Below are positions 1-64,000 of a stretch of DNA of 64,000 nucleotides, in pieces. Each line of letters opens with the position of its first letter. The first letter of the stretch is position 1. Source of the DNA: an uncultured Microthrixaceae bacterium (lineage in GTDB: Bacteria; Actinomycetota; Acidimicrobiia; Acidimicrobiales; VFJN01); assembly GCA_963715505.1 (NCBI GenBank), contig OY970242.1, positions 1,439,166 to 1,503,165 of the forward strand, in the 5' to 3' direction. The position numbers and the translations under genes are program-made. The notes below the pieces were generated by a model. The model made no database searches. It was not told the origin of the DNA and saw only the letters and a program-made list of their open reading frames with translations.

Positions 1-497
1 CGCACCGCACCGCCCATGGCGTCGGGCTGCGCTCGAACGTCACCATCATGTTCGGCGCCGTCGAGCAGCCCCGGTCGTGGGCGCGCCACCTCGTCGTCAC
101 CCGGGCCCTGCAGAAGGAGACGGGCGGGTTCACCGAGTTCGTGCCCCTGCCCTTCGTGCACATGGCAGCGCCGATCTACCTGCAACGCAAGGCGCGCCGC
201 GGCCCGACCTTCCGGGAGGCGCTGCTGATGCATGCCGTCGGCCGCATCGCCTACCGGGGCTGGATCGACAACATCCAGGTGTCGTGGGTCAAGCTCGGCG
301 AGGGCGGCGCCAAGCAGATCCTCCAGGCCGGTGCCAACGACCTCGGGGGCACCCTCATGGACGAGAACATCTCGCGGGCCGCCGGCGCGGCCCACGGCCA
401 GATGATGGACGAGACCGGCTTCCGGGGCTGGGTCGAGCCGCTGGGGCGCCGCCTCGAGGAGCGCACGACCCTCTACGGGCGTCCCGCGGTGGTCTGA
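1..497 (+). CDS. fbiC: FO synthase FbiC, C-terminal (CofH-like) part; 5' end lies outside the window
   Basis: Open from the window edge (frame 3) to TGA 495-497. TEFVPLPFVHMAAPIYL and NDLGGTLMDENISRAAG are typical of the CofH/FbiC radical-SAM C-terminus. High GC3. Confidence 0.75.
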   Translation, partial: HRTAHGVGLRSNVTIMFGAVEQPRSWARHLVVTRALQKETGGFTEFVPLPFVHMAAPIYLQRKARRGPTFREALLMHAVGRIAYRGWIDNIQVSWVKLGEGGAKQILQAGANDLGGTLMDENISRAAGAAHGQMMDETGFRGWVEPLGRRLEERTTLYGRPAVV

Positions 498-677
498 TCA
501 GGCCCACCAGCCCTCGTCGAGCTTGGCCTCGATGTCCCGGGCGTGGGCCCGGGTGCACGCCAGGCAGAGCCGGTCGTCGCCACGGGGCGAGCTCGACAGC
601 GACCAGCCGGCCGGCAGGCCCGCTCCACCGGCGTCGTCGTCGCTCGTGTCGCCGCAGCGGCTGCACGTCGTGGCCAC
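498..677 (-). CDS. small zinc-ribbon-like protein (59 aa, CSRC...CLAC, ends DIEAKLDEGWWA)
   Basis: Last 59 codons of ORF 498..1742, with an in-frame GTG at 675-677. High GC3, whereas the rest of that ORF is the antisense shadow of the LOG gene. Its stop abuts the fbiC stop (TGATCA). Confidence 0.55.
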   Translation of the reverse strand: MATTCSRCGDTSDDDAGGAGLPAGWSLSSSPRGDDRLCLACTRAHARDIEAKLDEGWWA

Positions 678-710
678 AGGCGGACGGTACTCGCGCGAGG
701 CTGGCCGCCG

Positions 711-1778
711 ATGCCTGACGTAGAGGACCTCATCGACCAGCTGATCGAAGCGGCCGGCGCCACGGCCAACCGCGACGTCCTGCGCGACATCCTGCGGTCG
801 GCGGCGGGGCTGGCCGGCGACCAGGCCGACCGGCTCGACCTGAAGATCACCGCCTCGGCGCTGAGCGAGATGCGCGCCGCCTTCGCGATGTTCGCCCCGT
901 TCGAGGGCATCCCCAAGGTCACGATCTTCGGCTCGGCGCGCACCCGCTCCGACGATCCCCTCTACGCCCAGGCCCGGGACCTGGCTCGTCGCCTGGCGCT
1001 CGACGGCTGGATGGTGATCACCGGTGCCGGGCCGGGGATCATGGCGGCGGGCGCCGAGGGCGCCGGTCCTGAGCGCTCGATCGGCGTCAGCATCCGGCTC
1101 CCCTTCGAGGAGAAGCTGAACGACACGCTCGCCGACGGCGGGCAGGTCGTCGCCATGAAGTACTTCTTCACGCGCAAGCTCATGCTCATCAAGGAGTCCT
1201 CGGCGTTCGTGTGCCTCCCCGGCGGCTTCGGCACGCAGGACGAGACCTTCGAGCTGCTCACGCTCCTGCAGACGGGCAAGGCCATGCCGGCACCCGTCGT
1301 GCTCCTCGACGTGCCCGGCGGCAGCTACTGGGCCAGCTGGGTGCAGTACGTCGACGACGAGCTGGTGGCCGCGGGGCTCGTCTCCCCGCACGACCACGAC
1401 CTGTACCTCGTCACCGACGACGTCGACACCGGTGTCGCCGAGATCGACCGGTTCTGGCGCAACTACCACTCGATCCGCTGGGTGGGGAGCCGCCTCGTCG
1501 TGCGCCTCCGCCAGATGCCCACCGAGGAGGAGGTGGCGGAGCTCAACGAGGCCTTCGGCGACCTGCTCATCAGCGGCGAGATCAAGCTCACCGAGCCGCT
1601 CCCCGCCGAGGTGCGCAGCGACGACCACCTTGACCTCCCGCGCCTCGTCATGCGCTACGACCCCCGCAAGGCGGGGCGGCTGCGCGCCCTGATCGACGCG
1701 CTCAACGACCTGCCCACCGCCCGAGTCGGCGGCCCCGACCACGCCCCCGAGGACGACCCGGCCCAGCTCAGCGAGTAG
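711..1778 (+). CDS. LOG-family (TIGR00730 / lysine-decarboxylase-like) protein with N- and C-terminal extensions
   Basis: ATG at 711 inside ORF 543..1778. Motifs VTIFGSAR, GAGPGIMAAG and LPGGFGTQDETFE (PGGxGTxxE). Confidence 0.85.
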   Translation: MPDVEDLIDQLIEAAGATANRDVLRDILRSAAGLAGDQADRLDLKITASALSEMRAAFAMFAPFEGIPKVTIFGSARTRSDDPLYAQARDLARRLALDGWMVITGAGPGIMAAGAEGAGPERSIGVSIRLPFEEKLNDTLADGGQVVAMKYFFTRKLMLIKESSAFVCLPGGFGTQDETFELLTLLQTGKAMPAPVVLLDVPGGSYWASWVQYVDDELVAAGLVSPHDHDLYLVTDDVDTGVAEIDRFWRNYHSIRWVGSRLVVRLRQMPTEEEVAELNEAFGDLLISGEIKLTEPLPAEVRSDDHLDLPRLVMRYDPRKAGRLRALIDALNDLPTARVGGPDHAPEDDPAQLSE

Positions 1779-1790
1779 CCGAGGAGGACG

Positions 1791-1976
1791 TCACTCCCCG
1801 AGGATGCCGATGGCCTTCTCGACGGCTCGTCGGGCGCGGGCGAGGCGGCGCTCGTCGACCGGCAGCTCCGTCCCGCCGGCATCGATCGACTCCCGGAGCC
1901 GCTGCATGCCGAGATCGGCGAGCTCCTCCGAGATGATCTCGAGCCTGCTTCGGATCTCGTCGAACTCCCCGGCCAT
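1791..1976 (-). CDS. small helical hypothetical protein (61 aa)
   Basis: ATG at 1974-1976. Only the C-terminal 61 codons of ORF 1791..2912 show high GC3 and a non-shadow composition (MAGEFDEIRSRLEIISEELADLG...). Confidence 0.6.
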   Translation of the reverse strand: MAGEFDEIRSRLEIISEELADLGMQRLRESIDAGGTELPVDERRLARARRAVEKAIGILGE

Positions 1977-2027
1977 GGGCGGCGAGCGTAGGCGCGGCGC
2001 GGCGACCACGGACACTAACGTGGGAAG

Positions 2028-2753
2028 GTGCCCGAGGACCTCCACGAGTGGATCAGCTTCGAAGACCCCGACGAGGAGCGCACCTGGGTCTTCGACCTCA
2101 CCTTCCTCACGAGCGCGTGGACGTGCATCTACGGGCGCGGCTGCCAGGGCGTCCTCACCGGACCGGCACCTGAGCTGGAGCTGGGTTGCTGCAGCTACGG
2201 CGCCCACTTCGTCGACGAGGACGACGAGGCCACCACGCTGGAGTACGCCGCGCTGCTCACCGATGCGCAGTGGCAGCACCGCGCCACCGCCATCCGCAAG
2301 GGCGGGGCCACCAAGCGCAACAAGGCCGGCGAGATCAAGACGCGCCTCGTCGACGGCGCCTGCATCTTCCTCAACCGGCCCGGCTTCGAGGGCGGGATCG
2401 GCTGCGCCCTGCACAAGGCCGCGCTGGACCACGGCAAGCGGCCGCTCGACTGGAAGCCCGACGTCTGCTGGCAGCTGCCGCTGCGGCTCGAGGAGCACAC
2501 CGACGACGACGGGCACGTCACCAGCACGCTGCGGGAGTGGAAGCGGCGCGACTGGGGTGCCGGCGGGGCGGAGTTCCACTGGTGGTGCACCGACGACCCG
2601 CTTGCCTTCGTCGACCGCAGTCCCGTCTACGAGACGATGCACGACGAGATCGTCGAGCTCGTGGGGGCCAAGGCCTACGACCTGCTGGTCGAGCACGTGG
2701 CGGGGAGGATGCGCTCGCAGTACCTTCCCCACCCTGCCCTCCGGCGCAGGTGA
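2028..2753 (+). CDS. conserved cysteine-rich hypothetical protein (possible metal/Fe-S binding)
   Basis: 241-aa ORF with a GTG start, balanced composition and clusters CIYGRGCQ, GCCSYG, ACIFLN and GCALH. Ends 20 nt before the AAA gene. Confidence 0.8.
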   Translation: MPEDLHEWISFEDPDEERTWVFDLTFLTSAWTCIYGRGCQGVLTGPAPELELGCCSYGAHFVDEDDEATTLEYAALLTDAQWQHRATAIRKGGATKRNKAGEIKTRLVDGACIFLNRPGFEGGIGCALHKAALDHGKRPLDWKPDVCWQLPLRLEEHTDDDGHVTSTLREWKRRDWGAGGAEFHWWCTDDPLAFVDRSPVYETMHDEIVELVGAKAYDLLVEHVAGRMRSQYLPHPALRRR

Positions 2754-2772
2754 CACGGCAGACGGGACCCAC

Positions 2773-3705
2773 ATGATCTTCAACGCCGAGGAGCTCGGCT
2801 TTGCCGCGAAGCGCAACGGCCTGCACTTCCCCGAGCACGTCCTCGACCAGCTCGTGGCGGCCATCGACAGCGGCAAGCACGTGGTGCTCACCGGCCCGCC
2901 CGGCACCGGCAAGACGACCCTCGCCTACCTCACGGCCGAGGTGGCGCAGAAGGCGATGCTCTGCACCGGCTACCTCCCGACCACGGCGACCACCGAGTGG
3001 ACGACCTTCGAGACGATCGGCGGCTTCCAGCCCACGGCGGAGGGGCTGATCTTCCGGCCGGGCATGTTCATCGACGCCATCGAGTCCGGCCGCTGGCTCG
3101 TCATCGACGAGCTGAACCGCTCGAACTTCGACCGCGCCTTCGGCCAGCTCTTCACCGTGCTCTCGGGCCAGCCCGTCGTGCTGCCCTTCAAGCGCGGCGG
3201 ACGGGTGCAGCCGCTGTCGCTCGTACCGCCGGGCGTCGAGCCGCCCGTCGACACCGACCCGATCAAGCTGCCGGCGTCGTGGCGGATCCTCGCCACGATG
3301 AACGTCTTCGACAAGAACCTGCTCTTCGAGATGTCCTACGCCCTCATGCGCCGATTCGCGTTCGTCGAGGTCACCAGCCCGTCCGACGAGGCCTTCAACG
3401 AGCTCCTCGACGGCTCGGGCGACGTGGTGCGCGAGCTACTGCCGCTCCGGCGCTTCCGCGACCTCGGGCCTGCCGTCTACCTCGACGCCGCCAAGTTCGC
3501 CAGGCGCAGGGCGGAGGACGCCCCGAGCCGCTCCCGCCTGCTCTACGAGATCTTCTACGGCTACTTCCTGCCCCAGTTCGAGGGCATCGACGACGAGCAG
3601 GCGATCGAGCTGTACTACAGCGTGGCTGAGCTGCTCGACGACACCGAGCAGGCGGAGGCGCGGCGCACGATCGGTGAGGTGCTCGGCACGGCCCTGCCCG
3701 TGTGA
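2773..3705 (+). CDS. McrB-family AAA+ (AAA_5) GTPase core, no N-terminal DNA-reader domain
   Basis: ATG at 2773 inside ORF 1804..3705. Walker A GPPGTGKT. LVIDELNRSNFDRAFGQLF parallels the McrB DEINRAN block. ATMNVFDKN...SYALMRRF parallels McrB MNTADRS...DYALRRRF, so NxxD is retained. Confidence 0.85.
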   Translation: MIFNAEELGFAAKRNGLHFPEHVLDQLVAAIDSGKHVVLTGPPGTGKTTLAYLTAEVAQKAMLCTGYLPTTATTEWTTFETIGGFQPTAEGLIFRPGMFIDAIESGRWLVIDELNRSNFDRAFGQLFTVLSGQPVVLPFKRGGRVQPLSLVPPGVEPPVDTDPIKLPASWRILATMNVFDKNLLFEMSYALMRRFAFVEVTSPSDEAFNELLDGSGDVVRELLPLRRFRDLGPAVYLDAAKFARRRAEDAPSRSRLLYEIFYGYFLPQFEGIDDEQAIELYYSVAELLDDTEQAEARRTIGEVLGTALPV

Positions 3706-4715
3706 GCCACGCCATGGACACCGCGGTCACCAGCACCGCCGCGCTGCTCGAGCGCCTCGCCCGCCCGTACGAGCCGGCGCACGTCGTGGCGGCGATGCTC
3801 GGCCTGCCGACGCGCTTCGCGCGCCAGCTGGTCGGCGCCGCCCTGGCATGCAGCCGCGAGGCCGAGGAGCTGCTCGCGGCGCTGCCACAGCTCATGCGGT
3901 CCTTGGCGATCGCCACCACCGACCGCCCCGTGCGCTGCTACGGCGAGCTGCGCGGCCCGGTGCTGTGGTCCGAGACGATGTCGGCGCGCTCGGCTTCTGC
4001 CGGCGACCCCGGGCTCTACGTCTGCGCGACGACCACCAAGGCCTACGACACCGACGAGAACCGGGTGCTGAAGCTCGCCCTCGACACGATCCGGGCGGCC
4101 GGGCACGCCGCCGAGTACGGCCGTGACGCGGCGATCGACGACGTGACGCGCGCGGCCCGCCACAACGGGCACGTGGCAGCGCGCATGCTCGAGCACCAGG
4201 CGCTGTCCGCCGTGCCGGTCGCGCGCCTCACCGGGCGAGCGCTGCGGCGCACCCGCGCCGGGAGCCGGCGCGCCAGGTACCGGCCCGCCCTCGCCGTGCT
4301 GCGGCGGGCGGCGGACCCGGTGGGCGTCGAGCACCTCGACCCGCTGGTCGACCGCTACACGCGCGCTCGTAACGCCCTGCTGGTCGACGTCCTCGAAGGG
4401 GTCGAGCGTGCGGTCGGGGCCGTGCCGCCGCTGCGCAGCTCGCACGGGTCGCTGGTGGCGGGGGTCGTCCGCTTCCACCACCCGGGCCGGCGCAACGACG
4501 ACGGCGAGCTCGACGGCGTGCGGGTGGGCGACGTGCTCCTCGACGTCCCCCATCCCGGAGATCTCGAACCCGACCGGTCACGGGCACGGCTGGAGGCCCG
4601 CGCCGGTGCGCTCCTGCCGATCCTGGTGGTCGAGCCCGCCGACGTGGACCGGGCGATCGAGCGGGCCGGGCCGGCGCTACGAGGCGGTCAGCTCAGTCGT
4701 CGTCCGACGCCTTGA
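3702..4715 (+). CDS. partner protein of the McrB-like GTPase (weakly McrC/DUF2357-like); function unknown
   Basis: Its GTG at 3702 overlaps the upstream TGA (GTGA); an alternative in-frame ATG lies at 3714. YDTDENRVLKLAL resembles the McrC-family N-terminal region. I could not recognise a PD-(D/E)xK motif. Confidence 0.65.
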   Translation: MSHAMDTAVTSTAALLERLARPYEPAHVVAAMLGLPTRFARQLVGAALACSREAEELLAALPQLMRSLAIATTDRPVRCYGELRGPVLWSETMSARSASAGDPGLYVCATTTKAYDTDENRVLKLALDTIRAAGHAAEYGRDAAIDDVTRAARHNGHVAARMLEHQALSAVPVARLTGRALRRTRAGSRRARYRPALAVLRRAADPVGVEHLDPLVDRYTRARNALLVDVLEGVERAVGAVPPLRSSHGSLVAGVVRFHHPGRRNDDGELDGVRVGDVLLDVPHPGDLEPDRSRARLEARAGALLPILVVEPADVDRAIERAGPALRGGQLSRRPTP

Positions 4716-4891
4716 CGTCGTCGTCGTCGAGGGCACCGTACTTGCGTGCCGAGCGCGGCGTACTCGTCGTCGTCGTCGACATCGGTGTCGGTGTCGTCAG
4801 GCCGGCTCGTGTCGTTGCTGAACAGGAAGTCCGGACCCGACTGCTTGAGCTTGCGCGCTTCTTCGAAGCGCCGATGGCGTCCCTTCTTCAC
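4688..4891 (-). CDS. small basic-N / acidic-C protein (DUF3073-like); 3' end probably frameshifted
   Basis: GTG at 4889-4891, VKKGRHRRFEEARKLKQ...DDDDEYAALGT. After about 4745 GC3 collapses in this frame. The adjacent frame reads KYGALDDDDVKASDDD* with high GC3 (stop at 4693-4695). Confidence 0.5.
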   Translation of the reverse strand: MKKGRHRRFEEARKLKQSGPDFLFSNDTSRPDDTDTDVDDDDEYAALGTQVRCPRRRRRQGVGRRLS

Positions 4892-4959
4892 GGAACGGCT
4901 CCCGAGGCTCGCAGGGGTGAAGGTGGACCGTCACCATAGCGCGGAGGTCCCGCGACCAC

Positions 4960-6129
4960 TCACTCGGTGATCGGCACCCCGGAGCGGGTCTCCAGCACCA
5001 GCCGGCCACCCTCCTCGAGGGCCAACGAGGCCTCGCCGGCGGCCAGGGCACGGATCGGCTCGCCCACCACGTCGTGCCGCCAGCCGGTGGCGAGGCGGCC
5101 CCCGTCACCCATCAGCAGCGACTCGATGTCCGAGCGCGTGGCGAGGATGGCGGCGTCGATGTCGAGGTCGCGGGCCCGCTGGGCGGCCCAGGCGCTGACC
5201 AGCGAGGCGGCGGCTCGGTGGGACCGGTCGACCGTCGCCGTGGTGGGCACCTCGAGGTTCTCGAGGGGCAGGGCGAGCCCCTCGGCGACGACCTCGAGCA
5301 GCTCCTTGGCAGGCGCGCCCTTGCGCTTCCCCTCGTCGAGACCACGGACGCGCCGCAGGTCGTCCTCGGCCTTGGGGGGCCGCTGCGCCATCGAGACGAG
5401 GGCGAGGTCGGGCAGGAGGAACCGCACGGGGCGGTCGAGCTGCTCCGCCTTGCGCTCCCGCCACGAGGCGAGCGCCTGGGCGACAGCGGCCGCGCGGCCC
5501 CGCAGCGTGCGAGCCTCCTTGATCCGCCACCAGGCCCGGTCAGGCTCGGGCGCGTCGATCGCCCGGGTGCGGTGGAGCTCGCACTCGTCGAGCGCCCACT
5601 GGAGCCGTCCCCGAGCCTCGAGCTTCTCGACGAGCCGGCGGTGGAGCTCGTGGAGGTGGGCGACGTCGGAGGCGGCGTAGTCGATGGCCCGCTCTGCCAG
5701 CGGCCGGGCCATCCAGTCGGTGAGGCGGTCCGCCTTGGGGAGCTTGACGCCCAGCTCGCCCTGCACGAGCCCGGCGAGGCCGACGCTGCTGTAGCCGACG
5801 AAGCCGGCGGCGACCTGGGTGTCGAACAAGCGGCTCGGCACGGTGCCGCACACCCGGGCCAGGATCTCCAGGTCTTGGCTGGCGGCGTGCATCACGCAGA
5901 CCCCCGGACCGGCGAGCACCTCGGCGAGCGGTGCGACGTCGACGGCCAGCGGGTCGACCACGGCGACCCCACCTGGCCAGGCGAGCTGCAGCAGCGCGAG
6001 CCGGGCGTGGTAGGTGCGCTCGCGGTGGAACTCGGTGTCGAGGCCGTAGACGTCGGCCCGCCGCAGCTCGGCGAGCACCTGCTCGAGCCCTGCTTCGTCG
6101 TCGACCCAGAGGTGGTCGTGCTCGCTCAC
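4960..6129 (-). CDS. rnd: ribonuclease D (DEDDy 3'-5' exonuclease + HRDC)
   Basis: GTG at 6127-6129 inside ORF 4960..6423. Motifs LDTEF, HAASQDLEIL and YAASDVAHL. The N-terminal 98 codons of the ORF overlap the rhodanese gene and look like shadow. Confidence 0.9.
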   Translation of the reverse strand: MSEHDHLWVDDEAGLEQVLAELRRADVYGLDTEFHRERTYHARLALLQLAWPGGVAVVDPLAVDVAPLAEVLAGPGVCVMHAASQDLEILARVCGTVPSRLFDTQVAAGFVGYSSVGLAGLVQGELGVKLPKADRLTDWMARPLAERAIDYAASDVAHLHELHRRLVEKLEARGRLQWALDECELHRTRAIDAPEPDRAWWRIKEARTLRGRAAAVAQALASWRERKAEQLDRPVRFLLPDLALVSMAQRPPKAEDDLRRVRGLDEGKRKGAPAKELLEVVAEGLALPLENLEVPTTATVDRSHRAAASLVSAWAAQRARDLDIDAAILATRSDIESLLMGDGGRLATGWRHDVVGEPIRALAAGEASLALEEGGRLVLETRSGVPITE

Positions 6130-6157
6130 GACTGCGCCGCGCGATGCGCCCGATGGG

Positions 6158-6475
6158 TCACGGCGCCCCTGACTCGGTCGGCAGGCCGGCTTCGATCCAG
6201 CCGAGCGTGCCACCGGCCACGTTGACGGCGTCGATCCCGAGGCTGCGGTAGTGCTCCACCGCCTTGGCGCTTCGGCCGCCACGCGCGCAGATGACGTAGA
6301 CGGTGCGATCTCGTGGCACCTCCCCGGCGCGGTCCGCGACCTCACCCAAGGGGATGTGCCGCACGCCCGGGACGCGTCCCTCGGCCAGCTCGGCCGGCTC
6401 TCGCACGTCGATGACGGGCGCACCCGCCTCCCGCTGCGCCGCCAGCTCGGTCACGTCGACCTCGGGGATGTCCAT
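6158..6475 (-). CDS. single-domain rhodanese-like sulfurtransferase
   Basis: ATG at 6473-6475 (alternative GTG at 6499). Active-site loop CARGGRS and GGTLGW. Confidence 0.85.
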   Translation of the reverse strand: MDIPEVDVTELAAQREAGAPVIDVREPAELAEGRVPGVRHIPLGEVADRAGEVPRDRTVYVICARGGRSAKAVEHYRSLGIDAVNVAGGTLGWIEAGLPTESGAP

Positions 6476-6502
6476 CGGCTGGAGGCTACCGCTGGGCACC
6501 GT

Positions 6503-7744
6503 TCACTCGGTGACGGCCCCGTAGGTCGCCGTCACCCCACGGCTCGTCCCGCCCGCCTCCACGGCGACGGTGAGGTCGGCGAGGAACGAGTCGACCACCG
6601 CCAGGTGGCCCGGCCAGAGCATGAGGTGCAGGCCGCCCTGCTGGCGGTCGAGGTGCCAGCCGCGGTCGTCCATGGCGTCGCCCACGGCGCCCAGGTCGTG
6701 CTCGTCCGAGGCGATCTGCATCACGCCGATCACCGGTTCCCCGGTGATGTGCAGCCCGTCGATGGCCTCGATCCCCCGCCGGAAGCGCATCGTCGCGTCG
6801 CGGACCTGCGCAGCGAGCCGCAGGTAGCCCGCCTCGCCGAGGTGGCAGATCGTGGCCCACGCTGCCGCGATCGGCGCGGCAGGCCGGGTGCCGGCCGTGG
6901 TCGCCGATCCGTAGACGCCGCCCGGCCAGTCGTCGTAGACGAAGTGCTGCAGCCGCACCATCGACGGGTCGGCATGGAGCAGGACCGAGGCGCCCTTGAA
7001 GCACCACCCGTACTTGTGGATGTCGGCGGAGATCGACGTCACACCCGCGACCGTGAGGTCCCAGGGCGGCACCGGCTCGCCGAGGCGCTCCCAGAACGGC
7101 AGCAGCCAACCGCCGAGGCAGGCGTCGACGTGGCAGAGGACGCCGGCCTCTGCGGCGAGCGCGGCGATCGCCGGGACCGGGTCGATGACGCCGAACGGGT
7201 AGCACGGGGCCGACCCGACCAGCGAGCGCGGTCCGCTCCGTGATCGCCTCGGCGAGCGCCTCGGGGTCGACCCTGCCGTCCTCCCCCACCGGCACCAGCA
7301 CGTGCTCCACGTCGAGGTAGTGCGCCGCCTTGGCGAAGGCGGGGTGCGCAGTGCTGCCCGTGAGGAGCTGCGGCTCGTGGATGCCGCGGGCCGAGCGGGC
7401 GTGGTCGCGGGCGACCTGCACGGCCAGGAAGATGCTCTCCGTGCCGCCGGAGGTCATCTTGCCGGACGCGTCGGGAGCGCCGAGGAGGTCGGCGGCCATG
7501 GCGACGACCTCGCGCTCCATCTGCAGGAGGCTGGGGAACACGAACGGGTTGAGGTAGTTCTCGTGCAGGTACTCCTGCGCGACCGCCTGCTGCAGGCGAT
7601 CGAGCTCGGGATCGGCGTGGTCGTACACCAAGCTGAAGGTCCGTCCCGCCGCGCCAGTCGGCGTCGCCGCCGCGGCCCGATCGGATCTCGCGCGAGCAGG
7701 TCGTCGGCGGCGCGGCCTTCGGCCGGGAACGGGGTGGCCTCCAT
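6503..7744 (-). pseudogene. PLP-dependent group II decarboxylase / sphingosine-1-phosphate-lyase-like, interrupted by three frameshifts
   Basis: Pieces read MEATPFPAEGRAADDLLA (7744 to ~7692), EIRSGRGGDADWRGG (to ~7645), RTFSLVYDH...MTSGGTESI...AITERTAL (to ~7223) and LVGSAPCYPFGVIDP...SISADIHKYGW... (to 6503). HK is the PLP lysine. Confidence 0.8.
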
Positions 7745-7753
7745 GCGCCGAAC

Positions 7754-8204
7754 CTACTGCGGTGCCCCGGCGAGGTCGGGGGGCGGCCACCCCGGGTCGA
7801 GCTGGCGGAGGAAGAGCGCGCAGCGCTCGCGCCTCGTCGTCCTCGCCGATCGCTGCCGCCGTGGCCTGCAGGCCGGCCAGGGCCCGCAGGAAGCCGCGGT
7901 TGGGCGCGTGCGCCCAGCGCACGTAGCCGCTGCCGCGCCACCCGTTGGCACGGAGGCGGTCGAGGCCCCGGTGGTAGCCGACGCGGTAGGCCGCGTAGCG
8001 CTCCATGACGTCGCGGCCCTCGTCGCCCAGGCGGGCCCAGCCGTCGAGGAAGCGCGGCGATTCGGCCACGACCGCCGCGATGGCGTCCCGTCGTTCCCCG
8101 GCCGGGCGCGCCAGTGCGGCGTCGAGCGCGGCGAGGACGTCGGCGGGCTCCTCGTCGAGGACGACCTCGGGCGGGCCGGACGTGGACAGGGTGACCTCGG
8201 ACAT
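7754..8204 (-). pseudogene. DUF3151-family protein, one frameshift near 7830
   Basis: ATG at 8202-8204, MSEVTLSTSG...YRVGYHRGLDRLRANGWRGSGYVRW...IGEDDEA. The reading continues in another frame as ERCALFLRQLDPGWPPPDLAGAPQ* (stop 7754). Confidence 0.7.
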
Positions 8205-8213
8205 CGCCCGAAC

Positions 8214-9135
8214 CTACCGGCGCGGCCGGTCAGCGGCGTGGTCGGACGATGCAGGCTCGGTGGGCCGGTCGTCGGCAGGGAGCGGCCCGTGGTCGTCGAC
8301 GGCGCCGTCGAGGAAGCGCTCGGTGGCGCTGCGTCCCGCCCGGATCAGCTCGGCGCTGTGCGTGAAGTCGTTGAAGCGCAGCGCCGGCGTCTCGCCGGTC
8401 GGCAGGACGATCGCCTCGACCCCGTCGGGCAGCATGGCGAGGTCGCGCTTGAAGCGGTGGTGGCGAGCGACCCAGTAGGCCTGGACGGCGACATCGAGCG
8501 GGCGCCGCGGATCGGGGCGCGGGCGGTCGATCGTGCCGCAGTGCAGCACGTAGATGGTGCGGGCGCCGAGCTCGACGGCGCGGGTGACCGGCACGTCGTT
8601 GACGATGGCGCCGTCGAGGTAGCGGACGCCGTCGATGTCGACCGCGGGGAACACAGCGGGCAGCGCCGCCGATGCGAGCAGGGGGTCGACGAGCGGACCG
8701 GACGAGAACCACACCTCGCGCACCGCGTCGACGTCGGTGGCCACGCACTGGAAGGTGCAGCGCGAGCTCCTCGAAGGTCTGCACGCGCAGCAAGCCTTCG
8801 ACGAGGCCCCGCAGGCGGTCGTTCGCCTGGAGCGACTCGCCGCGCCGAGCCATGGCGACCGCGTTCGGAAGGATGCCCGACGGCATGATCCCCTTGGCGT
8901 CGAAGCCGTGCCACAGCTCCTCGAGCCGCGCGATGCCCGACAGCGACGGGTCCTGGGCATAGGCCACCCCGTTCAGCGCGCCGACGGAGCACCCGAGCAC
9001 GAGCCCGGGCCGGATGTCGTGCTCGACGAGGGCGCGGAGCATCCCGACCTGGACCGCGCCGTGGTTGCCACCGCCCGAGAGCACGACGGCGACCGGGCCG
9101 GCGCGCCGGCGGAGGAGATCGCGGAGCTTGCCCAT
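8214..9135 (-). pseudogene. patatin-like phospholipase, one frameshift near 8760
   Basis: ATG at 9133-9135. Oxyanion GGGNHG and nucleophile GCSVGA (GxSxG) lie in frame 1. After ...RVQTFEELA the reading switches to CTFQCVATDV...DGAIVNDVP (catalytic DGA/G) in the frame of ORF 8214..8960. Confidence 0.8.
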
Positions 9136-9172
9136 CCCGGCGGCAACGGTACCCGGGGGTACGCTGCGCCTC

Positions 9173-9457
9173 GTGGTGGCTGCCGCACCGGCGTGGTTCG
9201 CGGACAACCTCACCGTGATCGCGGCGGGGACCCTGCTCGTCCTGACGGTGCTGGTGGTCCGCATGATCCAGAAGACGGCGCTGCGCGTGGTGCTGCTGTG
9301 CCTGATCGGCGGCGTCGCCGTCTTCGTCTACGCCAACAACGACGCCCTGCAGCGCTCCGCGACGACCTGCGAGTGCCGGCTGGTGGACCGCCACATCACG
9401 ATCCCCTCTTGTGACACGGGTCTCGACGTGTCGCTCGCTCGAGCGCCCGGCGGGTGA
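9173..9457 (+). CDS. small two-helix membrane protein (hypothetical)
   Basis: GTG at 9173 or 9176 preceded by GGGGGT. High GC3 across two hydrophobic segments. The 3' end overlaps the convergent hydrolase by 62 nt (9396-9457), so the call is uncertain. Confidence 0.35.
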   Translation: MVAAAPAWFADNLTVIAAGTLLVLTVLVVRMIQKTALRVVLLCLIGGVAVFVYANNDALQRSATTCECRLVDRHITIPSCDTGLDVSLARAPGG

Positions 9458-10178
9458 GGCGGGCCAGCTCAGCGGGGTGGGTGAGGTGCACGCCGTGGCC
9501 TGCGCCCTCCACGACCTCGAGCTCGCCGAGCGGTGCTGCCTCGGCGAGGGCACGTGCGGTCTGCTTGTGGTGGGGCGCCGACTCCGTGCCGTGGGCGGCC
9601 ACCACGGGCACGGTGATCGCCTCGGGTCGATAGGGCGGATGCTGCCCATCGCGGATCGAGCGCAGCTCGGCCACCAGCGCCGGGCCCTCGGCGCGGCGCT
9701 GTCGCCTCGTGCGCTCGGGAAGCCGCTCCCAGCGCTCGTCGCCGACCATCCGGCGCATGAAGCGCTCCGCCGCGTCCTCGGCGCTGGCCTCGTCCGCCAC
9801 CGCGGCAGCGCCTGCCGAGGCGCGGGGCCACCACGGCTGCCATGACATCGGCGACTCGTAGGCGAGCACCGATCGCACCAGCTCCGGCGAGCGCTCGGCC
9901 AGCGCCAGCGCGATGACGCCCCCGAGGCTGTGCCCCACGAGCACCGCCGGTCGCCCGGCGAGCACCCCGACGAGGTCGTCGACCTGGGCGTCGAAGGTCG
10001 GGGCCGGTCCCGACGCGAGGGAGCGCCCGTAGCCGCGGCGGTCGTAGCGCACGACGCGGACGTCGCCGAGCACGCGGCCCACGCGCACGAACGCGGAGCT
10101 GCGGTCGAGGGAGCCGTGGACGAAGACCACGAGCGCACCGTCGGGATCGCCGTGCTCGGTGACGAAGGTGTCGGCCAC
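9396..10178 (-). CDS. alpha/beta-fold hydrolase
   Basis: GTG at 10176-10178 inside ORF 9396..10772. Motifs VVFVHGSLD, nucleophile elbow GHSLGG and C-terminal GAGHGVHLTHP. Confidence 0.85.
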   Translation of the reverse strand: MADTFVTEHGDPDGALVVFVHGSLDRSSAFVRVGRVLGDVRVVRYDRRGYGRSLASGPAPTFDAQVDDLVGVLAGRPAVLVGHSLGGVIALALAERSPELVRSVLAYESPMSWQPWWPRASAGAAAVADEASAEDAAERFMRRMVGDERWERLPERTRRQRRAEGPALVAELRSIRDGQHPPYRPEAITVPVVAAHGTESAPHHKQTARALAEAAPLGELEVVEGAGHGVHLTHPAELARLTRRALERATRRDPCHKRGS

Positions 10179-10205
10179 GGTCGCGGAGGCTAGAACCCTC
10201 TCGCC

Positions 10206-10781
10206 ATGGAGCTGCTCCTCATCCGCCACGCCCTGCCCCTGCGCGTCGACGAGGGGTCCGTCGAGGGTCCGGCCGACCCGGCGCTGGCCCCGCGCGGGCT
10301 CGAGCAGGCGCAGGCGCTCGCCGAGTGGCTGGCGGACGAGGAGGTCCACGCGCTCTGGACGAGCCCGATGCGCCGAGCCCGCGAGACCGCCGGCCCGCTG
10401 AGCGACCGCCTCGCGCTGACGCCGATCGTCGACGAGGGCCTGGCCGAGTTCGACCGCGATGCGGGCAGCTACATCCCCATCGAGGAGCTCAAGGCGGCCA
10501 ACGACCCGCGCTGGTACGAGGTGCCAGAGCGCCCGGAGCACTTCACGGCGGTCGTCATCGACGCCGTCGAGCGCATCGTGGCGGCGCATCCCGGGCAGCG
10601 GGTGGCCGTGGTCTGCCACGGCGGCGTCGTGAACGCCTACACCGGCCACGTGCTCGGCGTCGAGGACCCGCTCTTCTTCCTGCCCGGCTACACCTCGATC
10701 AGCCGGGTGCTCGCCTCGAGCGGCGGCCTGCGCAGCATCGGCTCGCTCAACGAGACCGGGCACGTGCGCCACCTGCTCTAG
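10206..10781 (+). CDS. histidine phosphatase family protein (phosphoglycerate-mutase-like)
   Basis: 191-aa ORF with an ATG start. LLLIRHA (RHG-type motif), PMRRARETA and VVCHGGV. Confidence 0.85.
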   Translation: MELLLIRHALPLRVDEGSVEGPADPALAPRGLEQAQALAEWLADEEVHALWTSPMRRARETAGPLSDRLALTPIVDEGLAEFDRDAGSYIPIEELKAANDPRWYEVPERPEHFTAVVIDAVERIVAAHPGQRVAVVCHGGVVNAYTGHVLGVEDPLFFLPGYTSISRVLASSGGLRSIGSLNETGHVRHLL

Positions 10782-10790
10782 CCCTGGAGG

Positions 10791-12002
10791 TCAGCTGCGG
10801 GGCACCTGCACCCAGGGGACGTCCTTGTCGTTGCGCACCTCGCCGGGCAGCCCGAGGACCCGCTCGCCGAGGATGTTCTTGGCGATCTCGGTGGTGCCGC
10901 CCTCGATGGAGTTGGCGCGCGCCCGCAGGAAGGCCTGCTGCGGGTTGGCCCACTGCATGGCGTGCTTCGGGCGCTCCATCGTGTACCCGCTCGGGAAGAG
11001 CATGCCCGTCGCGCCGAGCAGGCCGACCGTGAACTCGCTGATGTCCTTGTTGAGGTCGGCAGAGATCGCCTTGCCGATCGAGCCCTCGGGGCCCGGCGTG
11101 CCGACGGCGCGGAGCTGGCTGGCGCGGATGTTGGTGAGGCGCAGCACCTCGGCGCGGATCCACAGGTCCATCAGCCGGTCCTTCGCCACCGGGTCGCTGT
11201 GGCCCCCGCCCTTCCACTCCTTGACGGCTTCGGCGATGAACCCGGCGCCCTTGTCGGGGATGCCGCCGCCGATGGCGACGCGCTCGTTCATCAGCGTCGT
11301 CAGCGTGGCCCGCCAGCCCTCGCCCACCTCGCCGAGGCGCTCCGAGTCGGGGATGCGGACGTCGGTGAAGTACACCTCGTTGAACTCGGCCTCGCCGGTG
11401 ATCTGGAACAGCGGGCGCACCTCGACCCCCGGCGCCTCCATGTCGACCACGAAGTACGTCATGCCCTTGTGCTTGGGCTGATCCGGGTCGGTGCGGGCGA
11501 CGAGCATCCCCCACTTGGCGAGGTGCGCCAGGGTGGTCCAGACCTTCTGCCCGTTCACCACCCACTCGTCGCCGTCGCGCACGGCCCGCGTGGCGAGCCC
11601 GGCCACGTCGGAGCCGGCCCCGGGCTCGCTGAAGAGCTGGCACCAGACCTCCTCGCCCGTGAAGAGGGGCCGCAGGTAGCGCGCCTTCTGCGCCTCGGTG
11701 CCATGGGTGACGATGGTGGGGGCGCCCATGCCGTGCCCGATGATGTTGCGGTAGGCGGCGATCGGCGCACCCGCGCCCTGCAGCGTCTCGTTGATGAGCT
11801 TCTGCAGGCGCGGCGACCGGCCGAGGCCGCCGTGTCCCTCGGCGAAGTGCACCCAGGCCAGGCCGAGGTCGAACTGCCGGCCGAGGAACACCACGGGGTC
11901 GGTCTCGGCGGGCGGCAGCTCCGCCAGCAGCTGGTGGCACAGCGCCAGGATCTCGTCGTCCTCGGACTGCGGTGTGGCGGCGATGGCGTCGGTGACCGTC
12001 AT
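10791..12002 (-). CDS. acyl-CoA dehydrogenase family protein
   Basis: ATG at 12000-12002. Motifs CQLFSEPGAGSD, WVVNGQKVWTT and EGGTTEIAKNILGERVLGLP. Confidence 0.9.
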   Translation of the reverse strand: MTVTDAIAATPQSEDDEILALCHQLLAELPPAETDPVVFLGRQFDLGLAWVHFAEGHGGLGRSPRLQKLINETLQGAGAPIAAYRNIIGHGMGAPTIVTHGTEAQKARYLRPLFTGEEVWCQLFSEPGAGSDVAGLATRAVRDGDEWVVNGQKVWTTLAHLAKWGMLVARTDPDQPKHKGMTYFVVDMEAPGVEVRPLFQITGEAEFNEVYFTDVRIPDSERLGEVGEGWRATLTTLMNERVAIGGGIPDKGAGFIAEAVKEWKGGGHSDPVAKDRLMDLWIRAEVLRLTNIRASQLRAVGTPGPEGSIGKAISADLNKDISEFTVGLLGATGMLFPSGYTMERPKHAMQWANPQQAFLRARANSIEGGTTEIAKNILGERVLGLPGEVRNDKDVPWVQVPRS

Positions 12003-12095
12003 GTCCGCGAGGCTACTTGACCCCTCGGTCAAGCGCGATCGCGGCGGGAGCCGCACGGACGAGGCGCCGAGTGCCGGAGAGGCCGACCGGGCGAC

Positions 12096-12899
12096 TCAGT
12101 TCATGCGGGCACGGAGGCGCATGGCGGCCTCGACGTCACGGGCGCCGCCGAGCGCCTCGAGCGCCTCGGCCCCGTCGCCGAACCGGCCCGACGCGCCGAG
12201 CAGCACTGCCAGCTCGCGGCGCTCGCGCTCGGTCGACCCAGGGAGGTGGGCCCGGAGCTCGAGGACGGCGCAGAGGGAGCGCCGGTCGCCGGATCGCCGG
12301 TAGGCGTTGGCGAGGTTGGCGAGGATCCGGGCGAGGATGGCGCGGCTGTCGACGGGGCGGAGGTAGCGGTCGTCCCACGCCAGCCCGGGGTTGACGCGCT
12401 CGAACACGGCACGGCACCCGGCGCGGTCGAGCTCGCTGCCCCCGTCGAAGACGTCGAGGAAGCGCGCCTCGTCGTCGGCAGGACGCACGAGGAAGTGGCC
12501 CGGCATGCCGACGCCGACGAGGTCGACGCCACAGCGTCGACCGACCTCGATGGCGACGACGGCGAGCGTGATCGGGATGCCGAGCCGCCTGCCGAGCACC
12601 TCGGGGAGCAGGGAGTTGCGGGCGTCGTAGTAGGTGGTCCGGTCGCCCCGGAACCCCTCGTGGTCGAACAGGTGCCGACGGAGCGCGTCGAGGTCGGCAG
12701 CGGCCACGCCCGCGGCGAGGTCGTCGAGGGTCGTGAGGCTCGCCTGCGCCACGTCGCCGGAACCCACGTCGGCGGCGATGAGCAGGCACGCCTCGTCGAG
12801 CGGCACGTCCTGGCCGGCGTCGGCCAGGAGCGCGGCGAAGCGGCGGTGGGGGCGGGCGGCCACGCCGGTCACGGTACCGGCGGTAGGTTCGGCGTCCAT
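12096..12899 (-). CDS. transglutaminase-like / SirB1 (UPF0162) family protein
   Basis: YYDARNSLLPEVLGRRLGIPITLAVVAIEVGRRCGVDLVGVGMPGHFLV is characteristic. Start taken as ATG 12897-12899; upstream in-frame starts at 12950 and 12974 remain possible. Confidence 0.75.
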   Translation of the reverse strand: MDAEPTAGTVTGVAARPHRRFAALLADAGQDVPLDEACLLIAADVGSGDVAQASLTTLDDLAAGVAAADLDALRRHLFDHEGFRGDRTTYYDARNSLLPEVLGRRLGIPITLAVVAIEVGRRCGVDLVGVGMPGHFLVRPADDEARFLDVFDGGSELDRAGCRAVFERVNPGLAWDDRYLRPVDSRAILARILANLANAYRRSGDRRSLCAVLELRAHLPGSTERERRELAVLLGASGRFGDGAEALEALGGARDVEAAMRLRARMN

Positions 12900-14454
12900 G
12901 TTCCCAGGGACCTTCGCTGCAACCACACCCGACAAGCCGGCCGTGGTCATGGGCACCACCGGCGAGGTCGTCACCTACGCCGAGCTCGACGCCGAGGCGA
13001 ACCGCCTGTCGCGCGTCTTGCGTGACGCCGGCCTCCAGCAGGGCGACCACGTCGCGCTGTGCCTCGAGAACCACCCACGCTTCCTCAGCGTCATGTGGGG
13101 CGCCCACTACGCCGGCCTCTACTACACGGCGATGAGCTCCCGGCTCACCACCGAGGAGATGGCGTACATCATCGACGACTGCGGTGCGCAGGCGTTCATC
13201 ACGTCGTCGCAGCTCGCCGACAAGGCCGCCGCGCTCGTCGACCGCATGCCGGCCGTGAAGGTGCGCCTCATGCTCGACGGCGTCGCCGAGGGCTACGACC
13301 CCTACGAGGCCACTGTCGAGGCGCAGCCGCCGACGCCGCTCGACGAGGAGCGGGTCGAGGGCCAGGACATGCTCTACAGCTCGGGCACGACCGGCCAGCC
13401 CAAGGGCGTCAAGGTGGCGCTCCCGGGCGCGCCGCTCGGCGAGGGCGGCGACGGGGTGACGCTGCTGTCGCAGATGCTCTTCGGCGCCGGCCCCGACACG
13501 AGGTACCTCTCCCCCGCGCCGCTGTACCACGCCGCGCCGCTGCGCTTCTGCCGGGCGATCCACCGCACCGGCGGCACGATCGTGGTGATGGAGCACTTCG
13601 ACCCCGAGCAGTACCTCGCGCTCGTCGAGCAGCACGGCATCACCTTCAGCCAGGTCGTGCCCACGATGTTCATCCGCCTGCTCAAGCTGCCCGACGACGT
13701 GCGCGCCCGCTACGACGTCTCCTCGCTCCAGGCGGTGGTGCACGCGGCGGCACCGTGCCCCGTCGAGGTCAAGGCCCGGATGATCGACTGGTGGGGGCCG
13801 ATCATCCACGAGTACTACGCCGGCACCGAGGGCAACGGCTTCGTGTACTGCAACAGCGAGGAGTGGCTCGCCCACCGCGGCACCGTCGGCAAGGCGATCA
13901 TCGGCACGCTCCACATCGTCGCCGACGACGGCGAGGAGGTGCCCGTCGGCGAGCCGGGCACGGTGTACTTCGAGGGCGAGGCCGCCTCGACGTTCGAGTA
14001 CCACAACGACCCCGACAAGACGGCAGGGTCGCGCGACCCGAAGGGCCGCGGCTGGTCGACGCTGGGCGACGTCGGCCGCCTCGACGACGACGGCTACCTC
14101 TACCTCACCGACCGCAAGGCGTACATGATCATCACGGGCGGCGTGAACGTGTACCCGCAGGAGGCGGAGAACGTGCTGGCCCTGCACCCCGACGTGGCCG
14201 ACGTCGCCGTGTTCGGCGTGCCCAACGACGACTTCGGGGAGGAGGTCAAGGCCGTGGTGCAGCCGGTGTCGATGGACGCCGCCGGTCCCGACCTCGAGCG
14301 CCGGCTGATCGCCTACTGCAAGGAGCACCTGGCCGACGTCAAGTGCCCGCGCTCGGTCGACTTCCGCCCGGAGCTGCCACGCCACCCCACCGGCAAGCTC
14401 TACAAGCGCCTGCTCAGGGACGAGTACTGGGCCGAGGCCGGCCGGACCATCTAG
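12898..14454 (+). CDS. AMP-dependent acyl-CoA synthetase/ligase (FadD-like)
   Basis: ATG at 12898 (MFPGTFAATTPDKPAVV). AMP motif YSSGTTGQPKGV, YYAGTEGNG and GDVGRLDDDGYLYLTDRKAYMIITGGVNVYPQE. Confidence 0.9.
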   Translation: MFPGTFAATTPDKPAVVMGTTGEVVTYAELDAEANRLSRVLRDAGLQQGDHVALCLENHPRFLSVMWGAHYAGLYYTAMSSRLTTEEMAYIIDDCGAQAFITSSQLADKAAALVDRMPAVKVRLMLDGVAEGYDPYEATVEAQPPTPLDEERVEGQDMLYSSGTTGQPKGVKVALPGAPLGEGGDGVTLLSQMLFGAGPDTRYLSPAPLYHAAPLRFCRAIHRTGGTIVVMEHFDPEQYLALVEQHGITFSQVVPTMFIRLLKLPDDVRARYDVSSLQAVVHAAAPCPVEVKARMIDWWGPIIHEYYAGTEGNGFVYCNSEEWLAHRGTVGKAIIGTLHIVADDGEEVPVGEPGTVYFEGEAASTFEYHNDPDKTAGSRDPKGRGWSTLGDVGRLDDDGYLYLTDRKAYMIITGGVNVYPQEAENVLALHPDVADVAVFGVPNDDFGEEVKAVVQPVSMDAAGPDLERRLIAYCKEHLADVKCPRSVDFRPELPRHPTGKLYKRLLRDEYWAEAGRTI

Positions 14455-14542
14455 TGCACTCCACGTTTCGGCGGCAGTTGCTCCAGGTCTTGGGGTAGTT
14501 CTGCCGCCGGAACGCGGGGGTGCGAGCAGCCATGATGGTCTG

Positions 14543-15312
14543 GTGCCCGCCAACGTCGCCTACCCCTTCCTCGACTGGCCGGGCCCGATCGCCTTCGCGC
14601 ACCGGGGCGGTGCGAGCGAGGCGCCCGAGAACACGATGCCGGCCTTCGAGCACGCCGTGCGGCTCGGCTACCGCTACCTCGAGACCGATGTGCACGTCAC
14701 CGCCGACGGCGAGCTGCTGGCGTTCCACGACGACCGCCTCGACCGCGTGACCGACGGGAGCGGGCAGATCTCGGCGCTGCCGTGGTCGACCGTCAAGCAG
14801 GCGCGCGTCGACGGTCGCGAGCCGATCCCCCGCTTCGAGGACCTGCTCGGCGCCTGGCCCGACGTCCGCATCAACGTCGACCCCAAGCACGACGGCGCCG
14901 CCGAGCCGCTCGCGGCTGCCCTGCGACGCACGGGCTCGGTCGACCGCGTCTGCGTCGGCGCCTTCAGCGACCGCCGCATCGCGCGGGTCGCGGAGCTGAC
15001 CGGCGAGGGGCTCTGCACGTCGATGGGGCCGAAGCAGGTCGCTCGCCTCCTGGCGGCATCACGCGGCCTCCCGGGCGGGCGCGGATCACCGCGCCGTGCG
15101 CGCAGGTGCCGACCCACCAGGGCCGCCTCCCCCTCGTGACCGCCCGCTTCGTCCGTGCAGCGCACCGCCGCGGCGTGCAGGTGCACGTGTGGACCATCGA
15201 CGACCCGGCCGAGATGGCGCGACTGCTCGACCTCGGGGTCGACGGCATCATGACCGACCGCCCACAGGTGCTGAAGGACGTGCTCGTCGCACGCGGCGAG
15301 TGGCACGGGTGA
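14543..15312 (+). pseudogene. glycerophosphodiester phosphodiesterase, one frameshift near 15075
   Basis: GTG at 14543. FAHRGG...PENT and ETDVHVTADGELLAFHD lie in frame 1 up to ...ASRGLPGG. The C-terminus RITAPCAQVP...VQVHVWTIDD...GVDGIMTDRP lies in the frame of ORF 14782..15312. Confidence 0.8.
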
Positions 15313-15325
15313 GCGGGCCGGCCTG

Positions 15326-16825
15326 ATGGAGCTGGCGCTCACGCCGCTCGACCTGCTGGCCCGGGCGCGGCGCGTCTTCCCCGACCGCGTGGGCGTGATC
15401 GACGGCGCGGAGCGGTGGACCTACGGCGAGCTGGCGGGGCGCTGCGACCGGCTGGCGCACGCCCTGCGCCGCGACCTCGGCGTGACCCCCGGCGACGTGG
15501 TGGCGTGGCTGTGCGGCAACACCCACGAGCTGCTCGAGGCCTACTACGGCGTGCTGCTCGCCGGCGGCGTGCTGCTGCCGCTCAACATCCGGCTGGCGCC
15601 GGCCGAGCTGCGCACCATCCTCGACGACAGCGGCGCCACGGTGCTCTTCCGGCATCCCGACCAGGCCGATCCGGGGCACCGCGTGCGCACGGTCCTGCTC
15701 GGCGACGAGCACGAGGCCCTCCTCGCCGCCCAATCGCCCGGGCCCGCCGAGCCGCCCCCCGTCGACGAGCGCGCCCCGGCGGAGCTCTTCTACACCTCGG
15801 GCTCCACCGGCACCCCGAAGGGCGCGCTGCTCAGCCACCGCGCCCTCTACCTGCACGCCGTGCACAGCGCGCTGACGATGGGGCTCAGCGGCGACGACGT
15901 GATCCTCCACACGATCCCCCTGTTCCACGTCAACGGCTGGGGCACGCCGCACTACGTCACCGGGCTCGGGGGCGTGCACGTGCTGCTCCCCCGCTTCGAC
16001 GCCGGCGAGGTGCTCCGGCTGGTCGAGGCGCACGGCGTCACGCGCCTGTTCCTGGTCCCGGCCATGGCGCGCCTGGTGCTCGACCACCCCGCCCTCGCCG
16101 AGCGCGACCTCTCGTCGCTGCGGCAGGTGTCGGTCGGCGGTGCGGCGGCGGGCGAGGCGCTGGTCGGCGAGATCGAGCAGCGCCTCGGCTGCGAGTGCAT
16201 CTGCGGCTACGGCATGACGGAGTCGTCACCGACGCTCACGCGCAGCCTCGCCAGGCCCGGCGAGCGCACGACGCTGGCCCAGCGCGCCACCACGGGGCTC
16301 CCGATCCTCGGGGTCGACGTGCGCGTGCTCGGTCCCGGCGACGTGGAGGTGCCCTGGGACGGCACCACGGTCGGCGAGGTGTGCGCCCGCTCCAACCACG
16401 TGATGATCGGCTACCTCGACGCGCCCGAGGCCACGGCGGAGGTGCTCCGGGACGGCTGGCTGCGCACCGGCGACCTCGCCGTGGTGGGCGCCGACGGGTA
16501 CGTCCGCATCGTCGACCGGGCGAAGGACGTGATCGTGTCGGGCGGCGAGAACGTGTCGTCGGTCGAGGTGGAGCAGGCCCTTGCGGCGCACCCGGCGGTG
16601 CGCGAGGCGGCCGTCGTGGGCATGCCCGACGCCCGCTGGGGCGAGGTGCCGTGCGCCTACGTGTCGCTGGTCGACGGCGCCACCGCCGACGAGGCCGAGC
16701 TGGCGGCCTGGGTGCGGGAGCGCCTGGCGGCGTTCAAGGTGCCGCGCTCGGTCACCATCCTCGACGAGCTGCCCAAGGGCGGCACCGGCAAGGTCCACAA
16801 GCAGGAGCTCCGCCAACGTCGCTGA
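15326..16825 (+). CDS. AMP-binding acyl-CoA ligase
   Basis: Intact 499-aa ORF. Motifs FYTSGSTGTPKGA, GYGMTES and TGDLAVVGADGYVRIVDRAKDVIVSGGENVSS. Confidence 0.9.
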   Translation: MELALTPLDLLARARRVFPDRVGVIDGAERWTYGELAGRCDRLAHALRRDLGVTPGDVVAWLCGNTHELLEAYYGVLLAGGVLLPLNIRLAPAELRTILDDSGATVLFRHPDQADPGHRVRTVLLGDEHEALLAAQSPGPAEPPPVDERAPAELFYTSGSTGTPKGALLSHRALYLHAVHSALTMGLSGDDVILHTIPLFHVNGWGTPHYVTGLGGVHVLLPRFDAGEVLRLVEAHGVTRLFLVPAMARLVLDHPALAERDLSSLRQVSVGGAAAGEALVGEIEQRLGCECICGYGMTESSPTLTRSLARPGERTTLAQRATTGLPILGVDVRVLGPGDVEVPWDGTTVGEVCARSNHVMIGYLDAPEATAEVLRDGWLRTGDLAVVGADGYVRIVDRAKDVIVSGGENVSSVEVEQALAAHPAVREAAVVGMPDARWGEVPCAYVSLVDGATADEAELAAWVRERLAAFKVPRSVTILDELPKGGTGKVHKQELRQRR

Positions 16826-16869
16826 ACGCTCGCTGCCGCATTGCGGGCGTCGCGCTTCAGCGACGTTGG
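16813..16869. terminator. long hairpin between convergent genes (14-nt perfect arms CCAACGTCGCTGAA / TTCAGCGACGTTGG)
   Basis: The arms at 16813-16826 and 16856-16869 are exact reverse complements. Each arm contains the last codons plus stop (Q-R-R-TGA) of one of the two convergent genes. The 29-nt interior is partly self-complementary. Confidence 0.5.
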
Positions 16870-18138
16870 TTGCTGCGCAGCGCCTGCTCGAGGGCGTCGA
16901 GGCCATGGTCGAGCTCGGCGTCGGTGATGGTGAGGGGCGGGATCAGGCGCAGCACGTTGCCGTCGGGTCCGCAGGTGAGCACGATCACGCCGTCGGCGAG
17001 GCACGCAGCCTGCACCGCCTCGGCGGTCGCCTTGTCGACCAGCTCGACACCGATCATGGCGCCGATGCCACGCACCTCCACGACCGCCGACGAGTCCAGC
17101 GCCCGCAGCCGTGCCGTGACGCGCTGACCGATCTCGACCGCGCGCTCGATAGCACCCCTCCGCCTCGAGGACCTCGATGGTGGCGACCGCCGCGGCGCAG
17201 CTCAGCGGGTTGCCGCCGAAGGTGCTGCCGTGCGCGCCGGCAGGCCAGCGGGCCATCAGCTCGCTGCCCGCCATGATCCCGGCGAGCGGGAGGCCCGACG
17301 CCACGCCCTTGGCGAAGAGCACCACGTCGGGAGCGACACCGAGCGCCTCCGCCGCGAAGGGCCGACCGGTGCGCCCGAAGCCGGTCTGCACCTCGTCGAA
17401 CACGAGGAGCGCGCCGAGGGCGTCGCAGCGCTGCCGGAGGCCCTGCAGCCATACCACCGGTGGCACCACGTAGCCGCCCTCGCCGAGCACGGGCTCCACG
17501 ATCACCGCCGCGACGTCGCCGGCGCCGGCGAGCACGGCGTCGAGTCCGGACAGCGCGGCGGCCACGGCGGCGGGCTCGTCGGCGTGACCGGCGGTCGGAC
17601 CGGGGATGCAGTAGGGCGCCACGTGCACGCCGGGGAGCAGCGGGGCGTAGCCCTCCTGGTACGACGCCTTGGCGGTCGTGAGGCTCGTGGCCCCCATGGT
17701 GCGGCCGTGGAAGGCGCGCCGGAAGGCGACGACGCCGGGCCGGCCGGTGGCGCGCCGGGCCAGCTTGATGGCGCCGTCGACCGCCTCGGCGCCGCTGTTG
17801 CAGAAGAAGACCTGCGGCCGGTCGAGGAACGGCGCCAGGCCGGCGATCGCCTCGGCGGCCTCGACGTAGGGCTGGTGCTTGAGGACGACGGAGGTGTGGA
17901 GGAGCCGGTCGACCTGGGCGTGGATCGCCGCCACGACGCGCGGGTGGCGGTGGCCGGTGTTGGTGACCGCGATGCCCGACCCGAGGTCGAGGTAGCGCAC
18001 GCCGTCGACGTCCCACACCCACGAGCCCTCCGCCCGATCGGCGACAACGTCGAAGTACGAGGGCAGCACCGGCGCCACGACCGCGGCGTGGCGGTGCAGC
18101 CACGCCTGCGTCGCGGCGGTGTTCACGGCTGCGGTCAT
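16857..18138 (-). pseudogene. class III aminotransferase (4-aminobutyrate/omega-amino acid type), one frameshift near 17151
   Basis: ATG at 18136-18138 overlaps the upstream stop (ATGA). MTAAVNTAATQ...FCNSGAEAV...FDEVQTGFGRTG...STFGGNP runs to ...VLEAEG. The frame then switches to IERAVEIGQRV...VRGIGAMIGVEL...RLIPPL...RSNQRR* (ORF 16857..17081 frame). Confidence 0.85.
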
Positions 18139-19580
18139 GCGTCGGTCCGGTTGTCGATCTGCGCCCGCTGCAGGCGCCCGGAGTAGTCGACGTAGACGGT
18201 CTTCACCTGGCTGAACTGCTCGATGCCCCTCGTGCCGGCCTCCCGGAAGCCGTTGCCGGTGTGCTTGGTGCCGCCGAACGGAAGGGGGATCTCCGCCCCG
18301 ATGGTGGGGGCGTTCACGTAGGCGATGCCGGTGTCGATGGCGTGCACCGCACGCAGCGCGGCGTTCAGGTCGCGGGTGTAGACGGCGGCGGACAGGCCGT
18401 ACTCCACGCCGTTGACGACCTCGACGGCCTCGTCGAGGTCGTCGACCTCGATGACCGACAGGACCGGCCCGAACACCTCCTCGCGCGCCACGCGGTGCTC
18501 CGGTCGCACCCCGGTGAGGATGGTCGGCTCGACGAAGGTGCCGCCCGGGCACCCCTCCACGTCGTCGCGCAGCGCCCCGCCGGTGAGCGCCTTGGCACCC
18601 TCGGCCACGGCCGCGTCGATGGCTGCCACGATGCGTCGGGCGGAGTCGGCCGTGATGATCGGGCCGACGTCGGTGGCCGGGTCGAGCGGGTCACCCAGGC
18701 GCAGGGCGCCAGCGCGCTGCGCCAGCCGCTCGACGACGGCGCCCGCGACGCCACGCTGGACCACGAGCCGTGACGTGGAGGTGCAGCGCTGGCCGGACGT
18801 CCCGAAGGCGCCGAAGAGGGCGCCGTCGACCACGAGGTCGAGGTCGGCGTCGTCGAGGACGACCATGGCGTTCTTGCCGCCGAGCTCGAGGCTCACGAGC
18901 TTCGGCCCGGCCTCCATGGCGGCCGCCGCGACCTTGCGCCCCGTCGGCACGGATCCGGTGAACGACAGCGCCCCCACGCCGGGGTGGGTCGAGAGCGCCG
19001 CGGCGGGCGCAACGCCGCCGTGCACGACCTGCACCAGCTCGGCAGGGACGCCGGCCTCGATGCACGCCTCGACGAAGGCCACGCCGCAGGCCGGGGCGAG
19101 CTCGGAGGGCTTCAGCACCACGCCGTTGCCGGCGAGCAGGGCCGGGAAGACCTTCCAGGAGGGGATCGCCATCGGGAAGTTCCACGGCGTGATCATCCCG
19201 ACGACGCCGACCGGGATGCGGGTCGTCCAGGCCAGCTTGTCGGCCAGCTCGGAGGGCACCACCTCGCCCCACGCCGACCGGCCCTGGCCGGCCACGAAGG
19301 CGGCCATGTCGATGGCCTCCTGGACCTCGCCGCCGCCTTCGATGCGGATCTTCCCCGCCTCGCGGCTGACGAGCTCGGCCAGCTCGGGCTTGCGGCGCGT
19401 GAGCACCTGGCCCGCCGCGGCGATCACCTCGGCGCGCTCGGGCACCGGTCGAGCGGACCAGGCCGCCTGCGCACGAGCGGCCGCCGCGACGGCCGCATCG
19501 ACGTCGGCTGCCCCGTGCTCGGGGAGCTCGACGACGGTCTCGGCCGGGCGAGCCGGGTTGGTGGATCGGAAGGTCGACAT
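18135..19580 (-). CDS. NAD(P)-dependent aldehyde dehydrogenase (succinate-semialdehyde type plausible)
   Basis: ATG at 19578-19580 with GGAGGAG about 7 nt upstream. Motifs ITPWNFP, ELGGKNA and GQRCTSTSR (catalytic Cys). 481 aa. Confidence 0.9.
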   Translation of the reverse strand: MSTFRSTNPARPAETVVELPEHGAADVDAAVAAAARAQAAWSARPVPERAEVIAAAGQVLTRRKPELAELVSREAGKIRIEGGGEVQEAIDMAAFVAGQGRSAWGEVVPSELADKLAWTTRIPVGVVGMITPWNFPMAIPSWKVFPALLAGNGVVLKPSELAPACGVAFVEACIEAGVPAELVQVVHGGVAPAAALSTHPGVGALSFTGSVPTGRKVAAAAMEAGPKLVSLELGGKNAMVVLDDADLDLVVDGALFGAFGTSGQRCTSTSRLVVQRGVAGAVVERLAQRAGALRLGDPLDPATDVGPIITADSARRIVAAIDAAVAEGAKALTGGALRDDVEGCPGGTFVEPTILTGVRPEHRVAREEVFGPVLSVIEVDDLDEAVEVVNGVEYGLSAAVYTRDLNAALRAVHAIDTGIAYVNAPTIGAEIPLPFGGTKHTGNGFREAGTRGIEQFSQVKTVYVDYSGRLQRAQIDNRTDA

Positions 19581-19613
19581 GACGCTCCTCCGTCGCCGCG
19601 GGCGACCGAATGC

Positions 19614-19651
19614 CTGTTGCACGTAGTCGGCTCAGCGTAGCATCTGTTGCA
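19614..19651. promoter_or_regulatory. two direct CTGTTGCAYGT repeats 30 bp apart in the divergent RpiR / dehydrogenase intergenic region (candidate operator)
   Basis: CTGTTGCACGT starts at 19614 and CTGTTGCATGT starts at 19644. The second overlaps the RpiR ATG (19651). The whole intergenic region is only 70 bp. Confidence 0.4.
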
Positions 19652-20496
19652 TGTCGGACCTGGCACGTCGCATCGAGGAGCAGGCGCCGAACCTCCCCCC
19701 GGCGGAGCGGCGGGTCGCGGAGATCGTGCTCGCCGATCCCAGCTCGGCCGCGTTCTCGACCGTGGCGGCGCTCGGCGCGCGCGCCGGCACCAGCGGCGCC
19801 ACCGTGGTCCGCCTCGCAGAGCGGCTGGGCTATGACGGCTGGGTCGACCTGCAGGCCCGCGCCCGCCAGGTGCTCGACCAGCAGCTGCGCCCCGCGACCG
19901 AGCGCATCCGCGCGCTGGGCAGCGCCGACCTGCTGGCGGCGACGGCCCAGCGCGAGGCCGACAACGTCGTCCGCACGCTGGGCGACATCGATCGTGGGGA
20001 CTTCGACCGCGCCGTCGCCCTCCTCGCCGACCGGCGCCGTCGGGTGCACGTCCTGGCGGGGACCGCGGAGGCGGGCATCGGCTCGCTGGTCGCCGACGCG
20101 CTCGACCTGCTGCGCCCCGGCGTGGCGCTGGCGCACGGCACACCGGTCGCGGTCGCCCGGCAGCTGGCACACGTCGACCGCGCCGACGTGGTCCTCGCCA
20201 TCGACCTGCGCCGCTACGAGCGCTGGGTCCTCGATGCCACCGCGCTGGCCACGGAGCGCGGCGCAACGCTGCTCGCCGTCACCGACTCGCGGATCTCACC
20301 GCTGGCGCAGCTCGCCAGCGCGACCTTCGTGGTCGCCGCCGAGGGCGCAGGCCCCTTCGACAGCCACGTCGGCACCCTCGCCCTCGCCAACGCGCTCGCC
20401 TCGGGCGTCGCCCGGTCGCTCCGCCGCCCCGCTGCCGCCCGGCTCGACCGCGTCGAGCAGGCCTGGCAGCACACCGCCGCCCTCTCCACCGACTAG
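19651..20496 (+). CDS. MurR/RpiR-family transcriptional regulator (HTH_6 + SIS)
   Basis: 281-aa ORF with an ATG start. N-terminal HTH AERRVAEIVLADP...STVAALGARAGTSGATVVRLAERLGY, followed by a SIS-like domain. Divergent from the dehydrogenase/aminotransferase operon. Confidence 0.85.
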   Translation: MSDLARRIEEQAPNLPPAERRVAEIVLADPSSAAFSTVAALGARAGTSGATVVRLAERLGYDGWVDLQARARQVLDQQLRPATERIRALGSADLLAATAQREADNVVRTLGDIDRGDFDRAVALLADRRRRVHVLAGTAEAGIGSLVADALDLLRPGVALAHGTPVAVARQLAHVDRADVVLAIDLRRYERWVLDATALATERGATLLAVTDSRISPLAQLASATFVVAAEGAGPFDSHVGTLALANALASGVARSLRRPAAARLDRVEQAWQHTAALSTD

Positions 20497-20537
20497 CCCG
20501 AACCCGGCGAGGCAATGCGACCCGTTGCAGCGGAGCC

Positions 20538-20573
20538 GAGGCAATGGCCCCCGCATGCGGGGGCCATTGCCTC
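20538..20573. terminator. 36-nt perfect palindrome GAGGCAATGGCCCCCGCA|TGCGGGGGCCATTGCCTC, probable bidirectional terminator
   Basis: The two 18-nt halves are exact reverse complements. It lies between the convergent RpiR (stop 20496) and enoyl-CoA hydratase (stop 20613) genes. Confidence 0.6.
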
Positions 20574-20612
20574 AGGCGGTGCGATCCGGGCCCTCCTGCC
20601 TCGGGCTTAGCT

Positions 20613-21422
20613 CTAGGTGAAGCGGGGGGCGCGCTTCTCGAAGTAGGCCGTGGTGGCCTCGACCTGGTTGGGGCTGCCGATCAGCGATGCGATCGTGGTG
20701 CGCTCGTCGAGGAGCTGCTCGGCGAGCGGGCGCGTGCCCGACAGGTTCAGCAGGCGCTTGCCGTGACGAAGCGCATCGGGGCTCTTCGTCGCCAGCTCCG
20801 CCGCCAGCTCGAGCGCCGCGGCCCGCGGGTCCTCGGCGAGCCGGGTGGCGAGCCCGAGGCGCGCCGCCTCCTCGCCGTCCACCATCCGGCCGCTGAAGAC
20901 CAGGTCCTTGGCGACGTCGAGGCCGACGAGCCGGGGCAGCATCACGGTGCCGGTCATGTCCGGGATGAGGCCCCAGCGCACCTCGAGGACCGACAGCTTG
21001 GCGTCGGGCGCCACCACGCGCAGGTCGGCCCCGAGGGCGATCTGCAGCCCACCGCCCAGCACGGCACCGTGCAGCGCCGCGATCACCGGTACGTCCAGCT
21101 CCTGCCACACCCAGGCGGCCTGCTGCGCGAGGTGGGTGATGCGACCGTCGGTGCTCATCAGCGAGCGCGTGCCGCCGCCCGCCCCTGCAGCGGGCTCGTC
21201 GCCCGCCATGGCCTGGAAGCTGGCCAGGTCGAGCCCGGCGCAGAAGGCGCGCCCCTCCCCGGAGAGCACCACCGCACGGATCGACGGATCGGTCTTGAGG
21301 CCCTCGCCCGCCTCGACGATGGCCGAGAACATGGCGGGATCGAGGGCGTTGAGCTTGTCGGGGCGGTTCAGGCGGATGTCGGCGATGCCGACATCCACCG
21401 AGATGGACACTCGGTCGGACAT
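20613..21422 (-). CDS. enoyl-CoA hydratase/isomerase (crotonase) family protein
   Basis: ATG at 21420-21422 inside ORF 20613..21656. Motifs LNRPDKLNAL, FCAGLDL and AALHGAVLGGGLQIALGADLRV. Confidence 0.9.
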   Translation of the reverse strand: MSDRVSISVDVGIADIRLNRPDKLNALDPAMFSAIVEAGEGLKTDPSIRAVVLSGEGRAFCAGLDLASFQAMAGDEPAAGAGGGTRSLMSTDGRITHLAQQAAWVWQELDVPVIAALHGAVLGGGLQIALGADLRVVAPDAKLSVLEVRWGLIPDMTGTVMLPRLVGLDVAKDLVFSGRMVDGEEAARLGLATRLAEDPRAAALELAAELATKSPDALRHGKRLLNLSGTRPLAEQLLDERTTIASLIGSPNQVEATTAYFEKRAPRFT

Positions 21423-21528
21423 GGGGCCAGCATGCCAAAGGCTTTCCTGGCGCGCCCACGGGAGGCACACTTGTCCTCCGCATCGGTCGGGCCATGCTGG
21501 CGGGCCGGCCGCACGTGCGACGCAGCCC

Positions 21529-22845
21529 ATGCGACCCCCGACCCTCACCTCCGTGCTCCGACGCGCTGGCGCGCCAGCGGCCCTCGTCGCCGCGCTCGTC
21601 GCCGCCACGTCGAGCGTGCCGGCGGTGGCCGAGGTCGGGCGCACGGCCGCCGCCACCGAGCGAGCCGCGCCGCCCGCGGCGCCGCTCGCGCCGGCGTCCC
21701 CCGACCTGCCCGGCCTGCCTCCGATGTCGGCCGACCTGGCCGCGGTCCCGGTCGACAGCGCCTCGTTCCGCGTCGCAGCAGGCGCCTACGGCGAGGCGGC
21801 TGAGCGCCACGCGGCGCGCCAGGCACAGCGCGTCTCGATCGACCGCGCCAGCACCGACCTCGCTGCCCGGGCGGGCGTCCTGCAGATGGCGGTGGCCGCC
21901 ACCGAGGCGCGCCTTGCGGCGCTCACCAGCCGGCTCGACGAGGTCGAGCGCGCCGTGGCCGACCTGTCGGTGCAGCTCTACGTGTCCGGTGGCTCCTCGG
22001 CGCGCATCGACGCTGCGCTGACCGACGAGCAGCCGTCGATCAACGACGACGACCGCCGTGCCGTGCTCGCTGACGCCTCCCTCGACGTGCTCCTGGCGGA
22101 GCGAGCGGCCTACCGGTCCCGGGTCGACGAGGCGGCCCGGCGCCTCGAGGCGGCGGCCACCGAGCTCGACGACGTCACCACGCAGCGGCGCGCGGCCAGC
22201 GACGGCCGTGGCGCGGCGGTCCACGAGGAGGCACAGGCGGGCGCCGACGTGGCCGAGGTGCGCGTCGCCTACGAGCACGCCCGCGTCCTCGCCGTCGTCG
22301 ACGGCGTCGAGTTCCCGCTCGTGGCCCTCGACGCCTACCACCGTGCCGCGCGCACCATCGCCGGCGAGGACCCCGCCTGCGGGGTGCGGTGGTGGGCCCT
22401 GGCGGGGATCTCCCAGGTCGAGGGCCGCCACGGGACCTACGGGGGCTCGGCCCTCGACGCCAACGGCGACACGACGAGGCGCATCATCGGCATCCAGCTC
22501 AACGGCACCCGCGACACCGCCGTCATCGCCGACACCGACGGCGGCACGCTCGACGGCGATCCCGACTTCGACCGGGCGGTCGGGCCGATGCAGTTCATCC
22601 CGCAGACCTGGGCGCGCTTCGCCTCCGACGGCAACGAGGACGGCCTGACGACGCCGTTCAACCTCTACGACGCAACCCTGGCCGCGGCTCGGTACCTGTG
22701 CCGCTCGAGCGGCGGCCTCGACGCCGACCCGGGCCTGCGCAGCGCGTACTTCTCCTACAACCACTCCCAGGCCTACGTGGAGCAGGTGCTCGCCCACGCG
22801 CGCCGCTACGAGCAGGCGGTCGAGGTCCCCGCGCAGCAGGGCTGA
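21529..22845 (+). CDS. secreted lytic murein transglycosylase (SLT_2/MltB-like) with N-terminal coiled-coil region
   Basis: ATG at 21529 inside ORF 20845..22845. Signal-like MRPPTLTSVLRRAGAPAALVAALVAA, and C-terminal GPMQFIPQTWARFASDGNEDG...YDATLAAARYL. Confidence 0.85.
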   Translation: MRPPTLTSVLRRAGAPAALVAALVAATSSVPAVAEVGRTAAATERAAPPAAPLAPASPDLPGLPPMSADLAAVPVDSASFRVAAGAYGEAAERHAARQAQRVSIDRASTDLAARAGVLQMAVAATEARLAALTSRLDEVERAVADLSVQLYVSGGSSARIDAALTDEQPSINDDDRRAVLADASLDVLLAERAAYRSRVDEAARRLEAAATELDDVTTQRRAASDGRGAAVHEEAQAGADVAEVRVAYEHARVLAVVDGVEFPLVALDAYHRAARTIAGEDPACGVRWWALAGISQVEGRHGTYGGSALDANGDTTRRIIGIQLNGTRDTAVIADTDGGTLDGDPDFDRAVGPMQFIPQTWARFASDGNEDGLTTPFNLYDATLAAARYLCRSSGGLDADPGLRSAYFSYNHSQAYVEQVLAHARRYEQAVEVPAQQG

Positions 22846-22931
22846 CTGACCCGCAGACGCCGCTGGTCAACCGGTTCGCGGCTCTTCGCCCCATCCCGCT
22901 GACCCGCGGGTCAAGAATCTCCGGGGTGTTG

Positions 22932-22961
22932 TTGACAACCTGACAACAAGGCTCGTACGGT
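22932..22961 (+). promoter_or_regulatory. candidate promoter with operator-like repeats upstream of the peptide ABC operon
   Basis: TTGACA at 22932-22937, and TACGGT (TAnnnT) 18 nt downstream at 22956-22961. Tandem TGACAAC heptads (22933-22939, 22941-22947) are flanked by GTTGT/ACAAC inverted arms. Confidence 0.4.
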
Positions 22962-22965
22962 CCGG

Positions 22966-22995
22966 CCGTCCGGTGTGACTGGCGTCACCGGACGG
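22966..22995 (+). promoter_or_regulatory. 10-bp perfect stem-loop in the 5' leader of the ABC operon
   Basis: CCGTCCGGTG (22966-22975), a 10-nt loop, then CACCGGACGG (22986-22995). No U-tract follows. It lies downstream of the candidate promoter and 52 nt before the TTG start. Confidence 0.45.
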
Positions 22996-23047
22996 GGTCT
23001 CGTGTCGAGCCCCATCACCGCAAACCCACGCCTCAACGGGGGAGATC

Positions 23048-24679
23048 TTGCACGACCGAACCGCGAAGACCCGCTGGCTGCGCCTGCTGGCGCTGATGCT
23101 CAGCCTGACGTTCGTGGCGGCCGCCTGCGGCAGCGACGGCGACGGCGACGGCAACCAGGCCGGCAGCGACGGTGACACCACCGAGAGCACCGAACAACCC
23201 GAAGGCACGCCCGTCAAGGGCGGCGAGCTCGTCTTCGGCACGGAGTCCGACGTCGCCACGCTCGATGCCGGCGCCGCCGCCCAGCCGGCCGACAAGGTCA
23301 TCACCCTCGGCATCTACGACCCGCTCATGACCTACGAGGACGGCGAGCTCGTCCCGCACCTGGCGGAGTCGATCGAGGTCAGCGAGGACCTCGCCACCTA
23401 CGACATGACGCTGCGGTCCGGCGTCACCTTCCACGACGGCACCCCGCTCAACGCCGACGCCGTCGTGCAGCACTTCAACCGGATGAAGGACCCCGCCACG
23501 GGGTGCCAGTGCCGCGACACCGCGCTCTTCGTGGAGAGCATCGACACCCCCGACGGCCCCGAGGGGCTCACGCTGACGTTCCACCTCACCGAGGGCAACG
23601 TCGCGTTCCCGAACGACATCGCCGGGTCGCTGGGCTACATCCCCTCCCCCACGGCCGTCGCCGCCCTGGGCGCGGACTTCAAGAACCGCCCCGTCGGCAC
23701 GGGCCCGTTCCAGCTCACGGAGTACACCCCCGGCGAGCGTGTCGTGCTCGAGGCGTACCCGGACTACTGGAAGAGCGACGAGAACGGCATCCAGCTGCCG
23801 TACCTCGACAAGCTCACCGTCGTGCCGATCCCCGACGGCGGCCAGCGCCTCGCGGCCCTGCAGGCGGGCGACATCGACATCTTCCAGACCGCCGTGTCGA
23901 ACGACGTGGTCCTGGCCGAGGAGGCGGGGTTCGCGGCGCAGAAGATCAGCGGCTCGAGCTCGACCATCGTCATCTTCAACCACTCCAAGCCGCCGTTCGA
24001 CGACGTGCGCGCCCGCCAGGCGGTCGCCTACGCCCTCAACAAGGACGTGCTCAACGAGCGGGTCTACGACGGCGTCCGCCAGCCGAGCTACTCGGGCTTC
24101 GCGACCGACTCGCCCTACTACAACCCCGATGCCGGCACCCCGCAGTACGACCCCGAGCAGGCCGCGGAGCTGGTCGAGGAGCTGGGCGGGCTCGACTTCA
24201 CGATCGTCTGCATCCCGACGCCGGAGGCCGACGCCCTCCTGCAGCTCACCAAGCAGATGGGCGAGCAGGCCGGCATGAACATCACGCTCGAGAGCCAGGA
24301 GCAGGGCGCCTTCGTCAACCGCATCTTCTCCAAGGGCGGCGACTTCGAGGCGGCGTGCTTCCGGAGCTCGCACTTCATCGAGCCCGATGCGCTGGCGCCC
24401 GGTCACACGACCGGCGACGCCGGCAACCTCGCCTTCTACAGCAACCCGGACGTCGACCGCCTCTTCGAGGAGGGCCGTTCCACGGCCGACGTCGAGGAGC
24501 GCAAGGAGATCTACTTCGAGATCCAGGAGATCACCGGAGAAGATGTGCCCTACCTGACGACGCTCTACGACCTGTTCGGCAACGTCTACGACGACAGCCG
24601 CGTGGGTCCGCCGCCGCCAGGCGAGGCCAACTCCCTCGGCGCCATCAAGCCGGGCTACCTGTACACCGCGGGCGGCTGA
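23048..24679 (+). CDS. ABC transporter substrate-binding lipoprotein, family 5 (peptide/nickel)
   Basis: TTG at 23048 with GGGGGAGA upstream. Lipobox LTFVAAAC followed by a GSDGDGDG linker. 543 aa with typical family-5 length and composition. Confidence 0.9.
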   Translation: MHDRTAKTRWLRLLALMLSLTFVAAACGSDGDGDGNQAGSDGDTTESTEQPEGTPVKGGELVFGTESDVATLDAGAAAQPADKVITLGIYDPLMTYEDGELVPHLAESIEVSEDLATYDMTLRSGVTFHDGTPLNADAVVQHFNRMKDPATGCQCRDTALFVESIDTPDGPEGLTLTFHLTEGNVAFPNDIAGSLGYIPSPTAVAALGADFKNRPVGTGPFQLTEYTPGERVVLEAYPDYWKSDENGIQLPYLDKLTVVPIPDGGQRLAALQAGDIDIFQTAVSNDVVLAEEAGFAAQKISGSSSTIVIFNHSKPPFDDVRARQAVAYALNKDVLNERVYDGVRQPSYSGFATDSPYYNPDAGTPQYDPEQAAELVEELGGLDFTIVCIPTPEADALLQLTKQMGEQAGMNITLESQEQGAFVNRIFSKGGDFEAACFRSSHFIEPDALAPGHTTGDAGNLAFYSNPDVDRLFEEGRSTADVEERKEIYFEIQEITGEDVPYLTTLYDLFGNVYDDSRVGPPPPGEANSLGAIKPGYLYTAGG

Positions 24680-24729
24680 CGGCGCTGCCGTCGCCCTGAC
24701 ACGAGGCCCGAGGGCCGGGGATCATCGAC

Positions 24730-25702
24730 ATGCGGATCGTTCGAACGGTGCTGCAGCGGCTCGTCAAGCTGCTCGTGGTGGTGCTGATCGTGAGCTTCCT
24801 CACGTTCAGCCTGACCAAGCTCCTGCCGGGCAACCCCGTCAACGTGATCCTCGGCCCTCAGGCGTCGAACCCCGAGGCGGTCGCCGCGGTCGAGGAGTCG
24901 CTCGGCCTCGACCGCCCCTTCCTCGAGCAGTACGTGAAGTACATCGGCGGGGTGGTCACCGACTTCGACCTCGGCCGAGCGTACTCCAGCAACTTCGAGG
25001 TGAAGGACCTCCTCGCCAACCGGCTCCCGGCCACGATCGAGCTGATGCTCGTCGCCCAGGTGCTCGCCCTCCTGATCTCGGTGCCGCTCGCCATCTACAG
25101 CGCCTACCGCGCCAACTCGCCGCGCCGACCGGGCCATCACCGCCGGCGCATTCGGCCTCATCTCGCTGCCGAGCTTCGCCATGGCCGTGTTCCTCGTCTA
25201 CCTCTTCTCCGTGCAGCTCGGGTGGTTCCCGGCGGTCGGCTACGACCGGCTCACCGGACCCGACGGTCTCGGGGCCCACATCAAGTCGATCGTGCTCCCG
25301 GTGTCGGTGCTCGTGGCCGGGCTCACCGCCGTGTACACCCGCCTGCTGCGCAGCGACATGATCGCCACCCTCCAGGAGGACTTCATCCTCATGGCCCGAT
25401 CGAAGGGGCTCCCGACGTGGCACGTCCTCGTGCGCCACGCCCTGCGGCCCTCGTCGTTCTCGCTCCTCACCGTGTTCGGCATCAACTTCGGCACCCTCAT
25501 CGGGGGTTCGGTCATCCTCGAGTACTTCTTCTCGATCCCCGGGATCGGCTACCTCGCCGTGGAGTCGATCGCCAAGCGCGACTACCTCGCCGTGCAGGGC
25601 GTCGTGCTCGTCATCGCCACGGCGTTCGTCGTCGTCAACTTCGTCGTCGACCTCCTCTACGCCGTGCTCGACCCGCGGGTCCGCCGGGCAGGTGCCCAGT
25701 GA
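24730..25702 (+). pseudogene. ABC permease (DppB/OppB-like), one frameshift near 25121
   Basis: ATG at 24730, MRIVRTVLQRLVKLLVV...SAYRANS. The reading continues in the ORF 25181..25702 frame as DRAITAGAFGLISLPSFAMAVF...MARSKGLPTWHVLVRHALRPS.... Confidence 0.85.
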
Positions 25703-26552
25703 TCGAGGAACCCACCCCCGCACGCCGCCGCCTCCCCGCCCTCGGGTTCGGCGGCTGGTTCTGCGCGGCATGGCTCCTCGTCGTCACGACCGGTGCGCTG
25801 CTCGCACCCTGGCTGCCCCTCGACGATCCGCGCATCACCGACTTCTTCGTCGACAACAACGCATCCCCCGGCACCGGTGGTCACCTGCTGGGCACCGATC
25901 AGAATGGCTTCGACATCCTCTCCCGCCTCGTGTGGGGCGGGCGCGTCTCGCTCATCGTGGCGGTCGGCGTGCTGCTCATCGGCATGATCGTGGGGGGCCT
26001 CATCGGCCTGCTCGCCGGCTTCTTCCGCGGCCGGGTGGAGACGATCCTCATGTCGATGGTCGACATCTTCCTCGCCTTCCCCGCCCTGATCCTGCTCATC
26101 GCCATCGTCGCCTTCCTCGGCGCCGACCTGAAGAACGTCGTGCTGGGCATCTCGCTCGTGTCGATCCCGGCGTTCGCCCGCATCGCGCGGGCCACGACGC
26201 TGACCTTCTCCCAGCGCGAGTTCGTCCTCGCGGCGCGTGCGGCGGGGGCGAGCAGCTCTCGCATCCTCGTGCGGGAGATCCTGCCGAACGTGTTCCTCCC
26301 GCTGCTGGCCTTCGGGCTGCTGGTGGTCGCGATCGCCATCGTGGCCGAGGGCAGCCTGGCCTTCCTCGGGCTCACGTCGCAGGAGACCATCAGCTGGGGC
26401 GGGATGATCAACGGGGGCCGAGGAGCGCTCCAGCAGGAGAACATCGCCCACACGGCCATGATCCCGGCGTTCGTCATGTTCCTGACGGTGCTGTCGGTGA
26501 ACTTCCTGGGCGACCGGTTCCGGGCCGCCTTCGACGTCAAGGACGCCAACCT

Positions 26553-26556
<4 letters not shown>
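25699..26556 (+). CDS. ABC permease (DppC/OppC-like)
   Basis: Its GTG at 25699 overlaps the upstream TGA (GTGA). Motifs GTDQNGFDILSRLVWG and AARAAGASSSRILVREILPNV. Confidence 0.85.
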
Positions 26557-27710
<1,154 letters not shown>

Positions 27711-27711
<1 letters not shown>

Positions 27712-28754
27712 TGGCCGGCACCGGCACCGCCCACCTGCGCGACAGCGACGACGTGCTGCTGCGCATCGAGGACCTCACCGTCGAGTTCCCGACCGCCGGT
27801 GGCGTGGTGCACGCGGTCTCCGGCATCAGCCTCGACGTCCGGCGGGGCGAGACCCTCGGCCTCGTCGGGGAGTCCGGCTGCGGCAAGTCGACGACCGGCC
27901 GGGCGATCATGCAGCTCCCGCCGCCGACCAGCGGCCGGGTGATCTTCGAGGGAGCGGACCTCACGACGCTCAAGGGCCAGCAGCTCCGCGAGGTCCGCAC
28001 GCAGCTCCAGTTCATCTTCCAGGACCCGATCTCGTCGCTGAACCCGCGCCGCAAGGTCAAGGACATCGTCGCGGAGCCCCTGCGCATCTGGCGGCGCGGC
28101 ACCGACGAGGACCGCCGCGCCCGGGTGTCGGAGGTGCTCGACGCCGTGGGCCTCGACCCCTCGGTGGCCGCCGACAAGCGGCCGCACCAGTTCTCGGGCG
28201 GGCAGTGCCAGCGGATCTCCATCGCCCGCTCCCTCGTGCTCGACCCGGAGCTGGTCATCTGCGACGAGCCGGTGTCGGCGCTCGACGTGTCGGTCCAGGC
28301 GCAGATCCTCAACCTGCTGGAGGACATGAAGGCCCGCTACGGGCTCACGCTGATCTTCATCGCCCACGACCTCGCCGTCGTGAAGAACGTCAGCGACCGC
28401 GTCGCGGTCATGTACCTCGGCAAGATCTGCGAGGTCGGCGCCCCCGACGACCTCTACGCCACGCCGGCCCACCCCTACACCGCCGCGCTGCTGCGCTCCA
28501 TCCCGGTGGCCGACCCGACCGTTCCCCCGGTGAAGTCGGGGCTGCTCACCGGCGACCTGCCCTCGCCGATCGACCCGCCGTCGGGCTGCTACTTCCGCAC
28601 CCGCTGCCCACGGGCCCAGGACCGCTGCGCGGCCGAGGAGCCCGTCATGCGACCGATCGGGGACGGTCACTTCGTCGCCTGCCACTTCCCCGTCACCGGT
28701 GCCGACGCGCCCCCGTCGGACACCCCCGTCGCCGTCGCCTCGACCGTCACCTGA
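27711..28754 (+). CDS. ABC ATPase (DppF/OppF-like)
   Basis: Its ATG at 27711 shares one nt with the upstream stop. Motifs GESGCGKS, FSGGQCQR, LVICDEPVSALD and C-terminal PPSGCYFRTRCP. Confidence 0.9.
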
Positions 28755-28756
28755 TC

Positions 28757-29329
28757 GTGCGCCTCGACCCGGTCACGCGGCGAGCCCTGCTCGTGGAGGC
28801 GGCCGCCGGCGTCTTCCGAGGTCGAGATCCCAGCGAGGTCAGCTTCGAGGAGGTCGCCGAGGCGGCCGGCGTCTCCCGCTCGCTGGTCTACGCCTACTTC
28901 GGCGATCGCGGCGGCCTGATCGCCGCGGTGTACCTCCACGGCCTCGAGCAGCTCGACGGCGAGCTGCGACGGACCCTCGACGAGCAGGTCCCGGGCGACG
29001 TCAAGCTGCGCCGGCTGGTGCGCCGGTACCTGGTCTTCGCGCGCGACAACGAGGCCGTCTGGAACCTCATCGTCGCGGTGGGTCCGCTCCAGCACCCCTC
29101 GGTCCGGGCCGCCCGGCACGAGCGCATCGAGCGCATCGCGGCGGCGTGGAGCGGCGACGCCGACGGCCGGCTCGTCATCCGGGGCGTCATCGGGTTCCTC
29201 GAGGGAGCGGCGCAGCACTGGGTCGACCACCGCGAGATCGGGCTCGCACGAGCGACCAAGGTGGTCTCCGACGTGCTCTGGCAGGGCCTCGCCGCCGCGC
29301 CGGGTCGCCAGGTCGTCGCGACTGGGTAG
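28757..29329 (+). CDS. TetR/AcrR-family transcriptional regulator
   Basis: GTG at 28757, two nt after the ATPase stop. HTH SFEEVAEAAGVSRSLVYAYFGDRGGL. 190 aa. Confidence 0.85.
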   Translation: MRLDPVTRRALLVEAAAGVFRGRDPSEVSFEEVAEAAGVSRSLVYAYFGDRGGLIAAVYLHGLEQLDGELRRTLDEQVPGDVKLRRLVRRYLVFARDNEAVWNLIVAVGPLQHPSVRAARHERIERIAAAWSGDADGRLVIRGVIGFLEGAAQHWVDHREIGLARATKVVSDVLWQGLAAAPGRQVVATG

Positions 29330-29330
29330 G

Positions 29331-29801
29331 TTGGGATGCCATGTCCTCCCCCCCGCCTTCGAGATCGATCCAGCCGCGACCTTCGAGGTCACCATCGCCA
29401 CCGACAAGGGCGACATGGTGCTCCAGCTCGACGCGGCGCTCGCCCCCACGACGGTGAACAACTTCGTCGTCAACGCCCGCAACGGCTTCTACGACGGGCT
29501 GACCTTCCACCGCGTCGTGCCTGGCTTCGTGATCCAGGGCGGTGATCCGGAGGGCTCGGGTCGCGGCGGCCCGGGCTACCGGTTCGCCGACGAGCCCGTG
29601 CGCGGCGAGTACACCCTCGGCGCGGTGGCGATGGCGAACGCCGGACCGGACACCAACGGCTCGCAGTTCTTCATCTGCATCGAGGACTGCCGCGACAAGC
29701 TCCAGCCGCTGTACAACCTCTTCGGGTACGTGACGTCCGGCATCGAGGTCGCCCAGGCGATCGAGGTCGGCGACGTCATGCGCAGCGTCACGGTCAGCTA
29801 G
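29331..29801 (+). CDS. cyclophilin-type peptidyl-prolyl cis-trans isomerase
   Basis: Motifs FHRVVPGFVIQGGDP and MANAGPDTNGSQFFI. Start is TTG 29331. Alternatively ATG 29341 would be the start if the C7 run at 29348-29354 is miscounted by one base. Confidence 0.85.
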   Translation: MGCHVLPPAFEIDPAATFEVTIATDKGDMVLQLDAALAPTTVNNFVVNARNGFYDGLTFHRVVPGFVIQGGDPEGSGRGGPGYRFADEPVRGEYTLGAVAMANAGPDTNGSQFFICIEDCRDKLQPLYNLFGYVTSGIEVAQAIEVGDVMRSVTVS

Positions 29802-29813
29802 CGGCGACGCGCC

Positions 29814-31488
29814 ATGGCTCGGGCGGAGGTCCCCGAAGAGCTCAACCTCGCCGCGCTCCACGAGGCCATCGCGGCGACGATCCCCGACCGGCGAGTGCAT
29901 CGTCTGGCGCGACCGCCGCCTGAGCTGGTCCGACGTCACCGACCGCACCCGCCGCCTCGCCGCCGTGCTGCGCCACGCCGGCCTCGGCCGGCACGCCGGC
30001 ACGTCGCCGCCCCTCGGCTGGGAGTCGCCGCACGACCACGTCGCGCTGTACCTGCACAACGGGAACGAGTACCTCGAGGGCATGCTCGGCGCGGCCAAGG
30101 CACGCTGCGCCGCCGTGAACGTCAACTACCGCTACGTGGCGGAGGAGCTCCGCTACGTGCTCGCCGACAGCGCCGCCACGGCCATCGTCTTCCACAGCGC
30201 CTTCGCCGCAACCCTCGAGGCGATCCTGCCCTCGCTCCCCGCCCTCCGGCTGCTCCTCCAGGTCGACGACGGCACCGGCGCGCCGCTGGCGCCAGGGGCC
30301 CGGTGGTACGAGGAGGCGCTGGCCGCCGCGCCGCCCGACCTGCCCGGCCCGCTCTCCCCCGACGACCTCTACATCCTCTACACGGGCGGCACGACGGGCA
30401 TGCCCAAGGGGGTCCTCTGGCGACAGGCCGACTTCCTCGCCGCATGCCTCGGCGTCGACCAGACGACGGCGTCGCTGGTCGACGCGGCCTCGCAGAGCCA
30501 CCTGCGGGCGCTGCCGGCGCCACCCTTCATGCACGGCGCCGCGCACTGGAACGCGCTCAGCGCCTTCGTCGCCGGCGGCACCGTGGTCGTCCAGGACGAG
30601 CCGGCGCGCCTCGACCCGCACGACGTGCTCGACACCGTCGAGCGCGAGCGCGCCACCTCGCTGCTCATCGTCGGTGATGCCTTCGCCCGCCCGCTCGTCG
30701 ACGCGCTCGCCACCGGCCGCCACGACGCGAGCTCGTTGCGGCACCTGCTGACCGGAGGTGCCGTGCTGTCGGCCACCGTGAAGGAGGACCTGCTCCGGCT
30801 GCTGCCCGACCTGCGGATCGTCGACGTGCTGGGCTCCTCGGAGACGGGCCGCCAGGGCGTCCACACGTCCGACACCAGCCGAGGGGCGGCCACGGGCACC
30901 TTCGCCCGCTCGGCGACCACCGTGGTGCTCTCGGGCGACCTCACCCGCGTCCTCGCGCCCGGCGACGCCGAGCTCGGCTGGCTGGCGCAGACCGGCCGCG
31001 TCCCGCTCGGCTACCTGGGCGACCCCGACAAGACCGCTCGCACCTTCCCGACCATCGACGGCGTGCGCTACGCGGTGGCGGGCGACCGCGCCCGCATCCT
31101 CCCCGACGGGTCCCTCGAGCTGCACGGGCGCGACTCGGTGACCATCAACACGGGGGGCGAGAAGGTCTTCGCCGAGGAGGTCGAGCAGGCCCTCAAGCGC
31201 CACGCGGGCGTGTTCGACGCCATCGTCGTGGGCCGCCCCAGCGAGCGCTGGGGCGAAGAGGTGGTCGCCGTGGTGCAGCTGCGCCCCGATGCCGGCGAGG
31301 TGACCGACGAGTCGATACGTGCCGCCGCTGCGCCGCACCTGGCCCGCTACAAGCTGCCGAAGGCGTTCGTGCGCGTCGCCGCGGTCGAGCGGAGCCCGAG
31401 CGGCAAGCCCGACTACCGGTGGGCCGCCACGGCCGCCGAGGCGGGCCTGCCGGCGCGCCAAGTTGGTGCCGGCGGCGCCACGTCATAG
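29814..31488 (+). pseudogene. AMP-dependent acyl-CoA synthetase (FadD-like), one frameshift near 29890
   Basis: ATG at 29814, MARAEVPEELNLAALHEAIAATIPDR. The frame then switches to ECIVWRDRRLSWSDVTDRTRRLAAVLRHAG... (ORF 29965..31488 frame). Motifs LYTGGTTGMPKGV and GDRARILPDGSLELHGRDSVTINTGGEKV. Confidence 0.85.
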
Positions 31489-31501
31489 CGTCTCGGCTCC
31501 T

Positions 31502-32398
31502 ATGGAGCGGCGAACGATCCCCCTGCCGTTCGCCATCGACCTCGCGGACACGCTCAGCCCGCTCCGGCTCGGCCGCGCCGATCCGACCATGCTGGTGTCG
31601 GACTCGGTCCTGCTGCACGCCTCGCGCACCCCCGACGGGCCGGCCACGCTGCGCGCGCAGCGCCAGGGCGACCGCTTCGAGGTCGAGGCCTGGGGCGACG
31701 GTGCCCGCTGGGCCATGGACCACGCGCCTGGCCTGCTCGGCTGCCTCGACGACCGGGCCGGCTTCGACCCGCAGCACCCCGTGGTGCGCGGCCTGCACCA
31801 CCAGGCGCCGGGCATGCGCCTGCCGCGGTCCGGCCTCGTGGTCGACGCGCTGATCCGCGCCGTCCTCAGCCAGCACGTCACCGCCTTCGAGGCGAAGCGG
31901 TCCTTCCGGCTCCTCGTCGAGCGCTGGGGTGAGGCCGCCCCCGGCCCCGGAGGGCTCGTCATGCCACCCGACCCCCGCCGGATCTCCGAGCTGGCCTACT
32001 ACGACCTGCACGTCGTCGGGGTGGAGAAGAAGCGAGCCGACGTCCTGCGGCGGGTCTGCGCGCACGCCGGTCGGCTCGACGCGATCGCCGCGGCGGCACC
32101 GGCCGAGCTGCGGAGCCGCCTCGAGGCCATCCCCGGCGTGGGGGCGTGGACCTCTGCGGAGGTCGCCCGGGTGGTCGTGGGCGATCCCGACGCGGTCAGC
32201 GTCGGCGGCCACGACCTGAAGCACATCGTGGCCTGGGCGCTCGCCTCGGAGACGCGGGGCAGCGACACCCGCATGCTCGAGCTGCTGGAGCCCTTCGCCG
32301 GCCACCGTGGCCGGGTGTGCCGCCTCCTCGAGCGGTCGCGGATCGCACCGCCGCAGCTCGGTCCGCGCCGGCGTGTCGAGCCGGTCGCGCGCCGCTAG
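31502..32398 (+). CDS. alkA: DNA-3-methyladenine glycosylase II family (HhH-GPD, AlkA-like)
   Basis: ATG at 31502 inside ORF 31319..32398. LIRAVLSQHVTAFEAKRSF and the HhH segment IPGVGAWTSAEV...GDPDAVSVGGHDL. Confidence 0.8.
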   Translation: MERRTIPLPFAIDLADTLSPLRLGRADPTMLVSDSVLLHASRTPDGPATLRAQRQGDRFEVEAWGDGARWAMDHAPGLLGCLDDRAGFDPQHPVVRGLHHQAPGMRLPRSGLVVDALIRAVLSQHVTAFEAKRSFRLLVERWGEAAPGPGGLVMPPDPRRISELAYYDLHVVGVEKKRADVLRRVCAHAGRLDAIAAAAPAELRSRLEAIPGVGAWTSAEVARVVVGDPDAVSVGGHDLKHIVAWALASETRGSDTRMLELLEPFAGHRGRVCRLLERSRIAPPQLGPRRRVEPVARR

Positions 32399-32607
32399 TC
32401 CTTCTGGGCCACCGCGTTGGGGGTGACGTGCATCGCCGGCACGAACGCCTCGCGCTCCACCGAGCGCGCCGCACGACCGACGGTGCGGCGCAGCTCGTCG
32501 CGGCAGCCGTCGCACGGGCCGTAGAAGCGAGGCGCCGCCCCGGCGGTGGCGCAGCGGGGGCACACGAAGGCCTCGCCGGCGTCAGTGGTCGGGGCATCGG
32601 GGGGCAT
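32395..32607 (-). CDS. small cysteine-containing protein (CPRC ... CDGC, zinc-ribbon-like)
   Basis: 70-aa ORF with high GC3 and an ATG start. Its stop overlaps the alkA stop in a CTAG palindrome. Confidence 0.6.
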   Translation of the reverse strand: MPPDAPTTDAGEAFVCPRCATAGAAPRFYGPCDGCRDELRRTVGRAARSVEREAFVPAMHVTPNAVAQKD

Positions 32608-32646
32608 GGCGGTCAGGATGCCAGGCGCGCGCCGGTGGCGGGCGGA

Positions 32647-34185
32647 TCACCCGAAGCGGTGGAGGTTCGCCGGCTCGAAGGCGTCGCCGGCGGTGGCGAG
32701 GATCGTGCCGGAGCGCCGTGCCCCGAGGTGGATCACGAGGGTCTCGCACTGCTCGGTGAAGGTGCGGTACGAGCCGTTCCACACCACCCACACCGCGCCC
32801 GGCCCAGCCCGCTCGATGGCCGCCTCCGCGAAGGCGACGGGATCCGCATCGGCGTTGCGCTGCGCGTAGTCCCGCCAGTCGACGAAGCGAGGATCGCCAC
32901 CCGCCGGGTAGGGCACCACCTCCACCGGCACGCCGCGCAGGGCGCGCTCGAGGCTCGGGCCGAGCTGGTCGGGACAGGCGACGACCACGTCGCCCGGGCT
33001 GGCCCCCGCAGCGATGGTGTCGCCCAGGTCCTGGACCTGCGTGCGCGCATCGACGGCGTTGTGCGCGATGCCGACGACGGCGAGGCCCAGCAGGGCAGCG
33101 GACAGCCCCCACCGCAGCCAGCCGCCCGACAGGCGCGTGAGCCCGATCGCCGCGACCAGCAGCACCACCGGGACCACCACCGACGCGTAGCGCGAGGCGT
33201 AGGCGCCGCCGGCGGCGTACCCCGCCAAGGTCCCCAGCGCCAGGGCCGTCCCGACCACGACCAGCTCGTCGCGCACGAGGGGCACGACGCGGTCGCCGAG
33301 CTCGACCGCCGCCCCGGCGCGCGCGCTCGGCCGTGCGAAGGCGGCGAGGAGCACGAGCACCACCACGGCGATGCCGTAGAGGCGGGCCTCGGCGAAGCCG
33401 CCCCCGCCGAGGTCGGCGAGGGTCACGTCGACGATCGTCGTCGGTCGCGACGGGCTCGCCCATGGCGTGCCGGTGTGGGCCGCCTGGTCGACGAAGACCC
33501 CCAGCCACGCGACGAACGTGGTGCTGCCCAGGGCGATGGCGGAAGCGGCGGCCAGCGTCGCGCGCCGCCGTGCCGGCTGGCGCCACCACCGCATCACGAG
33601 CAGGCCGCCCGTCGCGGCGATGAGGTACAGCGCCCAGTAGTGCGTCCACAGCAGGGCCGCGGCGATGCCGGCGAGGAGCACCACGTCGAGGGTGCGGGGC
33701 GTGCTGAGGACCCGGGCCAGCACGACGTAGCCGGCCGCCACCAGGAACATCACGAGCGCGTACATGCGCGCCTCGGTGGCGTAGCGCACCGCGAACGGCG
33801 ACAGGGCGAGGACGACGACCGCCCACGCGGCACCGCCTCGGCCAGCCATGCGGCGGCCCGCTGCCCAGGCGAGCGGGAGCGTGGCGACCGAGAGCAGCCC
33901 GGAGAGCGCCCGCACGGCGACGTCGCCGTCACCGAACAGCGACATCCAGCCGTGCAGCAGCCAGTAGTAGAGCGGCGGGTGTCCGTCGTGGCGCAGCGCA
34001 TCGGGGATGTCGCCGACCGGCAGAGAGGCGATGTTGACCGACAGCGCCTCGTCGAGCCACAGCGGCGACGTGGTGAGGAACCGCGCCACGATCCCGAGCA
34101 CCACCGCGGCCACGACGGCGGCCGGCAGGAGCCCGCTTCGCAGCGCGGATCGCCCGCTCGGCGGGAGGGGTTCGGTCGGCGGCAT
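32647..34185 (-). CDS. GT39/PMT_2-like polytopic membrane glycosyltransferase (ArnT/PMT family)
   Basis: ATG at 34183-34185 (alternative GTG at 34200). LWLDEALSVNIA...GHPPLYYWLLHGW and about 10 hydrophobic segments, followed by a soluble C-terminal domain. Confidence 0.8.
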   Translation of the reverse strand: MPPTEPLPPSGRSALRSGLLPAAVVAAVVLGIVARFLTTSPLWLDEALSVNIASLPVGDIPDALRHDGHPPLYYWLLHGWMSLFGDGDVAVRALSGLLSVATLPLAWAAGRRMAGRGGAAWAVVVLALSPFAVRYATEARMYALVMFLVAAGYVVLARVLSTPRTLDVVLLAGIAAALLWTHYWALYLIAATGGLLVMRWWRQPARRRATLAAASAIALGSTTFVAWLGVFVDQAAHTGTPWASPSRPTTIVDVTLADLGGGGFAEARLYGIAVVVLVLLAAFARPSARAGAAVELGDRVVPLVRDELVVVGTALALGTLAGYAAGGAYASRYASVVVPVVLLVAAIGLTRLSGGWLRWGLSAALLGLAVVGIAHNAVDARTQVQDLGDTIAAGASPGDVVVACPDQLGPSLERALRGVPVEVVPYPAGGDPRFVDWRDYAQRNADADPVAFAEAAIERAGPGAVWVVWNGSYRTFTEQCETLVIHLGARRSGTILATAGDAFEPANLHRFG

Positions 34186-34296
34186 GGCGCCATACCTCAC
34201 TCGATCCGGCCTGGTCGTGTCGACCCGGTCGATGCGTGGTGCGCCGGCGGGGCACCACTACGCTCGGGCGCCACGCCTCACGCCCTGGACGGACCC

Positions 34297-35835
34297 TTGA
34301 CCACCACTGCACCCCTGCCCCAGCACGACGACGGGCGGCCCGCCGATCCCGGCGCGGTCGTCGTGATCGGCGCGGGCCCTGCGGGGCTGACCGCGGCCTA
34401 CGAGCTCGGCAAGCGCGGCGCCACCGCCACCGTCCTCGAGGCCGACGACGTCGTCGGGGGCATCAGCCGAACCGTGGTGGCCGACGGCTACCGCTTCGAC
34501 ATCGGCGGCCACCGGTTCTTCACCAAGGTCGCCGAGGTGGAGGCCCTCTGGCACGAGATCCTCCCCGACGAGGACTTCATGCTGCGGCCTCGGTCGAGCC
34601 GCATCTACTACGGCGGCAAGTTCTACGACTACCCGATCCGTCCGCTCAACGCGCTGCGCAACCTTGGCGCGGTGGAGGCGGTGCGCTGCGTGCTGTCGTA
34701 CCTCTGGGTGCGCGTGCGGCCCCCGAAGGACCAGTCGTCGCTCGAGGGGTACATCGCCGCCAACTACGGCTGGCGCCTGTACCAGCACTTCTTCAAGACC
34801 TACAGCGAGAAGGTGTGGGCGGTGCCCGCCTCGGACATCTCGGCGGAGTGGGGGGCGCAGCGCATCAAGGGCATGTCGCTGCTGAGCGCCGTCTGGGAGC
34901 CGCTGCGGGCCCGCGTCGCCGGCGCGCGGCGCGACCGGGCGAAGCAGGTCACCAGCCTGATCGAGCAGTTCCAGTACCCGAAGTACGGGCCCGGGATGAT
35001 GTGGGAGCGCTGCCACGCACTCGTCGAGGCGCAGGGCTCGAAGGTCCACCTGGGGGCGCGGGTCACCGCCATCGGCCACGGCGGCGGACGTGCCAGCTCC
35101 GTGACGGCGCAGGACGCGTCCGGTGCGGCCTCGACCCACGCGGCGGACCACGTGATCTCCTCGATGCCGTTCCCCGCGCTGCTGCGGGCGATGGACCCGC
35201 CGGTGCCTGCCGAGGTGCAGGCGGCGGCCGACGACCTCACCTTTCGTGACTTCCTCTCCGTGGCCCTCGTCGTCCCGGCCGACAAGGTGGCCTGGGACGA
35301 CAACTGGATCTACATCCATGCGCCCGAGGTCAAGACGATGCGGGTGCAGAACTTCGGGTCCTGGTCGCCGCACCTGGTGAAGGACGGCCGCAACGTGCTG
35401 GGCCTCGAGTACACCGTCACCGAGGGCGACGAGTGGTGGACCGCCACCGACGAGGAGCTGATCGAGAAGGGCAAGGCCGAGCTGGAGCTGCTCGGGCTCA
35501 TGCGCAGCGCAGACGTCGAGGCCGGCTACGTCGTGCGGATGCCCAAGGCGTACCCCGTCTACGACGAGGACTACCGCACCAACGTCGAGGTGCTGCGGGC
35601 ATGGCTGGCAGCGAACGCGCCGAACGTGCACCCCGTCGGCCGCAACGGCATGCACAAGTACAACAACCAGGACCACTCGATGTACACGGCGATGCTCACC
35701 GTCGAGAACCTCTTCGGCGCCTCGCACGACATCTGGGACGTGAACGTCGACGACGAGTACCACGAGGAGTCCTCCTCGGGCACCGGCGAGCGGGGCACCG
35801 GCCGCGACGCTCCCGTGCTCCCCAAGCGCTCCTGA
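34297..35835 (+). CDS. NAD(P)/FAD-dependent oxidoreductase (amine-oxidase/UDP-galactopyranose-mutase-like fold)
   Basis: TTG at 34297 is the best in-frame start before the dinucleotide motif VVVIGAGPAGLTAAYEL. GGHRFFTK is also present. The upstream 700 codons of ORF 32146..35835 are the antisense shadow of the GT39 gene. Confidence 0.8.
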   Translation: MTTTAPLPQHDDGRPADPGAVVVIGAGPAGLTAAYELGKRGATATVLEADDVVGGISRTVVADGYRFDIGGHRFFTKVAEVEALWHEILPDEDFMLRPRSSRIYYGGKFYDYPIRPLNALRNLGAVEAVRCVLSYLWVRVRPPKDQSSLEGYIAANYGWRLYQHFFKTYSEKVWAVPASDISAEWGAQRIKGMSLLSAVWEPLRARVAGARRDRAKQVTSLIEQFQYPKYGPGMMWERCHALVEAQGSKVHLGARVTAIGHGGGRASSVTAQDASGAASTHAADHVISSMPFPALLRAMDPPVPAEVQAAADDLTFRDFLSVALVVPADKVAWDDNWIYIHAPEVKTMRVQNFGSWSPHLVKDGRNVLGLEYTVTEGDEWWTATDEELIEKGKAELELLGLMRSADVEAGYVVRMPKAYPVYDEDYRTNVEVLRAWLAANAPNVHPVGRNGMHKYNNQDHSMYTAMLTVENLFGASHDIWDVNVDDEYHEESSSGTGERGTGRDAPVLPKRS

Positions 35836-35847
35836 CCCTCGTCGCCG

Positions 35848-37782
35848 TCAGCCGCGGCGCTCGAGGGGGGCGACCGCCACGGTGAGGGTCCCGCGGTCGC
35901 GCTGGCGGGCGAGCAGCGCCCAGCGCCGGAGCAGCTCGCCGTGCTCGCCCGGCGCGGACAGCTGGCCCCGCACCACGGCGTCGGCCACCACGCCCGGGTG
36001 GTCCAGGAGGCCGGGATCGAGCGACCCGTCCGGGCCGGGCTGCAGCAGGGCCAGATCCGCCGGGTCCTGCCGGCGGCCGCGGTCGGTGAGGCGCACGTCG
36101 CCGTGGCGCGCCATCGCCCGCACGCGTCGCCGCAGCTCCGCCTCGGTGCGCGCCGCGTCCGGGGTCAGCCCCTCGACGGCCGCCAGGACGCGCGCGCCGG
36201 CGGGCAGGGCCGGGCCTGGCCCCTGGAGGACCAGGAGGCGGGCCCGCTCCTGGCCCTCGGCCCGCCGGCCCTCGCCGAGCTGTCGCACCAGGCCCTCGTC
36301 GTCGACCACGACCTCGATGCCGTGCCGATCGAGCTCCATCACGACCGCGATGCTGTAGGGCTCGAACACCCGCAGCACCTCCTCGTCGAGCAGCAGCGGC
36401 CCGCTCACCTCGGCGGTCTCGAGCTGCGGCGCGACGGCGTGCAGCACGGGCGCCGCGTCGTCGTCCGCCGTTGGCCCGACCGCCTGCCGGTGACGTCCCA
36501 GCGAGGCCCCCACCAGGACCACGACGGCGAGGACGGCGGTCGTCTGCAGGGCGCGGGCGTGGCGCTCCCCGGCGAGGGCGGCGACGCCGAGGGCAGCCGT
36601 GAGCACGCCGAGGGGCCAGAGCCAGCGAACCTGGTGGACGGCGAAGCCGTAGGCGCTGAGCGGCAGGATGGCGATGGTGACGAGGCCGGCGACGAGGGCC
36701 GCGCCGAGGACCGCGGCCGCCGCTGCCCAGCGACGCTCCCCGCGGCGCCATGCCATCGCACCCGCCAGCACCAGCCCTGCCAGCAGGGTGGCCAGGGCGG
36801 CCAGGCCGCCCGCCGTCGACGGCACGCCGCGCAGCGCATCCACCCCGCCACCGCTGCCCACCTCCTCGAAGCGCGAGGCGAACTCGGACCGGCCCCAGCC
36901 CGGGACGGGGCCGATGACCGACGTCAGCACCCGTGCCGCGTCGGCTGCGCCGACCGCCGCTTCCTCGCCTGCCGTCGCGGCGCGCGCCAGTCGGGCCAGG
37001 TTGCCCTCGCCGGGCCCGGCGAGCTGCTCGGCCACGGGCTGCGCCCATGCCAGGGCGCCGACCGCCACGCTCGCCAGGAGCCACCGCCGCCAGCGCCGGC
37101 GATCTGGTGCACCGCGGCCGTGCAGGACCACGAGCGCGGCGCCGGCGACGAGCAGCACGACCGGCACGAGCAGCACGTAGGGCAGGTGCGTCTGCACGAG
37201 GAGCGATCCGACGCCGACCGCACCCGCCAGTGCCGCACCCCGTCCTGCCGCGGCCGACCAGGCGAGCACCACGAAGGCCAGGAACGGCAGGAGCAACGCG
37301 TGCGGCTGCCAGGGGTCGACGAGGAGCGCCGAGCCCATCGACCAGCTCAGCGCCGCGACGGCGCTGGCGACCACCAGCGCACCCGTGGCCCCCGCGGTGC
37401 GCCACCCGACGAGCACCGCGGTCACCGCGCTGGCCGACGCCAGCAGCGCCGTGCCGACCATCGGGCCGAGCACGGGGTCGATCCTGGCGGGGATCGCGAG
37501 GACGTCGAAGAGGAGCGGGCCGGGGTTGTTGACCTGGATCCCCGTGCTGCGCGACGACGAGCTCCACGTGCCGAGCCACGGGTGGTGACCGCTCAGGACG
37601 TCGCGCGCTCGGAGCGAGAAGTAGGCGTTGTCGCCGACGGGGTACCACCCGTCGCGCACGGCCCACAGCACGGCCGTGGCGATGGGGGCGAGCACCAGCA
37701 CCAGCAGCGCAGCCAGCCAGACCGCGCTCGGCACGGCGAGGCCGAGCCGCCCAGGCCTCGCCGGGCGCGCCGTGGCCGTCAC
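35848..37782 (-). CDS. polytopic membrane protein A (644 aa), putative GT-C-type glycosyltransferase; paralogue of the upstream gene
   Basis: Its GTG at 37780-37782 overlaps the upstream TGA (GTGA). Multi-TM N-terminal half with NNPGPLLFDVLAIPAR, DPWQPHALLLPF and VQTHLPYVLL, then a soluble C-terminal half. Confidence 0.8.
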   Translation of the reverse strand: MTATARPARPGRLGLAVPSAVWLAALLVLVLAPIATAVLWAVRDGWYPVGDNAYFSLRARDVLSGHHPWLGTWSSSSRSTGIQVNNPGPLLFDVLAIPARIDPVLGPMVGTALLASASAVTAVLVGWRTAGATGALVVASAVAALSWSMGSALLVDPWQPHALLLPFLAFVVLAWSAAAGRGAALAGAVGVGSLLVQTHLPYVLLVPVVLLVAGAALVVLHGRGAPDRRRWRRWLLASVAVGALAWAQPVAEQLAGPGEGNLARLARAATAGEEAAVGAADAARVLTSVIGPVPGWGRSEFASRFEEVGSGGGVDALRGVPSTAGGLAALATLLAGLVLAGAMAWRRGERRWAAAAAVLGAALVAGLVTIAILPLSAYGFAVHQVRWLWPLGVLTAALGVAALAGERHARALQTTAVLAVVVLVGASLGRHRQAVGPTADDDAAPVLHAVAPQLETAEVSGPLLLDEEVLRVFEPYSIAVVMELDRHGIEVVVDDEGLVRQLGEGRRAEGQERARLLVLQGPGPALPAGARVLAAVEGLTPDAARTEAELRRRVRAMARHGDVRLTDRGRRQDPADLALLQPGPDGSLDPGLLDHPGVVADAVVRGQLSAPGEHGELLRRWALLARQRDRGTLTVAVAPLERRG

Positions 37783-39638
37783 TCCACGCTCGTACCGGGA
37801 GCCGCCACGAACACGGCGGTCGGGACCCCGAGCTGGAGCATCTTCGCCATCCGCAGCTGCGTCGCGAACGGCACCCGCACGTCGATCGACGCCGTGAAGA
37901 GGTTCTCGTCGAGGTGCGGGACCAGCTCGGCCAGGCCGGCGGCCTCGAGGTCGTCGACCACCCGGGTGCGCAGCAGCGCGAGCTCGGCGTCGTCGGCCGC
38001 CGAGCGGGGATCGACCCGCGCCACCTCGACGGCGCCGGGCAGAGCCCGCCAGGCGTCGATGGCGGCCTCGCCGGTGACGAGCACCACCCGCGCGGTGGCC
38101 TCGGCGTCGGTGAGGGTCCGCTGCGGGGTGGCCGGCACCCGGTAGAGCGGCGCGGCCCCGACGTCGAAGCCGCGGCGCTCGAGCTCGCTGAGCAGCCCAT
38201 AGCCCTGGGAGCCGATGTGGGTGCTGTCGTCCCAGACGACGAGGTAGCGGCCGGCGTCCCCGTCGGCCGCCCCGGTGCCGGCCTCGAGGGCTGCCGCCGT
38301 CGGTGCCACGAGCGGGGCGAGGACGGCAGAGAGCTCGTGGTCGGAGCGGGACGCGCCGGGCGCGTCGAGCGCCAGGCGGGCCGAGGCCGCGACGGCGACG
38401 GCGGCCAGGCACACCGCACCGATCCGACCGGCCCGGCGCGCCCGGTCCGGTGGCAGCGCGCGGCTCGCCCAGGTCGCCGCCGTCGAGATGGTGGCGAGCA
38501 CCATCAGCGCGGCGACGCCCCAGATCCACAGCATCAGGTAGAACCACATGAACCCGAAGATGCGGCTCACCGCCAGCACCGCGAGCAGGAGCGCCACGGC
38601 GACGACGGCGTGGAGGAGCAGCAGGCGCCGGTCGCGCAGCCAGACCGCGCCGGCCACGGCCAGCACCCAGACGGCGAGCACCGCCTGGCCGCGCCCGGGG
38701 CTGGCGGGGCGGTCCAGCGATCCGGGCACGAGCACCCCCGGCTCCGCCGACCCGTCGGTGACGACGTGGACGACGTCGAGGCGCCGGCTCACCTCGGTGA
38801 CGGCCTCGGCGACGCCGGCCGGGACCTCGCCCTCGGGCGGGGTGACGAGGTGCTCCACGATCATCCGGTAGTTGCCCGGGTCGTTGGTGAGCTGGTCGAT
38901 CGTCGGTGGCGCCCACAGGACGACCCCGACGACGGCGGCCAGGGCGCCCCACCGCAGCGCCCGGCGCCGCGTCGCGGCAGCGGGCGCGGAGCGCACGGCG
39001 ACCAGCCAGGCGAGCGCGGCGAGGGCCCCGAGCCCGAGGCACAGCGCGAGGTAGGGGACGTGCGTCTGGGCGCAGAACGAGGCGGCAGCCACGGCGACGG
39101 GCAGCATGAGCAGGTCGCCGCAGGCCACCGACCACACGGCGAGCAGCACCACGATCCACCACAGCAGCGGCAGGTAGGGGTTCCACGGCTCGCTGAGTGC
39201 GGTCACGCCGTAGCCGAGGCTCAGCACGGCGAGCATCGCAGCGGTGCCCAGCGCCAGCGTGCGCCCGCCGCGCCGGGCGGCGATGGCGAGCGCTGCCGCG
39301 ATGGCGCCGACGTGCAGCACCACGGCGGCCACCACCATCGACCACGCCGACGAGCCGAGCAGCCGGTAGGTCGGCGCCAGGAGGTAGAAGCTGAGCGGAC
39401 CAGGGTGGCTCCCCTGACGCTCGAAGGTGCCGATCCGCCCCGGCAGACCGACGAGGGGCGTGTCGGCGCCGCCGACGTCGCGCAGGCGAAGCTCGGTCAT
39501 CGCCAGGTCGAGGACCGGCATCCAGACGGGCCGGCGCATCGTCACGGCGGCGACGACGAGGGGCAGCGCGACGACGGCGAGGAGGCCGGCCAGGAGCGGC
39601 CGGGGCGCTCCCTGGCGTGCTGCGGTCAGCGCAGCCAC
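37779..39638 (-). CDS. polytopic membrane protein B (619 aa), putative GT-C-type glycosyltransferase
   Basis: GTG at 39636-39638 (13-nt overlap with the upstream gene). Motifs SHPGPLSFYLLAPTYR, EPWNPYLPLLWW and AQTHVPYLAL align with protein A. Confidence 0.8.
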   Translation of the reverse strand: MAALTAARQGAPRPLLAGLLAVVALPLVVAAVTMRRPVWMPVLDLAMTELRLRDVGGADTPLVGLPGRIGTFERQGSHPGPLSFYLLAPTYRLLGSSAWSMVVAAVVLHVGAIAAALAIAARRGGRTLALGTAAMLAVLSLGYGVTALSEPWNPYLPLLWWIVVLLAVWSVACGDLLMLPVAVAAASFCAQTHVPYLALCLGLGALAALAWLVAVRSAPAAATRRRALRWGALAAVVGVVLWAPPTIDQLTNDPGNYRMIVEHLVTPPEGEVPAGVAEAVTEVSRRLDVVHVVTDGSAEPGVLVPGSLDRPASPGRGQAVLAVWVLAVAGAVWLRDRRLLLLHAVVAVALLLAVLAVSRIFGFMWFYLMLWIWGVAALMVLATISTAATWASRALPPDRARRAGRIGAVCLAAVAVAASARLALDAPGASRSDHELSAVLAPLVAPTAAALEAGTGAADGDAGRYLVVWDDSTHIGSQGYGLLSELERRGFDVGAAPLYRVPATPQRTLTDAEATARVVLVTGEAAIDAWRALPGAVEVARVDPRSAADDAELALLRTRVVDDLEAAGLAELVPHLDENLFTASIDVRVPFATQLRMAKMLQLGVPTAVFVAAPGTSVE

Positions 39639-40645
39639 TTCAACGCCTTGAGCAGGCCGAGCTTGACCGGCGACTGGTGCTGCGAGCGACCCTCGCCGCT
39701 GAGCTCGTCGCGGTGCTGCAGGAACCACTCGTAGGACTCGATCACCATCGAGGCGTTGCTGTGCCGCGGTGCCCAGCCGAGCTCCTCCTGCGCCCTGGTC
39801 GTGTCGAACCACAGCGACTCGCCGTAGAGCAGCCAGTGGTACGGGGCGAAGGGGCCGAGGCCCGCGGCAGACAGCGCGCGCATCGCCAGGCGCGCCGGGG
39901 CCATCGGCACCGACCGCACGCGCGACCCCGTGGCCGCCGCCCGGCACAGCTCCTCGAGCGTGTCGCGCATCGTGCCGAACTCGGCGGCGCCGATGTTGTA
40001 GTCGGCGGGACCGGCGCGGCCGCCCGCCGCCAGGCAGGCGGTGGCGAGGTCGTCGGCGTGGACGAGCTGGTAGCGGTTCGCTCCCCCGTCGAACACGAAG
40101 ACCGCTGCGCCCTCGGCCACGAGCTCGAAGAGGATCGCCATGAGGCCCAGCCGCCCGTGGCCGAGGATCGTGCGCGGGCGAACGATCGAGACGTCGAGTC
40201 CGTCGTCGACGGCGCGGCGGCACAGGGCCTCCGCCTCGAGCTTGGCCCGGCCGTAGGCCTCGAGCGGTCGAGGTGGGGTCCGCTCGTCGACCGGGTTGGC
40301 GTCGGGGATCCCGTAGACGGCGCTCGTGGAGGTGTGGACGACCTTGCCCACACCGGCGTCGCGGGCGGCGAGGAGGACGTTGGCCGTGCCGACGACGTTC
40401 ACCGACCAGAAGAGGTGGCGGTCCTTGGCGAGGGGCACCTGCGCCACGTTGTGCAGCACGACGTCGACGCCCTCGCTGGCGGCGCGCACGGCCGCGAGGT
40501 CGCGCACGTCGGCCTGGATCGTCTCGGCGCCGGCCGGGCCGGGGTTGAGGTCGAGCACCCGCACCACGTCGCCGCGGGCGAGCGCCCGCTCGACGAGGAT
40601 CGAGCCGAAGTAGCCGCTGCCGCCGGTGACGAGGACGGTGCTCAC
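39626..40645 (-). CDS. NAD-dependent epimerase/dehydratase (extended SDR), paralogue 2
   Basis: Its GTG at 40643-40645 overlaps the upstream TGA. VTGGSGYFG (GxxGxxG) and YGRAKLEAE (YxxxK). Confidence 0.85.
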   Translation of the reverse strand: MSTVLVTGGSGYFGSILVERALARGDVVRVLDLNPGPAGAETIQADVRDLAAVRAASEGVDVVLHNVAQVPLAKDRHLFWSVNVVGTANVLLAARDAGVGKVVHTSTSAVYGIPDANPVDERTPPRPLEAYGRAKLEAEALCRRAVDDGLDVSIVRPRTILGHGRLGLMAILFELVAEGAAVFVFDGGANRYQLVHADDLATACLAAGGRAGPADYNIGAAEFGTMRDTLEELCRAAATGSRVRSVPMAPARLAMRALSAAGLGPFAPYHWLLYGESLWFDTTRAQEELGWAPRHSNASMVIESYEWFLQHRDELSGEGRSQHQSPVKLGLLKALKWLR

Positions 40646-41694
40646 AGCGGCCGGCCGTTGGCGAGGCACCAGCGGATGCTGGCTCGCATCCCCTCGAGCA
40701 GCCCGGTGGCTGGCCGGTAGCCGATCTCCTCGCTGGCGCGGGCGGTGTCGCAGGCGATGGTCTCCTTCAGCTCGCCCAGCACGTGGGCCGCCTGCACGTA
40801 GCGACCGATGCGCTGGGTGGCGCGGTCGACCACCTCCGCGGCACGTCCCACCGCCCGCGGGATGCGGGGCTGACCTCCCGAGACCGCCAGCCCCTCGTCA
40901 CGCAGTGCGCGGCGCACCGTGGTGAGGACCTCCGCCATGGTGTAGGGCTCGGGATCGGCGATCCAGTACGCCCGGCCAGGCCGGGCAGCGGCCTCGGCCC
41001 GGAGGATGCCGTGCACGAGGTTGCCCGTGTACACCATCGACCGGCGGTTGCTGCCGTCGCCGACCAGCGGGAAGCGGCCACGGCGGACGGCACGCAGCCA
41101 GGCGGTCTGCCGGTCGGGCTGCTGGGGTCCGTAGAACCACGGTGGGCGCACCACCACGGCGTCGACGTCGCCGCGCGCCGCGGCGGCCAGGACGAGCTGC
41201 TCGGCCTCGAGCTTCGAGGCGCCGTAGGCCAGGTAGGGCCGGTAGGCGCTGTCCTCGTCGAAGCGGTCGTCAGGGTGGTCGTTGACGCCGAACGGGGAGT
41301 TCGACGACACGTGCACGAGCCGCCCGGCGCCGTGTCGCCGGGCGCGGTCGAGGACCAGCGCCGTGCCGCCGACGTTGACGTCGTAGAGCAGGCGCGTCCG
41401 TCCGCCCGGGTGGATGACCGCCGCCGCGTGCACGACGGTCGAGCCCGGGGCGCACCCCGCGAAGAGGCGGTCGAGCGCCGCCGGGTCGCGCACGTCGCCC
41501 ACCACGGGGTCGACGGCGCGCCCGGCGAGGGCGACGAGGGCCGCCTCCTCGGCGGTCTGCACCAGGACGCGCACGTGCTCGCGCTCGCCCGCCGTGGCGT
41601 CGAGGAGGTTGCGCCCCAGCCAGCCCGCCGCGCCCGTGACGACGAGGGTGGGCGAGGCCGGTCGGTCGGTGGCGATGGGCGGGTGGTCGGTCAT
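40642..41694 (-). CDS. NAD-dependent epimerase/dehydratase (extended SDR), paralogue 1
   Basis: Its ATG at 41692-41694 overlaps the upstream TGA (ATGA). VTGAAGWLG and YGASKLEAE. Confidence 0.85.
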   Translation of the reverse strand: MTDHPPIATDRPASPTLVVTGAAGWLGRNLLDATAGEREHVRVLVQTAEEAALVALAGRAVDPVVGDVRDPAALDRLFAGCAPGSTVVHAAAVIHPGGRTRLLYDVNVGGTALVLDRARRHGAGRLVHVSSNSPFGVNDHPDDRFDEDSAYRPYLAYGASKLEAEQLVLAAAARGDVDAVVVRPPWFYGPQQPDRQTAWLRAVRRGRFPLVGDGSNRRSMVYTGNLVHGILRAEAAARPGRAYWIADPEPYTMAEVLTTVRRALRDEGLAVSGGQPRIPRAVGRAAEVVDRATQRIGRYVQAAHVLGELKETIACDTARASEEIGYRPATGLLEGMRASIRWCLANGRPL

Positions 41695-43115
41695 GACGTG
41701 GCGAGGAGGTGGTCGGCGTTGCGCGCTGCGACGGTCATGACGGCGGCCTGCGGGTTGACGCCCGGGGCCTCGGGGAGCAGCGATGCGTCGGCCACGCGCA
41801 GGTTGGCGATCCCGTGGACGACGCCGAAGCTGTCCGCCGACGAGCGCGAGCGGTCTTCCCCCATCCGCACCGATGACGTCAGGTGGACGGTCATCAGGTT
41901 GGCCCGGCGCCGGTCGAGGGCCCCCCACCAGCTGTGCAGGTCGGCGATGCAGCGCGCCGTCGCCGCACCGGTCAGGGAGGGGTGCAGCTCGGTGGCGCCC
42001 GCGGCCAGCAGGGCTTCGCCCAGGTGCACCAGGCCCCTGGCGAGGCGGCTCAGGTCGCCGTCGGTGAGCCGGTAGGTCACCAAGGGCGCCGCCAGGCCCG
42101 GCAGGGCGCGGACGGTGCCGCCCGCGTCGCTGCGGATCGCCGCGTAGTACACGAAGCGGTGCCGCCAGTCGCTCATCGCCGCCTCGACGTCGGCGCCCGC
42201 GTCGGCCAGCGCCAGCCCGAGGTGGCCTGGCCGGCTGGCCGAACCGCCGATGGCGATGGAGGGGGCGAACTCGGTGATGCGCTGCATCGGGACGTCGTCG
42301 TGGTCGAGGACCTCGTCGAAGCGGGCCACCACCTTCACCGTGGGGTGGACCTTGAGGCCCCGCCCGACCCCGCCGCGGATGCCGCTGCGCTGCAGCAGCG
42401 CCGGGGTCTGGATGGCGCCGCCGCAGACGACGACCTGCTCGGCGCACACCGTGAGGGGCTCCTGGCTGCCGTCGGGTCGGGTGCGGCGGACCTCGACGGC
42501 GCGGACGCGGCCCCGGTGGGTTCGCAGGCGCACGGCCCGCCAGCCCGCCTCCACCGTGGCACCGTGGGCCACGGCACGCGGCAGCACGCTGCGCGACATG
42601 GTCTGCTTGGTGCCCCGCCCGCGGTCGTCGTAGCGGAAGGCGCGCGGGAACTCCTCGGAGCGCCACCCGAGGGCGGCCGCTCCCCGGGCCAGCACCGCCG
42701 AGGACGGTGGCACCTCGCCCGGGACGGTGCCCACCCCGAGCCACGACTCCACTCGCGCGGCGTAGCGGTCGAGCAGCTCGGGACCCAGCTCCACGATGTC
42801 GTGGTGGTGGCGCCAGCGCTCCGCCAGGTGGTGCGGGAGGCGATGCCACAGGCCGCTGTTGACCTCGGTGCTGCCCCCGACGCAGCGCCCCTCGGCGTAG
42901 GCGATCGGCGGCGAGCCCAGTGCCGCCGAGGAGCCGTGGTGGCGGTAGCTGCTGGCCAGCTCGTCCAGCGAGAACGGCTCCACCGCGCCTGGCTCGACCC
43001 GCGGCCCCTCCTCCAGGACCAGCACGCCGCGGCCCGCCTCGGCGAGCACGGCAGCGGTGGTGGCCCCACCCGCGCCCGAGCCGATCACCGCCACGTCGAC
43101 GTCGATGGCGGTCAC
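41691..43115 (-). CDS. GMC-family FAD oxidoreductase
   Basis: Its GTG at 43113-43115 overlaps the upstream TGA. DVAVIGSGAGG, and C-terminal MTVHLTSSVRMG...NLRVADASLLPEAPGVNPQAAVMTVAARNA, typical of GMC_oxred_C. Confidence 0.85.
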   Translation of the reverse strand: MTAIDVDVAVIGSGAGGATTAAVLAEAGRGVLVLEEGPRVEPGAVEPFSLDELASSYRHHGSSAALGSPPIAYAEGRCVGGSTEVNSGLWHRLPHHLAERWRHHHDIVELGPELLDRYAARVESWLGVGTVPGEVPPSSAVLARGAAALGWRSEEFPRAFRYDDRGRGTKQTMSRSVLPRAVAHGATVEAGWRAVRLRTHRGRVRAVEVRRTRPDGSQEPLTVCAEQVVVCGGAIQTPALLQRSGIRGGVGRGLKVHPTVKVVARFDEVLDHDDVPMQRITEFAPSIAIGGSASRPGHLGLALADAGADVEAAMSDWRHRFVYYAAIRSDAGGTVRALPGLAAPLVTYRLTDGDLSRLARGLVHLGEALLAAGATELHPSLTGAATARCIADLHSWWGALDRRRANLMTVHLTSSVRMGEDRSRSSADSFGVVHGIANLRVADASLLPEAPGVNPQAAVMTVAARNADHLLATS

Positions 43116-43459
43116 CCGCCGCGAGGTCCGCTGCCGAGCTCGAGGTCGCCGAAGAGCACGAGCGAGCGCAGGAGCCGGAGGTGCTGTCGGACGGGCGGCA
43201 GCGGGCTGGCCGCCAGGGCGTCGACCAGGGCCTGGCCACGCCGGCCGGCGAGGCGCGCCCAGCCGCCCAGCACGAGCGAGCCGGCGGCCACGCCGGCGCG
43301 GAGGATCTCGGGCATGGCCTGCAGCGTGGCGTCGACCCAGGCCACGACGTCGGCCCGTCGGGCGGGATCGGTCGTGGTCGACAGGGCCTCCACCACCTCG
43401 CGTTCGAATCGCAGCACGGCCGGCAACCCTACTTGTGGTGCCGGGCGGGACCGCTGCAC
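43112..43459 (-). CDS. 115-aa hypothetical protein translationally coupled to the GMC oxidoreductase
   Basis: GTG at 43457-43459, 7 nt after the UbiA stop. Helical-looking, non-shadow composition. Its stop overlaps the GMC start. Confidence 0.55.
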   Translation of the reverse strand: MQRSRPAPQVGLPAVLRFEREVVEALSTTTDPARRADVVAWVDATLQAMPEILRAGVAAGSLVLGGWARLAGRRGQALVDALAASPLPPVRQHLRLLRSLVLFGDLELGSGPRGG

Positions 43460-43466
43460 CGAGCGG

Positions 43467-44405
43467 TCAGCCGGCCAGCGGTGGCGCCCCCGCCACGTAG
43501 ACCCCCGCGGCGAGGCACCCCGCCCAGATCATGGCGATGACCTGGAGCGGCCGGTCGCCGAGCACGATGTCCTCGGGGCCCGCCAGCTCGGTCGAGTCGT
43601 GCACGAGCACGTAGCGCAGGACGACCGCGGTGAAGGGAACGATCGACACCTCGAACCACGGGAACCAGCTGTCGGCGACCGAGGCCTTCTCGAAGGCCCA
43701 GAGGCAGTAGGCGAGCAAGGTGACGCCGGCCGCGACGGACCGCACGAGCAGCAGGAACGACGGCGAGTAGACGTCGAGCGTCCGGCGGTGCGCCGCGGCG
43801 CCGGCACCGAGCTGCAGCTCCGAGGCGCGCTTGCCCGCCACGAGGAACAGCGAACCGAACGACGCCACGATCAGGTACCAGTCCGACAGCGGGATGTCGG
43901 TGCCGACCACGCCCGCCACCGCGCGCAGCACGAAGCCCGCCGCCACGACCAGGATGTCGACCACCGCGACGTGCTTCAGCCAGTGGGTGTAGGCGGTGGT
44001 GAGGCCCACGTACCCGACCAGCACCAGCACCGTGGCGACCGAGCCGGTGAGCGCGGCGCCGAGCACCGCTGCGGCCAGGAGGCCGGCGCCCAGCAGCCTC
44101 GCGGTGACGGGGGCGACCTCGCCGGCGGCGACCGGCCGCCGGCGCTTCGTCGGGTGGTGGCGGTCGGCATCGGCGTCGGCGGCGTCGTTGAGGCAGTACG
44201 TGCCGGCGGCCGCCAGGCAGAAGGCGACGAACACCAGCGAGGCGCGCAGCAGGTGCTCGGACTCGTCGAGCACGCCGGCGGCGGCCGGCCCCGCGAACAC
44301 CAGCACGTTCTTGGTCCACTGGCGGGGGCGCACGAGGCGCAGCAGCGGTGGCAGCTCGGCCTGCACGCCGACGTCAGGTTGCACCGGGCGATCGTAGGCC
44401 ACCAC
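43467..44405 (-). CDS. UbiA-family polyprenyl-phosphate phosphoribosyltransferase (decaprenyl-phosphate 5-phosphoribosyltransferase type)
   Basis: GTG at 44403-44405 (or 44400-44402), preceded by GGAAGGG. LRLVRPRQWTKNVLVF, the Asp-rich motif NDAADADADRHHPTK and 8-9 TM segments. Confidence 0.85.
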   Translation of the reverse strand: MVAYDRPVQPDVGVQAELPPLLRLVRPRQWTKNVLVFAGPAAAGVLDESEHLLRASLVFVAFCLAAAGTYCLNDAADADADRHHPTKRRRPVAAGEVAPVTARLLGAGLLAAAVLGAALTGSVATVLVLVGYVGLTTAYTHWLKHVAVVDILVVAAGFVLRAVAGVVGTDIPLSDWYLIVASFGSLFLVAGKRASELQLGAGAAAHRRTLDVYSPSFLLLVRSVAAGVTLLAYCLWAFEKASVADSWFPWFEVSIVPFTAVVLRYVLVHDSTELAGPEDIVLGDRPLQVIAMIWAGCLAAGVYVAGAPPLAG

Positions 44406-44420
44406 TACCCTTCCGCCTCG

Positions 44421-46069
44421 ATGCCTCCCAGCCCCGGCGCGACGCGGCGCCTCGCGCTCCCCCTCGCCGTCGTGGCGGCCGTCATGGCCTTGCCGGCGTG
44501 GGGTCTGTGGACCAACCCGGGCCCGCCGATGGAAGAGGGCTTCATGCTCGTCTTCCCCGAGCGCGTCCTCGCCGGCGACGTGCCCAACCGAGACTTCCTG
44601 CACCTCTACGGCCCGGGCAGCCTCTGGGTGCTCGCCGCGGCCTACTGGGCGTTCGGCACCTCGCTGGCGGTGCAGCGCATCGTCGGCATCCTCCAGATCG
44701 TCGGCCTGGTGGCGGCCATCGGCGCCCTGCTGCGCCCGTGGGGCCGCGCGGCGGCGGTGAGCGGCGCCGTCACGGCGACGCTCGTCATCATCACGCCGAC
44801 GGGGTTCACCGCCATGGCCTGGGTCGGCGGCGTCGCGCTGGGCCTGTGGTCGGTCTGGGCGGGCGTGGAGGCCGTCGAGGCGCCCGCCGGCTCCGCCCGG
44901 CGCCGGCGGCTGGCGCTGGCGTGCGGCGCTCTGGCGGGGCTGGCCCTGCTCTACCGCCTCGATCTCGTCGTGGCCGTCGGCCTCGCCCTCGTCCTGGTGC
45001 TGCGGTCGCTCGACGGCCCGGCACGCCGGCGGCTCCTGGTCGGCGCGGTGGCGGGCGCCAGCCCCTACCTCGTGCACCTCGCCACCGCCGGCGTCGGTGC
45101 CGTCGCGCGCGGGATGGTCCTCGAGCCCGTGTTCGACCTCCGCGGGGGCGCGCCCTGCCGCTGCCACCATCCACCACCGGCTTCGACGGGTTCCTCCAGC
45201 GTGCCTGGCTCCTGCCGGAGGTGCGCCCGCCCTACCCGCTCCCCGCGCCCAGCGGCCCCGTGCAGATGAACCTCTGGGTGGCGCTCCTGCTCCTCGCCAC
45301 CGTGGCGCTGGTCGCCGCCGGCGTCGTCGCCGCCCGCCGCGGCCAGGGCCGGCTGCTCGTGATGGCGGCCTTCGCCGCCGGCCTGCTCCCCCAGGCCCTG
45401 CAGCGCGCCGACTCGACGCACCTCGCCTGGGTGAGCTGCGTGACCCTCGGCCTGGCGCCCGCCGCGCTCATCGAGCTGACCGGAGGTCTCCGCGGCACGC
45501 ACCTCGGTCGTCGCCGCGCCCTGGCCGCGCTGGCCGCGCCCCTGGCCCTCCTGGTGGCCGTCCCGTTCTTCACGTACCGCAGCTACGGGGAGGCGGTCGC
45601 CCAGACCTTCGGGGAGCGCCGCCGGTCCTTCGAGATGTCCTACCAGGGGCGCCGCTTCCTCTACGGCCGCGAGGACGCAGCCCAGGCCGTCAACGAGCTG
45701 CTCCCGCTGGTCGATGCGCTGACCGAGCCCGGTGACCGGCTCTTCGTCGGTCCCGTCGACCTCCGCCAGACCCCCTACAGCGAGGCGTACCTCTACCACC
45801 TGCTGCCCGACCTCGTCCCCGCCACCCGCTACATCGAGATGGACCCCGGCGTCGCCAACACGCCGGAGTCGGGTCTGGCCGAGGAGCTGGCGGCGGCCGA
45901 CGTGGCGGTGCTGTCGAGCATCCGGGCCGACTGGGAGGAGCCCAACGACTCGCGACGATTCGGCCCCGACGCGCCCAACCGGGTCCTCGCCGAGCAGTTC
46001 TGCCTGGTCGCCGCCTACGGGGAGGGCCCCGCAGGGCGCGGCCTCTTCGAGGTCCACGCCCGCTGCTGA
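44421..46069 (+). pseudogene. large integral membrane protein (putative GT-C glycosyltransferase), one frameshift near 45147
   Basis: ATG at 44421, MPPSPGATRRLALPLAVVAAV...NRDFLHLYGPGSLW...VFDLRGG. The reading continues in the ORF 44348..46069 frame as RALPLPPSTTGFDGFLQRAWLL...FEVHARC*. Confidence 0.75.
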
Positions 46070-46099
46070 TCGCGGCTGGCGGCGCGGACGACCGGTAGC

Positions 46100-46834
46100 G
46101 TGCTGGCGATGCGCGCCCTCGTGGTCCTGCCGACGTACGACGAGGCCGAGAACATCACCGAGGCGCTCCGGCGGGTGCGAGCCGCGGCGCCGCAGCTCGA
46201 CGTGCTCGTGGTCGACGACAACAGCCCCGACGGCACCGCCAAGCTGGCCATGGCCGCCGCCGAGGAGCTGGGCCAGATCGACGTCCTCGTGCGCGACCGC
46301 AAGGAGGGCCTCGGCAACGCCTACCGGCACGGCTTCGAGGTCGGGATGGAGCGCGGCTACGACGTGCTGCTGCAGATGGACGCCGACCTGTCGCACGATG
46401 CGGCGTCCCTGCCCGACCTGCTGCGCGCGCTCGACGAGGGCGCCGAGGCGACGATCGGGTCGCGGTACGTGCCGGGAGGGTCGATCCCCCACTGGCCCTG
46501 GTATCGGCGGGCGCTCTCGCGCTACGGCAACCGCTACGCCTGCCTCGTGCTCGGGATGGACGTGCACGACGCCACTTCCGGCTTCCGGGCCTACCGCGTG
46601 GAAGCGCTGGAGTCGATCGACGTGCTGACCACGCGCGCCAAGGGCTACGGCTTCCAGATCGAGACCGCCTACCGCGTGGCGCGAGCCGGCCGGAAGCTCG
46701 CCGAGGTGCCGATCAGCTTCACCGACCGCGTGCGCGGCTACTCGAAGATGTCGGTGAGCGTCATGGCCGAGGAGCTGCTGCTCGTCACGTGGTGGGGGTT
46801 CCGCGACCGGGTGCTGCGCCGGGCGCGTCGCTGA
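46100..46834 (+). CDS. polyprenol-phosphate mannose synthase-like GT2 (Ppm1/DPM1 type)
   Basis: VVLPTYDEAENI, VVDDNSPDGT, QMDADLSHD and GFRAYR. Start is GTG 46100 or ATG 46109. Confidence 0.85.
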   Translation: MLAMRALVVLPTYDEAENITEALRRVRAAAPQLDVLVVDDNSPDGTAKLAMAAAEELGQIDVLVRDRKEGLGNAYRHGFEVGMERGYDVLLQMDADLSHDAASLPDLLRALDEGAEATIGSRYVPGGSIPHWPWYRRALSRYGNRYACLVLGMDVHDATSGFRAYRVEALESIDVLTTRAKGYGFQIETAYRVARAGRKLAEVPISFTDRVRGYSKMSVSVMAEELLLVTWWGFRDRVLRRARR

Positions 46835-48298
46835 GCGGCCGCGCCACGAGGAGGATCGACAGCCCCACCGGGAGGTCGGCGCCGCGCAGGACGAACCGCT
46901 CGAAGGCCGTCATGCGCTCGAGCGCCCAGCTGACCCACGGGTGCACGAAGCTGGCCTCCTCGGCGCTGCCGCGCAGGAGCCGCCCCACGGGCGTGCGCCG
47001 CACCACCACGGCGACCGGGGTCAGCCAGGCGTGGAAGTGGCTGCAGCGCAGCACCTCGAGGCCGGCCGCCTCGGCGGCCGTGCGCAGCATGGCGCGGTCG
47101 TAGCGGCGGCGGTGGCCGAGGCGCACGTCGTGGTCGGACCAGGCCCACTGGTAGGCGGGCACGGCGACGACCACCAGGCCTTGCGGGCCGGTGGCGCGCG
47201 CCAGCTCGCGCAGGCCTGCGACGTCGTCGTCGAGGTGCTCGACCACGTCGAGGCACACCACCGCGGCCGCGGCGCCCCTGCGCAGCGGCAGGGCCTCGGC
47301 GGCGGCGCGCGCGACGTGCGGCCGCGGGTCGATGCGCACCGTCCAGCGCAGCGCCGCCTCGTCGAGCTCGACGCCGACCGCCGGCCAGCCTGACGCGTGC
47401 AGCTGCTCGAGCAGGCCACCGGTGCCGGACCCGACGTCGAGGACGGTGCCGCGCACGCCGCGGCGGGCGAGCTCCGCGACGACGAGCTCCCGCTTGGCCC
47501 GGAACCACCAGTGCTCGCGCTCCACCCGGCCCATGGCGTCGATGGCCTCGGCGTCCATGCCCTTGAGCAGCCCGGCCCGCTCGGCCGGCGTGCCGGCCCG
47601 CTCCTCGCGCCCGAGGAGACGGCGGATGCGCAGCGCCGACCACGCCATGCTGAGCCCGTCCTGGACGGGACGGACCCGACTGGCGTCGACGTGGGACCAC
47701 TGCACGCCGAGCGGCTCGATCCGCATGCCGGACCGCTGCCGCGGGCGAGCACCTCGACGTCGAAGGCGAAGCGCTCGGTCACGAGGGCGCCGAAGATCCG
47801 ATCGGCCGCGGCCGCCGAGAGCCCCTTGAGGCCGCACTGCGTGTCGCGCTCGCGGGTCAGCCCGAGCGCGCGCAGCAGCAGGTTGAAGGTCCGGCCCGAC
47901 GCCACCCGCAGGGCCGGCTGGTTGCGGTGCAGGAGGCTGTCGGGGTGGGCGCGGGTGCCGTAGACGAGCTCGGCGCCCGCCTCCAGCGCCTCGAAGCAGG
48001 CCGCGATGTCGTCGGTGGAGACGCACAGGTCGGCGTCGACGAACACGCGGGCATCACCGACCGCCTGGAGCATCCCGGCCCGCACCGCGGCGCCCTTGCC
48101 GCGGTTGGCGGGCAGGCGCAGCACCCGGCTGGCCGCCAGGCCCGCAGCGGCCACGGCCTTCTCGGCCACCTCGGGCGTCCCGTCGCCGCTGCCGTCGTCG
48201 ACGAGGACGATCTCCAGGCGCTCGTCGCACAGGCCCGACGCCGCCAGGACCCCGATGGTCGCGTCGATCCGGGTCGACTCGTCGAACATCGGGATCAC
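46785..48298 (-). pseudogene. GT2 glycosyltransferase fused to a class I SAM methyltransferase, one frameshift near 47743; start uncertain
   Basis: The GT2 part is (V)IPMFDESTRI...VLVDDGSGDGT...VDADL...FAFDVEVLA, in the ORF 47021..48661 frame. It continues with no intervening stop in the ORF 46785..48026 frame as SGMRIEPLGVQWSHVDASRVRP...EREHWWF...VLDVGSGTGG.... Candidate starts are GTG 48298, ATG 48289 and GTG 48478/48484. Confidence 0.7.
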
Positions 48299-48509
48299 CA
48301 GCGACCTGGTGGGGCGCCCGCCGTGCTCGCGGTCGAGCGAGGGCGATCGTGTGGGCGTCGTCGTGGCTCCCGGGTCGAGTGCGTCCGGGATCCCGGACGG
48401 CGAGGTCCTAGAGTACGGAGGGCCTGGCCGCCGTCGCAACGACCGTCGGGGCCCCCGTCCCCGAGCCGCCGTGCACACCGACACCTCACCCACCGCCGCC
48501 CACGCACGC

Positions 48510-49644
48510 ATGCGCGAGGACGCCGATCGAGCCGGGATCCGGCGCATCCACGTCTTCGCCTTCCGAGACCGCGACGACCCCGAGGCCGGCGGGTCCGAGG
48601 AGCATGCCCACCAGGTCTGCCGCCACCTGGCGCTCGCCGGGCGCGAGGTCACCCTCCACACCGGTCGGGTGCCCGGCGGCCCGCGCGAGCTGCGGCGCGA
48701 CGGCTACCGGGTGGTCCGGCGGGGTGGCCGCTACGGGGTGTTCGCAGCGTCGGTGCTCGACGAGTGGCGCGGCCGCCTCGGCCCGGCCGACGGCCTCGTC
48801 GAGATCTTCCACGGCGTGCCGTTCTTCGCGCCGCTGTGGTCGCGCCGGCCCCAGGTCGGGATGGTGCACCACGTCCACCTCGGCACCTGGGGCATGCTCC
48901 TCCCGGGCCTTCCGGGCCGGGCCGGGGAAGCCGTCGAGCGCCATCTGGTCCCGCGCGTCTACCGTCGCCGCGCCCTCGTGACCGCTGCGGAGTCCGCACG
49001 TGACGAGATGGTCGAGCGCTACGGGATCGCCCCGGACCGGATCGCCCTCGCGCCCCACGGCATCGACCCGCGCTTCTCGCCCGGCGGCGCCCGCAACCCC
49101 GCGCCGCTCGTCGTCGCCGTCGCCCGCCTCATGCCCCAGAAGGGCGTCGACGACCTGCTCCGAGCGCTGGTCGACGTGCAGCGGCAGGTACCAGGGCTCG
49201 AGGCGGTGATCATCGGCGACGGGCCGCACCGCGCCGCGCTGGAGGCCACCGCCCGCGCCTTGCACCTGGAGGGCGCCGTCACCTTCGCCGGCCGCGTCGA
49301 CGACGCCGCGCTGCTCGACTGGTACCGACGCGCCTGGGTCGTCGCCAGCGCCTCGAAGGCCGAGGGCTTCGGTCTCACGCTCACCGAGGCCGCCGCGTGC
49401 GGCACCCCCGTGGTCGCCACGCGCATCCCCGGCCACGTCGACGCGGTGGACGAGGGCGCCGGCGGCCTGCTGGCCGGCACGACCGCCGAGCTGGGCCAGC
49501 TCCTCACCAAGGTGCTCCTCGACGGGGATCTGCCGCGCCGAGCTGGCTCGCGGCGCCCGCGAGCACGCCGGGCGCTTCCGGTGGGACGAGTCCGCCGAGC
49601 TGCTGCTGCGCGCCCTCGTCGACGAGGCCACCCGGCGGCGATGA
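48510..49644 (+). pseudogene. GT4-family glycosyltransferase, one frameshift near 49533
   Basis: ATG at 48510. EGFGLTLTEAAACGTPVVATRIPG (the EX7E region). After ...VLLDGDL the natural C-terminus RAELARGAREHAGRFRWDESAELLL...RRR* lies in another frame, and its stop overlaps the next ATG (ATGA at 49641-49644). Confidence 0.8.
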
Positions 49645-52600
49645 GCCGCCTCCGGCCGCGCGCCCTCGCCGCCGCGGCCGACCTCGTCGTCCTCGGGAGC
49701 ATCACCCTGCTCCCCCAGCTCCTCGGTGGTCGCGGGCGGCTCAACGCCGACACCAAGCAGTACCTCTACCTCGATCCGGGCTCGCTGCTGGAGCGGTCGC
49801 GGCACGTCTGGGACCGCCAGGTGGGCGGCGGCACGGTCACCCACCAGGCGATCGGCTACCTCTGGCCCACGGGCCCCTACTACTGGGCCACCGACGCGCT
49901 CGGCATCCCCGACTGGGCCGCGCAGCGGCTCTGGGTCGGGGGCATCCAGCTCGTGGCGGCGCTGGGCGCCCTGGCCCTGCTGCGCCACCTCCTCCCCCGC
50001 CACCCGGTCCTGCTGGTCCCCGCCGCGCTCTACGGCCTCTCGCCGGTCGTGCTCGGTCACGTGACCGGCCAGTCCGCGCTGCTCCTGCCCTTCGCCGCGC
50101 TGCCCTGGCTGGTGCTGGTCATGGCCCGGGCCGTCGAGGAGGGCGGGTGGCGCTGGCCCGCCGTGTTCGCGCTGATCGTGGGCTCGTGCGGCTCGCTCAA
50201 CGGCAGCTCGGTGTTCTTCGTGCTCCTCGCGCCGGTCCTGTGGGTGCCGTTCGCGGTGGGCAGCCTCCGCGCCGCGACGCCCCGCGCCGGGATGGCGGCG
50301 CTGGGCAGGGCCGGTGCCCTCACCCTGGCCTGCCAGCTCTGGTGGCTGGGCGCCTACGCGGTCGGCGGCGCCAGCAACCTGCCGATCCTGGCGCTCACCG
50401 AGAACGTCCAGACCACCTCCTACACGGCCTCGGCCGCGGAGATCCTGCGCGGCCTGGGCTACTGGTTCTTCTACGGAGGTGACAGCGAGGGTCCGTGGCT
50501 GTCGAGCATCGCGATCCCCTACGTGCGCTCCCTGCCCCTGGTCGTGGTGACCTTCGCGCTGCCCATCGCCGCGCTCGCCCTCGGCGCCGCCGTCCGCTGG
50601 CCCCCACGCGCCTACTTCGCGCTGCTCGTCGGCGTCGGCACGGTGATCGCCGCCGGCGCGTTCCCCGAGCCGGCGCGCAGCCCGCTCGGCGCGGCGTTCG
50701 AAGCCGCCAGCCGGCGCTCGGACCTCGTCCTCAGCCTCAGGAACACCCAGCGCGCCACGCCGCTCGTCGTGCTCGGCCTCGCCGGCCTCGCCGCCGCCGG
50801 CCTGACGGCGCTGCGCCGGCGGCACCGCGGGGCGGGGGCCGGGGCGGCGCTGGTCCTCGCCGTCCTCGTCGTGGCCGCCCTCCCCGGGCAGTGGCGCAGC
50901 GGGCTGATCGCCGACCGCTTCCACCGCGAGGAGCTCCCCGACGAGTGGCGAGCCGCCATGGCGCACCTCGACGAGGGCTCCGGGCGCATCCTCGAGCTGC
51001 CGGGCATCGACTTCGCGTCCTTCCGGTGGGGCCACACCCTCGATCCCGTGTCGGTCGGCCTCACCGACCGCCCGGTCCTCGCTCGGGAGCTGGTGCCCAT
51101 GGGCGGCCTGCCGGGCGCCTCGTTGCTCGGCGCGCTCGACCGCAGCTTCCAGGAGGGATGGGCCGAGCCCGCGGCGCTGGCGCCGGTCGCCCGTCTTCTG
51201 GGCGCCACCGACGTCCTCGCCCGCAACGACCTCGAGTACGAGCGCTACCGCACGGTCCGCCCGGCGTTGTTCTGGGCGACGGTGTCCGACCCTGCCGCCG
51301 GGCTCGGCACGCCGGCGATGTTCGGCCCGCGCCTGCCCAACCGGGCCGGCCCGGCGCGACCGATGATCGACGAGATCGAGCTGGGCCTCGACGCCGACGC
51401 GCCCGTGCCGCCCGAGGTCGCCGTGCTTCCGGTGCCCGGCGGTGGGCGCGCCGCGCTCTCGACGCTGCCCGTCGAGGGCGCTCTCGTGGTGGACGGCGAC
51501 GGCGAGGGCCTGGTGCACGCCGCCGCGGCCGGGGTGCTCGACGGCGTCGACGGGGCCGTGCTGCTCGCGGCCGACCTCGTGCGTGCCGGTGGCCGCCTCG
51601 ACGAGCTGCTGTCCGACTCGTCACGGCTGCTGCTCACCGACTCGAACCGCAAGCGCGCCTTCCGCTGGTACTCGCTGCGCGAGAACGCCGGCGCCACGGA
51701 GCCCCTCGACCACCGGGCTGCGATCGACGACCCGTCCGACACGCGCACACCCCTCGTGGAGGGCCAGCCACCCGACGCGCAGACCACGGTGGACTGGCGC
51801 GGCGCCGAGCGCGTGTGGGCGTCGCGCTACGGCTCGGGCTTCACCCTCCTCGCCGAGGAGCGCCCCGTGCTGGCCTTCGACGGCGATCGCTCCACCGCAT
51901 GGCGCGTCGAGCACGTTCGCGCTGCCGGGGCCGCACGAGATCGGCATCGAGCTCGACCGGCCCAGCGACGCCGACCACGTCGTCCTCGTGCCGCCCCAGG
52001 GCCGGCCCGGTTCCCGGCCGGTCACCCGGGCGCGGATCACCCTCGACGGCGAGCGCAGCGTCGACGTCTCGCTCACACCGGAACAGGCCCGTCGCCCGGA
52101 GGGGGCTCGGGTGGCGCTCGACGGGCGGCCCTTCGAGACGCTGGAGGTGCGGATCCTGGGGGTCGACCCCGACGACGGCCCGGCCGGGTTCGCGGAGGTG
52201 TCCATCCCGGGCATCACCGTCGAGGAGGTGGTGGTGCTCCCCACCGCGCTCATGGACGCGCTCGGCGAGCGCGCCGACGGGATGCCCACGAGCATCGTGC
52301 TGACCCGCCTCCGGGCCGACCCCGCCGAGCCGGTGCGGGCGGATCCGGAGACGGCCCTGCGTCGGGCCTGGCAGCAGCCCGCCGCGCTCGCGCTCGAGCT
52401 CTCCGGCACGGCGCGCCTCTCGCCCCGCGCCGACGACGCCACCCTCGACGCGCTGCTGGGGATTCCGTCCCGGGCACGCGCCAGCGAACGGCTCCCGGGT
52501 GACCTCGACGCGCGCGGCGCGTCCGCGATCGACGGCGATCGCAGCACCGCATGGACGACGCCGTTCGTGGGGCTCACCGGCCAGGCCCTCGAGGTCGACC

Positions 52601-53934
52601 TCGGCGCCGACGCCGAGGTCGCGGAGCTCACGGTCGGGGTCGTCCACGACGACCGCCACAGCGCACCCACCCAGCTGCTGGTGTCCGCCGACGAGGGCGA
52701 GGCCATCTCCGTCGACGTGCCGGACCTCGGACCGGTCGGGGAGCGTGGCTCGGTGCGGGACGTGACCCTCCGGCTGCCCCGCGCCGTGCAGGGCACGACG
52801 CTGCGCGTCGAGATCGGCGCCGTCGAGCCACGCCACACCACCGACTGGTACTCCGGCGAGCCCATCGCCCTGCCTGTCGCCCTCGCCGAGCTGCGCGTGC
52901 CGGGGAGCCCGGTGGCGGTCCCGATGCCGCCCGAGCGCTTGGACTCCGGCTGCCGCGACGACCTCCTCACCCTCGACGGCGCCCCCCTGGCCGTGCGCAT
53001 CACCGGAACCAGCGACGACGCCCTCGCCCGCCGCGGGCTCGACGTCGCCCCGTGCGGGCCCGGGCCGCTGGCGCTGGCGGCGGGCTCCCACGAGCTGCGG
53101 GCAGCGCCGGGCGCTCGCAGCGGACTCGACCTGGACCGCCTGGTGCTGGCGACGCCCGGCTGGCAGGCCGCTGCAGGCACGGCGGCGGCCCCGACGGTCG
53201 AGGTCAGCGCGTCCGGCCCCGTCTCCCACGAGGGCGTCGTCACCGGACACGACGGGGCGCCCTTCTGGCTCGTGCTCGACCAGAGCGTCAACGAGGGCTG
53301 GGAGCTCGACGTCGACGGCGCGAGCGTCGACGGCCCGAGGCCGATGGGCTCCTACGCGGGCGCCTGGTACGTGCAGCCCGACGGGCCCGACCCCCTGGCC
53401 GTGTCGGCGACCTACGGGCCCCAGCGCGCCATCGACCTGGCGCTGGTGGCGTCGGCCCTCGCGGCTGCTGCCTGCCTCCTGCTCGCGCTCGGGGCCACCC
53501 CCCTGGGGCTCCTCCGCCGCCACCCTCGCCGGTCCGGGCGGCCGCGGGCGACCAGCAGGGCGATCGTGGGCCCGCAGCGCGCGGTGGCGGCCGGCAGCAC
53601 CGGCTACCACGCCGAGCTCGGCGTGGTAGGCAGCGGGCCGTCGTGGTGGGCGGTCGCGGGCCTCGCGGTCGTGGCCGCCCTGGCCGTGCACCCCCTCGCC
53701 GCCGTGGCGGTGGCGGGCGCGGCGGCGCTGGCTCGCCGCTGGCCCGCCCTCGGCCGGGTGGTGCCCGTCGCCCTCGTTGCCGCCGCGGGCGCCGGCGTGG
53801 CGGCCCTGCAGCTGCGCTACGGCCACGAGCTGACCTCGCGCTGGCCGTCGCGCTTCGGCTTCGCCCACCTGGTCTGCCTCGGGGCGGTCGTCCTGCTGGC
53901 GGGACTCGCCGTGGCCGAGCGCGACGACCGGTAG
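49641..53934 (+). pseudogene. AftD-like alpha-(1->3)-arabinofuranosyltransferase-family giant membrane protein (~1430 aa), one frameshift near 51910
   Basis: N-terminus ADTKQYLYLDPGSLLERSRHVWDRQVGGGTVTHQAIGYLWPTGPYYW (DUF3367/AftD signature) and more than 10 TM segments. Two discoidin-like modules (FDGDRSTAW at ~51880, IDGDRSTAW at ~52530). C-terminal TM bundle. The frame switches from ORF 48006..52502 to ORF 51442..53934. Confidence 0.8.
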
Positions 53935-53944
53935 GTTCGTCGCC

Positions 53945-54619
53945 GTGCCCGCCACCGTCGCCCTCGTCCACGGCTTCGCCACGTCCAGCGCTCGCACCTG
54001 GGGCGACAACGGCTGGCTCGACCTGCTCGCCGACCTCGGACGCGCGACGCTGCCGATCGACCTGCTCGGCCACGGCAGCGCCGACAAGCCGCACGACGCC
54101 ACCGCCTACGACGCGATGGAGGCCCTCGTCGCCGAGCAGCTCCCCCCGGAGCCCGTCGACGCGGTGGGCTTCTCGCTCGGCGCCCGCGTCCTGCTCACGC
54201 TCGCCACCGAGCGGCCCGAGCGGTTCGAGCGCCTGGTGCTGACGGGCGTCGGCGCCAACCTGCTCCGCAGCGACCCGAACGACCTCGTGCTCCGAGCGAT
54301 CGAAGGAGAGGGCGACCCGACCAACCCGGTCGTGCAGTACTTCGCCGGCCTCGCCCAGCACCCCGAGGTCGACCGGGCCGCGCTGGCGGCCTGCCTGCGC
54401 TCGCGGCGCCCGGCGCTCACCCCGGAGCGTCTCGCCCGGGTCGATCTGCCGGTGCTCGTCGTGATCGGCGACAAGGACTTCGCCGGACCCGGCGAGCCGC
54501 TCGCCGAAGCCCTGCCGAACGCGCAGCTCGTCACGCTGCGCAACGTCGACCACTTCGCGACGCCGAAGGACTTCGGCTGCATCGACGCCGTGCTCGACTT
54601 CCTCGGGGCGACCCCGTGA
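53945..54619 (+). CDS. alpha/beta-fold hydrolase
   Basis: GTG at 53945. VALVHGF, GFSLGA (GxSxG) and C-terminal NVDHF. Confidence 0.8.
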   Translation: MPATVALVHGFATSSARTWGDNGWLDLLADLGRATLPIDLLGHGSADKPHDATAYDAMEALVAEQLPPEPVDAVGFSLGARVLLTLATERPERFERLVLTGVGANLLRSDPNDLVLRAIEGEGDPTNPVVQYFAGLAQHPEVDRAALAACLRSRRPALTPERLARVDLPVLVVIGDKDFAGPGEPLAEALPNAQLVTLRNVDHFATPKDFGCIDAVLDFLGATP

Positions 54620-55284
54620 GCACCGACTTCGTGCTCGGCGTCGACCTCGACGGCGTGTGCGGCGACTACACCGCCGCCTTTCGGGCCGTGGTGGCCGCCG
54701 ATCGCGGCATCGACCCCGCCACGCTCGACGACGCGCGCTCGTGGGACTTCGGGGAGTGGGGCATCACCGGCCCCGACGACTTCGACCGGCTGCACCGCCT
54801 CGCCGTCCTCGAGCATCGGATGTTCCGCCACATGCCCGCCCTGCCGGGCGTCGCCGAGAGCCTCTGGCGGCTCTCCGACGCCGGGGTGTGGATCCGCATC
54901 ATCACCCACCGGCTCTGCGTCAACTGGGGGCACGCCGTCGCGGTGGGCGACACGGTCGCCTGGCTCGACGAGATGGGCATCCCCTACCGCGACATCTGCT
55001 TCCTGGGCGCCAAGCCCGAGGTCGAGGCGCAGTGCTACGTCGACGACGCGTCGCACAACGTCGTCGCGCTGCGCGCGGCGGGCAACCACGTCATCGTCTA
55101 CGACGCGCCCTACAACCAGGACGTCGAGGGGCCCCGCGCCCGCTCGTGGGCCGAGGTGGAGGCGCTGGTGACCGAGCGCGCCGCCGCCATCGGCACGCCC
55201 CTGCAGGGCCAGCTCCCCGGCCTCGACGCCGGCGCCGACCGCCTCACCCGACGCGTCAGCACCCAGGACCGCTCGATGCCCTAG
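54616..55284 (+). CDS. HAD-superfamily 5'(3')-deoxyribonucleotidase-like (NT5C) phosphatase
   Basis: Its GTG at 54616 overlaps the upstream TGA. HAD motif I is GVDLDGV. 222 aa. Confidence 0.7.
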   Translation: MSTDFVLGVDLDGVCGDYTAAFRAVVAADRGIDPATLDDARSWDFGEWGITGPDDFDRLHRLAVLEHRMFRHMPALPGVAESLWRLSDAGVWIRIITHRLCVNWGHAVAVGDTVAWLDEMGIPYRDICFLGAKPEVEAQCYVDDASHNVVALRAAGNHVIVYDAPYNQDVEGPRARSWAEVEALVTERAAAIGTPLQGQLPGLDAGADRLTRRVSTQDRSMP

Positions 55285-55772
55285 GTGTTCTGGACGGTGA
55301 GGCCGCCGTCGACCGCGATCACGGCGCCGGTGAGGTACGACGACGCCGGCAGCACCAGGCCGAGCGTGATGTGGGCGACCTCCTCGGGGTCGCCGTAGCG
55401 GCGCAGCGGGACGCGCCGTCGGGCGAACCTCACCTTGGCGTCGTCGGCGATCAGGGCCGTCATGCCGGTGTGGATCGGCCCGGGGCAGACGCAGTTCACG
55501 GTGACGCCGCTGGGGCCGAGCTCGACATCGATCGCAGCGTCGAGCGCGGCGGCGTCGGCGACGTCGACGGGGACCGCCACGGCACGGCCGCCGGCGCCGA
55601 CGATCCGCGCGGCGACCGCCCCTGCCCCGTCGCCGTCGCGGTCGAGGACCGCCACCGCGGCGCCCTCGTCGGCGAGCAGGTACGCCGTCGCCGCGCCCAT
55701 GCCGCTGGCGGCGCCGGTCACCACCGCGACCTTGCCCGCGATCGACCGGCTGAGGGTGCTGAGCCGCGCCAT
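55281..55772 (-). CDS. short-chain dehydrogenase remnant with an in-frame internal deletion (163 aa, catalytic core missing)
   Basis: TGAASGMG and VDVAD are followed directly by ELGPSGVTVNCVCPGPIHT...AVDGG. The NNAG, catalytic Ser and YxxxK segments (about 85-90 aa) are absent. The junction lies at ~55523-55526. Confidence 0.7.
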   Translation of the reverse strand: MARLSTLSRSIAGKVAVVTGAASGMGAATAYLLADEGAAVAVLDRDGDGAGAVAARIVGAGGRAVAVPVDVADAAALDAAIDVELGPSGVTVNCVCPGPIHTGMTALIADDAKVRFARRRVPLRRYGDPEEVAHITLGLVLPASSYLTGAVIAVDGGLTVQNT

Positions 55773-55807
55773 GGTGCTGACCGTAGCGACACGGGTAGAA
55801 CCGTGCC

Positions 55808-56065
55808 GTGGACCTCTCCGACCTTGCTGGTGCCGTGGCGCTGGCGAGCGTGGCGTCGGTCCCGCTGGCGCTCACCCTCTGGGCGCTGCTCGACGCCGCC
55901 CGGCGGCCAGGCTGGGCGTGGGCGCTGGCGGGGCGCCGTCAGGTGCTCTGGCTGGCCGGGATCGCCTTCTCGGCGTTCACCGTCGTCGGGGGACTGGCCG
56001 TGTCGGCGTGGTACCTCCTGCGGGTGCGCCACGAGGTGGCCGCCGCCGAGGACGGGCTCGTCTAG
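55808..56065 (+). CDS. small PLDc_N-type membrane protein
   Basis: GTG at 55808. Two TM helices with LWALLDAARRP...W, typical of the cardiolipin-synthase N-terminal domain family. Confidence 0.6.
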   Translation: MDLSDLAGAVALASVASVPLALTLWALLDAARRPGWAWALAGRRQVLWLAGIAFSAFTVVGGLAVSAWYLLRVRHEVAAAEDGLV

Positions 56066-56071
56066 CCCTCG

Positions 56072-56944
56072 TCAGCGGTCGCTGATCGACGCCGGCGGCG
56101 GGCCGTAGCGCCCGCGCGCGTGATCGACGAGCGCCTGCACCCGGGCCCGCGCGTCGAAGTACGGCCCGCGCCGTGCCGGCACCGCCAGGCCGGCGAGTAG
56201 CTGACCGATCGCCAGCAGGCCGCGGATGGTCGCGTGGTAGCGCCCCGAGTGCTCGCGCACCAGCAGCATCGTGTTCCGCAGCTGCAGGTAGTCGATGACC
56301 GGCGTGCGGGTGCCCAGGTCGGGGTTGACGACGACCGCGCCGCGCACGAGCCCCGTCTCCCAGCCACGTCGGGCGGCCCGCAGCGCGAGGTCGGCCTCCT
56401 CGCAGTACGCGAAGTAGCGCTCGTCGAAGAGCCCCACCTCCTCGAGCACCTGGCGGCGGGCCAGCATCAGCGTGCCGTGCGGGTGACCTGCGGGCTGCCA
56501 GCCCTCCGCCACGGTGGCCGCGGCGAGGATGCCACCGAAGTAGGGGTCCACGACCGGGGTCGCGCCGTCGCCGAGATCGGCGCTGGCCAGCCCCGCGCGC
56601 GGGCGGCTGCCCGCCACCTCCAGCATCCACGCGAGGCACCCCGGCGCGGGCTCGGCATCGTGGGGGGCGAGCCCGACCCAGTCGCCGTCGGCGGGGTGCG
56701 GGTTGGCGAGGACGTGTCGGAAGCCGGCGTTGGCACCTGGACCGAAGCCACGGTTGCGGTCCAGCTCCACGAGCTCCACGCTCGGTGGCAGCCCGGCGCG
56801 CACCAGGGCCAGCGCATCGGGCCGCGACCCGTTGTCGACCACCACGACGCGCACGCCGCCCGGCACGTCCTGGGCGAGGAACCTGGCCACGGTGCCCACG
56901 CATCGCTCCGGCCGGTTCCAGTGGAGGATGACGACGGGGAGCAC
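56072..56944 (-). CDS. GT2-family glycosyltransferase (rhamnosyl/galactofuranosyl-transferase-like)
   Basis: GTG at 56942-56944 with GAGGAGGA 7 nt upstream. VVILHWNRPE, VVVVDNGSRPD and FAYCEEADL. Confidence 0.85.
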   Translation of the reverse strand: MLPVVILHWNRPERCVGTVARFLAQDVPGGVRVVVVDNGSRPDALALVRAGLPPSVELVELDRNRGFGPGANAGFRHVLANPHPADGDWVGLAPHDAEPAPGCLAWMLEVAGSRPRAGLASADLGDGATPVVDPYFGGILAAATVAEGWQPAGHPHGTLMLARRQVLEEVGLFDERYFAYCEEADLALRAARRGWETGLVRGAVVVNPDLGTRTPVIDYLQLRNTMLLVREHSGRYHATIRGLLAIGQLLAGLAVPARRGPYFDARARVQALVDHARGRYGPPPASISDR

Positions 56945-56989
56945 CGGCTCATCCTCCTCGCTGGCGGCTCCGACGGCCCAGTCGAAGGC

Positions 56990-57379
56990 TCAGAGCGACT
57001 GCAAGCCGGCGAGGACCCGCTCGAGCAGGGCGCGATCGACCGAGCCGTCGGCCGCCCGTGCGTCCGGCAGGTGCACGTGGAGGGCGCCGGCGGCGGCGAG
57101 GTCGGCGACGAGCACGCGGACGACGCCGACGGGCAGGCGCAGGTGCGCCGACAGCTCCGCCACGCTGCTCGGCGTCTCGCAGTGCCGGGCGATGGCCAGG
57201 CACTCCGGCGAGACCCCGCTGGGAGGTGCCGAGCCGACCGTGACGGCGATCGCCTCGACCGGGAGCAGCTCCCCCGAGGCCGCCCGCGTGCGGCCGCCGA
57301 CGAGGGCGTAGGGCCGGACGCGCGCAGGACCCTCCCCGGCGCCCTCGCCGGCAGCGTCGCGGGGGTCCGGCCCGCTCAC
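56990..57379 (-). CDS. DUF742-family protein (conservon CvnC-like)
   Basis: Its GTG at 57377-57379 overlaps the upstream TGA. VRPYALVGGRTRA...SVAELSAHLRLPVGVVRVLVADL is characteristic. Confidence 0.8.
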   Translation of the reverse strand: MSGPDPRDAAGEGAGEGPARVRPYALVGGRTRAASGELLPVEAIAVTVGSAPPSGVSPECLAIARHCETPSSVAELSAHLRLPVGVVRVLVADLAAAGALHVHLPDARAADGSVDRALLERVLAGLQSL

Positions 57380-57810
57380 CGCAGCAGCGCCCCCTGCAGC
57401 TCGGCCCGCAGCTCGGGCGTGAGCACCGCCCCGGCACGTTCGACGAAGACGGCCATCTCGTAGCCGACGAGGCCGATGTCGCAGCGGACGTCGGCCACCG
57501 CGGCGAGCGAGGAGCCGTCGCTGATCCCCGTCACCAGCAGGAACACGTGCTCCATCTCCACGATGACCTCGTGCACACGGCCCCCGCCGACGCGGCCGGC
57601 TGCACCGTAGGCGAGGCCGATCAGGCCGGAGGCCACGGCCGAGAAGCGGTCGGCGGCGTCGCGGTCCACGCCGTCGGACACGGCCATCGGCAGGCCGTCC
57701 GCCGACAGCACCACGGCCTCGTTGAGGCCGGGCACCTTGCGCACGAGGGCGTTCAGGAGCCAGCCGAGGTTCTCGGCGTCGGCGCTCAGGGCCTGGTTCG
57801 TGTCGCTCAT
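57376..57810 (-). CDS. roadblock/LC7 domain protein (CvnB/MglB-like)
   Basis: Its ATG at 57808-57810 overlaps the kinase stop (ATGA), with GGAGGAGG upstream. NLGWLLNALVRKVPGLNEAVVLSADGLPMA. Confidence 0.85.
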   Translation of the reverse strand: MSDTNQALSADAENLGWLLNALVRKVPGLNEAVVLSADGLPMAVSDGVDRDAADRFSAVASGLIGLAYGAAGRVGGGRVHEVIVEMEHVFLLVTGISDGSSLAAVADVRCDIGLVGYEMAVFVERAGAVLTPELRAELQGALLR

Positions 57811-60122
57811 GTCGGGTCCTCCTCCGCGGCGCCGCCCCGGTCCCGCCCGGCGCGCAGGCCCGAGCGGTAGCGCGACAGCAGGGCGCGGACCTCGTCGGGA
57901 CTGCGTCGTGCCACCGCTCGGCCCGCGACAGCCGCCGCGTCGCCCGCCCGCCCGAGCAGCGCCGCGACCGGCGGCTCCACCAGGGGCCGGTGGCCGGCGC
58001 CGTCGAGCAGCTCGAGCAGACCGGCCTCGAGGTGCGCCCCGGTGGGGACCGTGTCGCGCAGGGAGGCCGGAGCGTGCGCCTGCGGCGCCTCGATGCGCGA
58101 CGCGCCGCCACGCGGTCGATCCACGGGTTGGGGTGCTGCCGCTGCAGGGCTGCCCCAGTCGTCGAGCCATGGGTCGCTCACCGCTGTGCCGCTGGTGGCG
58201 TCCTCGTCGGGCGGGTCTGCGACGGGAGCCACGGAGGGCTCGTCCACCACGAGCAGGGACGTCGGCACGACGACGTGGGCGACGACACCGCACGGGTCGC
58301 CGTGGCGCAGGCGCACGGTGATCCCGTGGCGCGCCGCCAGGCGCCCCGCCACGAGGCAGCCGAGGGAGCGGCCCAGGGCGAGGCCCGTCACGGGCGGCGC
58401 GTGGAGGATCGCGTTCATCTCCTCCAGCTGCTCGGGCTCGAGCCCGACGCCGCGGTCGGTGATCGTCAGCTGGTAGCCCCCCGCCCCGAGCACGGCCTCG
58501 ATGCGAACGGTCGACTCCGGGGGCGAGAACGAGGTGGCGTTCTCGATGAGCTCGGCGAGGATGTGGGCGACGTCGCTGACGGCCGGCCCGTGGAGGGTGG
58601 CCCCCGGCAGGTCGGCGATCTCCACGCGGTGGTAGTCCTCGACCTCGCTCAGCGCGGCGCGCACGGCGTCGATGGCCGGCACCGGGCGCGCGCGCCTGGT
58701 CCCCGACTCGGCGCCCGCCAGCACGAGGAGGCTCTCGGCGTTGCGGCGCATCCGCGTGGCCAGGTGGTCGAGGAGGTAGAGGTGCTCGAGCACCTCGGGG
58801 TCCTGCTCGCCACCCTCGAGGCGGTCGAGCAGCTGGATCTGGCGCTCGATGAGGGCCTGGTTGCGCCGGGCGAGGTTCACGTACAGGTCGCTGATCCCCT
58901 TGCGGAGCAGCGCGGACTGCTGCCCGGCGACCTCGACCGCCACCGACTGCACGGCGTTGAACGCCGTGGCGAGGTGGCCCAGCTCGTCGTCGGAGCGGAC
59001 CTCGACGGCTTGCATCGCCGCGCTGAGGTAGCGCTCGTCCTCGTCGCTGGGGTGGCGAAGCGCCTCGACGAGGCGCGGCAGGCGCTCCCCCGCGAGGTGG
59101 TCCGCCGCTGCGGTGAGCCGCCGCAGGGGCTGCGTGATCGACCGCGCCGCGAGCAGGGCGAGACCGAGCGCGAGGAGCAGCCCGCCACCGGCGAGGGCGA
59201 GGTAGGCGGTGCTCGCCTGACGCGCATCGGCGCCCACCCGCGCCGTGGCCTGCAGCGCGTCGGCGGCTTGGTCGAGCTCGACCGCGCGGAGCACCGCCTG
59301 CCGGCCGGCGGCCAGCTCGACCCAGGTGTCGAGGTCGCCGAGCGCTGCGATGCTCTCCTCGCGCACGACGGCGTCGACGATGCGCCCCGAGGTCGTGGCG
59401 GCGCCGGCACCGACGGCGCTGCGGCGCTCGATGCGCTCGCCGACGGGAGCGCTGGCCAGGTAGGCGGTGCGGAACGCCTCCTCGTCGGCGCGCAGCGTGG
59501 TGAGGATCCGCACCTGGTCGCCGCGCAGCTCGCCCCATGCGCCCGCAGCGGCGAGCTGCGCCGCCTGGGTCGAGGCGGCCTCCTTGGAGCGCGCCAGCAG
59601 CGCCACCTCGACGAGACCGCCGCCCATCCCCGCCTCGGCCACCGCTGCGCCGATGTCCTCTTGCAGGTCGAGCAGTGCGTCGAGTGCTGGGGCGAAGGGG
59701 TCCACCCACGGCACGATCGAGGCGGCGAGGTCCGTGGCGCTGCGGACGTCGCGCATCGAGCGCAGCTCGTCGCTGACCGTGATCGCCGCCGGCTCGAGGT
59801 CCGGCGCGCGCGACGCGATCCGCGCCAGCGCGAGCTGTGACGTCGCGATGCTCGCGTCGGTGACGGCGCGGTCGGCCTCGACGGAGGCCGCCGCCTCGGC
59901 GCTGCCAGCTCGCAGCGCGGCCGACGAGGTCCGCTCCGACTGGAGGGCATCGATCGTGGCCGCCAGGTCGCCGGCGGCCTCGGCGAGCGCGCCGGCGCGC
60001 TCCGCCTCGGACGCGGCCTGGCGCCGCTCGATGAGCTCCGGTGCCGCCACGGCCAGGAGCAGCAGGAGCGGCACGGCGAGCACCGCGATCAGCCGGGTCC
60101 GGACGCTCAGCCTGCGCAGCAA
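57807..60122 (-). CDS. CvnA-like sensor histidine-kinase-type protein (NIT-like sensor + HAMP + HATPase_c, Pro/Ala-rich tail)
   Basis: TTG at 60120-60122 with GGAGGAG 9 nt upstream. N-terminal TM, a periplasmic helical domain, a second TM plus ITQPLRRL (HAMP), N-box ELIENA and G-box DRGVG. 771 aa. Confidence 0.85.
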   Translation of the reverse strand: MLRRLSVRTRLIAVLAVPLLLLLAVAAPELIERRQAASEAERAGALAEAAGDLAATIDALQSERTSSAALRAGSAEAAASVEADRAVTDASIATSQLALARIASRAPDLEPAAITVSDELRSMRDVRSATDLAASIVPWVDPFAPALDALLDLQEDIGAAVAEAGMGGGLVEVALLARSKEAASTQAAQLAAAGAWGELRGDQVRILTTLRADEEAFRTAYLASAPVGERIERRSAVGAGAATTSGRIVDAVVREESIAALGDLDTWVELAAGRQAVLRAVELDQAADALQATARVGADARQASTAYLALAGGGLLLALGLALLAARSITQPLRRLTAAADHLAGERLPRLVEALRHPSDEDERYLSAAMQAVEVRSDDELGHLATAFNAVQSVAVEVAGQQSALLRKGISDLYVNLARRNQALIERQIQLLDRLEGGEQDPEVLEHLYLLDHLATRMRRNAESLLVLAGAESGTRRARPVPAIDAVRAALSEVEDYHRVEIADLPGATLHGPAVSDVAHILAELIENATSFSPPESTVRIEAVLGAGGYQLTITDRGVGLEPEQLEEMNAILHAPPVTGLALGRSLGCLVAGRLAARHGITVRLRHGDPCGVVAHVVVPTSLLVVDEPSVAPVADPPDEDATSGTAVSDPWLDDWGSPAAAAPQPVDRPRGGASRIEAPQAHAPASLRDTVPTGAHLEAGLLELLDGAGHRPLVEPPVAALLGRAGDAAAVAGRAVARRSPDEVRALLSRYRSGLRAGRDRGGAAEEDPT

Positions 60123-60254
60123 TGTCCCCGCTCCTCCCCCCGGGGCGCGCGCCGCGCGCAGCCCGTGCGCTGGTTGTCGGCGTGCGAGACGGCGATCTTG
60201 AGGCCGGGAGCCCCCTGGGCACAGCGGTGCCGCCCGATGAGGCACGCTGGTCGC

Positions 60255-61560
60255 ATGGCCGACGCCCCGAACCCCCGCGACGCCGCCCGGCGCATGCTGA
60301 CGTTCATCGACGCGGCGCCGTCGCCGTTCCACGCCTGCGCCGAGGCCGCGGCGCGCCTCGACGCGGCAGGCTTCCGCGAGCTCGACGAGCGGGAGGCGTG
60401 GCCCGCCTCGACCGGACGCTGGTACCTCCGCCGGTCCGGCAGCCTCGTCGCCTGGGCGACCGCAGCGGGCCACGGGCCGGCGACGGGCTTCCGGATGATC
60501 GGCGCCCACACCGACAGCCCCAACCTCCGCATCAAGCCCCTCGCCGACTCGGGGCACCTCGGCTACCGGCAGCTGGCGGTCGAGGTGTACGGCGGGGCGC
60601 TGCTCAACTCCTGGCTCGACCGGGACCTGGGCCTGTCCGGGCGCGTGGTGGTGCGCGGCGAGGCGGGTCCCGAGGAGCGCCTGGTGCTGGTCGACCGGGC
60701 GCTGCTGCGCGTGCCACAGCTCGCCATCCACCTCGACCGGGAGATCTCGACCACAGGCCTCCAGCTCAACGCCCAGCAGCACCTCAGCCCCATCTGGGGC
60801 CTGGGGGATGCCACGCCCGACGGCTTCCGCGCCTTCGTGGCCGCGGAGCTCGGCGTCGCCCCGGGCGACGTCCTCGCGTGGGACCTCATGGCGCACGACC
60901 TGACGCCGAGCGCGTTCGTCGGGGCCGATGGCGAGCTCGTCAGCGCACCGCGCCTGGACAACCTGTGCTCCTCCTGGGCTGGCCTCGAGGCGATCGTCGC
61001 CGTGGCCGGCGACGGCGACGCCCCCCGGCAGATCCCCCTGCTGGTGCTCTTCGACCACGAGGAGATCGGCTCGACGTCCGATCGCGGCGCCGCTTCGGCG
61101 CTGCTGCCCGCCGTGGTGGAGCGCATCGTCGCCGGCCTCGGGGGCGGGCGTGAGGAGGTGCTGCGCGCGCTGGCGGCCTCGGTGTGCTGCTCGGCCGACA
61201 TGGCGCACGCCACCCACCCCAACTACGCGGACCGCCACGACCCGCGCCACCAGATCCGCCTCAACGCCGGACCGGTGCTCAAGGTCAACAGCAACGTCCG
61301 CTACGCGAGCGACGCCGCGCAGCGGCGCGCAGATGGTGCTGGCCTGCGAGCAGGCCGGCGTGCCGTTCCAGCGCTACGCCCATCGCAGCGACCTCCCGTG
61401 CGGCTCGACGATCGGGCCGCTCACGGCTGCGTCGCTCGGCGTCCCCACCGTCGACATCGGCGCGCCGCAGCTCGCCATGCACTCCGCCCGCGAGCTCTGC
61501 GGTGCCGACGACCCGGCGCACTACCGCGCGGCCATGGCCGCCTTCCTCGCCCCGAGCTGA
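60255..61560 (+). pseudogene. M18-family aspartyl aminopeptidase, one frameshift near 61318
   Basis: ATG at 60255. [27 protein letters not shown] and MAHATHPNY. After [10 protein letters not shown] the reading continues in the ORF 60928..61560 frame as [19 protein letters not shown]...GSTIGP...MHSARE...*. Confidence 0.85.
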
Positions 61561-61564
61561 GCGG

Positions 61565-62113
61565 GTGGACCCGGCGACGGCCCGTGCCGTGCTCGGGGTG
61601 GCCGCGCTCGACGGCTGGGAGGAGATCCGCGCCGCCTACCGGCGGGAGATCGGCCGGGCGCACCCGGACCGGGCCGGAGGCGACGGCAGCAGGGCGGCGC
61701 AGCTCAACGTCGCCTACGCCACGCTCGTCCGGGCACGTCGTTCCGGCGCGCTCGACGCCCGACCGCCGGGCCCAGCAGGCCCCGCTGCGCCGTCCACGCC
61801 GCCGGCCGCGGCTGCAGGGCCGCCGCCCGAGGTGCTCGACGGCCACACCGTGCACCTCGCGGTGCCCCCCGACGAGGCGTTCGTCCGGCTCGTCGAGGCC
61901 TGCCACCGGATCGGCGACGTCACCTACGTCGACCGCTCCTGCGCCATCCTCGAGGCGCTGGTGCGGGTCGAGGGCGAGGGCGTGTGCAGCCTCGTCATCT
62001 CGTTCCAGGGGCGCGCCCAGGGCACCGACGCCTTCTGCACGCTCGAAGCGATCGAGCGGGTCGCCTCGCCGCCGGTCCACGACGTGGTGGCCGCGCTCGT
62101 CGCCGCGCTGTGA
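61565..62113 (+). CDS. J-domain (DnaJ-like) protein with an uncharacterised C-terminal domain
   Basis: GTG at 61565 inside ORF 61184..62113. ARAVLGV...[20 protein letters not shown]...[11 protein letters not shown] carries the HPD motif. Confidence 0.7.
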
Positions 62114-62142
62114 AGGCGGTCCTGCGGCGGCAGACTGGGGCC

Positions 62143-62541
62143 ATGTCGAGCGAACGACCCATCCCCAGCGACGACGAGCTCCGCCAGCGCCTCACGCCCG
62201 AGCAGTACGAGGTGACCCAGAAGGGCGGCACCGAACGGGCCTTCACGGGTGCCTACGTGGACACCAAGGACCCGGGGACCTACCGCTGCATCGTCTGCGA
62301 CGCCGAGCTGTTCCGCTCGGACACGAAGTACGACTCCGGCAGCGGCTGGCCCAGCTTCACCGAGCCGATGGCGGGCGACGCCGTGCGACTGCTCGCCGAC
62401 ACCAGCCACGGCATGGAGCGCACCGAGGTCCGCTGCGCCCGCTGCGACGCCCACCTCGGCCACGTCTTCCCCGACGGCCCCGGCCCCAACGGCGAGCGCT
62501 ACTGCATGAACTCCGCCTCCCTCCAGCTCCACCCGGACTGA
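62143..62541 (+). CDS. msrB: peptide-methionine (R)-S-oxide reductase
   Basis: ATG at 62143. CIVCDAELF...GSGWPSF...[17 protein letters not shown]...RYCMNS, with two CxxC zinc pairs and a catalytic Cys. Confidence 0.9.
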
Positions 62542-62682
62542 GCCCGATGCACGCCGGGGCGGTGGACGAGCCGGAGCGCGATCGACGACCACGTCGCCGG
62601 GCGGACCGCCGGGGCCCCCGATCCGGGGCCCGTCGCGCCATCTCGCCCGTCGGCGGCGCCGCCACGTAGCGTTGCGACCTCT

Positions 62683-63873
62683 GTGAGCGAGCGAGCCCCC
62701 CGCCGGGACCAGCGGAAGGTCCACGTGCCCGCCCCCGGCAGCGCCGGCGGCGCGGCCCCGCCGCCGCGCCCCGGCACGCCACCGCAGCGCCCGGCGGCGC
62801 GTGCCGCCGTGCCCGTTGGCTCGCGGCCTGCGGAGGCGCCCGCTCCTGCCGACCGGCCCCGCGCCCGGCGCGCCCCCACCGCTGCCCCGCCCCGCTCGCC
62901 CGCGGGCCGGCGCCGACGCCTGCTCCCCCGCCGGCCACGCCTGCGACGCGTCCTGCTGCTCCTGCCGCTGATCCTGCCGGTGCTCCTGGCCCTGGGCGCG
63001 CTCGGTGGCTGGCTCTACGCCCGCGCCGTCTTCAACGACATCGAGCGCGTCGCCGTGGCCGACGTGCTCTCCACCGGCGGCGGCGGCACCAACTACCTGC
63101 TGGTCGGCTCCGACACCCGCGACGTGCAGGACATCATCGACGCGGGGCTGAACCCGGAGGCCTTCGAGGACGGCGGCGGGGAGCGCTCCGACACCATGCT
63201 CGTCCTGCGCTTCGGCGAGGGCGGCGCCAAGATGCTCTCGATCCCGCGCGACCTCTACGTGCCGATCGCAGGCACCGGCGGCTCCTCGAAGATCAACGCC
63301 GCCTACAACGGCGGGCCGACCCGGCTGATCCAGACGGTGCAGCAGTCGCTCGGGATCCCGATCCACCACTACCTCGAGGTCGACTTCGTGAGCTTTGCAT
63401 CGCTGGTCGACAGCCTCGGTGGCATCACGGTCGAGTTCCCGCACCCGGCGTTCGACGAGAGCTCCGGGCTCGACGTCGACCAGGCCGGTCCCGTCGAGCT
63501 CGACGGGCCGCAGGCGCTCGCCTATGTGCGGTCGCGCCACTACGTCGAGGTGGTCGACGGGCAGGAGCGGGCCGACGCCACGGCCGACCTCGGCCGCGTC
63601 CAGCGCCAGCAGCAGTTCCTCTCGGCGGTGTTCGGCGAGCTCGGCGACACCCGCAACCCGATCACGCTCGCCCGCGCCGTGGCCAGCGCCAGCGAGGGGC
63701 TCCGCATCGACGACCGCATGGGCCTCGTCGATGCGCTCCTGCTGGCCTGGCGGCTCCGCTCGCTCGACGCCGAGTCGGTGGAGCTGCCGGTGGAGATCGG
63801 GAGCAACCGCGCCGGCTCGGTGCTGTTCCTCGTGCAGCCCGACGCCGATGCGGTGCTGGCGCAGCTTCGCTGA
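62683..63873 (+). CDS. LCP-family (LytR-CpsA-Psr) cell-wall glycopolymer ligase
   Basis: GTG at 62683. Pro/Arg-rich cytoplasmic tail and a single TM. NYLLVGSD, RSDTMLVL, SIPRDLYV, KINAAY and ALAYVRSR. Confidence 0.9.
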   Translation: MSERAPRRDQRKVHVPAPGSAGGAAPPPRPGTPPQRPAARAAVPVGSRPAEAPAPADRPRARRAPTAAPPRSPAGRRRRLLPRRPRLRRVLLLLPLILPVLLALGALGGWLYARAVFNDIERVAVADVLSTGGGGTNYLLVGSDTRDVQDIIDAGLNPEAFEDGGGERSDTMLVLRFGEGGAKMLSIPRDLYVPIAGTGGSSKINAAYNGGPTRLIQTVQQSLGIPIHHYLEVDFVSFASLVDSLGGITVEFPHPAFDESSGLDVDQAGPVELDGPQALAYVRSRHYVEVVDGQERADATADLGRVQRQQQFLSAVFGELGDTRNPITLARAVASASEGLRIDDRMGLVDALLLAWRLRSLDAESVELPVEIGSNRAGSVLFLVQPDADAVLAQLR

Positions 63874-63887
63874 GGCGCGCCGGCGCG

Positions 63888-64000
63888 CTAGGCCGGGTAG
63901 GCGGTGACGTCGGAGGCCTTGACGCTGGCCCACACGGCGACTCCGGGACCGATCGCCAGCGCCGCCGAGGACGTGGCGGTGATCTCGGCCACGAGGGCGA
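63888..64000 (-). CDS. TOBE/Mop-domain C-terminus (molybdate-binding or ModC-like); 5' part lies outside the window
   Basis: The reverse strand reads ...ALVAEITATSSAALAIGPGVAVWASVKASDVTAYPA* with TAG at 63888-63890, a typical TOBE-domain ending. Confidence 0.5.
   Translation of the reverse strand, partial: ALVAEITATSSAALAIGPGVAVWASVKASDVTAYPA

Follow-up and report, generated by a model that had tools for sequence, protein, structure and literature searches.

A conserved Acidimicrobiales gene cluster that probably assembles a cell-envelope glycan, with an unrelated cassette in the DprE1/DprE2 position after UbiA

Which glycan would be built by a dense run of membrane transferase genes, and is it the arabinan known from mycobacteria? 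The question arises from a 24.3-kb island in the window, which is the whole 64-kb stretch of DNA analysed here. Its source is an uncultured member of Acidimicrobiales, outside Corynebacterineae. The original prediction listed 18 genes and proposed a wall glycan with arabinofuranose and/or mannose, made by genes with only partial orthology to the mycobacterial set.

All 18 genes were found at or near their predicted coordinates by the third-position GC frame analysis and the Pfam and NCBIfam scans, and the partial orthology holds. The list is right in content, but four of its genes are not single ORFs and a 104-residue gene at 43112–43426 on the minus strand had been missed. As the organism belongs to Acidimicrobiia, the analogy with Corynebacterineae is distant.

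Most likely, the product of the cluster is a cell-envelope glycan assembled from lipid-linked sugars. Five GT-C-fold transferases are encoded, of which three fall in families without a Pfam model, and also a DPPR-synthase-type UbiA, a DPM-synthase-like GT2, a GT2-methyltransferase fusion, a GT4 and a UGM-like flavoenzyme. The dependence on polyprenyl phosphate is well supported, whereas an arabinan is not. With a probability of roughly 0.6, we read the locus as an envelope-glycan assembly cluster of Acidimicrobiales, where lipid-linked ribofuranose is tailored by a cassette and the sugars are transferred onto the glycan by the GT-Cs.

The suggested comparison of synteny with related genomes bears out the cluster. 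At least 17 other genomes or contigs share both the gene set and its order (13 GTDB loci, three metagenome contigs and the genome of the cultured Actinospongicola halichondriae), so the clustering is not by chance. The minus-strand run of UbiA, small protein, GMC, SDR, SDR, polyB and polyA has overlaps of 4–13 nt; the gap from UbiA to the cassette is 40 nt and the genes inside the cassette overlap by 4 nt. The run of GT4, AftD, hydrolase and HAD is coupled by ATGA and GTGA overlaps.

The GT-C transferases are as follows.

32647–34200, minus strand: PMT_2/ArnT-type GT-C glycosyltransferase, 517 aa (Pfam PMT_2, PF13231, E 6.7e-12)
35848–37782, minus strand: polyA, 644-aa polytopic protein with GT-C fold, similar to its paralogue polyB
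37779–39638, minus strand: polyB, polytopic GT-C-fold glycosyltransferase, 619 aa, family without Pfam model (AlphaFold2 and Foldseek)
44421–46069, plus strand: polyC, GT-C-fold glycosyltransferase, 548 aa after repair, frame broken at the G-run about 45144–45148
49641–53934, plus strand: AftD-family GT-C, about 1430 aa (PF11847 E 2.3e-78), frameshift about 51910

On its left side the conserved cluster begins with the first gene, which adjoins the FAD enzyme gene in L081, L082 and a JGI contig. It had been called GT39/PMT-like; the PMT_2 match fits the latter half of that name, not GT39 specifically. The polyB model has a pLDDT of 91.2 and its top Foldseek matches are ArnT 5f15 (E 2.7e-5), AftA, AglB, PglB, Pmt4, Emb and AftD. 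Only 6 of the 33 polyB family members give a borderline PMT_2 match, and NCBI labels one orthologue 'ArnT family glycosyltransferase'.

PolyA is 25–28% identical to polyB, has no match in Pfam or NCBIfam, and has orthologues in L007 and L008. A polyC orthologue was modelled at a pLDDT of 83.6 and matches ArnT (2.9e-7), AglB, STT3, AftB, ALG12 and AftD. By these predicted structures, the polytopic proteins lacking a Pfam model have the GT-C fold, in line with the proposed island rich in polyprenyl-phosphate-using GT-Cs. The AftD-like protein aligns over residues 14–1372 to M. abscessus AftD 6wbx; it has CBM_AftD and F5/8 type C domains, carbohydrate-binding modules in the periplasm, and transmembrane helices at its C-terminus.

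The cytoplasmic transferases and the enzymes for sugar donors are interspersed with them.

34297–35835, plus strand: FAD enzyme like eukaryote-type UDP-galactopyranose mutase, 512 aa (NCBIfam NF005548)
46100–46834, plus strand: GT2, putative polyprenyl-phosphate hexose synthase, 244 residues (Glycos_transf_2 E 1.4e-27)
46785–48340, minus strand: fusion of a polyprenyl-P-sugar synthase-like GT2 with a SAM methyltransferase, 5′ end approximate, frameshift about 47740
48510–49644, plus strand: GT4, GT-B fold, cytoplasmic glycosyltransferase (Glycos_transf_1 E 4.7e-34), frameshift about 49535

The FAD enzyme scores 742 bits against the NF005548 cut-off of 389, matches the UGM structures 4dsg and 3ute over its full length (phmmer, E about 5e-18) and is 75–80% identical across related loci. 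It is a candidate source of a furanose nucleotide sugar. The 244-residue GT2 is by sequence nearest to dolichol-P-mannose synthase/Ppm1, its closest match over residues 3–240 being DPM synthase PDB 5mlz (E 7.8e-34), as had been predicted. The fusion, when stitched, matches Glycos_transf_2 (E 2.3e-23) and Methyltransf_23 (E 4.8e-17), and is unbroken with 480–513 aa in L082, L085 and the JGI contig. The GT4 stop overlaps the AftD-like start (ATGA).

Is the cluster functional at all? Frames change at about 45146 (polyC), 47740 (GT2-methyltransferase), 49535 (GT4) and 51910 (AftD-like). These are four of the largest genes in the island, and a neighbouring SDR at 55281–55772 has an internal deletion, as would suit a decaying pseudogene cluster. 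Such decay is very improbable. Housekeeping genes outside the island are hit as well, by at least six more frameshifts in the window; the genes concerned encode a PLP decarboxylase, a DUF3151 protein, a patatin-like protein, an aminotransferase, an ABC permease and an M18 aminopeptidase. Since the density is equal (4 per 24.3 kb in the island and 6 per 39.7 kb outside), the frameshifts are most likely assembly errors, not decay.

Alignment shows that orthologues span each of the four junctions in one frame. For polyC, the AftD-like gene (a deletion) and the GT2-methyltransferase (an insertion), a single-nt edit is enough to reopen the whole ORF, and no other stop interrupts it. The GT4 repair is ambiguous. 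The C-terminus of the GT4 runs on in another frame. The polyC break is a 1-nt deletion in a G5 homopolymer, where one added G brings back the conserved RGGRxLPLPPS motif; its orthologues are single ORFs of 543–560 aa.

Third-position GC stays at about 0.95 downstream of every shift. The source is a 3.16-Mb contig without annotation, and breaks of this kind also occur in L008, a comparable long-contig MAG. Although it is conceivable that the four frameshifts are real, our main reading takes the cluster as intact in reality and broken here by sequencing indels alone.

Next to the AftD-like gene, the right flank carries the following.

53945–54619, plus strand: alpha/beta hydrolase, 224 aa (Abhydrolase_6 and Abhydrolase_1, E about 2e-15)
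54616–55284, plus strand: HAD-superfamily phosphatase of the NT5C (5′-nucleotidase) family, 222 aa (PF06941 E 8.5e-36)
55281–55772, minus strand: SDR with internal deletion, about 90 residues
56072–56944, minus strand: GT2, 290 aa, peripheral (Glyco_tranf_2_3 E 1.3e-10)
62683–63873, plus strand: LCP protein (TIGR00350, 119.5 bits against a cut-off of 62.3)

The hydrolase lies 10 nt after the AftD-like gene in the same operon and keeps this position in related loci with 77–86% identity. Its stop overlaps the GTG start of the HAD gene (GTGA, read directly), which is thus translationally coupled within the AftD operon; the HAD translation carries a DLDGV motif. The 290-aa GT2 falls outside the flanks of related loci and its NCBIfam matches are weak, including GlfT1 with 25 bits against a cut-off of 330.

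The HAD enzyme had been proposed as the missing 5′-phosphatase. The operon coupling agrees, other Acidimicrobiales have HAD genes that overlap with the start of UbiA, and a HAD-type phosphoribose phosphatase is published (PMC11127046). However, its island-edge position, its nucleotidase family and its conservation of 77–89% identity, well above the 40–75% of the glycan genes, weaken the case. It is a plausible, weakly supported candidate for the 5′-phosphatase of polyprenyl-P-ribose-5-P. No phosphatase adjoins UbiA and no flippase is encoded within the cluster, and both count against our main reading.

The LCP ligase is present as predicted, but unrelated genes fill the 6 kb between it and the island, and the conserved cluster itself contains no LCP ligase. 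This would suit a cluster that mainly glycosylates proteins or lipids (O-mannosylation, lipoglycan) instead of a peptidoglycan-linked wall polysaccharide. The PMT_2-type GT-C and the DPM-synthase-like GT2 resemble the actinobacterial Pmt/Ppm1 pair, and the polar lipids of A. halichondriae include a glycophospholipid and two glycolipids. However, carbohydrate-binding modules as in the AftD-like protein are typical of polysaccharide-elongating enzymes, and five different GT-Cs with a GT4 suggest a complex glycan. We consider this alternative quite unlikely; it is compatible with our main reading and does not exclude it.

The core of the main reading is UbiA with the cassette after it.

43467–44405, minus strand: UbiA-family polyprenyl-phosphate 5-phosphoribosyltransferase, DPPR synthase type (NCBIfam NF008978)
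43112–43426, minus strand: orphan small protein, 104 residues, between the UbiA and GMC genes
41691–43115, minus strand: GMC-family FAD oxidoreductase, 474 aa (GMC_oxred_N E 6.1e-31, GMC_oxred_C E 1.3e-17)
40642–41694, minus strand: epiB, extended SDR, 350 aa, second reductase/epimerase of the cassette (Pfam Epimerase E 5.1e-35)
39626–40645, minus strand: epiA, extended SDR of the NAD-dependent epimerase/3-beta-HSD family, 339 aa, last cassette gene (Pfam Epimerase E 3.9e-39)

UbiA passes the NF008978 DPPR-synthase equivalog cut-off (335.7 bits against 207), confirming its predicted type, and carries NDAADADAD, which fits the functionally tested NDxxDxxxD motif (PMC11127046). The small protein, with a C-terminal motif RLFRSLVLFGELEL, is kept in 15 loci, has no match in Pfam or PDB and is rare, with 94 representatives among 1.84 billion proteins. 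Its gene is invariably directly 5′ of the GMC gene. The GMC motifs GxGxxG, VHLTS with the active-site His, and GVNPQ are invariant across 120 orthologues. EpiB has TGAAGWLG and YGASK and a 4-nt overlap with each neighbour gene; epiA has TGGSGYFG and YGRAK, and its best NCBIfam matches, HpnA and OleD, do not reach the cut-off.

DprE1 and DprE2 are the sugar-epimerising enzymes of mycobacteria and a tuberculosis drug target. Neither is in the 64-kb window. A DprE1 homologue directly follows UbiA in 48 other UbiA loci, and the GMC gene holds that position here. In L013 and L021, FAD_binding_4+ALO and then a 253-residue classical SDR follow UbiA, confirming the DprE1/DprE2 type. In the UbiA tree, the proteins from GMC-type loci group together as a single clade, which is nested within the DprE1-type Acidimicrobiales.

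The main reading would run as follows, its substrates and order of steps being inferred from homology and gene context. UbiA would transfer ribose-5-phosphate from PRPP to polyprenyl phosphate on the cytoplasmic side, and a phosphatase, possibly the NT5C-type HAD, would remove the 5′-phosphate. The small protein, the GMC enzyme (a candidate oxidase of the lipid-linked pentose) and the two extended SDRs may then tailor the lipid-linked ribofuranose by FAD-dependent oxidation of a ring hydroxyl and NAD(P)H-dependent reduction.

In parallel, the DPM-synthase-like GT2 and the GT2-methyltransferase fusion would make polyprenyl-P-hexose donors, the UGM-like flavoenzyme may provide a furanose nucleotide sugar, and the GT4 would work in the cytoplasm. 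After flipping of the lipid-linked sugars across the membrane, the PMT_2-type enzyme, polyA, polyB, polyC and the AftD-like protein would transfer them to a glycan or glycolipid of the envelope, outside the membrane.

Is the pentose arabinose? A mycobacterium-like arabinan with or without lipomannan, where the GMC/SDR enzymes make polyprenyl-P-arabinofuranose, the AftD-like protein is an arabinofuranosyltransferase and the HAD has the Rv3807c role, is unlikely. The DPPR-synthase equivalog, the complete AftD-family architecture, the cassette at the exact DprE1/DprE2 position of other genomes and the HAD precedents above would agree, and the DPM-synthase-like GT2 and mannose in the cultured relative fit the mannan part. 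However, A. halichondriae, having the orthologous cluster, is reported with rhamnose, ribose, mannose and galactose as whole-cell sugars and neither arabinose nor xylose. Its published genome annotation has one K14136 (DPPR synthase) and no dprE1 or dprE2, whereas five of six relatives carry all three.

Moreover, D41, essential in M. abscessus AftD, is Y in all AftD-like proteins of this clade, and two further conserved residues are altered (K361R and E475P). In the AftD-likes beside DprE1-type UbiA loci, these residues are the same as in mycobacteria. The HAD features that weaken its phosphatase role also weigh against an arabinan. Thus the predicted arabinofuranose is disfavoured, while ribose, xylose and lyxose forms are possible.

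Alternatively, the donor is unmodified polyprenyl-P-ribofuranose, DprE1/DprE2 having been lost and not replaced, and the cassette acts on another substrate such as a lipid-linked or nucleotide sugar or a polymer. Ribofuranosylation outside the cytoplasm, with undecaprenyl-P-ribofuranose as the donor, is an established pathway, and the sugars of A. halichondriae would fit; that neither arabinose nor xylose is reported among them also counts against our main reading. Three observations favour this and count against our main reading: L002 has UbiA and then polyB without the cassette; a 358-kb JGI contig has the cassette and GT-C genes without UbiA at that position; and the small+GMC pair is also on an unrelated mobile element free of glycan genes, where a 39% identical small-protein homologue overlaps the GMC start.

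However, RNA is the usual source of ribose in whole-cell hydrolysates, which makes this sugar barely informative for or against. In 15 of the 16 cassette-bearing loci the cassette directly follows UbiA, its genes overlapping by 4 nt and a gap of 40 nt separating it from UbiA. The altered AftD-like active site is common to the clade and travels with the cassette, suggesting that the donor or acceptor has changed. We regard the unmodified donor as doubtful. That the cassette acts on the UbiA product, as our main reading has it, is about an even bet; an experimental precedent is a single SDR epimerase that acts alone on undecaprenyl-P-ribofuranose (PMC11127046).

In summary, the order is UbiA-DprE1-DprE2 in other Actinomycetota but UbiA-small-GMC-SDR-SDR in the present clade. 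The new point is that an unrelated flavoenzyme and reductase cassette stands in for DprE1/DprE2 after UbiA. The two systems would share the chemical logic, whereas their proteins are unrelated.

The most interesting feature of the island (32647-56944), and our main new point, is a cassette of four genes standing at the DprE1/DprE2 position: a small protein, a GMC flavoenzyme and two extended SDRs. Genes were mapped by third-position GC and codon-usage scoring. Raw ORF lists were swamped by spurious frames, which are abundant because the G+C of the window is about 75%. This map and the Pfam and NCBIfam scans bear out every island gene listed in the original prediction, with a caveat of frameshifts, and add a conserved 104-residue gene missing from its list.

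Genes of the island and the LCP gene beyond it
32647-34200, minus strand: PMT_2-type GT-C transferase (Pfam/NCBIfam)
34297-35835: FAD enzyme, UDP-galactopyranose mutase (UGM)-like
35848-37782 and 37779-39638, both minus strand: two paralogous polytopic proteins, polyA and polyB
39626-44405: two NAD-epimerase-type SDRs, epiA (39626-40645, minus) and epiB (40642-41694, minus), GMC oxidoreductase (41691-43115, minus) and UbiA
43112-43426, minus strand: the added 104-residue small protein, between UbiA and GMC
44421-46069, plus strand: polytopic protein polyC, 548 residues
46100-46834: GT2, 244 residues
46785-48340, minus strand: GT2-methyltransferase fusion
48510-49644: GT4
49641-53934: AftD-like protein (PF11847, E 2.3e-78)
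53945-54619: alpha/beta hydrolase
54616-55284, plus strand: HAD protein, its GTGA overlap with the preceding gene read directly
56072-56944: GT2
62683-63873: LCP protein (TIGR00350, 119.5 bits versus a cut-off of 62.3)

Both flanks are unrelated to the island. The left one holds genes for a peptide ABC transporter, TetR, cyclophilin and an acyl-CoA synthetase, and on the right conservon genes, an aminopeptidase and MsrB stand between the island and the LCP gene. The conservon-like set (56990-60122, minus), assigned by reading translations, appears to comprise a sensor histidine kinase (57807-60122), a roadblock/LC7-type protein (57376-57810) and a DUF742-like protein (56990-57379). It is not followed by a cvnD-type GTPase, the next same-strand gene being the GT2 at 56072-56944. 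Rfam and tRNA scans of the whole window gave no match.

An SDR at 55281-55772 (minus) has 163 residues and matches adh_short positions 1-68 and adh_short_C2 positions 159-236. About 90 residues are gone, including NNAG and the Ser/Tyr/Lys catalytic region. The orthologue in the related locus L066 is full length. Probably the gap reflects either a genuine deletion or a collapse in the assembly. UbiA and polyC are divergent, and their longest ORFs start 15 nt apart (44405-44421). As the orthologue alignments begin 4–25 residues inside these ORFs, both genes probably start internally, which would make the shared promoter region larger than 15 nt.

Frame changes interrupt four island genes: polyC at ~45146, the GT2-methyltransferase fusion at ~47740, GT4 at ~49535 and the AftD-like gene at ~51910. 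Each stitched protein gives a single in-frame alignment to orthologues from seven related genomes, and therefore the breaks are real features of the present sequence. At least six more frameshifts, each at a single site, lie in housekeeping genes of the window outside the island (PLP decarboxylase ~7230, DUF3151 protein ~8260, patatin-like protein ~8780, class III aminotransferase ~17150, ABC permease ~25130 and M18 aminopeptidase ~61290). With housekeeping genes interrupted as well, the indel rate of roughly one per 6 kb belongs to the whole window and is typical of an unpolished long-read assembly.

A single-nucleotide edit regains the full-length ORF of polyC, the AftD-like protein and the GT2-methyltransferase fusion. 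The polyC break is the loss of one G from a G-run, and adding it recreates the invariant RGGRxLPLPPS motif. The GT4 repair is ambiguous, its junction being placed by three-frame translation alone. Similar frame breaks occur in L008, another long-contig MAG. We conclude that the island breaks are most probably assembly indel errors, not gene decay; a pseudogene island was rejected, as the frameshifts are equally dense inside and outside.

UbiA lies above the NCBIfam equivalog cut-off for DPPR synthase (NF008978, 335.7 bits versus 207, E 2.2e-100). Its translation holds YCLNDAADADADR, the Asp-rich NDxxDxxxD motif of cytoplasmic loop II, which mutagenesis defined as needed for UbiA-type activity (PMC11127046). 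It is thus of the DPPR synthase type and predicted to transfer ribose-5-P from PRPP to polyprenyl phosphate. Since its nearest relatives, at 59–67% identity, are from Acidimicrobiales and Microthrixaceae MAGs, the host belongs to the class Acidimicrobiia and not to Corynebacterineae.

In 48 other Actinomycetota UbiA loci, a DprE1 homologue is found directly downstream of UbiA by tblastn. DprE1 of M. tuberculosis served as the probe. Pfam validated the matches in two loci, L013 and L021, where FAD_binding_4 plus ALO (DprE1) is followed by a classical SDR of 253–254 residues (DprE2). The probe had no match in the window or in the related loci L001-L012 and L066. Nor is there a DprE2-type classical SDR of about 250 residues at the window locus, where the two SDRs are extended ones of 339 and 350 residues (Epimerase/3-beta-HSD).

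In the clade of the window, the four cassette genes take the DprE1 position. They overlap each other by 4 nt and polyB by 13 nt, and the small-protein gene is 40 nt from UbiA. The UbiA proteins of the cassette loci form a single clade nested among those of DprE1-type Acidimicrobiales. Beyond the loci, the published eggNOG annotation table (PMC12263773 Table S1) finds DPPR synthase, dprE1 and dprE2 all together in five of six related type strains and none of them in the sixth. For the cultured relative Actinospongicola halichondriae Hal317T, it gives DPPR synthase as present and both dprE1 and dprE2 as 0.

In 120 orthologues of the GMC enzyme, the FAD-binding motif and the catalytic His and Asn motifs are all retained. 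The family of the small protein is a tiny orphan one, with just 94 representatives in a set of 1.84 billion proteins; the protein has no Pfam match, and its PDB-sequence profile search gave noise only. In two loci, L083 (7865-9594) and L084 (6173-7902), the gene of a 39%-identical homologue runs into the start of a GMC oxidoreductase gene (473 residues). This pair lies inside an integrative element that also has an integrase, Prim-Pol, AAA_25 and several transposases and has no glycan genes. Even this divergent mobile-element member overlaps its GMC gene. The two genes are a mobile unit, and their proteins form an obligate pair.

The cassette would follow the logic of auxiliary epimerases with different proteins, a flavin oxidase and then one or two keto-reductases. 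Oxidation by GMC and keto-reduction by the SDRs could invert C2, C3 or both of a lipid-linked pentofuranose. We found no literature linking a GMC enzyme to a phosphoribosyltransferase and arabinofuranose. The cassette and UbiA are separable, UbiA occurring without the cassette in one related locus and the cassette without an adjacent UbiA on a metagenome contig, and this limits the claim that the cassette serves the UbiA product.

The former locus, L002 of an Acidimicrobiales MAG (5515-8246), has UbiA then polyB directly, without the cassette and without GT4. By analogy with the O1 and O2 serotypes of C. youngae, it may be a natural variant that adds a different pentose. The latter, a 358-kb contig of JGI sample 3300047160, has the full cluster including the cassette, lacks UbiA between polyC and the small protein, and carries an inserted extra Methyltransf_24 gene and an RF-1-like gene.

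The original prediction had called for comparison of synteny with related genomes, and there the cluster proves well kept. The gene order recurs in 13 related loci, and the same set is found on three further metagenome contigs and in A. halichondriae. The order in the 13 loci is NT5C (the HAD protein), hydrolase, AftD-like, GT4, GT2 and polyC on one side, and UbiA, small protein, GMC, SDR, SDR, polyB with paralogues, PMT_2 and FAD enzyme on the other. In the complete A. halichondriae genome, every gene from the polyA-like one to the AftD-like one stands in the same order and on the same strand as in the window, with all ORFs intact. Some relatives, A. halichondriae included, have a second AftD-family paralogue in the cluster (L081 18348-21428; L085, the A. 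halichondriae locus, 19342-21632), while the window has one.

There are five GT-C enzymes in the island: polyA, polyB, polyC, PMT_2 and the AftD-like protein. Neither Pfam nor NCBIfam has a match for the three polytopic proteins, and PDB-sequence profile searches gave noise only, so fold prediction was needed. The AlphaFold2 model of polyB (pLDDT 91.2) matches ArnT by Foldseek with E 2.7e-5 and probability 1.00, and that of a 70%-identical polyC orthologue (pLDDT 83.6) with E 2.9e-7. Matches of the two models with probability 1.00 include ArnT, AftA, AftB, AglB, PglB, STT3, ALG12 and AftD. The GT-C fold of polyA is assigned by paralogy to polyB. A borderline PMT_2 score is reached by just 5–6 of 32–33 members of the polyB and polyC families; either family has over 1,600 homologues, which are almost all annotated as hypothetical. 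The cluster defines three sizeable GT-C families without a Pfam model.

The AftD-like protein matches PF11847 over residues 30-686 with 264.2 bits versus a cut-off of 26, and its residues 14-1372 align to residues 42-1392 of 6wbx. It also matches CBM_AftD and F5/8 type C, and hydrophobic C-terminal segments were read in the translation. According to the published AftD structure paper, AftD has about 1400 residues with an N-terminal TM domain, periplasmic CBMs and C-terminal TM helices; judged from sequence, the full architecture is present here. The essential residues in M. abscessus AftD are K39, D41, E251, K361 and D474. The whole clade of the window keeps K39, E251 and D474 but has Y for D41, R for K361 and P for E475, whereas the AftD-like proteins beside DprE1-type UbiA loci keep all the mycobacterial residues concerned.

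Other enzymes may supply further donors. The 244-residue GT2 is nearest to the Pyrococcus dolichol-P-mannose synthase 5mlz (E 7.8e-34, residues 3-240), the next best match being ArnC (5.6e-12), and all its NCBIfam matches are far under the equivalog cut-offs. It is a candidate polyprenyl-P-mannose synthase of the Ppm1/DPM1 type, predicted to use GDP-mannose. Along its full length the FAD enzyme resembles eukaryote-type UDP-galactopyranose mutases (T. cruzi UGM, E 4.5e-18, residues 21-476), and it passes NCBIfam NF005548, a model named merely 'hypothetical protein'. No Pfam family of a MATE or GtrA/SMR type flippase occurs among the island proteins or the called genes of the related loci L081, L082 and L085.

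By family the HAD protein is an NT5C 5'-nucleotidase, with no PDB sequence relative and no NCBIfam match that would narrow down its substrate. The original prediction made it a candidate for the missing 5'-phosphatase step (the Rv3807c role), which we hold to be possible yet somewhat doubtful. NT5C enzymes hydrolyse 5'-phosphates of ribofuranosyl compounds, and this type of activity counts for the role, as do the translational coupling in the run of GT4, AftD, hydrolase and HAD and the conserved position. However, the gene sits at the edge of the island, is conserved at 77–89%, far above the glycan genes, and has a hydrolase partner that also turns up among housekeeping genes near UbiA loci of the DprE1 type. 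In the window no 5'-phosphatase is fused or adjacent to UbiA, and the NT5C-type HAD is 10 kb away in the AftD operon.

That a different HAD gene (PF12710) overlaps the UbiA start in other Acidimicrobiales also speaks for a HAD enzyme in this step. The overlap is seen in L018-L022 and L045 (L022 9384-9980), in a run of HAD, UbiA, DprE1 and DprE2, and is the split-gene counterpart of the Citrobacter HAD-UbiA fusion. In L013, the ORF upstream of UbiA was considered as a PAP2-type phosphatase and rejected; it is unconserved and no phosphatase.

Published whole-cell sugar data for A. halichondriae list rhamnose, ribose, mannose and galactose; arabinose and xylose are not reported. The presence of mannose and galactose is consistent with the DPM-synthase-like and UGM-like enzymes, and ribose is uninformative because RNA also yields it. 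The KEGG glf entry (K01854) of this galactose-containing organism is 0 (PMC12263773 Table S1), and the eukaryote-type UGM-like flavoenzyme of the window's cluster could fill the glf role. We found no literature on cell-wall sugars or arabinogalactan of Acidimicrobiia.

Overall, the DPPR-type UbiA, the five GT-Cs, the DPM-synthase-like GT2 and the conserved order give good support to the assembly of a glycan from polyprenyl-phosphate-linked donors. The arabinan-specific part of the original prediction is not supported, with no DprE1/DprE2, no arabinose reported in A. halichondriae and D41Y, K361R and E475P in the AftD-like protein. The missing arabinose counts, indirectly, against transfer of arabinofuranose from decaprenyl-P-arabinose by this protein. 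Together, the sugar data and the altered active site disfavour a mycobacterium-like arabinan, and the pentose may be a form of ribose, xylose or lyxose.

A bolder reading, to which we give a probability of about 12%, is that the small/GMC pair and two stereochemically distinct SDRs make a novel pentofuranose donor from polyprenyl-P-ribofuranose, for which the altered AftD-like site and the three unclassified GT-C families have evolved. An example would be D-lyxofuranose by inverting both C2 and C3, or a further modified pentose. D-lyxofuranose has never been found so far, according to Kelly et al. (PMC11127046). If true, a previously undescribed envelope polymer would exist in a widespread group of uncultured Acidimicrobiia.

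DprE1 ranks among the leading drug targets in tuberculosis, and DprE1/DprE2 are regarded as the standard route to lipid-linked arabinofuranose. A lineage keeping DPPR synthase and an AftD-type transferase with DprE1/DprE2 replaced by an unrelated flavoenzyme-reductase cassette would tell how this step can be reinvented or the sugar diversified. It would also carry over to Gram-positive envelopes the principle that the auxiliary epimerase decides the pentofuranose. Acidimicrobiia are common in soil, sludge and marine samples and their cell envelope is almost unstudied; the cluster points to an uncharacterised envelope glycan in them. The question is directly testable because the same cluster is intact in the cultured A. 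halichondriae.

The mycobacterial and corynebacterial decaprenyl-P-arabinose pathway (Rv3806c, Rv3807c, DprE1/DprE2, Emb/Aft, AftD) is alike in its PRPP-dependent UbiA-type phosphoribosyltransferase, its full-length AftD-family GT-C with carbohydrate-binding modules, its several further GT-Cs, and a flavoenzyme oxidase then a nicotinamide-dependent reductase placed after UbiA. In mycobacteria glf lies near Rv3806c, as the UGM-like enzyme lies near UbiA here. In contrast, the window replaces DprE1, of the vanillyl-alcohol-oxidase fold, and DprE2, a classical SDR, with a GMC-fold enzyme, a 100-residue orphan and two extended SDRs. Its cluster lacks a PAP2 phosphatase and a GtrA-type flippase, its GT-Cs, apart from the AftD-like protein, are not orthologous to Emb or AftA-C, its AftD active site differs at the three residues, and its host is of Acidimicrobiia with no arabinose in the cultured relative.

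The systems for lipomannan/LAM and protein O-mannosylation, with a Ppm1/DPM synthase and GT-C mannosyltransferases, are alike in that a 5mlz-like GT2 adjoins PMT_2-related GT-Cs, and mannose is likewise found in the cultured relative. They differ in that the 244-residue GT2 does not reach the NCBIfam equivalog. The island yielded no orthologue of PimA/PimB/PimE or MptA/B.

In the three-component pentofuranose systems of Kelly et al. 2024, a UbiA-like synthase makes polyprenyl-P-ribofuranose, a HAD domain can be the 5'-phosphatase, and auxiliary epimerases set the pentofuranose of the GT-C, DprE1/E2 leading to Araf and a single GalE-like SDR to Xylf (PMC11127046). The window shares the synthase and GT-Cs at one locus, UbiA with five GT-Cs, and those systems offer a precedent both for a HAD-type 5'-phosphatase and for an SDR epimerase that works on a lipid-linked sugar. 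The window differs in having its candidate phosphatase apart from UbiA, no MATE flippase, and an epimerase module of GMC and two SDRs that is neither DprE1/E2 nor a single ORF13-type SDR. With five GT-Cs and several lipid-linked donors, its cluster far exceeds theirs in size and resembles a primary glycan pathway more than a side-chain modification.

The UbiA-DprE1-DprE2 clusters of other Actinomycetota (L034-L036, L045, L058) have the linkage of AftD-like, GT4 and UbiA in common with the window, and this common linkage marks an ancestral actinobacterial module. They keep DprE1/DprE2 and the mycobacterial AftD active-site residues, whereas the clade of the window has changed both.

Follow-up and report, generated by a model that had tools for sequence, protein, structure and literature searches.

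Polyprenyl-phosphate pentofuranose glycosylation is known from mycobacterial arabinan synthesis and from the 'three-component' O-antigen ribosylation systems. There is precedent for the tailoring of a lipid-linked ribofuranose (Ribf): DprE1 and DprE2 convert it to the arabinofuranose (Araf), and the extended SDR ORF13 converts it to the xylofuranose (Xylf) (PMC11127046). The window, i.e., the whole 64-kb stretch of DNA analysed here, carries an operon that is probably of this type. The operon is real and widely conserved, and it joins an enzyme for attaching ribose to a membrane lipid carrier with four uncharacterised proteins that form a redox set. We consider it probable (roughly 65%) that a glycosylation system based on polyprenyl-phosphate pentofuranose is encoded here and that its tailoring step is carried out by this conserved four-protein module, parallel to DprE1/DprE2. 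The features are listed below with their coordinates in the window, strand and basis.

43467..44405, minus: UbiA-family polyprenyl-phosphate 5-phosphoribosyltransferase of the DPPR-synthase type, as predicted from NCBIfam NF008978 and Pfam UbiA
43112..43417 (longest ORF to 43459; likely start GTG 43417), minus: probable partner of the GMC protein, small and helical (linkage and fusion to GMC)
41691..43115, minus: GMC-family FAD oxidoreductase, 474 aa, without signal peptide (Pfam GMC_oxred_N/_C)
40642..41694, minus: extended SDR, group 1 (SDR1; Pfam Epimerase, PF01370, E 5e-35)
39626..40645, minus: extended SDR, group 2 (SDR2), whose amphipathic C-terminal tail is conserved (PF01370, E 4e-39)
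37779..39638, minus: predicted GT-C-fold membrane glycosyltransferase (mem1; AlphaFold2 model and Foldseek)
35848..37782, minus: mem1 paralogue (mem2), probable second GT-C (alignment with mem1)
34297..35835, plus: PRK07208-family flavoprotein, amine-oxidase/CrtI-like, a conserved neighbour (NCBIfam NF005548)
32647..34200, minus: PMT_2-type GT-C membrane protein (Pfam PMT_2, E 7e-12)
44424..46069, plus: divergently transcribed membrane protein, ~550 aa, frameshift-split near 45146-45149 (single gene in relatives)
46100..46834, plus: GT2 glycosyltransferase resembling polyprenyl-phosphate hexose synthases (Pfam Glycos_transf_2, E 1.4e-27)
48006..53934, plus: GT4, then an AftD-like GT-C with a carbohydrate-binding module (Pfam Glycos_transf_1, GT-C_AftD, CBM_AftD)

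From UbiA, the gene order is the ~100-aa helical protein, GMC, SDR1, SDR2 and the two membrane proteins. All seven minus-strand ORFs translate cleanly, and minus-strand coding of each is supported by codon-position GC, with a third-position GC of 0.91-0.98 and a strand-consistent phase. The genes overlap at GTGA 43112-43115, ATGA 41691-41694, GTGA 40642-40645 and GTGA 37779-37782, and a 13-nt overlap at 39626-39638 forms the SDR2/mem1 junction. The original prediction of a seven-gene overlap chain is thus borne out by ORFs, junctions and codon-position GC alike. The same gene set was seen in more than 100 independent loci, and the arrangement is far beyond chance. Two details of the chain had to be revised. 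The small protein had been predicted as a 115-aa ORF coupled to GMC; the ORF and its coupling stand, but homologues begin at its residue ~15-16, which makes GTG 43417, preceded by TAGGG, the likely start of a protein of 101 aa. It follows that the gap after UbiA, given earlier as 7 nt, is more probably ~49 nt.

The UbiA protein scores above the cut-off of the NCBIfam equivalog model for decaprenyl-phosphate phosphoribosyltransferase (NF008978, 335.7 bits against 207), matches Pfam UbiA with E 2e-22 and has seven predicted hydrophobic segments. The LRPRQWTKNVLVF block and the NDAADADADRHHPTK motif, from which this assignment had been predicted, are both present. The protein belongs to this family and, judging from its sequence, would act as a phosphoribosyltransferase. 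Among the orthologues with context examined, every UbiA at least 62% identical adjoins the GMC module. No phosphatase or flippase was identified among the genes of the window.

The module itself consists of the small protein, GMC, SDR1 and SDR2. The GMC protein matches GMC_oxred_N (E 6e-31) and GMC_oxred_C (E 1e-17), falls below the cut-off of every NCBIfam equivalog and has, by sequence, only distant relatives in the PDB (E 1e-11 or weaker). Its GSGxGG motif and its His411/Asn454 pair show no variation between Actinomycetota and rhizobia. The small protein had no match in Pfam or NCBIfam. Its AlphaFold2 model shows five helices (pLDDT 89.8) and found no match among PDB folds (best E 1.1), and matches to its sequence form only 91 clusters (50% identity) among 1.84 billion representatives. 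In most loci its gene immediately precedes the GMC gene, the two sharing a start/stop overlap; divergent copies were found by HMM in group-2 loci, L050 and rhizobial plasmids, and two metagenomic loci (L123 and L163) carry an in-frame small protein::GMC fusion. The two extended-SDR genes are present as predicted. Their description as paralogues does not hold if a recent duplication is meant, which is ruled out by an identity of only ~24-29% and by their membership of two distinct orthologous groups, each kept across phyla. The TGxxGWLG motif, the SSNS stretch and Y157xxxK161 of SDR1 are invariant across lineages, as are TGGSGxxG, Asp32 and Y131xxxK135 of SDR2, whose tail S-x-H-x-x-P-V-K-x-x-L-L is conserved. 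The rhizobial orthologues are 40-45% (SDR1) and 52-53% (SDR2) identical.

Of the 83 related genome loci examined, 47 have full flanks. Among these 47, SDR1 is found in 44, SDR2 in 45 and mem1/mem2 in 43. The four-protein set is conserved across Acidimicrobiia and was likewise found in a Thermoleophilia MAG, in unassigned metagenomic lineages and on the rhizobial symbiosis plasmids of NGR234 and Rhizobium sp. CCGE531. Its genes are intermixed with those for UbiA or HAD-UbiA fusions, HAD phosphatases and GtrA/SMR/MOP transporters, in no fewer than three gene orders. Besides the window type (UbiA, small protein, GMC, SDR1, SDR2, GT-C), these include GMC, UbiA, SDR1, GtrA and a large membrane protein, all overlapping (L050); MOP flippase, small protein, GMC, UbiA, SDR1, HAD and SDR2 (L090); and, after a HAD::UbiA fusion, GMC, SDR1 and SDR2 (L123, L161 and L163). 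On the rhizobial plasmids, a compact cluster consists solely of HAD::UbiA, SDR1, a 658-aa membrane protein, SDR2, an SMR transporter, the small protein and GMC. Against an action of the module on the UbiA product, UbiA lies within 10 kb of it in 10 of the 47 full-flank Acidimicrobiia loci; in the other 37, however, UbiA may lie elsewhere in the genome. The predicted coupling of GMC and SDR genes to UbiA and to glycosyltransferases that depend on polyprenyl-phosphate sugars recurs in different orders, UbiA subfamilies and lineages, and the co-occurrence of this GMC type with UbiA extends through all the lineages named above. This gene context supports a functional tie between the GMC and SDR genes and the UbiA phosphoribosyltransferase.

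The AlphaFold2 model of mem1 (pLDDT 89.5, pTM 0.91) agrees with the GT-C-like protein predicted downstream. Its best Foldseek matches in the PDB are all GT-C enzymes (ArnT, AftA, AglB, PglB, ALG9, AftB, EmbA/B and AftD), led by ArnT 5F15 (E 2e-5, TM 0.47/0.53) with AftA second. Asp44, in the loop following TM1, is invariant, and the orthologue of the cultured Actinospongicola halichondriae carries the NCBI name 'ArnT family glycosyltransferase'. Mem2, which co-occurs with mem1 in many loci, has nine hydrophobic segments and aligns with mem1 in family alignment A2 (24% identity); on this basis it is probably a second GT-C. The divergent membrane protein is distantly related to both (hhalign probability 92.7% over 90 columns) and had no match in Pfam or the PDB; L001 and L083 each encode it in one piece (543-556 aa), and tblastn places a switch from frame 3 to frame 2 at 45146-45149 in the window. 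The AftD-like protein predicted nearby was confirmed by PF11847 (GT-C_AftD, E 1.4e-78). GT4 is in frame with AftD in the window, and AftD is frameshift-split near 51913-51920 (frame changes placed by tblastn); in L001 and L083 the two are separate (~376-395 aa and 1401-1445 aa). The PMT_2-type gene also occurs in L010 and L018. The CrtI-like flavoprotein exceeds the cut-off of NF005548, a family named 'hypothetical protein' (742 bits against 389), and was found in 12 of the 83 loci and in 10 of the 47 with full flanks, all of group 1. The best NCBIfam matches of the GT2, all under cut-off, are AglJ, Dol-P-hexose transferase, ArnC and PpgS. In Acidimicrobiia, where a GT2 of this kind often adjoins the module, the substrate might instead be a hexose, though this is less probable.

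It was originally proposed that the module may replace DprE1/DprE2. On this reading, GMC would oxidise C2' of polyprenyl-P-ribose and one SDR would reduce the 2'-keto intermediate, giving polyprenyl-P-arabinofuranose for the AftD-like enzyme. GMC enzymes such as pyranose oxidases oxidise secondary sugar hydroxyls, which favours the proposal, and in noeCHOP-like rhizobial clusters the slot filled by the module is taken by DprE1/DprE2-like genes. There is no homologue of either enzyme across the window, where tblastn with Acidimicrobiia DprE1 and DprE2 gave nothing better than E 0.006, the hit being SDR2 itself. As predicted, no VAO-type protein was found among the called genes scanned in the window (all but a few short ORFs); the predicted lack of a classical SDR did not hold literally, as a 163-aa adh_short fragment, not DprE2-like, lies at 55281-55772 on the minus strand. 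A. halichondriae, which has the window's arrangement with UbiA, keeps two genes for AftD-like proteins plus a KO assignment to aftB, and has no DprE1/DprE2 by KO annotation. However, canonical DprE1 (NF053785, 593.9 bits, cut-off 500) and DprE2 (NF053786, 319, cut-off 250) occur in Ilumatobacteraceae-type loci in the same cluster as GMC-SDR1-SDR2, and at least 11 loci hold the pair together with the whole module (L052, L053, L062, L065, L074, L077, L099, L107, L117, L129 and L135). Were the four-gene set redundant, its conservation at 50-75% identity would be unexpected, and the module has three redox enzymes where C2 epimerisation requires two. The whole-cell sugars reported for A. halichondriae, a module-only isolate, are rhamnose, ribose, mannose and galactose, without arabinose. 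Nor was xylose, lyxose or another unusual sugar reported by TLC, so the product would be minor, unresolved by TLC or no simple pentose epimer. Because of the shared clusters and the lack of reported arabinose, a straight replacement is unlikely; the other half of the original prediction, that a polyprenyl-P-pentose is modified further, has the better support.

Alternatively, the module could act on a GT2-made polyprenyl-P-hexose or a cytoplasmic nucleotide sugar, with UbiA a mere neighbour in an envelope-glycan cluster. The AglJ/ArnC/PpgS-like GT2 adjoins the module in 29 of the 47 loci, more often than UbiA does, and the closest solved SDR relatives by sequence are nucleotide-sugar enzymes. 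Yet the rhizobial clusters lack GT2 and nucleotide-sugar genes, and in L050, L090, L123 and L163 the module genes are intermixed with UbiA, HAD and GtrA genes and translationally coupled to them. SDR1, read directly, also lacks the TDE motif of 4,6-dehydratases, and in NCBIfam the best matches to both SDRs are extended SDRs that act on lipids (HpnA, OleD, SdmB) rather than GalE/RmlB, which leaves this explanation rather improbable. Those same matches, together with 3-beta-HSD, could point to a change in the lipid carrier instead of the sugar, e.g., oxidation and reduction of the polyprenol; cholesterol oxidase is a GMC enzyme, and in Acidimicrobiia the CrtI-like flavoprotein is often encoded nearby. 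However, all these matches are far under the family cut-offs (the highest for SDR2 is HpnA at 118 bits), and in rhizobial clusters the module accompanies PRPP-dependent UbiA, HAD phosphatases and flippases without a CrtI-like gene. We know of no precedent for lipid-carrier modification by such a module, and consider it very improbable.

Most likely, then, the module reshapes a lipid-linked sugar for cell-envelope glycosylation. Dephosphorylation at the 5' position would precede the GMC step; relatives carry a HAD enzyme, either within the operon or as a fusion with UbiA. The GMC flavoprotein, presumably cytoplasmic, and its small helical partner would oxidise a hydroxyl on the lipid-linked ribofuranose; SDR1 and SDR2, the latter probably docked to the membrane by its amphipathic tail, would reduce and/or epimerise the intermediate. 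The outcome would be a lipid-linked donor sugar other than ribofuranose and most likely not arabinofuranose. A transporter, for which relatives have GtrA, SMR or MOP, would flip the donor, and mem1, mem2, the AftD-like and the PMT_2-like GT-Cs may use it in assembling or decorating a cell-envelope glycan. Substrate, attacked position and product of the module are all as we infer them. Since the module is interleaved with UbiA or HAD-UbiA, HAD phosphatases and transporters, and its small protein is fused to GMC in two loci, it is best read as the tailoring module of a system akin to the known three-component pentofuranose glycosylation systems: a branch parallel, not equivalent, to DprE1/DprE2.

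The seven minus-strand genes that run from 44405 down to 35848 in the window (G+C about 75%) translate without interruption, and the same chain, 44405 to 35848, was recovered by codon-position GC profiles together with a simple coding-score gene call. Direct translation of the window gave the overlaps of the original prediction (GTGA, ATGA, GTGA, a 13-nt overlap and GTGA), and the two motifs quoted for the first gene, LRPRQWTKNVLVF and NDAADADADRHHPTK, are both present. The gap upstream of the second gene, put at 7 nt before, is probably about 49 nt, as the homologues of its product begin at residue 15–16 and a GTG at 43417 follows TAGGG. On the same two grounds the encoded small protein, earlier read as 115 aa, is probably 101 aa long. 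The handles beginning with L in the following denote related loci from genome, metagenome or plasmid scans.

The gene chain, the envelope-glycan cluster around it and a ligase gene of the window
32647-34200: PMT_2-type GT-C
34297-35835, plus strand: PRK07208-family flavoprotein (742 bits, cut-off 389, with NCBIfam NF005548, PRK07208.1-4, a model titled "hypothetical protein" and nothing more)
35848-37782, minus strand: membrane protein mem2
37779-39638, minus strand: membrane protein mem1
39626-40645, minus strand: SDR2
40642-41694, minus strand: SDR1
41691-43115, minus strand: GMC flavoprotein
from GTG 43417 (probable start), minus strand: small protein
43467-44405, minus strand: UbiA
44424-46069, plus strand: conserved membrane protein of about 550 aa, divergent from ubiA, here as two overlapping ORFs
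46100-46834: GT2 resembling polyprenyl-phosphate hexose synthases
46785-47726: methyltransferase
48006-53934, plus strand: GT4, then an AftD-like GT-C with a carbohydrate-binding module
53945-55284, plus strand: alpha/beta hydrolase and NT5C-type (HAD superfamily) phosphatase, 3' of the AftD-like gene with overlapping stop/start
62980-63873, plus strand: LytR-CpsA-Psr (LCP) family ligase (E 7e-37)

UbiA scores 335.7 bits against the NCBIfam equivalog NF008978 (decaprenyl-phosphate phosphoribosyltransferase, cut-off 207) but with 268 bits it stays below the 474 required by NF008976, the mycobacterial-type model. The Asp-rich motif NDAADADADRHHPTK is of the NDxxDxxxD type, and seven hydrophobic segments are predicted. 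By family model and motif, UbiA is a predicted decaprenyl-phosphate 5-phosphoribosyltransferase of the Rv3806c type. No HAD or PAP2 phosphatase adjoins it in the window; in relatives of the module, HAD genes lie inside the operon or are fused to UbiA. The NT5C-type HAD protein at the edge of the cluster (54616-55284) is the sole candidate in the window for the 5'-phosphatase, a role to which nothing ties it. Where related loci encode it and the alpha/beta hydrolase (L001, L004, L018 and L084), both are 68–89% identical, and Pfam finds both families in L170 too. A flippase of the GtrA, SMR or MOP/MATE type was not matched among the scanned genes of the window, and GtrA homologues were found neither in the window nor in the loci of Acidimicrobiia. 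The relatives carry GtrA (L050), MOP (L090) or SMR (rhizobial clusters) transporters.

The GMC protein (474 aa) contains both GMC domains (PF00732, E 6e-31; PF05199, E 1e-17), and the family's G12-S-G-x-G-G17, His411 and Asn454 do not vary across an alignment that spans phyla. Its gene is directly preceded by that of the small protein, usually with a stop/start overlap. The small-protein family comprises 91 clusters at 50% identity among 1.84 billion representatives, and divergent copies in more distant loci were found by an HMM built from clear members. A confident structure model (pLDDT 89.8) has five helices, with no fold relative in the PDB (Foldseek, best E 1.1) and no match in Pfam (E up to 10) or NCBIfam. 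Two-subunit GMC dehydrogenases have small subunits of the Gluconate_2-dh3 family; this identity was rejected for the small protein, as no such match appeared in the Pfam, NCBIfam and Foldseek searches. In L123 and L163, a single open reading frame encodes the small-protein domain (residues ~37–122) together with GMC; the fusion proteins are 609 and 643 aa long. These natural fusions predict that the small protein and GMC form a physical complex.

SDR1 and SDR2, described originally as extended-SDR paralogues, are indeed extended SDRs of about 340–350 aa (PF01370, E 5e-35 and 4e-39; TGxxGxxG, Ser and YxxxK invariant), but they form distinct orthologous groups and not recent paralogues. A 4,6-dehydratase was ruled out for SDR1, since the TDE motif is absent. 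SDR2 has an amphipathic C-terminal tail that is conserved in the cross-phylum alignment. From Actinomycetota to Alphaproteobacteria, the FAD and NAD(P) motifs and the catalytic residues (His411/Asn454 of GMC; Ser and YxxxK of both SDRs) are invariant, and signal peptides are absent.

The membrane proteins at the end of the chain had been called GT-C-like, and for mem1 this holds in the model; it was the structure model alone that settled the fold. Neither mem1 nor mem2 belongs to a Pfam or NCBIfam family, profile searches of both and of the ~550-aa protein against PDB sequences were empty, and hhalign found no significant similarity to the GT-C domain of AftD, to the 658-aa protein of rhizobia or to the 719-aa protein of L050. 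The AlphaFold2 model of mem1, built with 30 homologues, reached a pLDDT of 89.5 and a pTM of 0.91, and its best 32 Foldseek matches in the PDB are all of GT-C type, with ArnT first (E 2e-5) and AftA, AglB, PglB, ALG9, AftB, EmbA/B and AftD among the others. Right after TM1, Asp44 is invariant and Asp54 nearly so in 26–30 homologues, and both are inferred to be catalytic. The paralogue mem2 shares 24% identity with mem1, and the ~550-aa protein is a distant relative of both.

Several genes around the chain appear broken. The gene of the ~550-aa protein is split by a frameshift at about 45146-45149, its 5' piece having an out-of-frame-looking Cys/Pro/Arg-rich tail, while L001, L083 and further loci have it in one piece. 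A second frameshift, at about 51913-51920, interrupts the AftD-like gene. GT4 is in frame with AftD with no stop between them (junction about 49532-49689), where homologues are two genes with a 4-nt overlap. Further truncated-looking genes are a Patatin fragment (8214-8744), GDPD (14543-15139) and an SDR (55281-55772). This pattern fits a long-read metagenome assembly; it suggests indel errors rather than real pseudogenes or fusions and calls for caution before pseudogenes are named in the window. Members of the LytR-CpsA-Psr family couple glycopolymers to peptidoglycan, and the LCP protein may serve the glycan built by this cluster. The window also holds three AMP-binding acyl-CoA synthetase paralogues (12943-14454, 15326-16825 and 29965-31488, plus strand), accompanied by acyl-CoA dehydrogenase, enoyl-CoA hydratase and aldehyde dehydrogenase genes; this group belongs to lipid catabolism and is unrelated to the module.

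A genome scan with one genome per species placed the relatives of GMC in Acidimicrobiia, the best match (75% identity) being in a Microthrixaceae MAG. Essentially all of its 80 loci carry Acidimicrobiia or unclassified Actinomycetota labels; the exceptions are one Conexibacteraceae MAG and a record titled Bordetella parapertussis (L082), which is probably mis-assigned. Neighbours were counted over the 47 loci whose flanks reach 8 kb or more in each direction. SDR1 was found at 44 of them, SDR2 at 45 and homologues of mem1/mem2 at 43, followed by the AftD/GT4 pair (34/47), GT2 (29/47) and UbiA (10/47). Judged by these counts and by the position of the small protein upstream of GMC, the conserved core in gene neighbourhoods is small protein–GMC, SDR1–SDR2 and a mem1-type membrane protein. 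The PRK07208-family flavoprotein (34297-35835) recurs beside the module in Acidimicrobiia and is missing from the rhizobial clusters.

The proposed coupling of GMC and the SDRs to UbiA is borne out by several independent arrangements in Acidimicrobiia, a Conexibacteraceae MAG, metagenomes and rhizobial plasmids. All UbiA orthologues of at least 62% identity whose context is visible (the window, L001–L004, L010, L083, L084, L170 and L171) precede the small protein, GMC and two SDRs. L050, the locus of the Conexibacteraceae MAG, reads GMC, UbiA, SDR1, GtrA and a 719-aa membrane protein, with starts and stops that overlap or abut; SDR2 is divergent there, and upstream is a gene for the small protein. 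Further gene orders came from a metagenome scan that used the GMC of this locus as its seed. L090 has a MOP-type flippase followed by GMC, UbiA, SDR1, an HAD phosphatase and SDR2. A HAD::UbiA fusion precedes GMC, SDR1 and SDR2 in L123, L161 and L163, and the order is GMC, SDR1, SDR2, UbiA in L153 and L160. The series in L150 reads HAD, UbiA, methyltransferase, small protein, GMC, SDR1, SDR2, AftD-like and mem1.

When the window GMC was searched against plasmids by tblastn, full-length relatives of 38–40% identity were found on rhizobial symbiosis plasmids. The clusters of Rhizobium sp. CCGE531 (pRCCGE531b) and Sinorhizobium fredii NGR234 (pNGR234a) consist only of an SDR, an SMR transporter, the small protein and GMC, plus a divergent 658-aa membrane protein, an SDR and HAD::UbiA; in Mesorhizobium japonicum pMLa, a version of the cluster is interrupted by an IS element. 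The module proteins on these plasmids are one-to-one orthologues of those in the window (SDR2 52–53%, SDR1 40–45% and GMC 39–43% identity), and the small protein is an orthologue by HMM (E about 1e-6). No GT2 or nucleotide-sugar genes occur in the compact CCGE531 and NGR234 clusters, which argues against a substrate other than the product of UbiA. The seven-gene cluster of NGR234 (L168, record 299625-307690 of pNGR234a) lies a few kb from nodS and nodU, with an IS21 element between; its genes, which we take to be y4nG to y4nM, yielded nothing relevant in a literature search by gene name. It is a possibility that this cluster modifies a symbiosis-related glycan.

The headline of the original prediction was that GMC and the two epimerases might replace DprE1/DprE2 by non-orthologous enzymes. 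No homologues of these were found in the window by tblastn (E at least 0.006), nor was a FAD_binding_4 protein among the scanned called genes. The VAO-type partner is absent, as claimed, from the called genes that were scanned, which are all but a few short ORFs, whereas the claimed absence of a classical SDR did not hold: a truncated one lies at 55281-55772, and it is not DprE2-like. Two further points favour a replacement: the module holds the slot in rhizobial clusters that DprE1/DprE2-like genes hold in noeCHOP-like clusters, and DprE1/DprE2 are lacking from at least one genome that carries UbiA and the module. However, DprE1, DprE2 and UbiA occur in one cluster with GMC-SDR1-SDR2 in the Ilumatobacteraceae-type loci L052, L053, L062, L065, L074 and L077, partially in L059 and L070, and in the metagenome loci L099, L107, L117, L129 and L135. 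The first tblastn probes were M. tuberculosis DprE1/DprE2 sequences, and the matches were confirmed independently by NCBIfam; a representative co-clustered DprE1 scores 593.9 bits against NF053785 (cut-off 500), and DprE2 319 against NF053786 (cut-off 250). Since the module and DprE1/DprE2 are kept side by side, they are expected to do different things.

The same direction is indicated by Actinospongicola halichondriae Hal317T, a cultured Iamiaceae strain with a complete genome. Its locus (L083, CP171622.1, record 1595483-1616376) is arranged like that of the window and reads two AftD-like genes, GT4, GT2, UbiA, small protein, GMC, SDR, SDR and an orthologue of mem1. The published KO table gives one UbiA (K14136), no dprE1 (K16653) and no dprE2 (K16652) for this strain and assigns aftB to it; of the other Iamiaceae type strains, four of six have all three KOs, and Actinomarinicola tropica has none (PMC12263773). 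The reported whole-cell sugars are rhamnose, ribose, mannose and galactose; arabinose and xylose were not reported from this TLC of hydrolysates, by which a minor sugar would be missed. A lineage relying on the module alone thus makes no detectable arabinose. This strain has two tandem AftD-like GT-C genes and the aftB KO, yet neither DprE1/DprE2 nor arabinose, so "AftD-like" need not mean arabinofuranosyl transfer. Both the co-clustering with true DprE1/DprE2 and this module-only isolate, for which arabinose was not reported, oppose a like-for-like replacement, and the module is not a demonstrated substitute for DprE1/DprE2.

The boldest reading is that the module makes a lipid-linked pentofuranose donor not yet found in any glycan, with which Acidimicrobiia and rhizobia would decorate envelopes or symbiosis-related glycans; it is tentative, and we put its probability at roughly one in five. 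In the general mechanism proposed for the locus, UbiA would make polyprenyl-P-ribose-5-P, from which a phosphatase would trim the 5-phosphate. At the cytoplasmic face, the small protein/GMC complex would then oxidise a ring hydroxyl or the C5 hydroxyl, SDR1 and SDR2 would reduce and/or epimerise the intermediate, and the new donor would be flipped and used by GT-C enzymes. Xylofuranose needs a single epimerase, ORF13, and DprE1/DprE2 are two enzymes (PMC11127046). Three redox enzymes exceed the need of a single epimerisation, so that a double inversion (lyxofuranose) or some other derivative is conceivable. On the boldest reading, the product might be polyprenyl-P-D-lyxofuranose, in which C2 and C3 of ribofuranose are both inverted, one carbon by flavin oxidation and NAD(P)H reduction and the other by SDR epimerisation. 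Alternatively, it might be a C5-oxidised derivative. A literature search for GMC with polyprenyl pentofuranose, for the GMC partner or for the two SDRs found no characterising paper.

To our knowledge, lipid-linked ribofuranose is diversified before transfer in two ways, by DprE1/DprE2, a major tuberculosis drug target, and by a single SDR that gives xylofuranose. The locus defines a third, putative tailoring set of four proteins, conserved from Acidimicrobiia to rhizobial symbiosis plasmids. It includes a small subunit without a known relative, and its flavoprotein differs in fold. Its product, once known, would widen the chemistry of pentofuranose glycosylation. The cell envelope of the Acidimicrobiia, organisms abundant in soil, water and activated sludge, has hardly been studied, and the product would be informative here as well; it might also account for a cluster beside nod genes in NGR234 that has long lacked annotation. 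As the module is present in the cultured A. halichondriae and in NGR234, which has served for a long time as a laboratory model, it is directly testable.

With GMC sugar oxidoreductases such as pyranose oxidase, 6'''-hydroxyparomomycin C oxidase and choline oxidase, which convert alcohols to carbonyls, the window GMC has in common the FAD GxGxxG motif, two domains and the His/Asn pair. However, it is only remote from them in sequence (E 1e-11 or weaker), it is shorter at 474 aa, and its obligate partner of about 100 aa is without a known fold relative. The mycobacterial decaprenyl-P-arabinofuranose pathway (Rv3806c, Rv3807c, DprE1/DprE2, Rv3789 and Aft/Emb GT-C enzymes) shares with the window the UbiA family model, an AftD-like GT-C with a carbohydrate-binding module and, plausibly, the logic of a flavoenzyme with an NAD(P)H reductase. 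It differs in that its flavoprotein has a VAO fold instead of a GMC fold and its reductase is a classical SDR of 254 aa instead of extended SDRs of about 340–350 aa. The window has a third redox enzyme and a small subunit beyond the mycobacterial pair, DprE1/DprE2 coexist with the module in other Acidimicrobiia, and arabinose is missing from the sugars reported for a relative that has the module only.

The noeCHOP-type D-arabinosylation genes of Azorhizobium caulinodans, with a similar layout on plasmid p2 of R. leguminosarum, likewise form an operon in which UbiA stands with a transporter, a large membrane protein and a redox pair, but this pair is DprE1-like (FAD-binding oxidoreductase) and DprE2-like (249-aa SDR), whereas the window has GMC and extended SDRs. 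Shared by the rhizobial module clusters and the window are all four module proteins, together with a large membrane protein and a transferase of UbiA type. The rhizobial version is compact, its other members being the HAD::UbiA fusion, a single membrane protein of 658 aa and an SMR transporter, and it lies on a mobile symbiosis plasmid, while that of the window is chromosomal and belongs to a large envelope-glycan cluster that includes several GT-C, GT2 and GT4 genes.

The closest framework is the class described by Kelly et al., which comprises a polyprenyl-phosphate phosphoribosyltransferase, a phosphatase, a transporter, a GT-C and auxiliary epimerases; in Citrobacter youngae O1/O2, these three-component pentofuranose systems consist of the PRP-PPPRS ORF15, a MATE or SMR transporter, the promiscuous GT-C ORF12 and the SDR epimerase ORF13 (Kelly et al., PNAS 2024, PMC11127046). 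Rhizobium sp. CCGE531 CP032687.1 is included in SI Fig. S12 of that study, where its system is termed "more elaborate" and has several epimerases (PMC11127046), and this record carries a module orthologous to that of the window. A phosphoribosyltransferase-type UbiA and a GT-C (mem1) in one locus mark a three-component system, and the window system is a member of the class. Common to both are a PRPP-dependent UbiA-type polyprenyl-phosphate phosphoribosyltransferase, a GT-C as the last transferase and an extended SDR that tailors lipid-linked ribofuranose on the cytoplasmic side, putatively so here; relatives of the module also share HAD fused to or beside UbiA and SMR, GtrA or MOP transporters. 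The window differs from three-component systems in having no recognisable phosphatase or flippase. It differs further in its tailoring enzymes, as a GMC flavoprotein with a dedicated small subunit and two different SDRs stand where C. youngae has ORF13 (O2, MH325884.1) alone.
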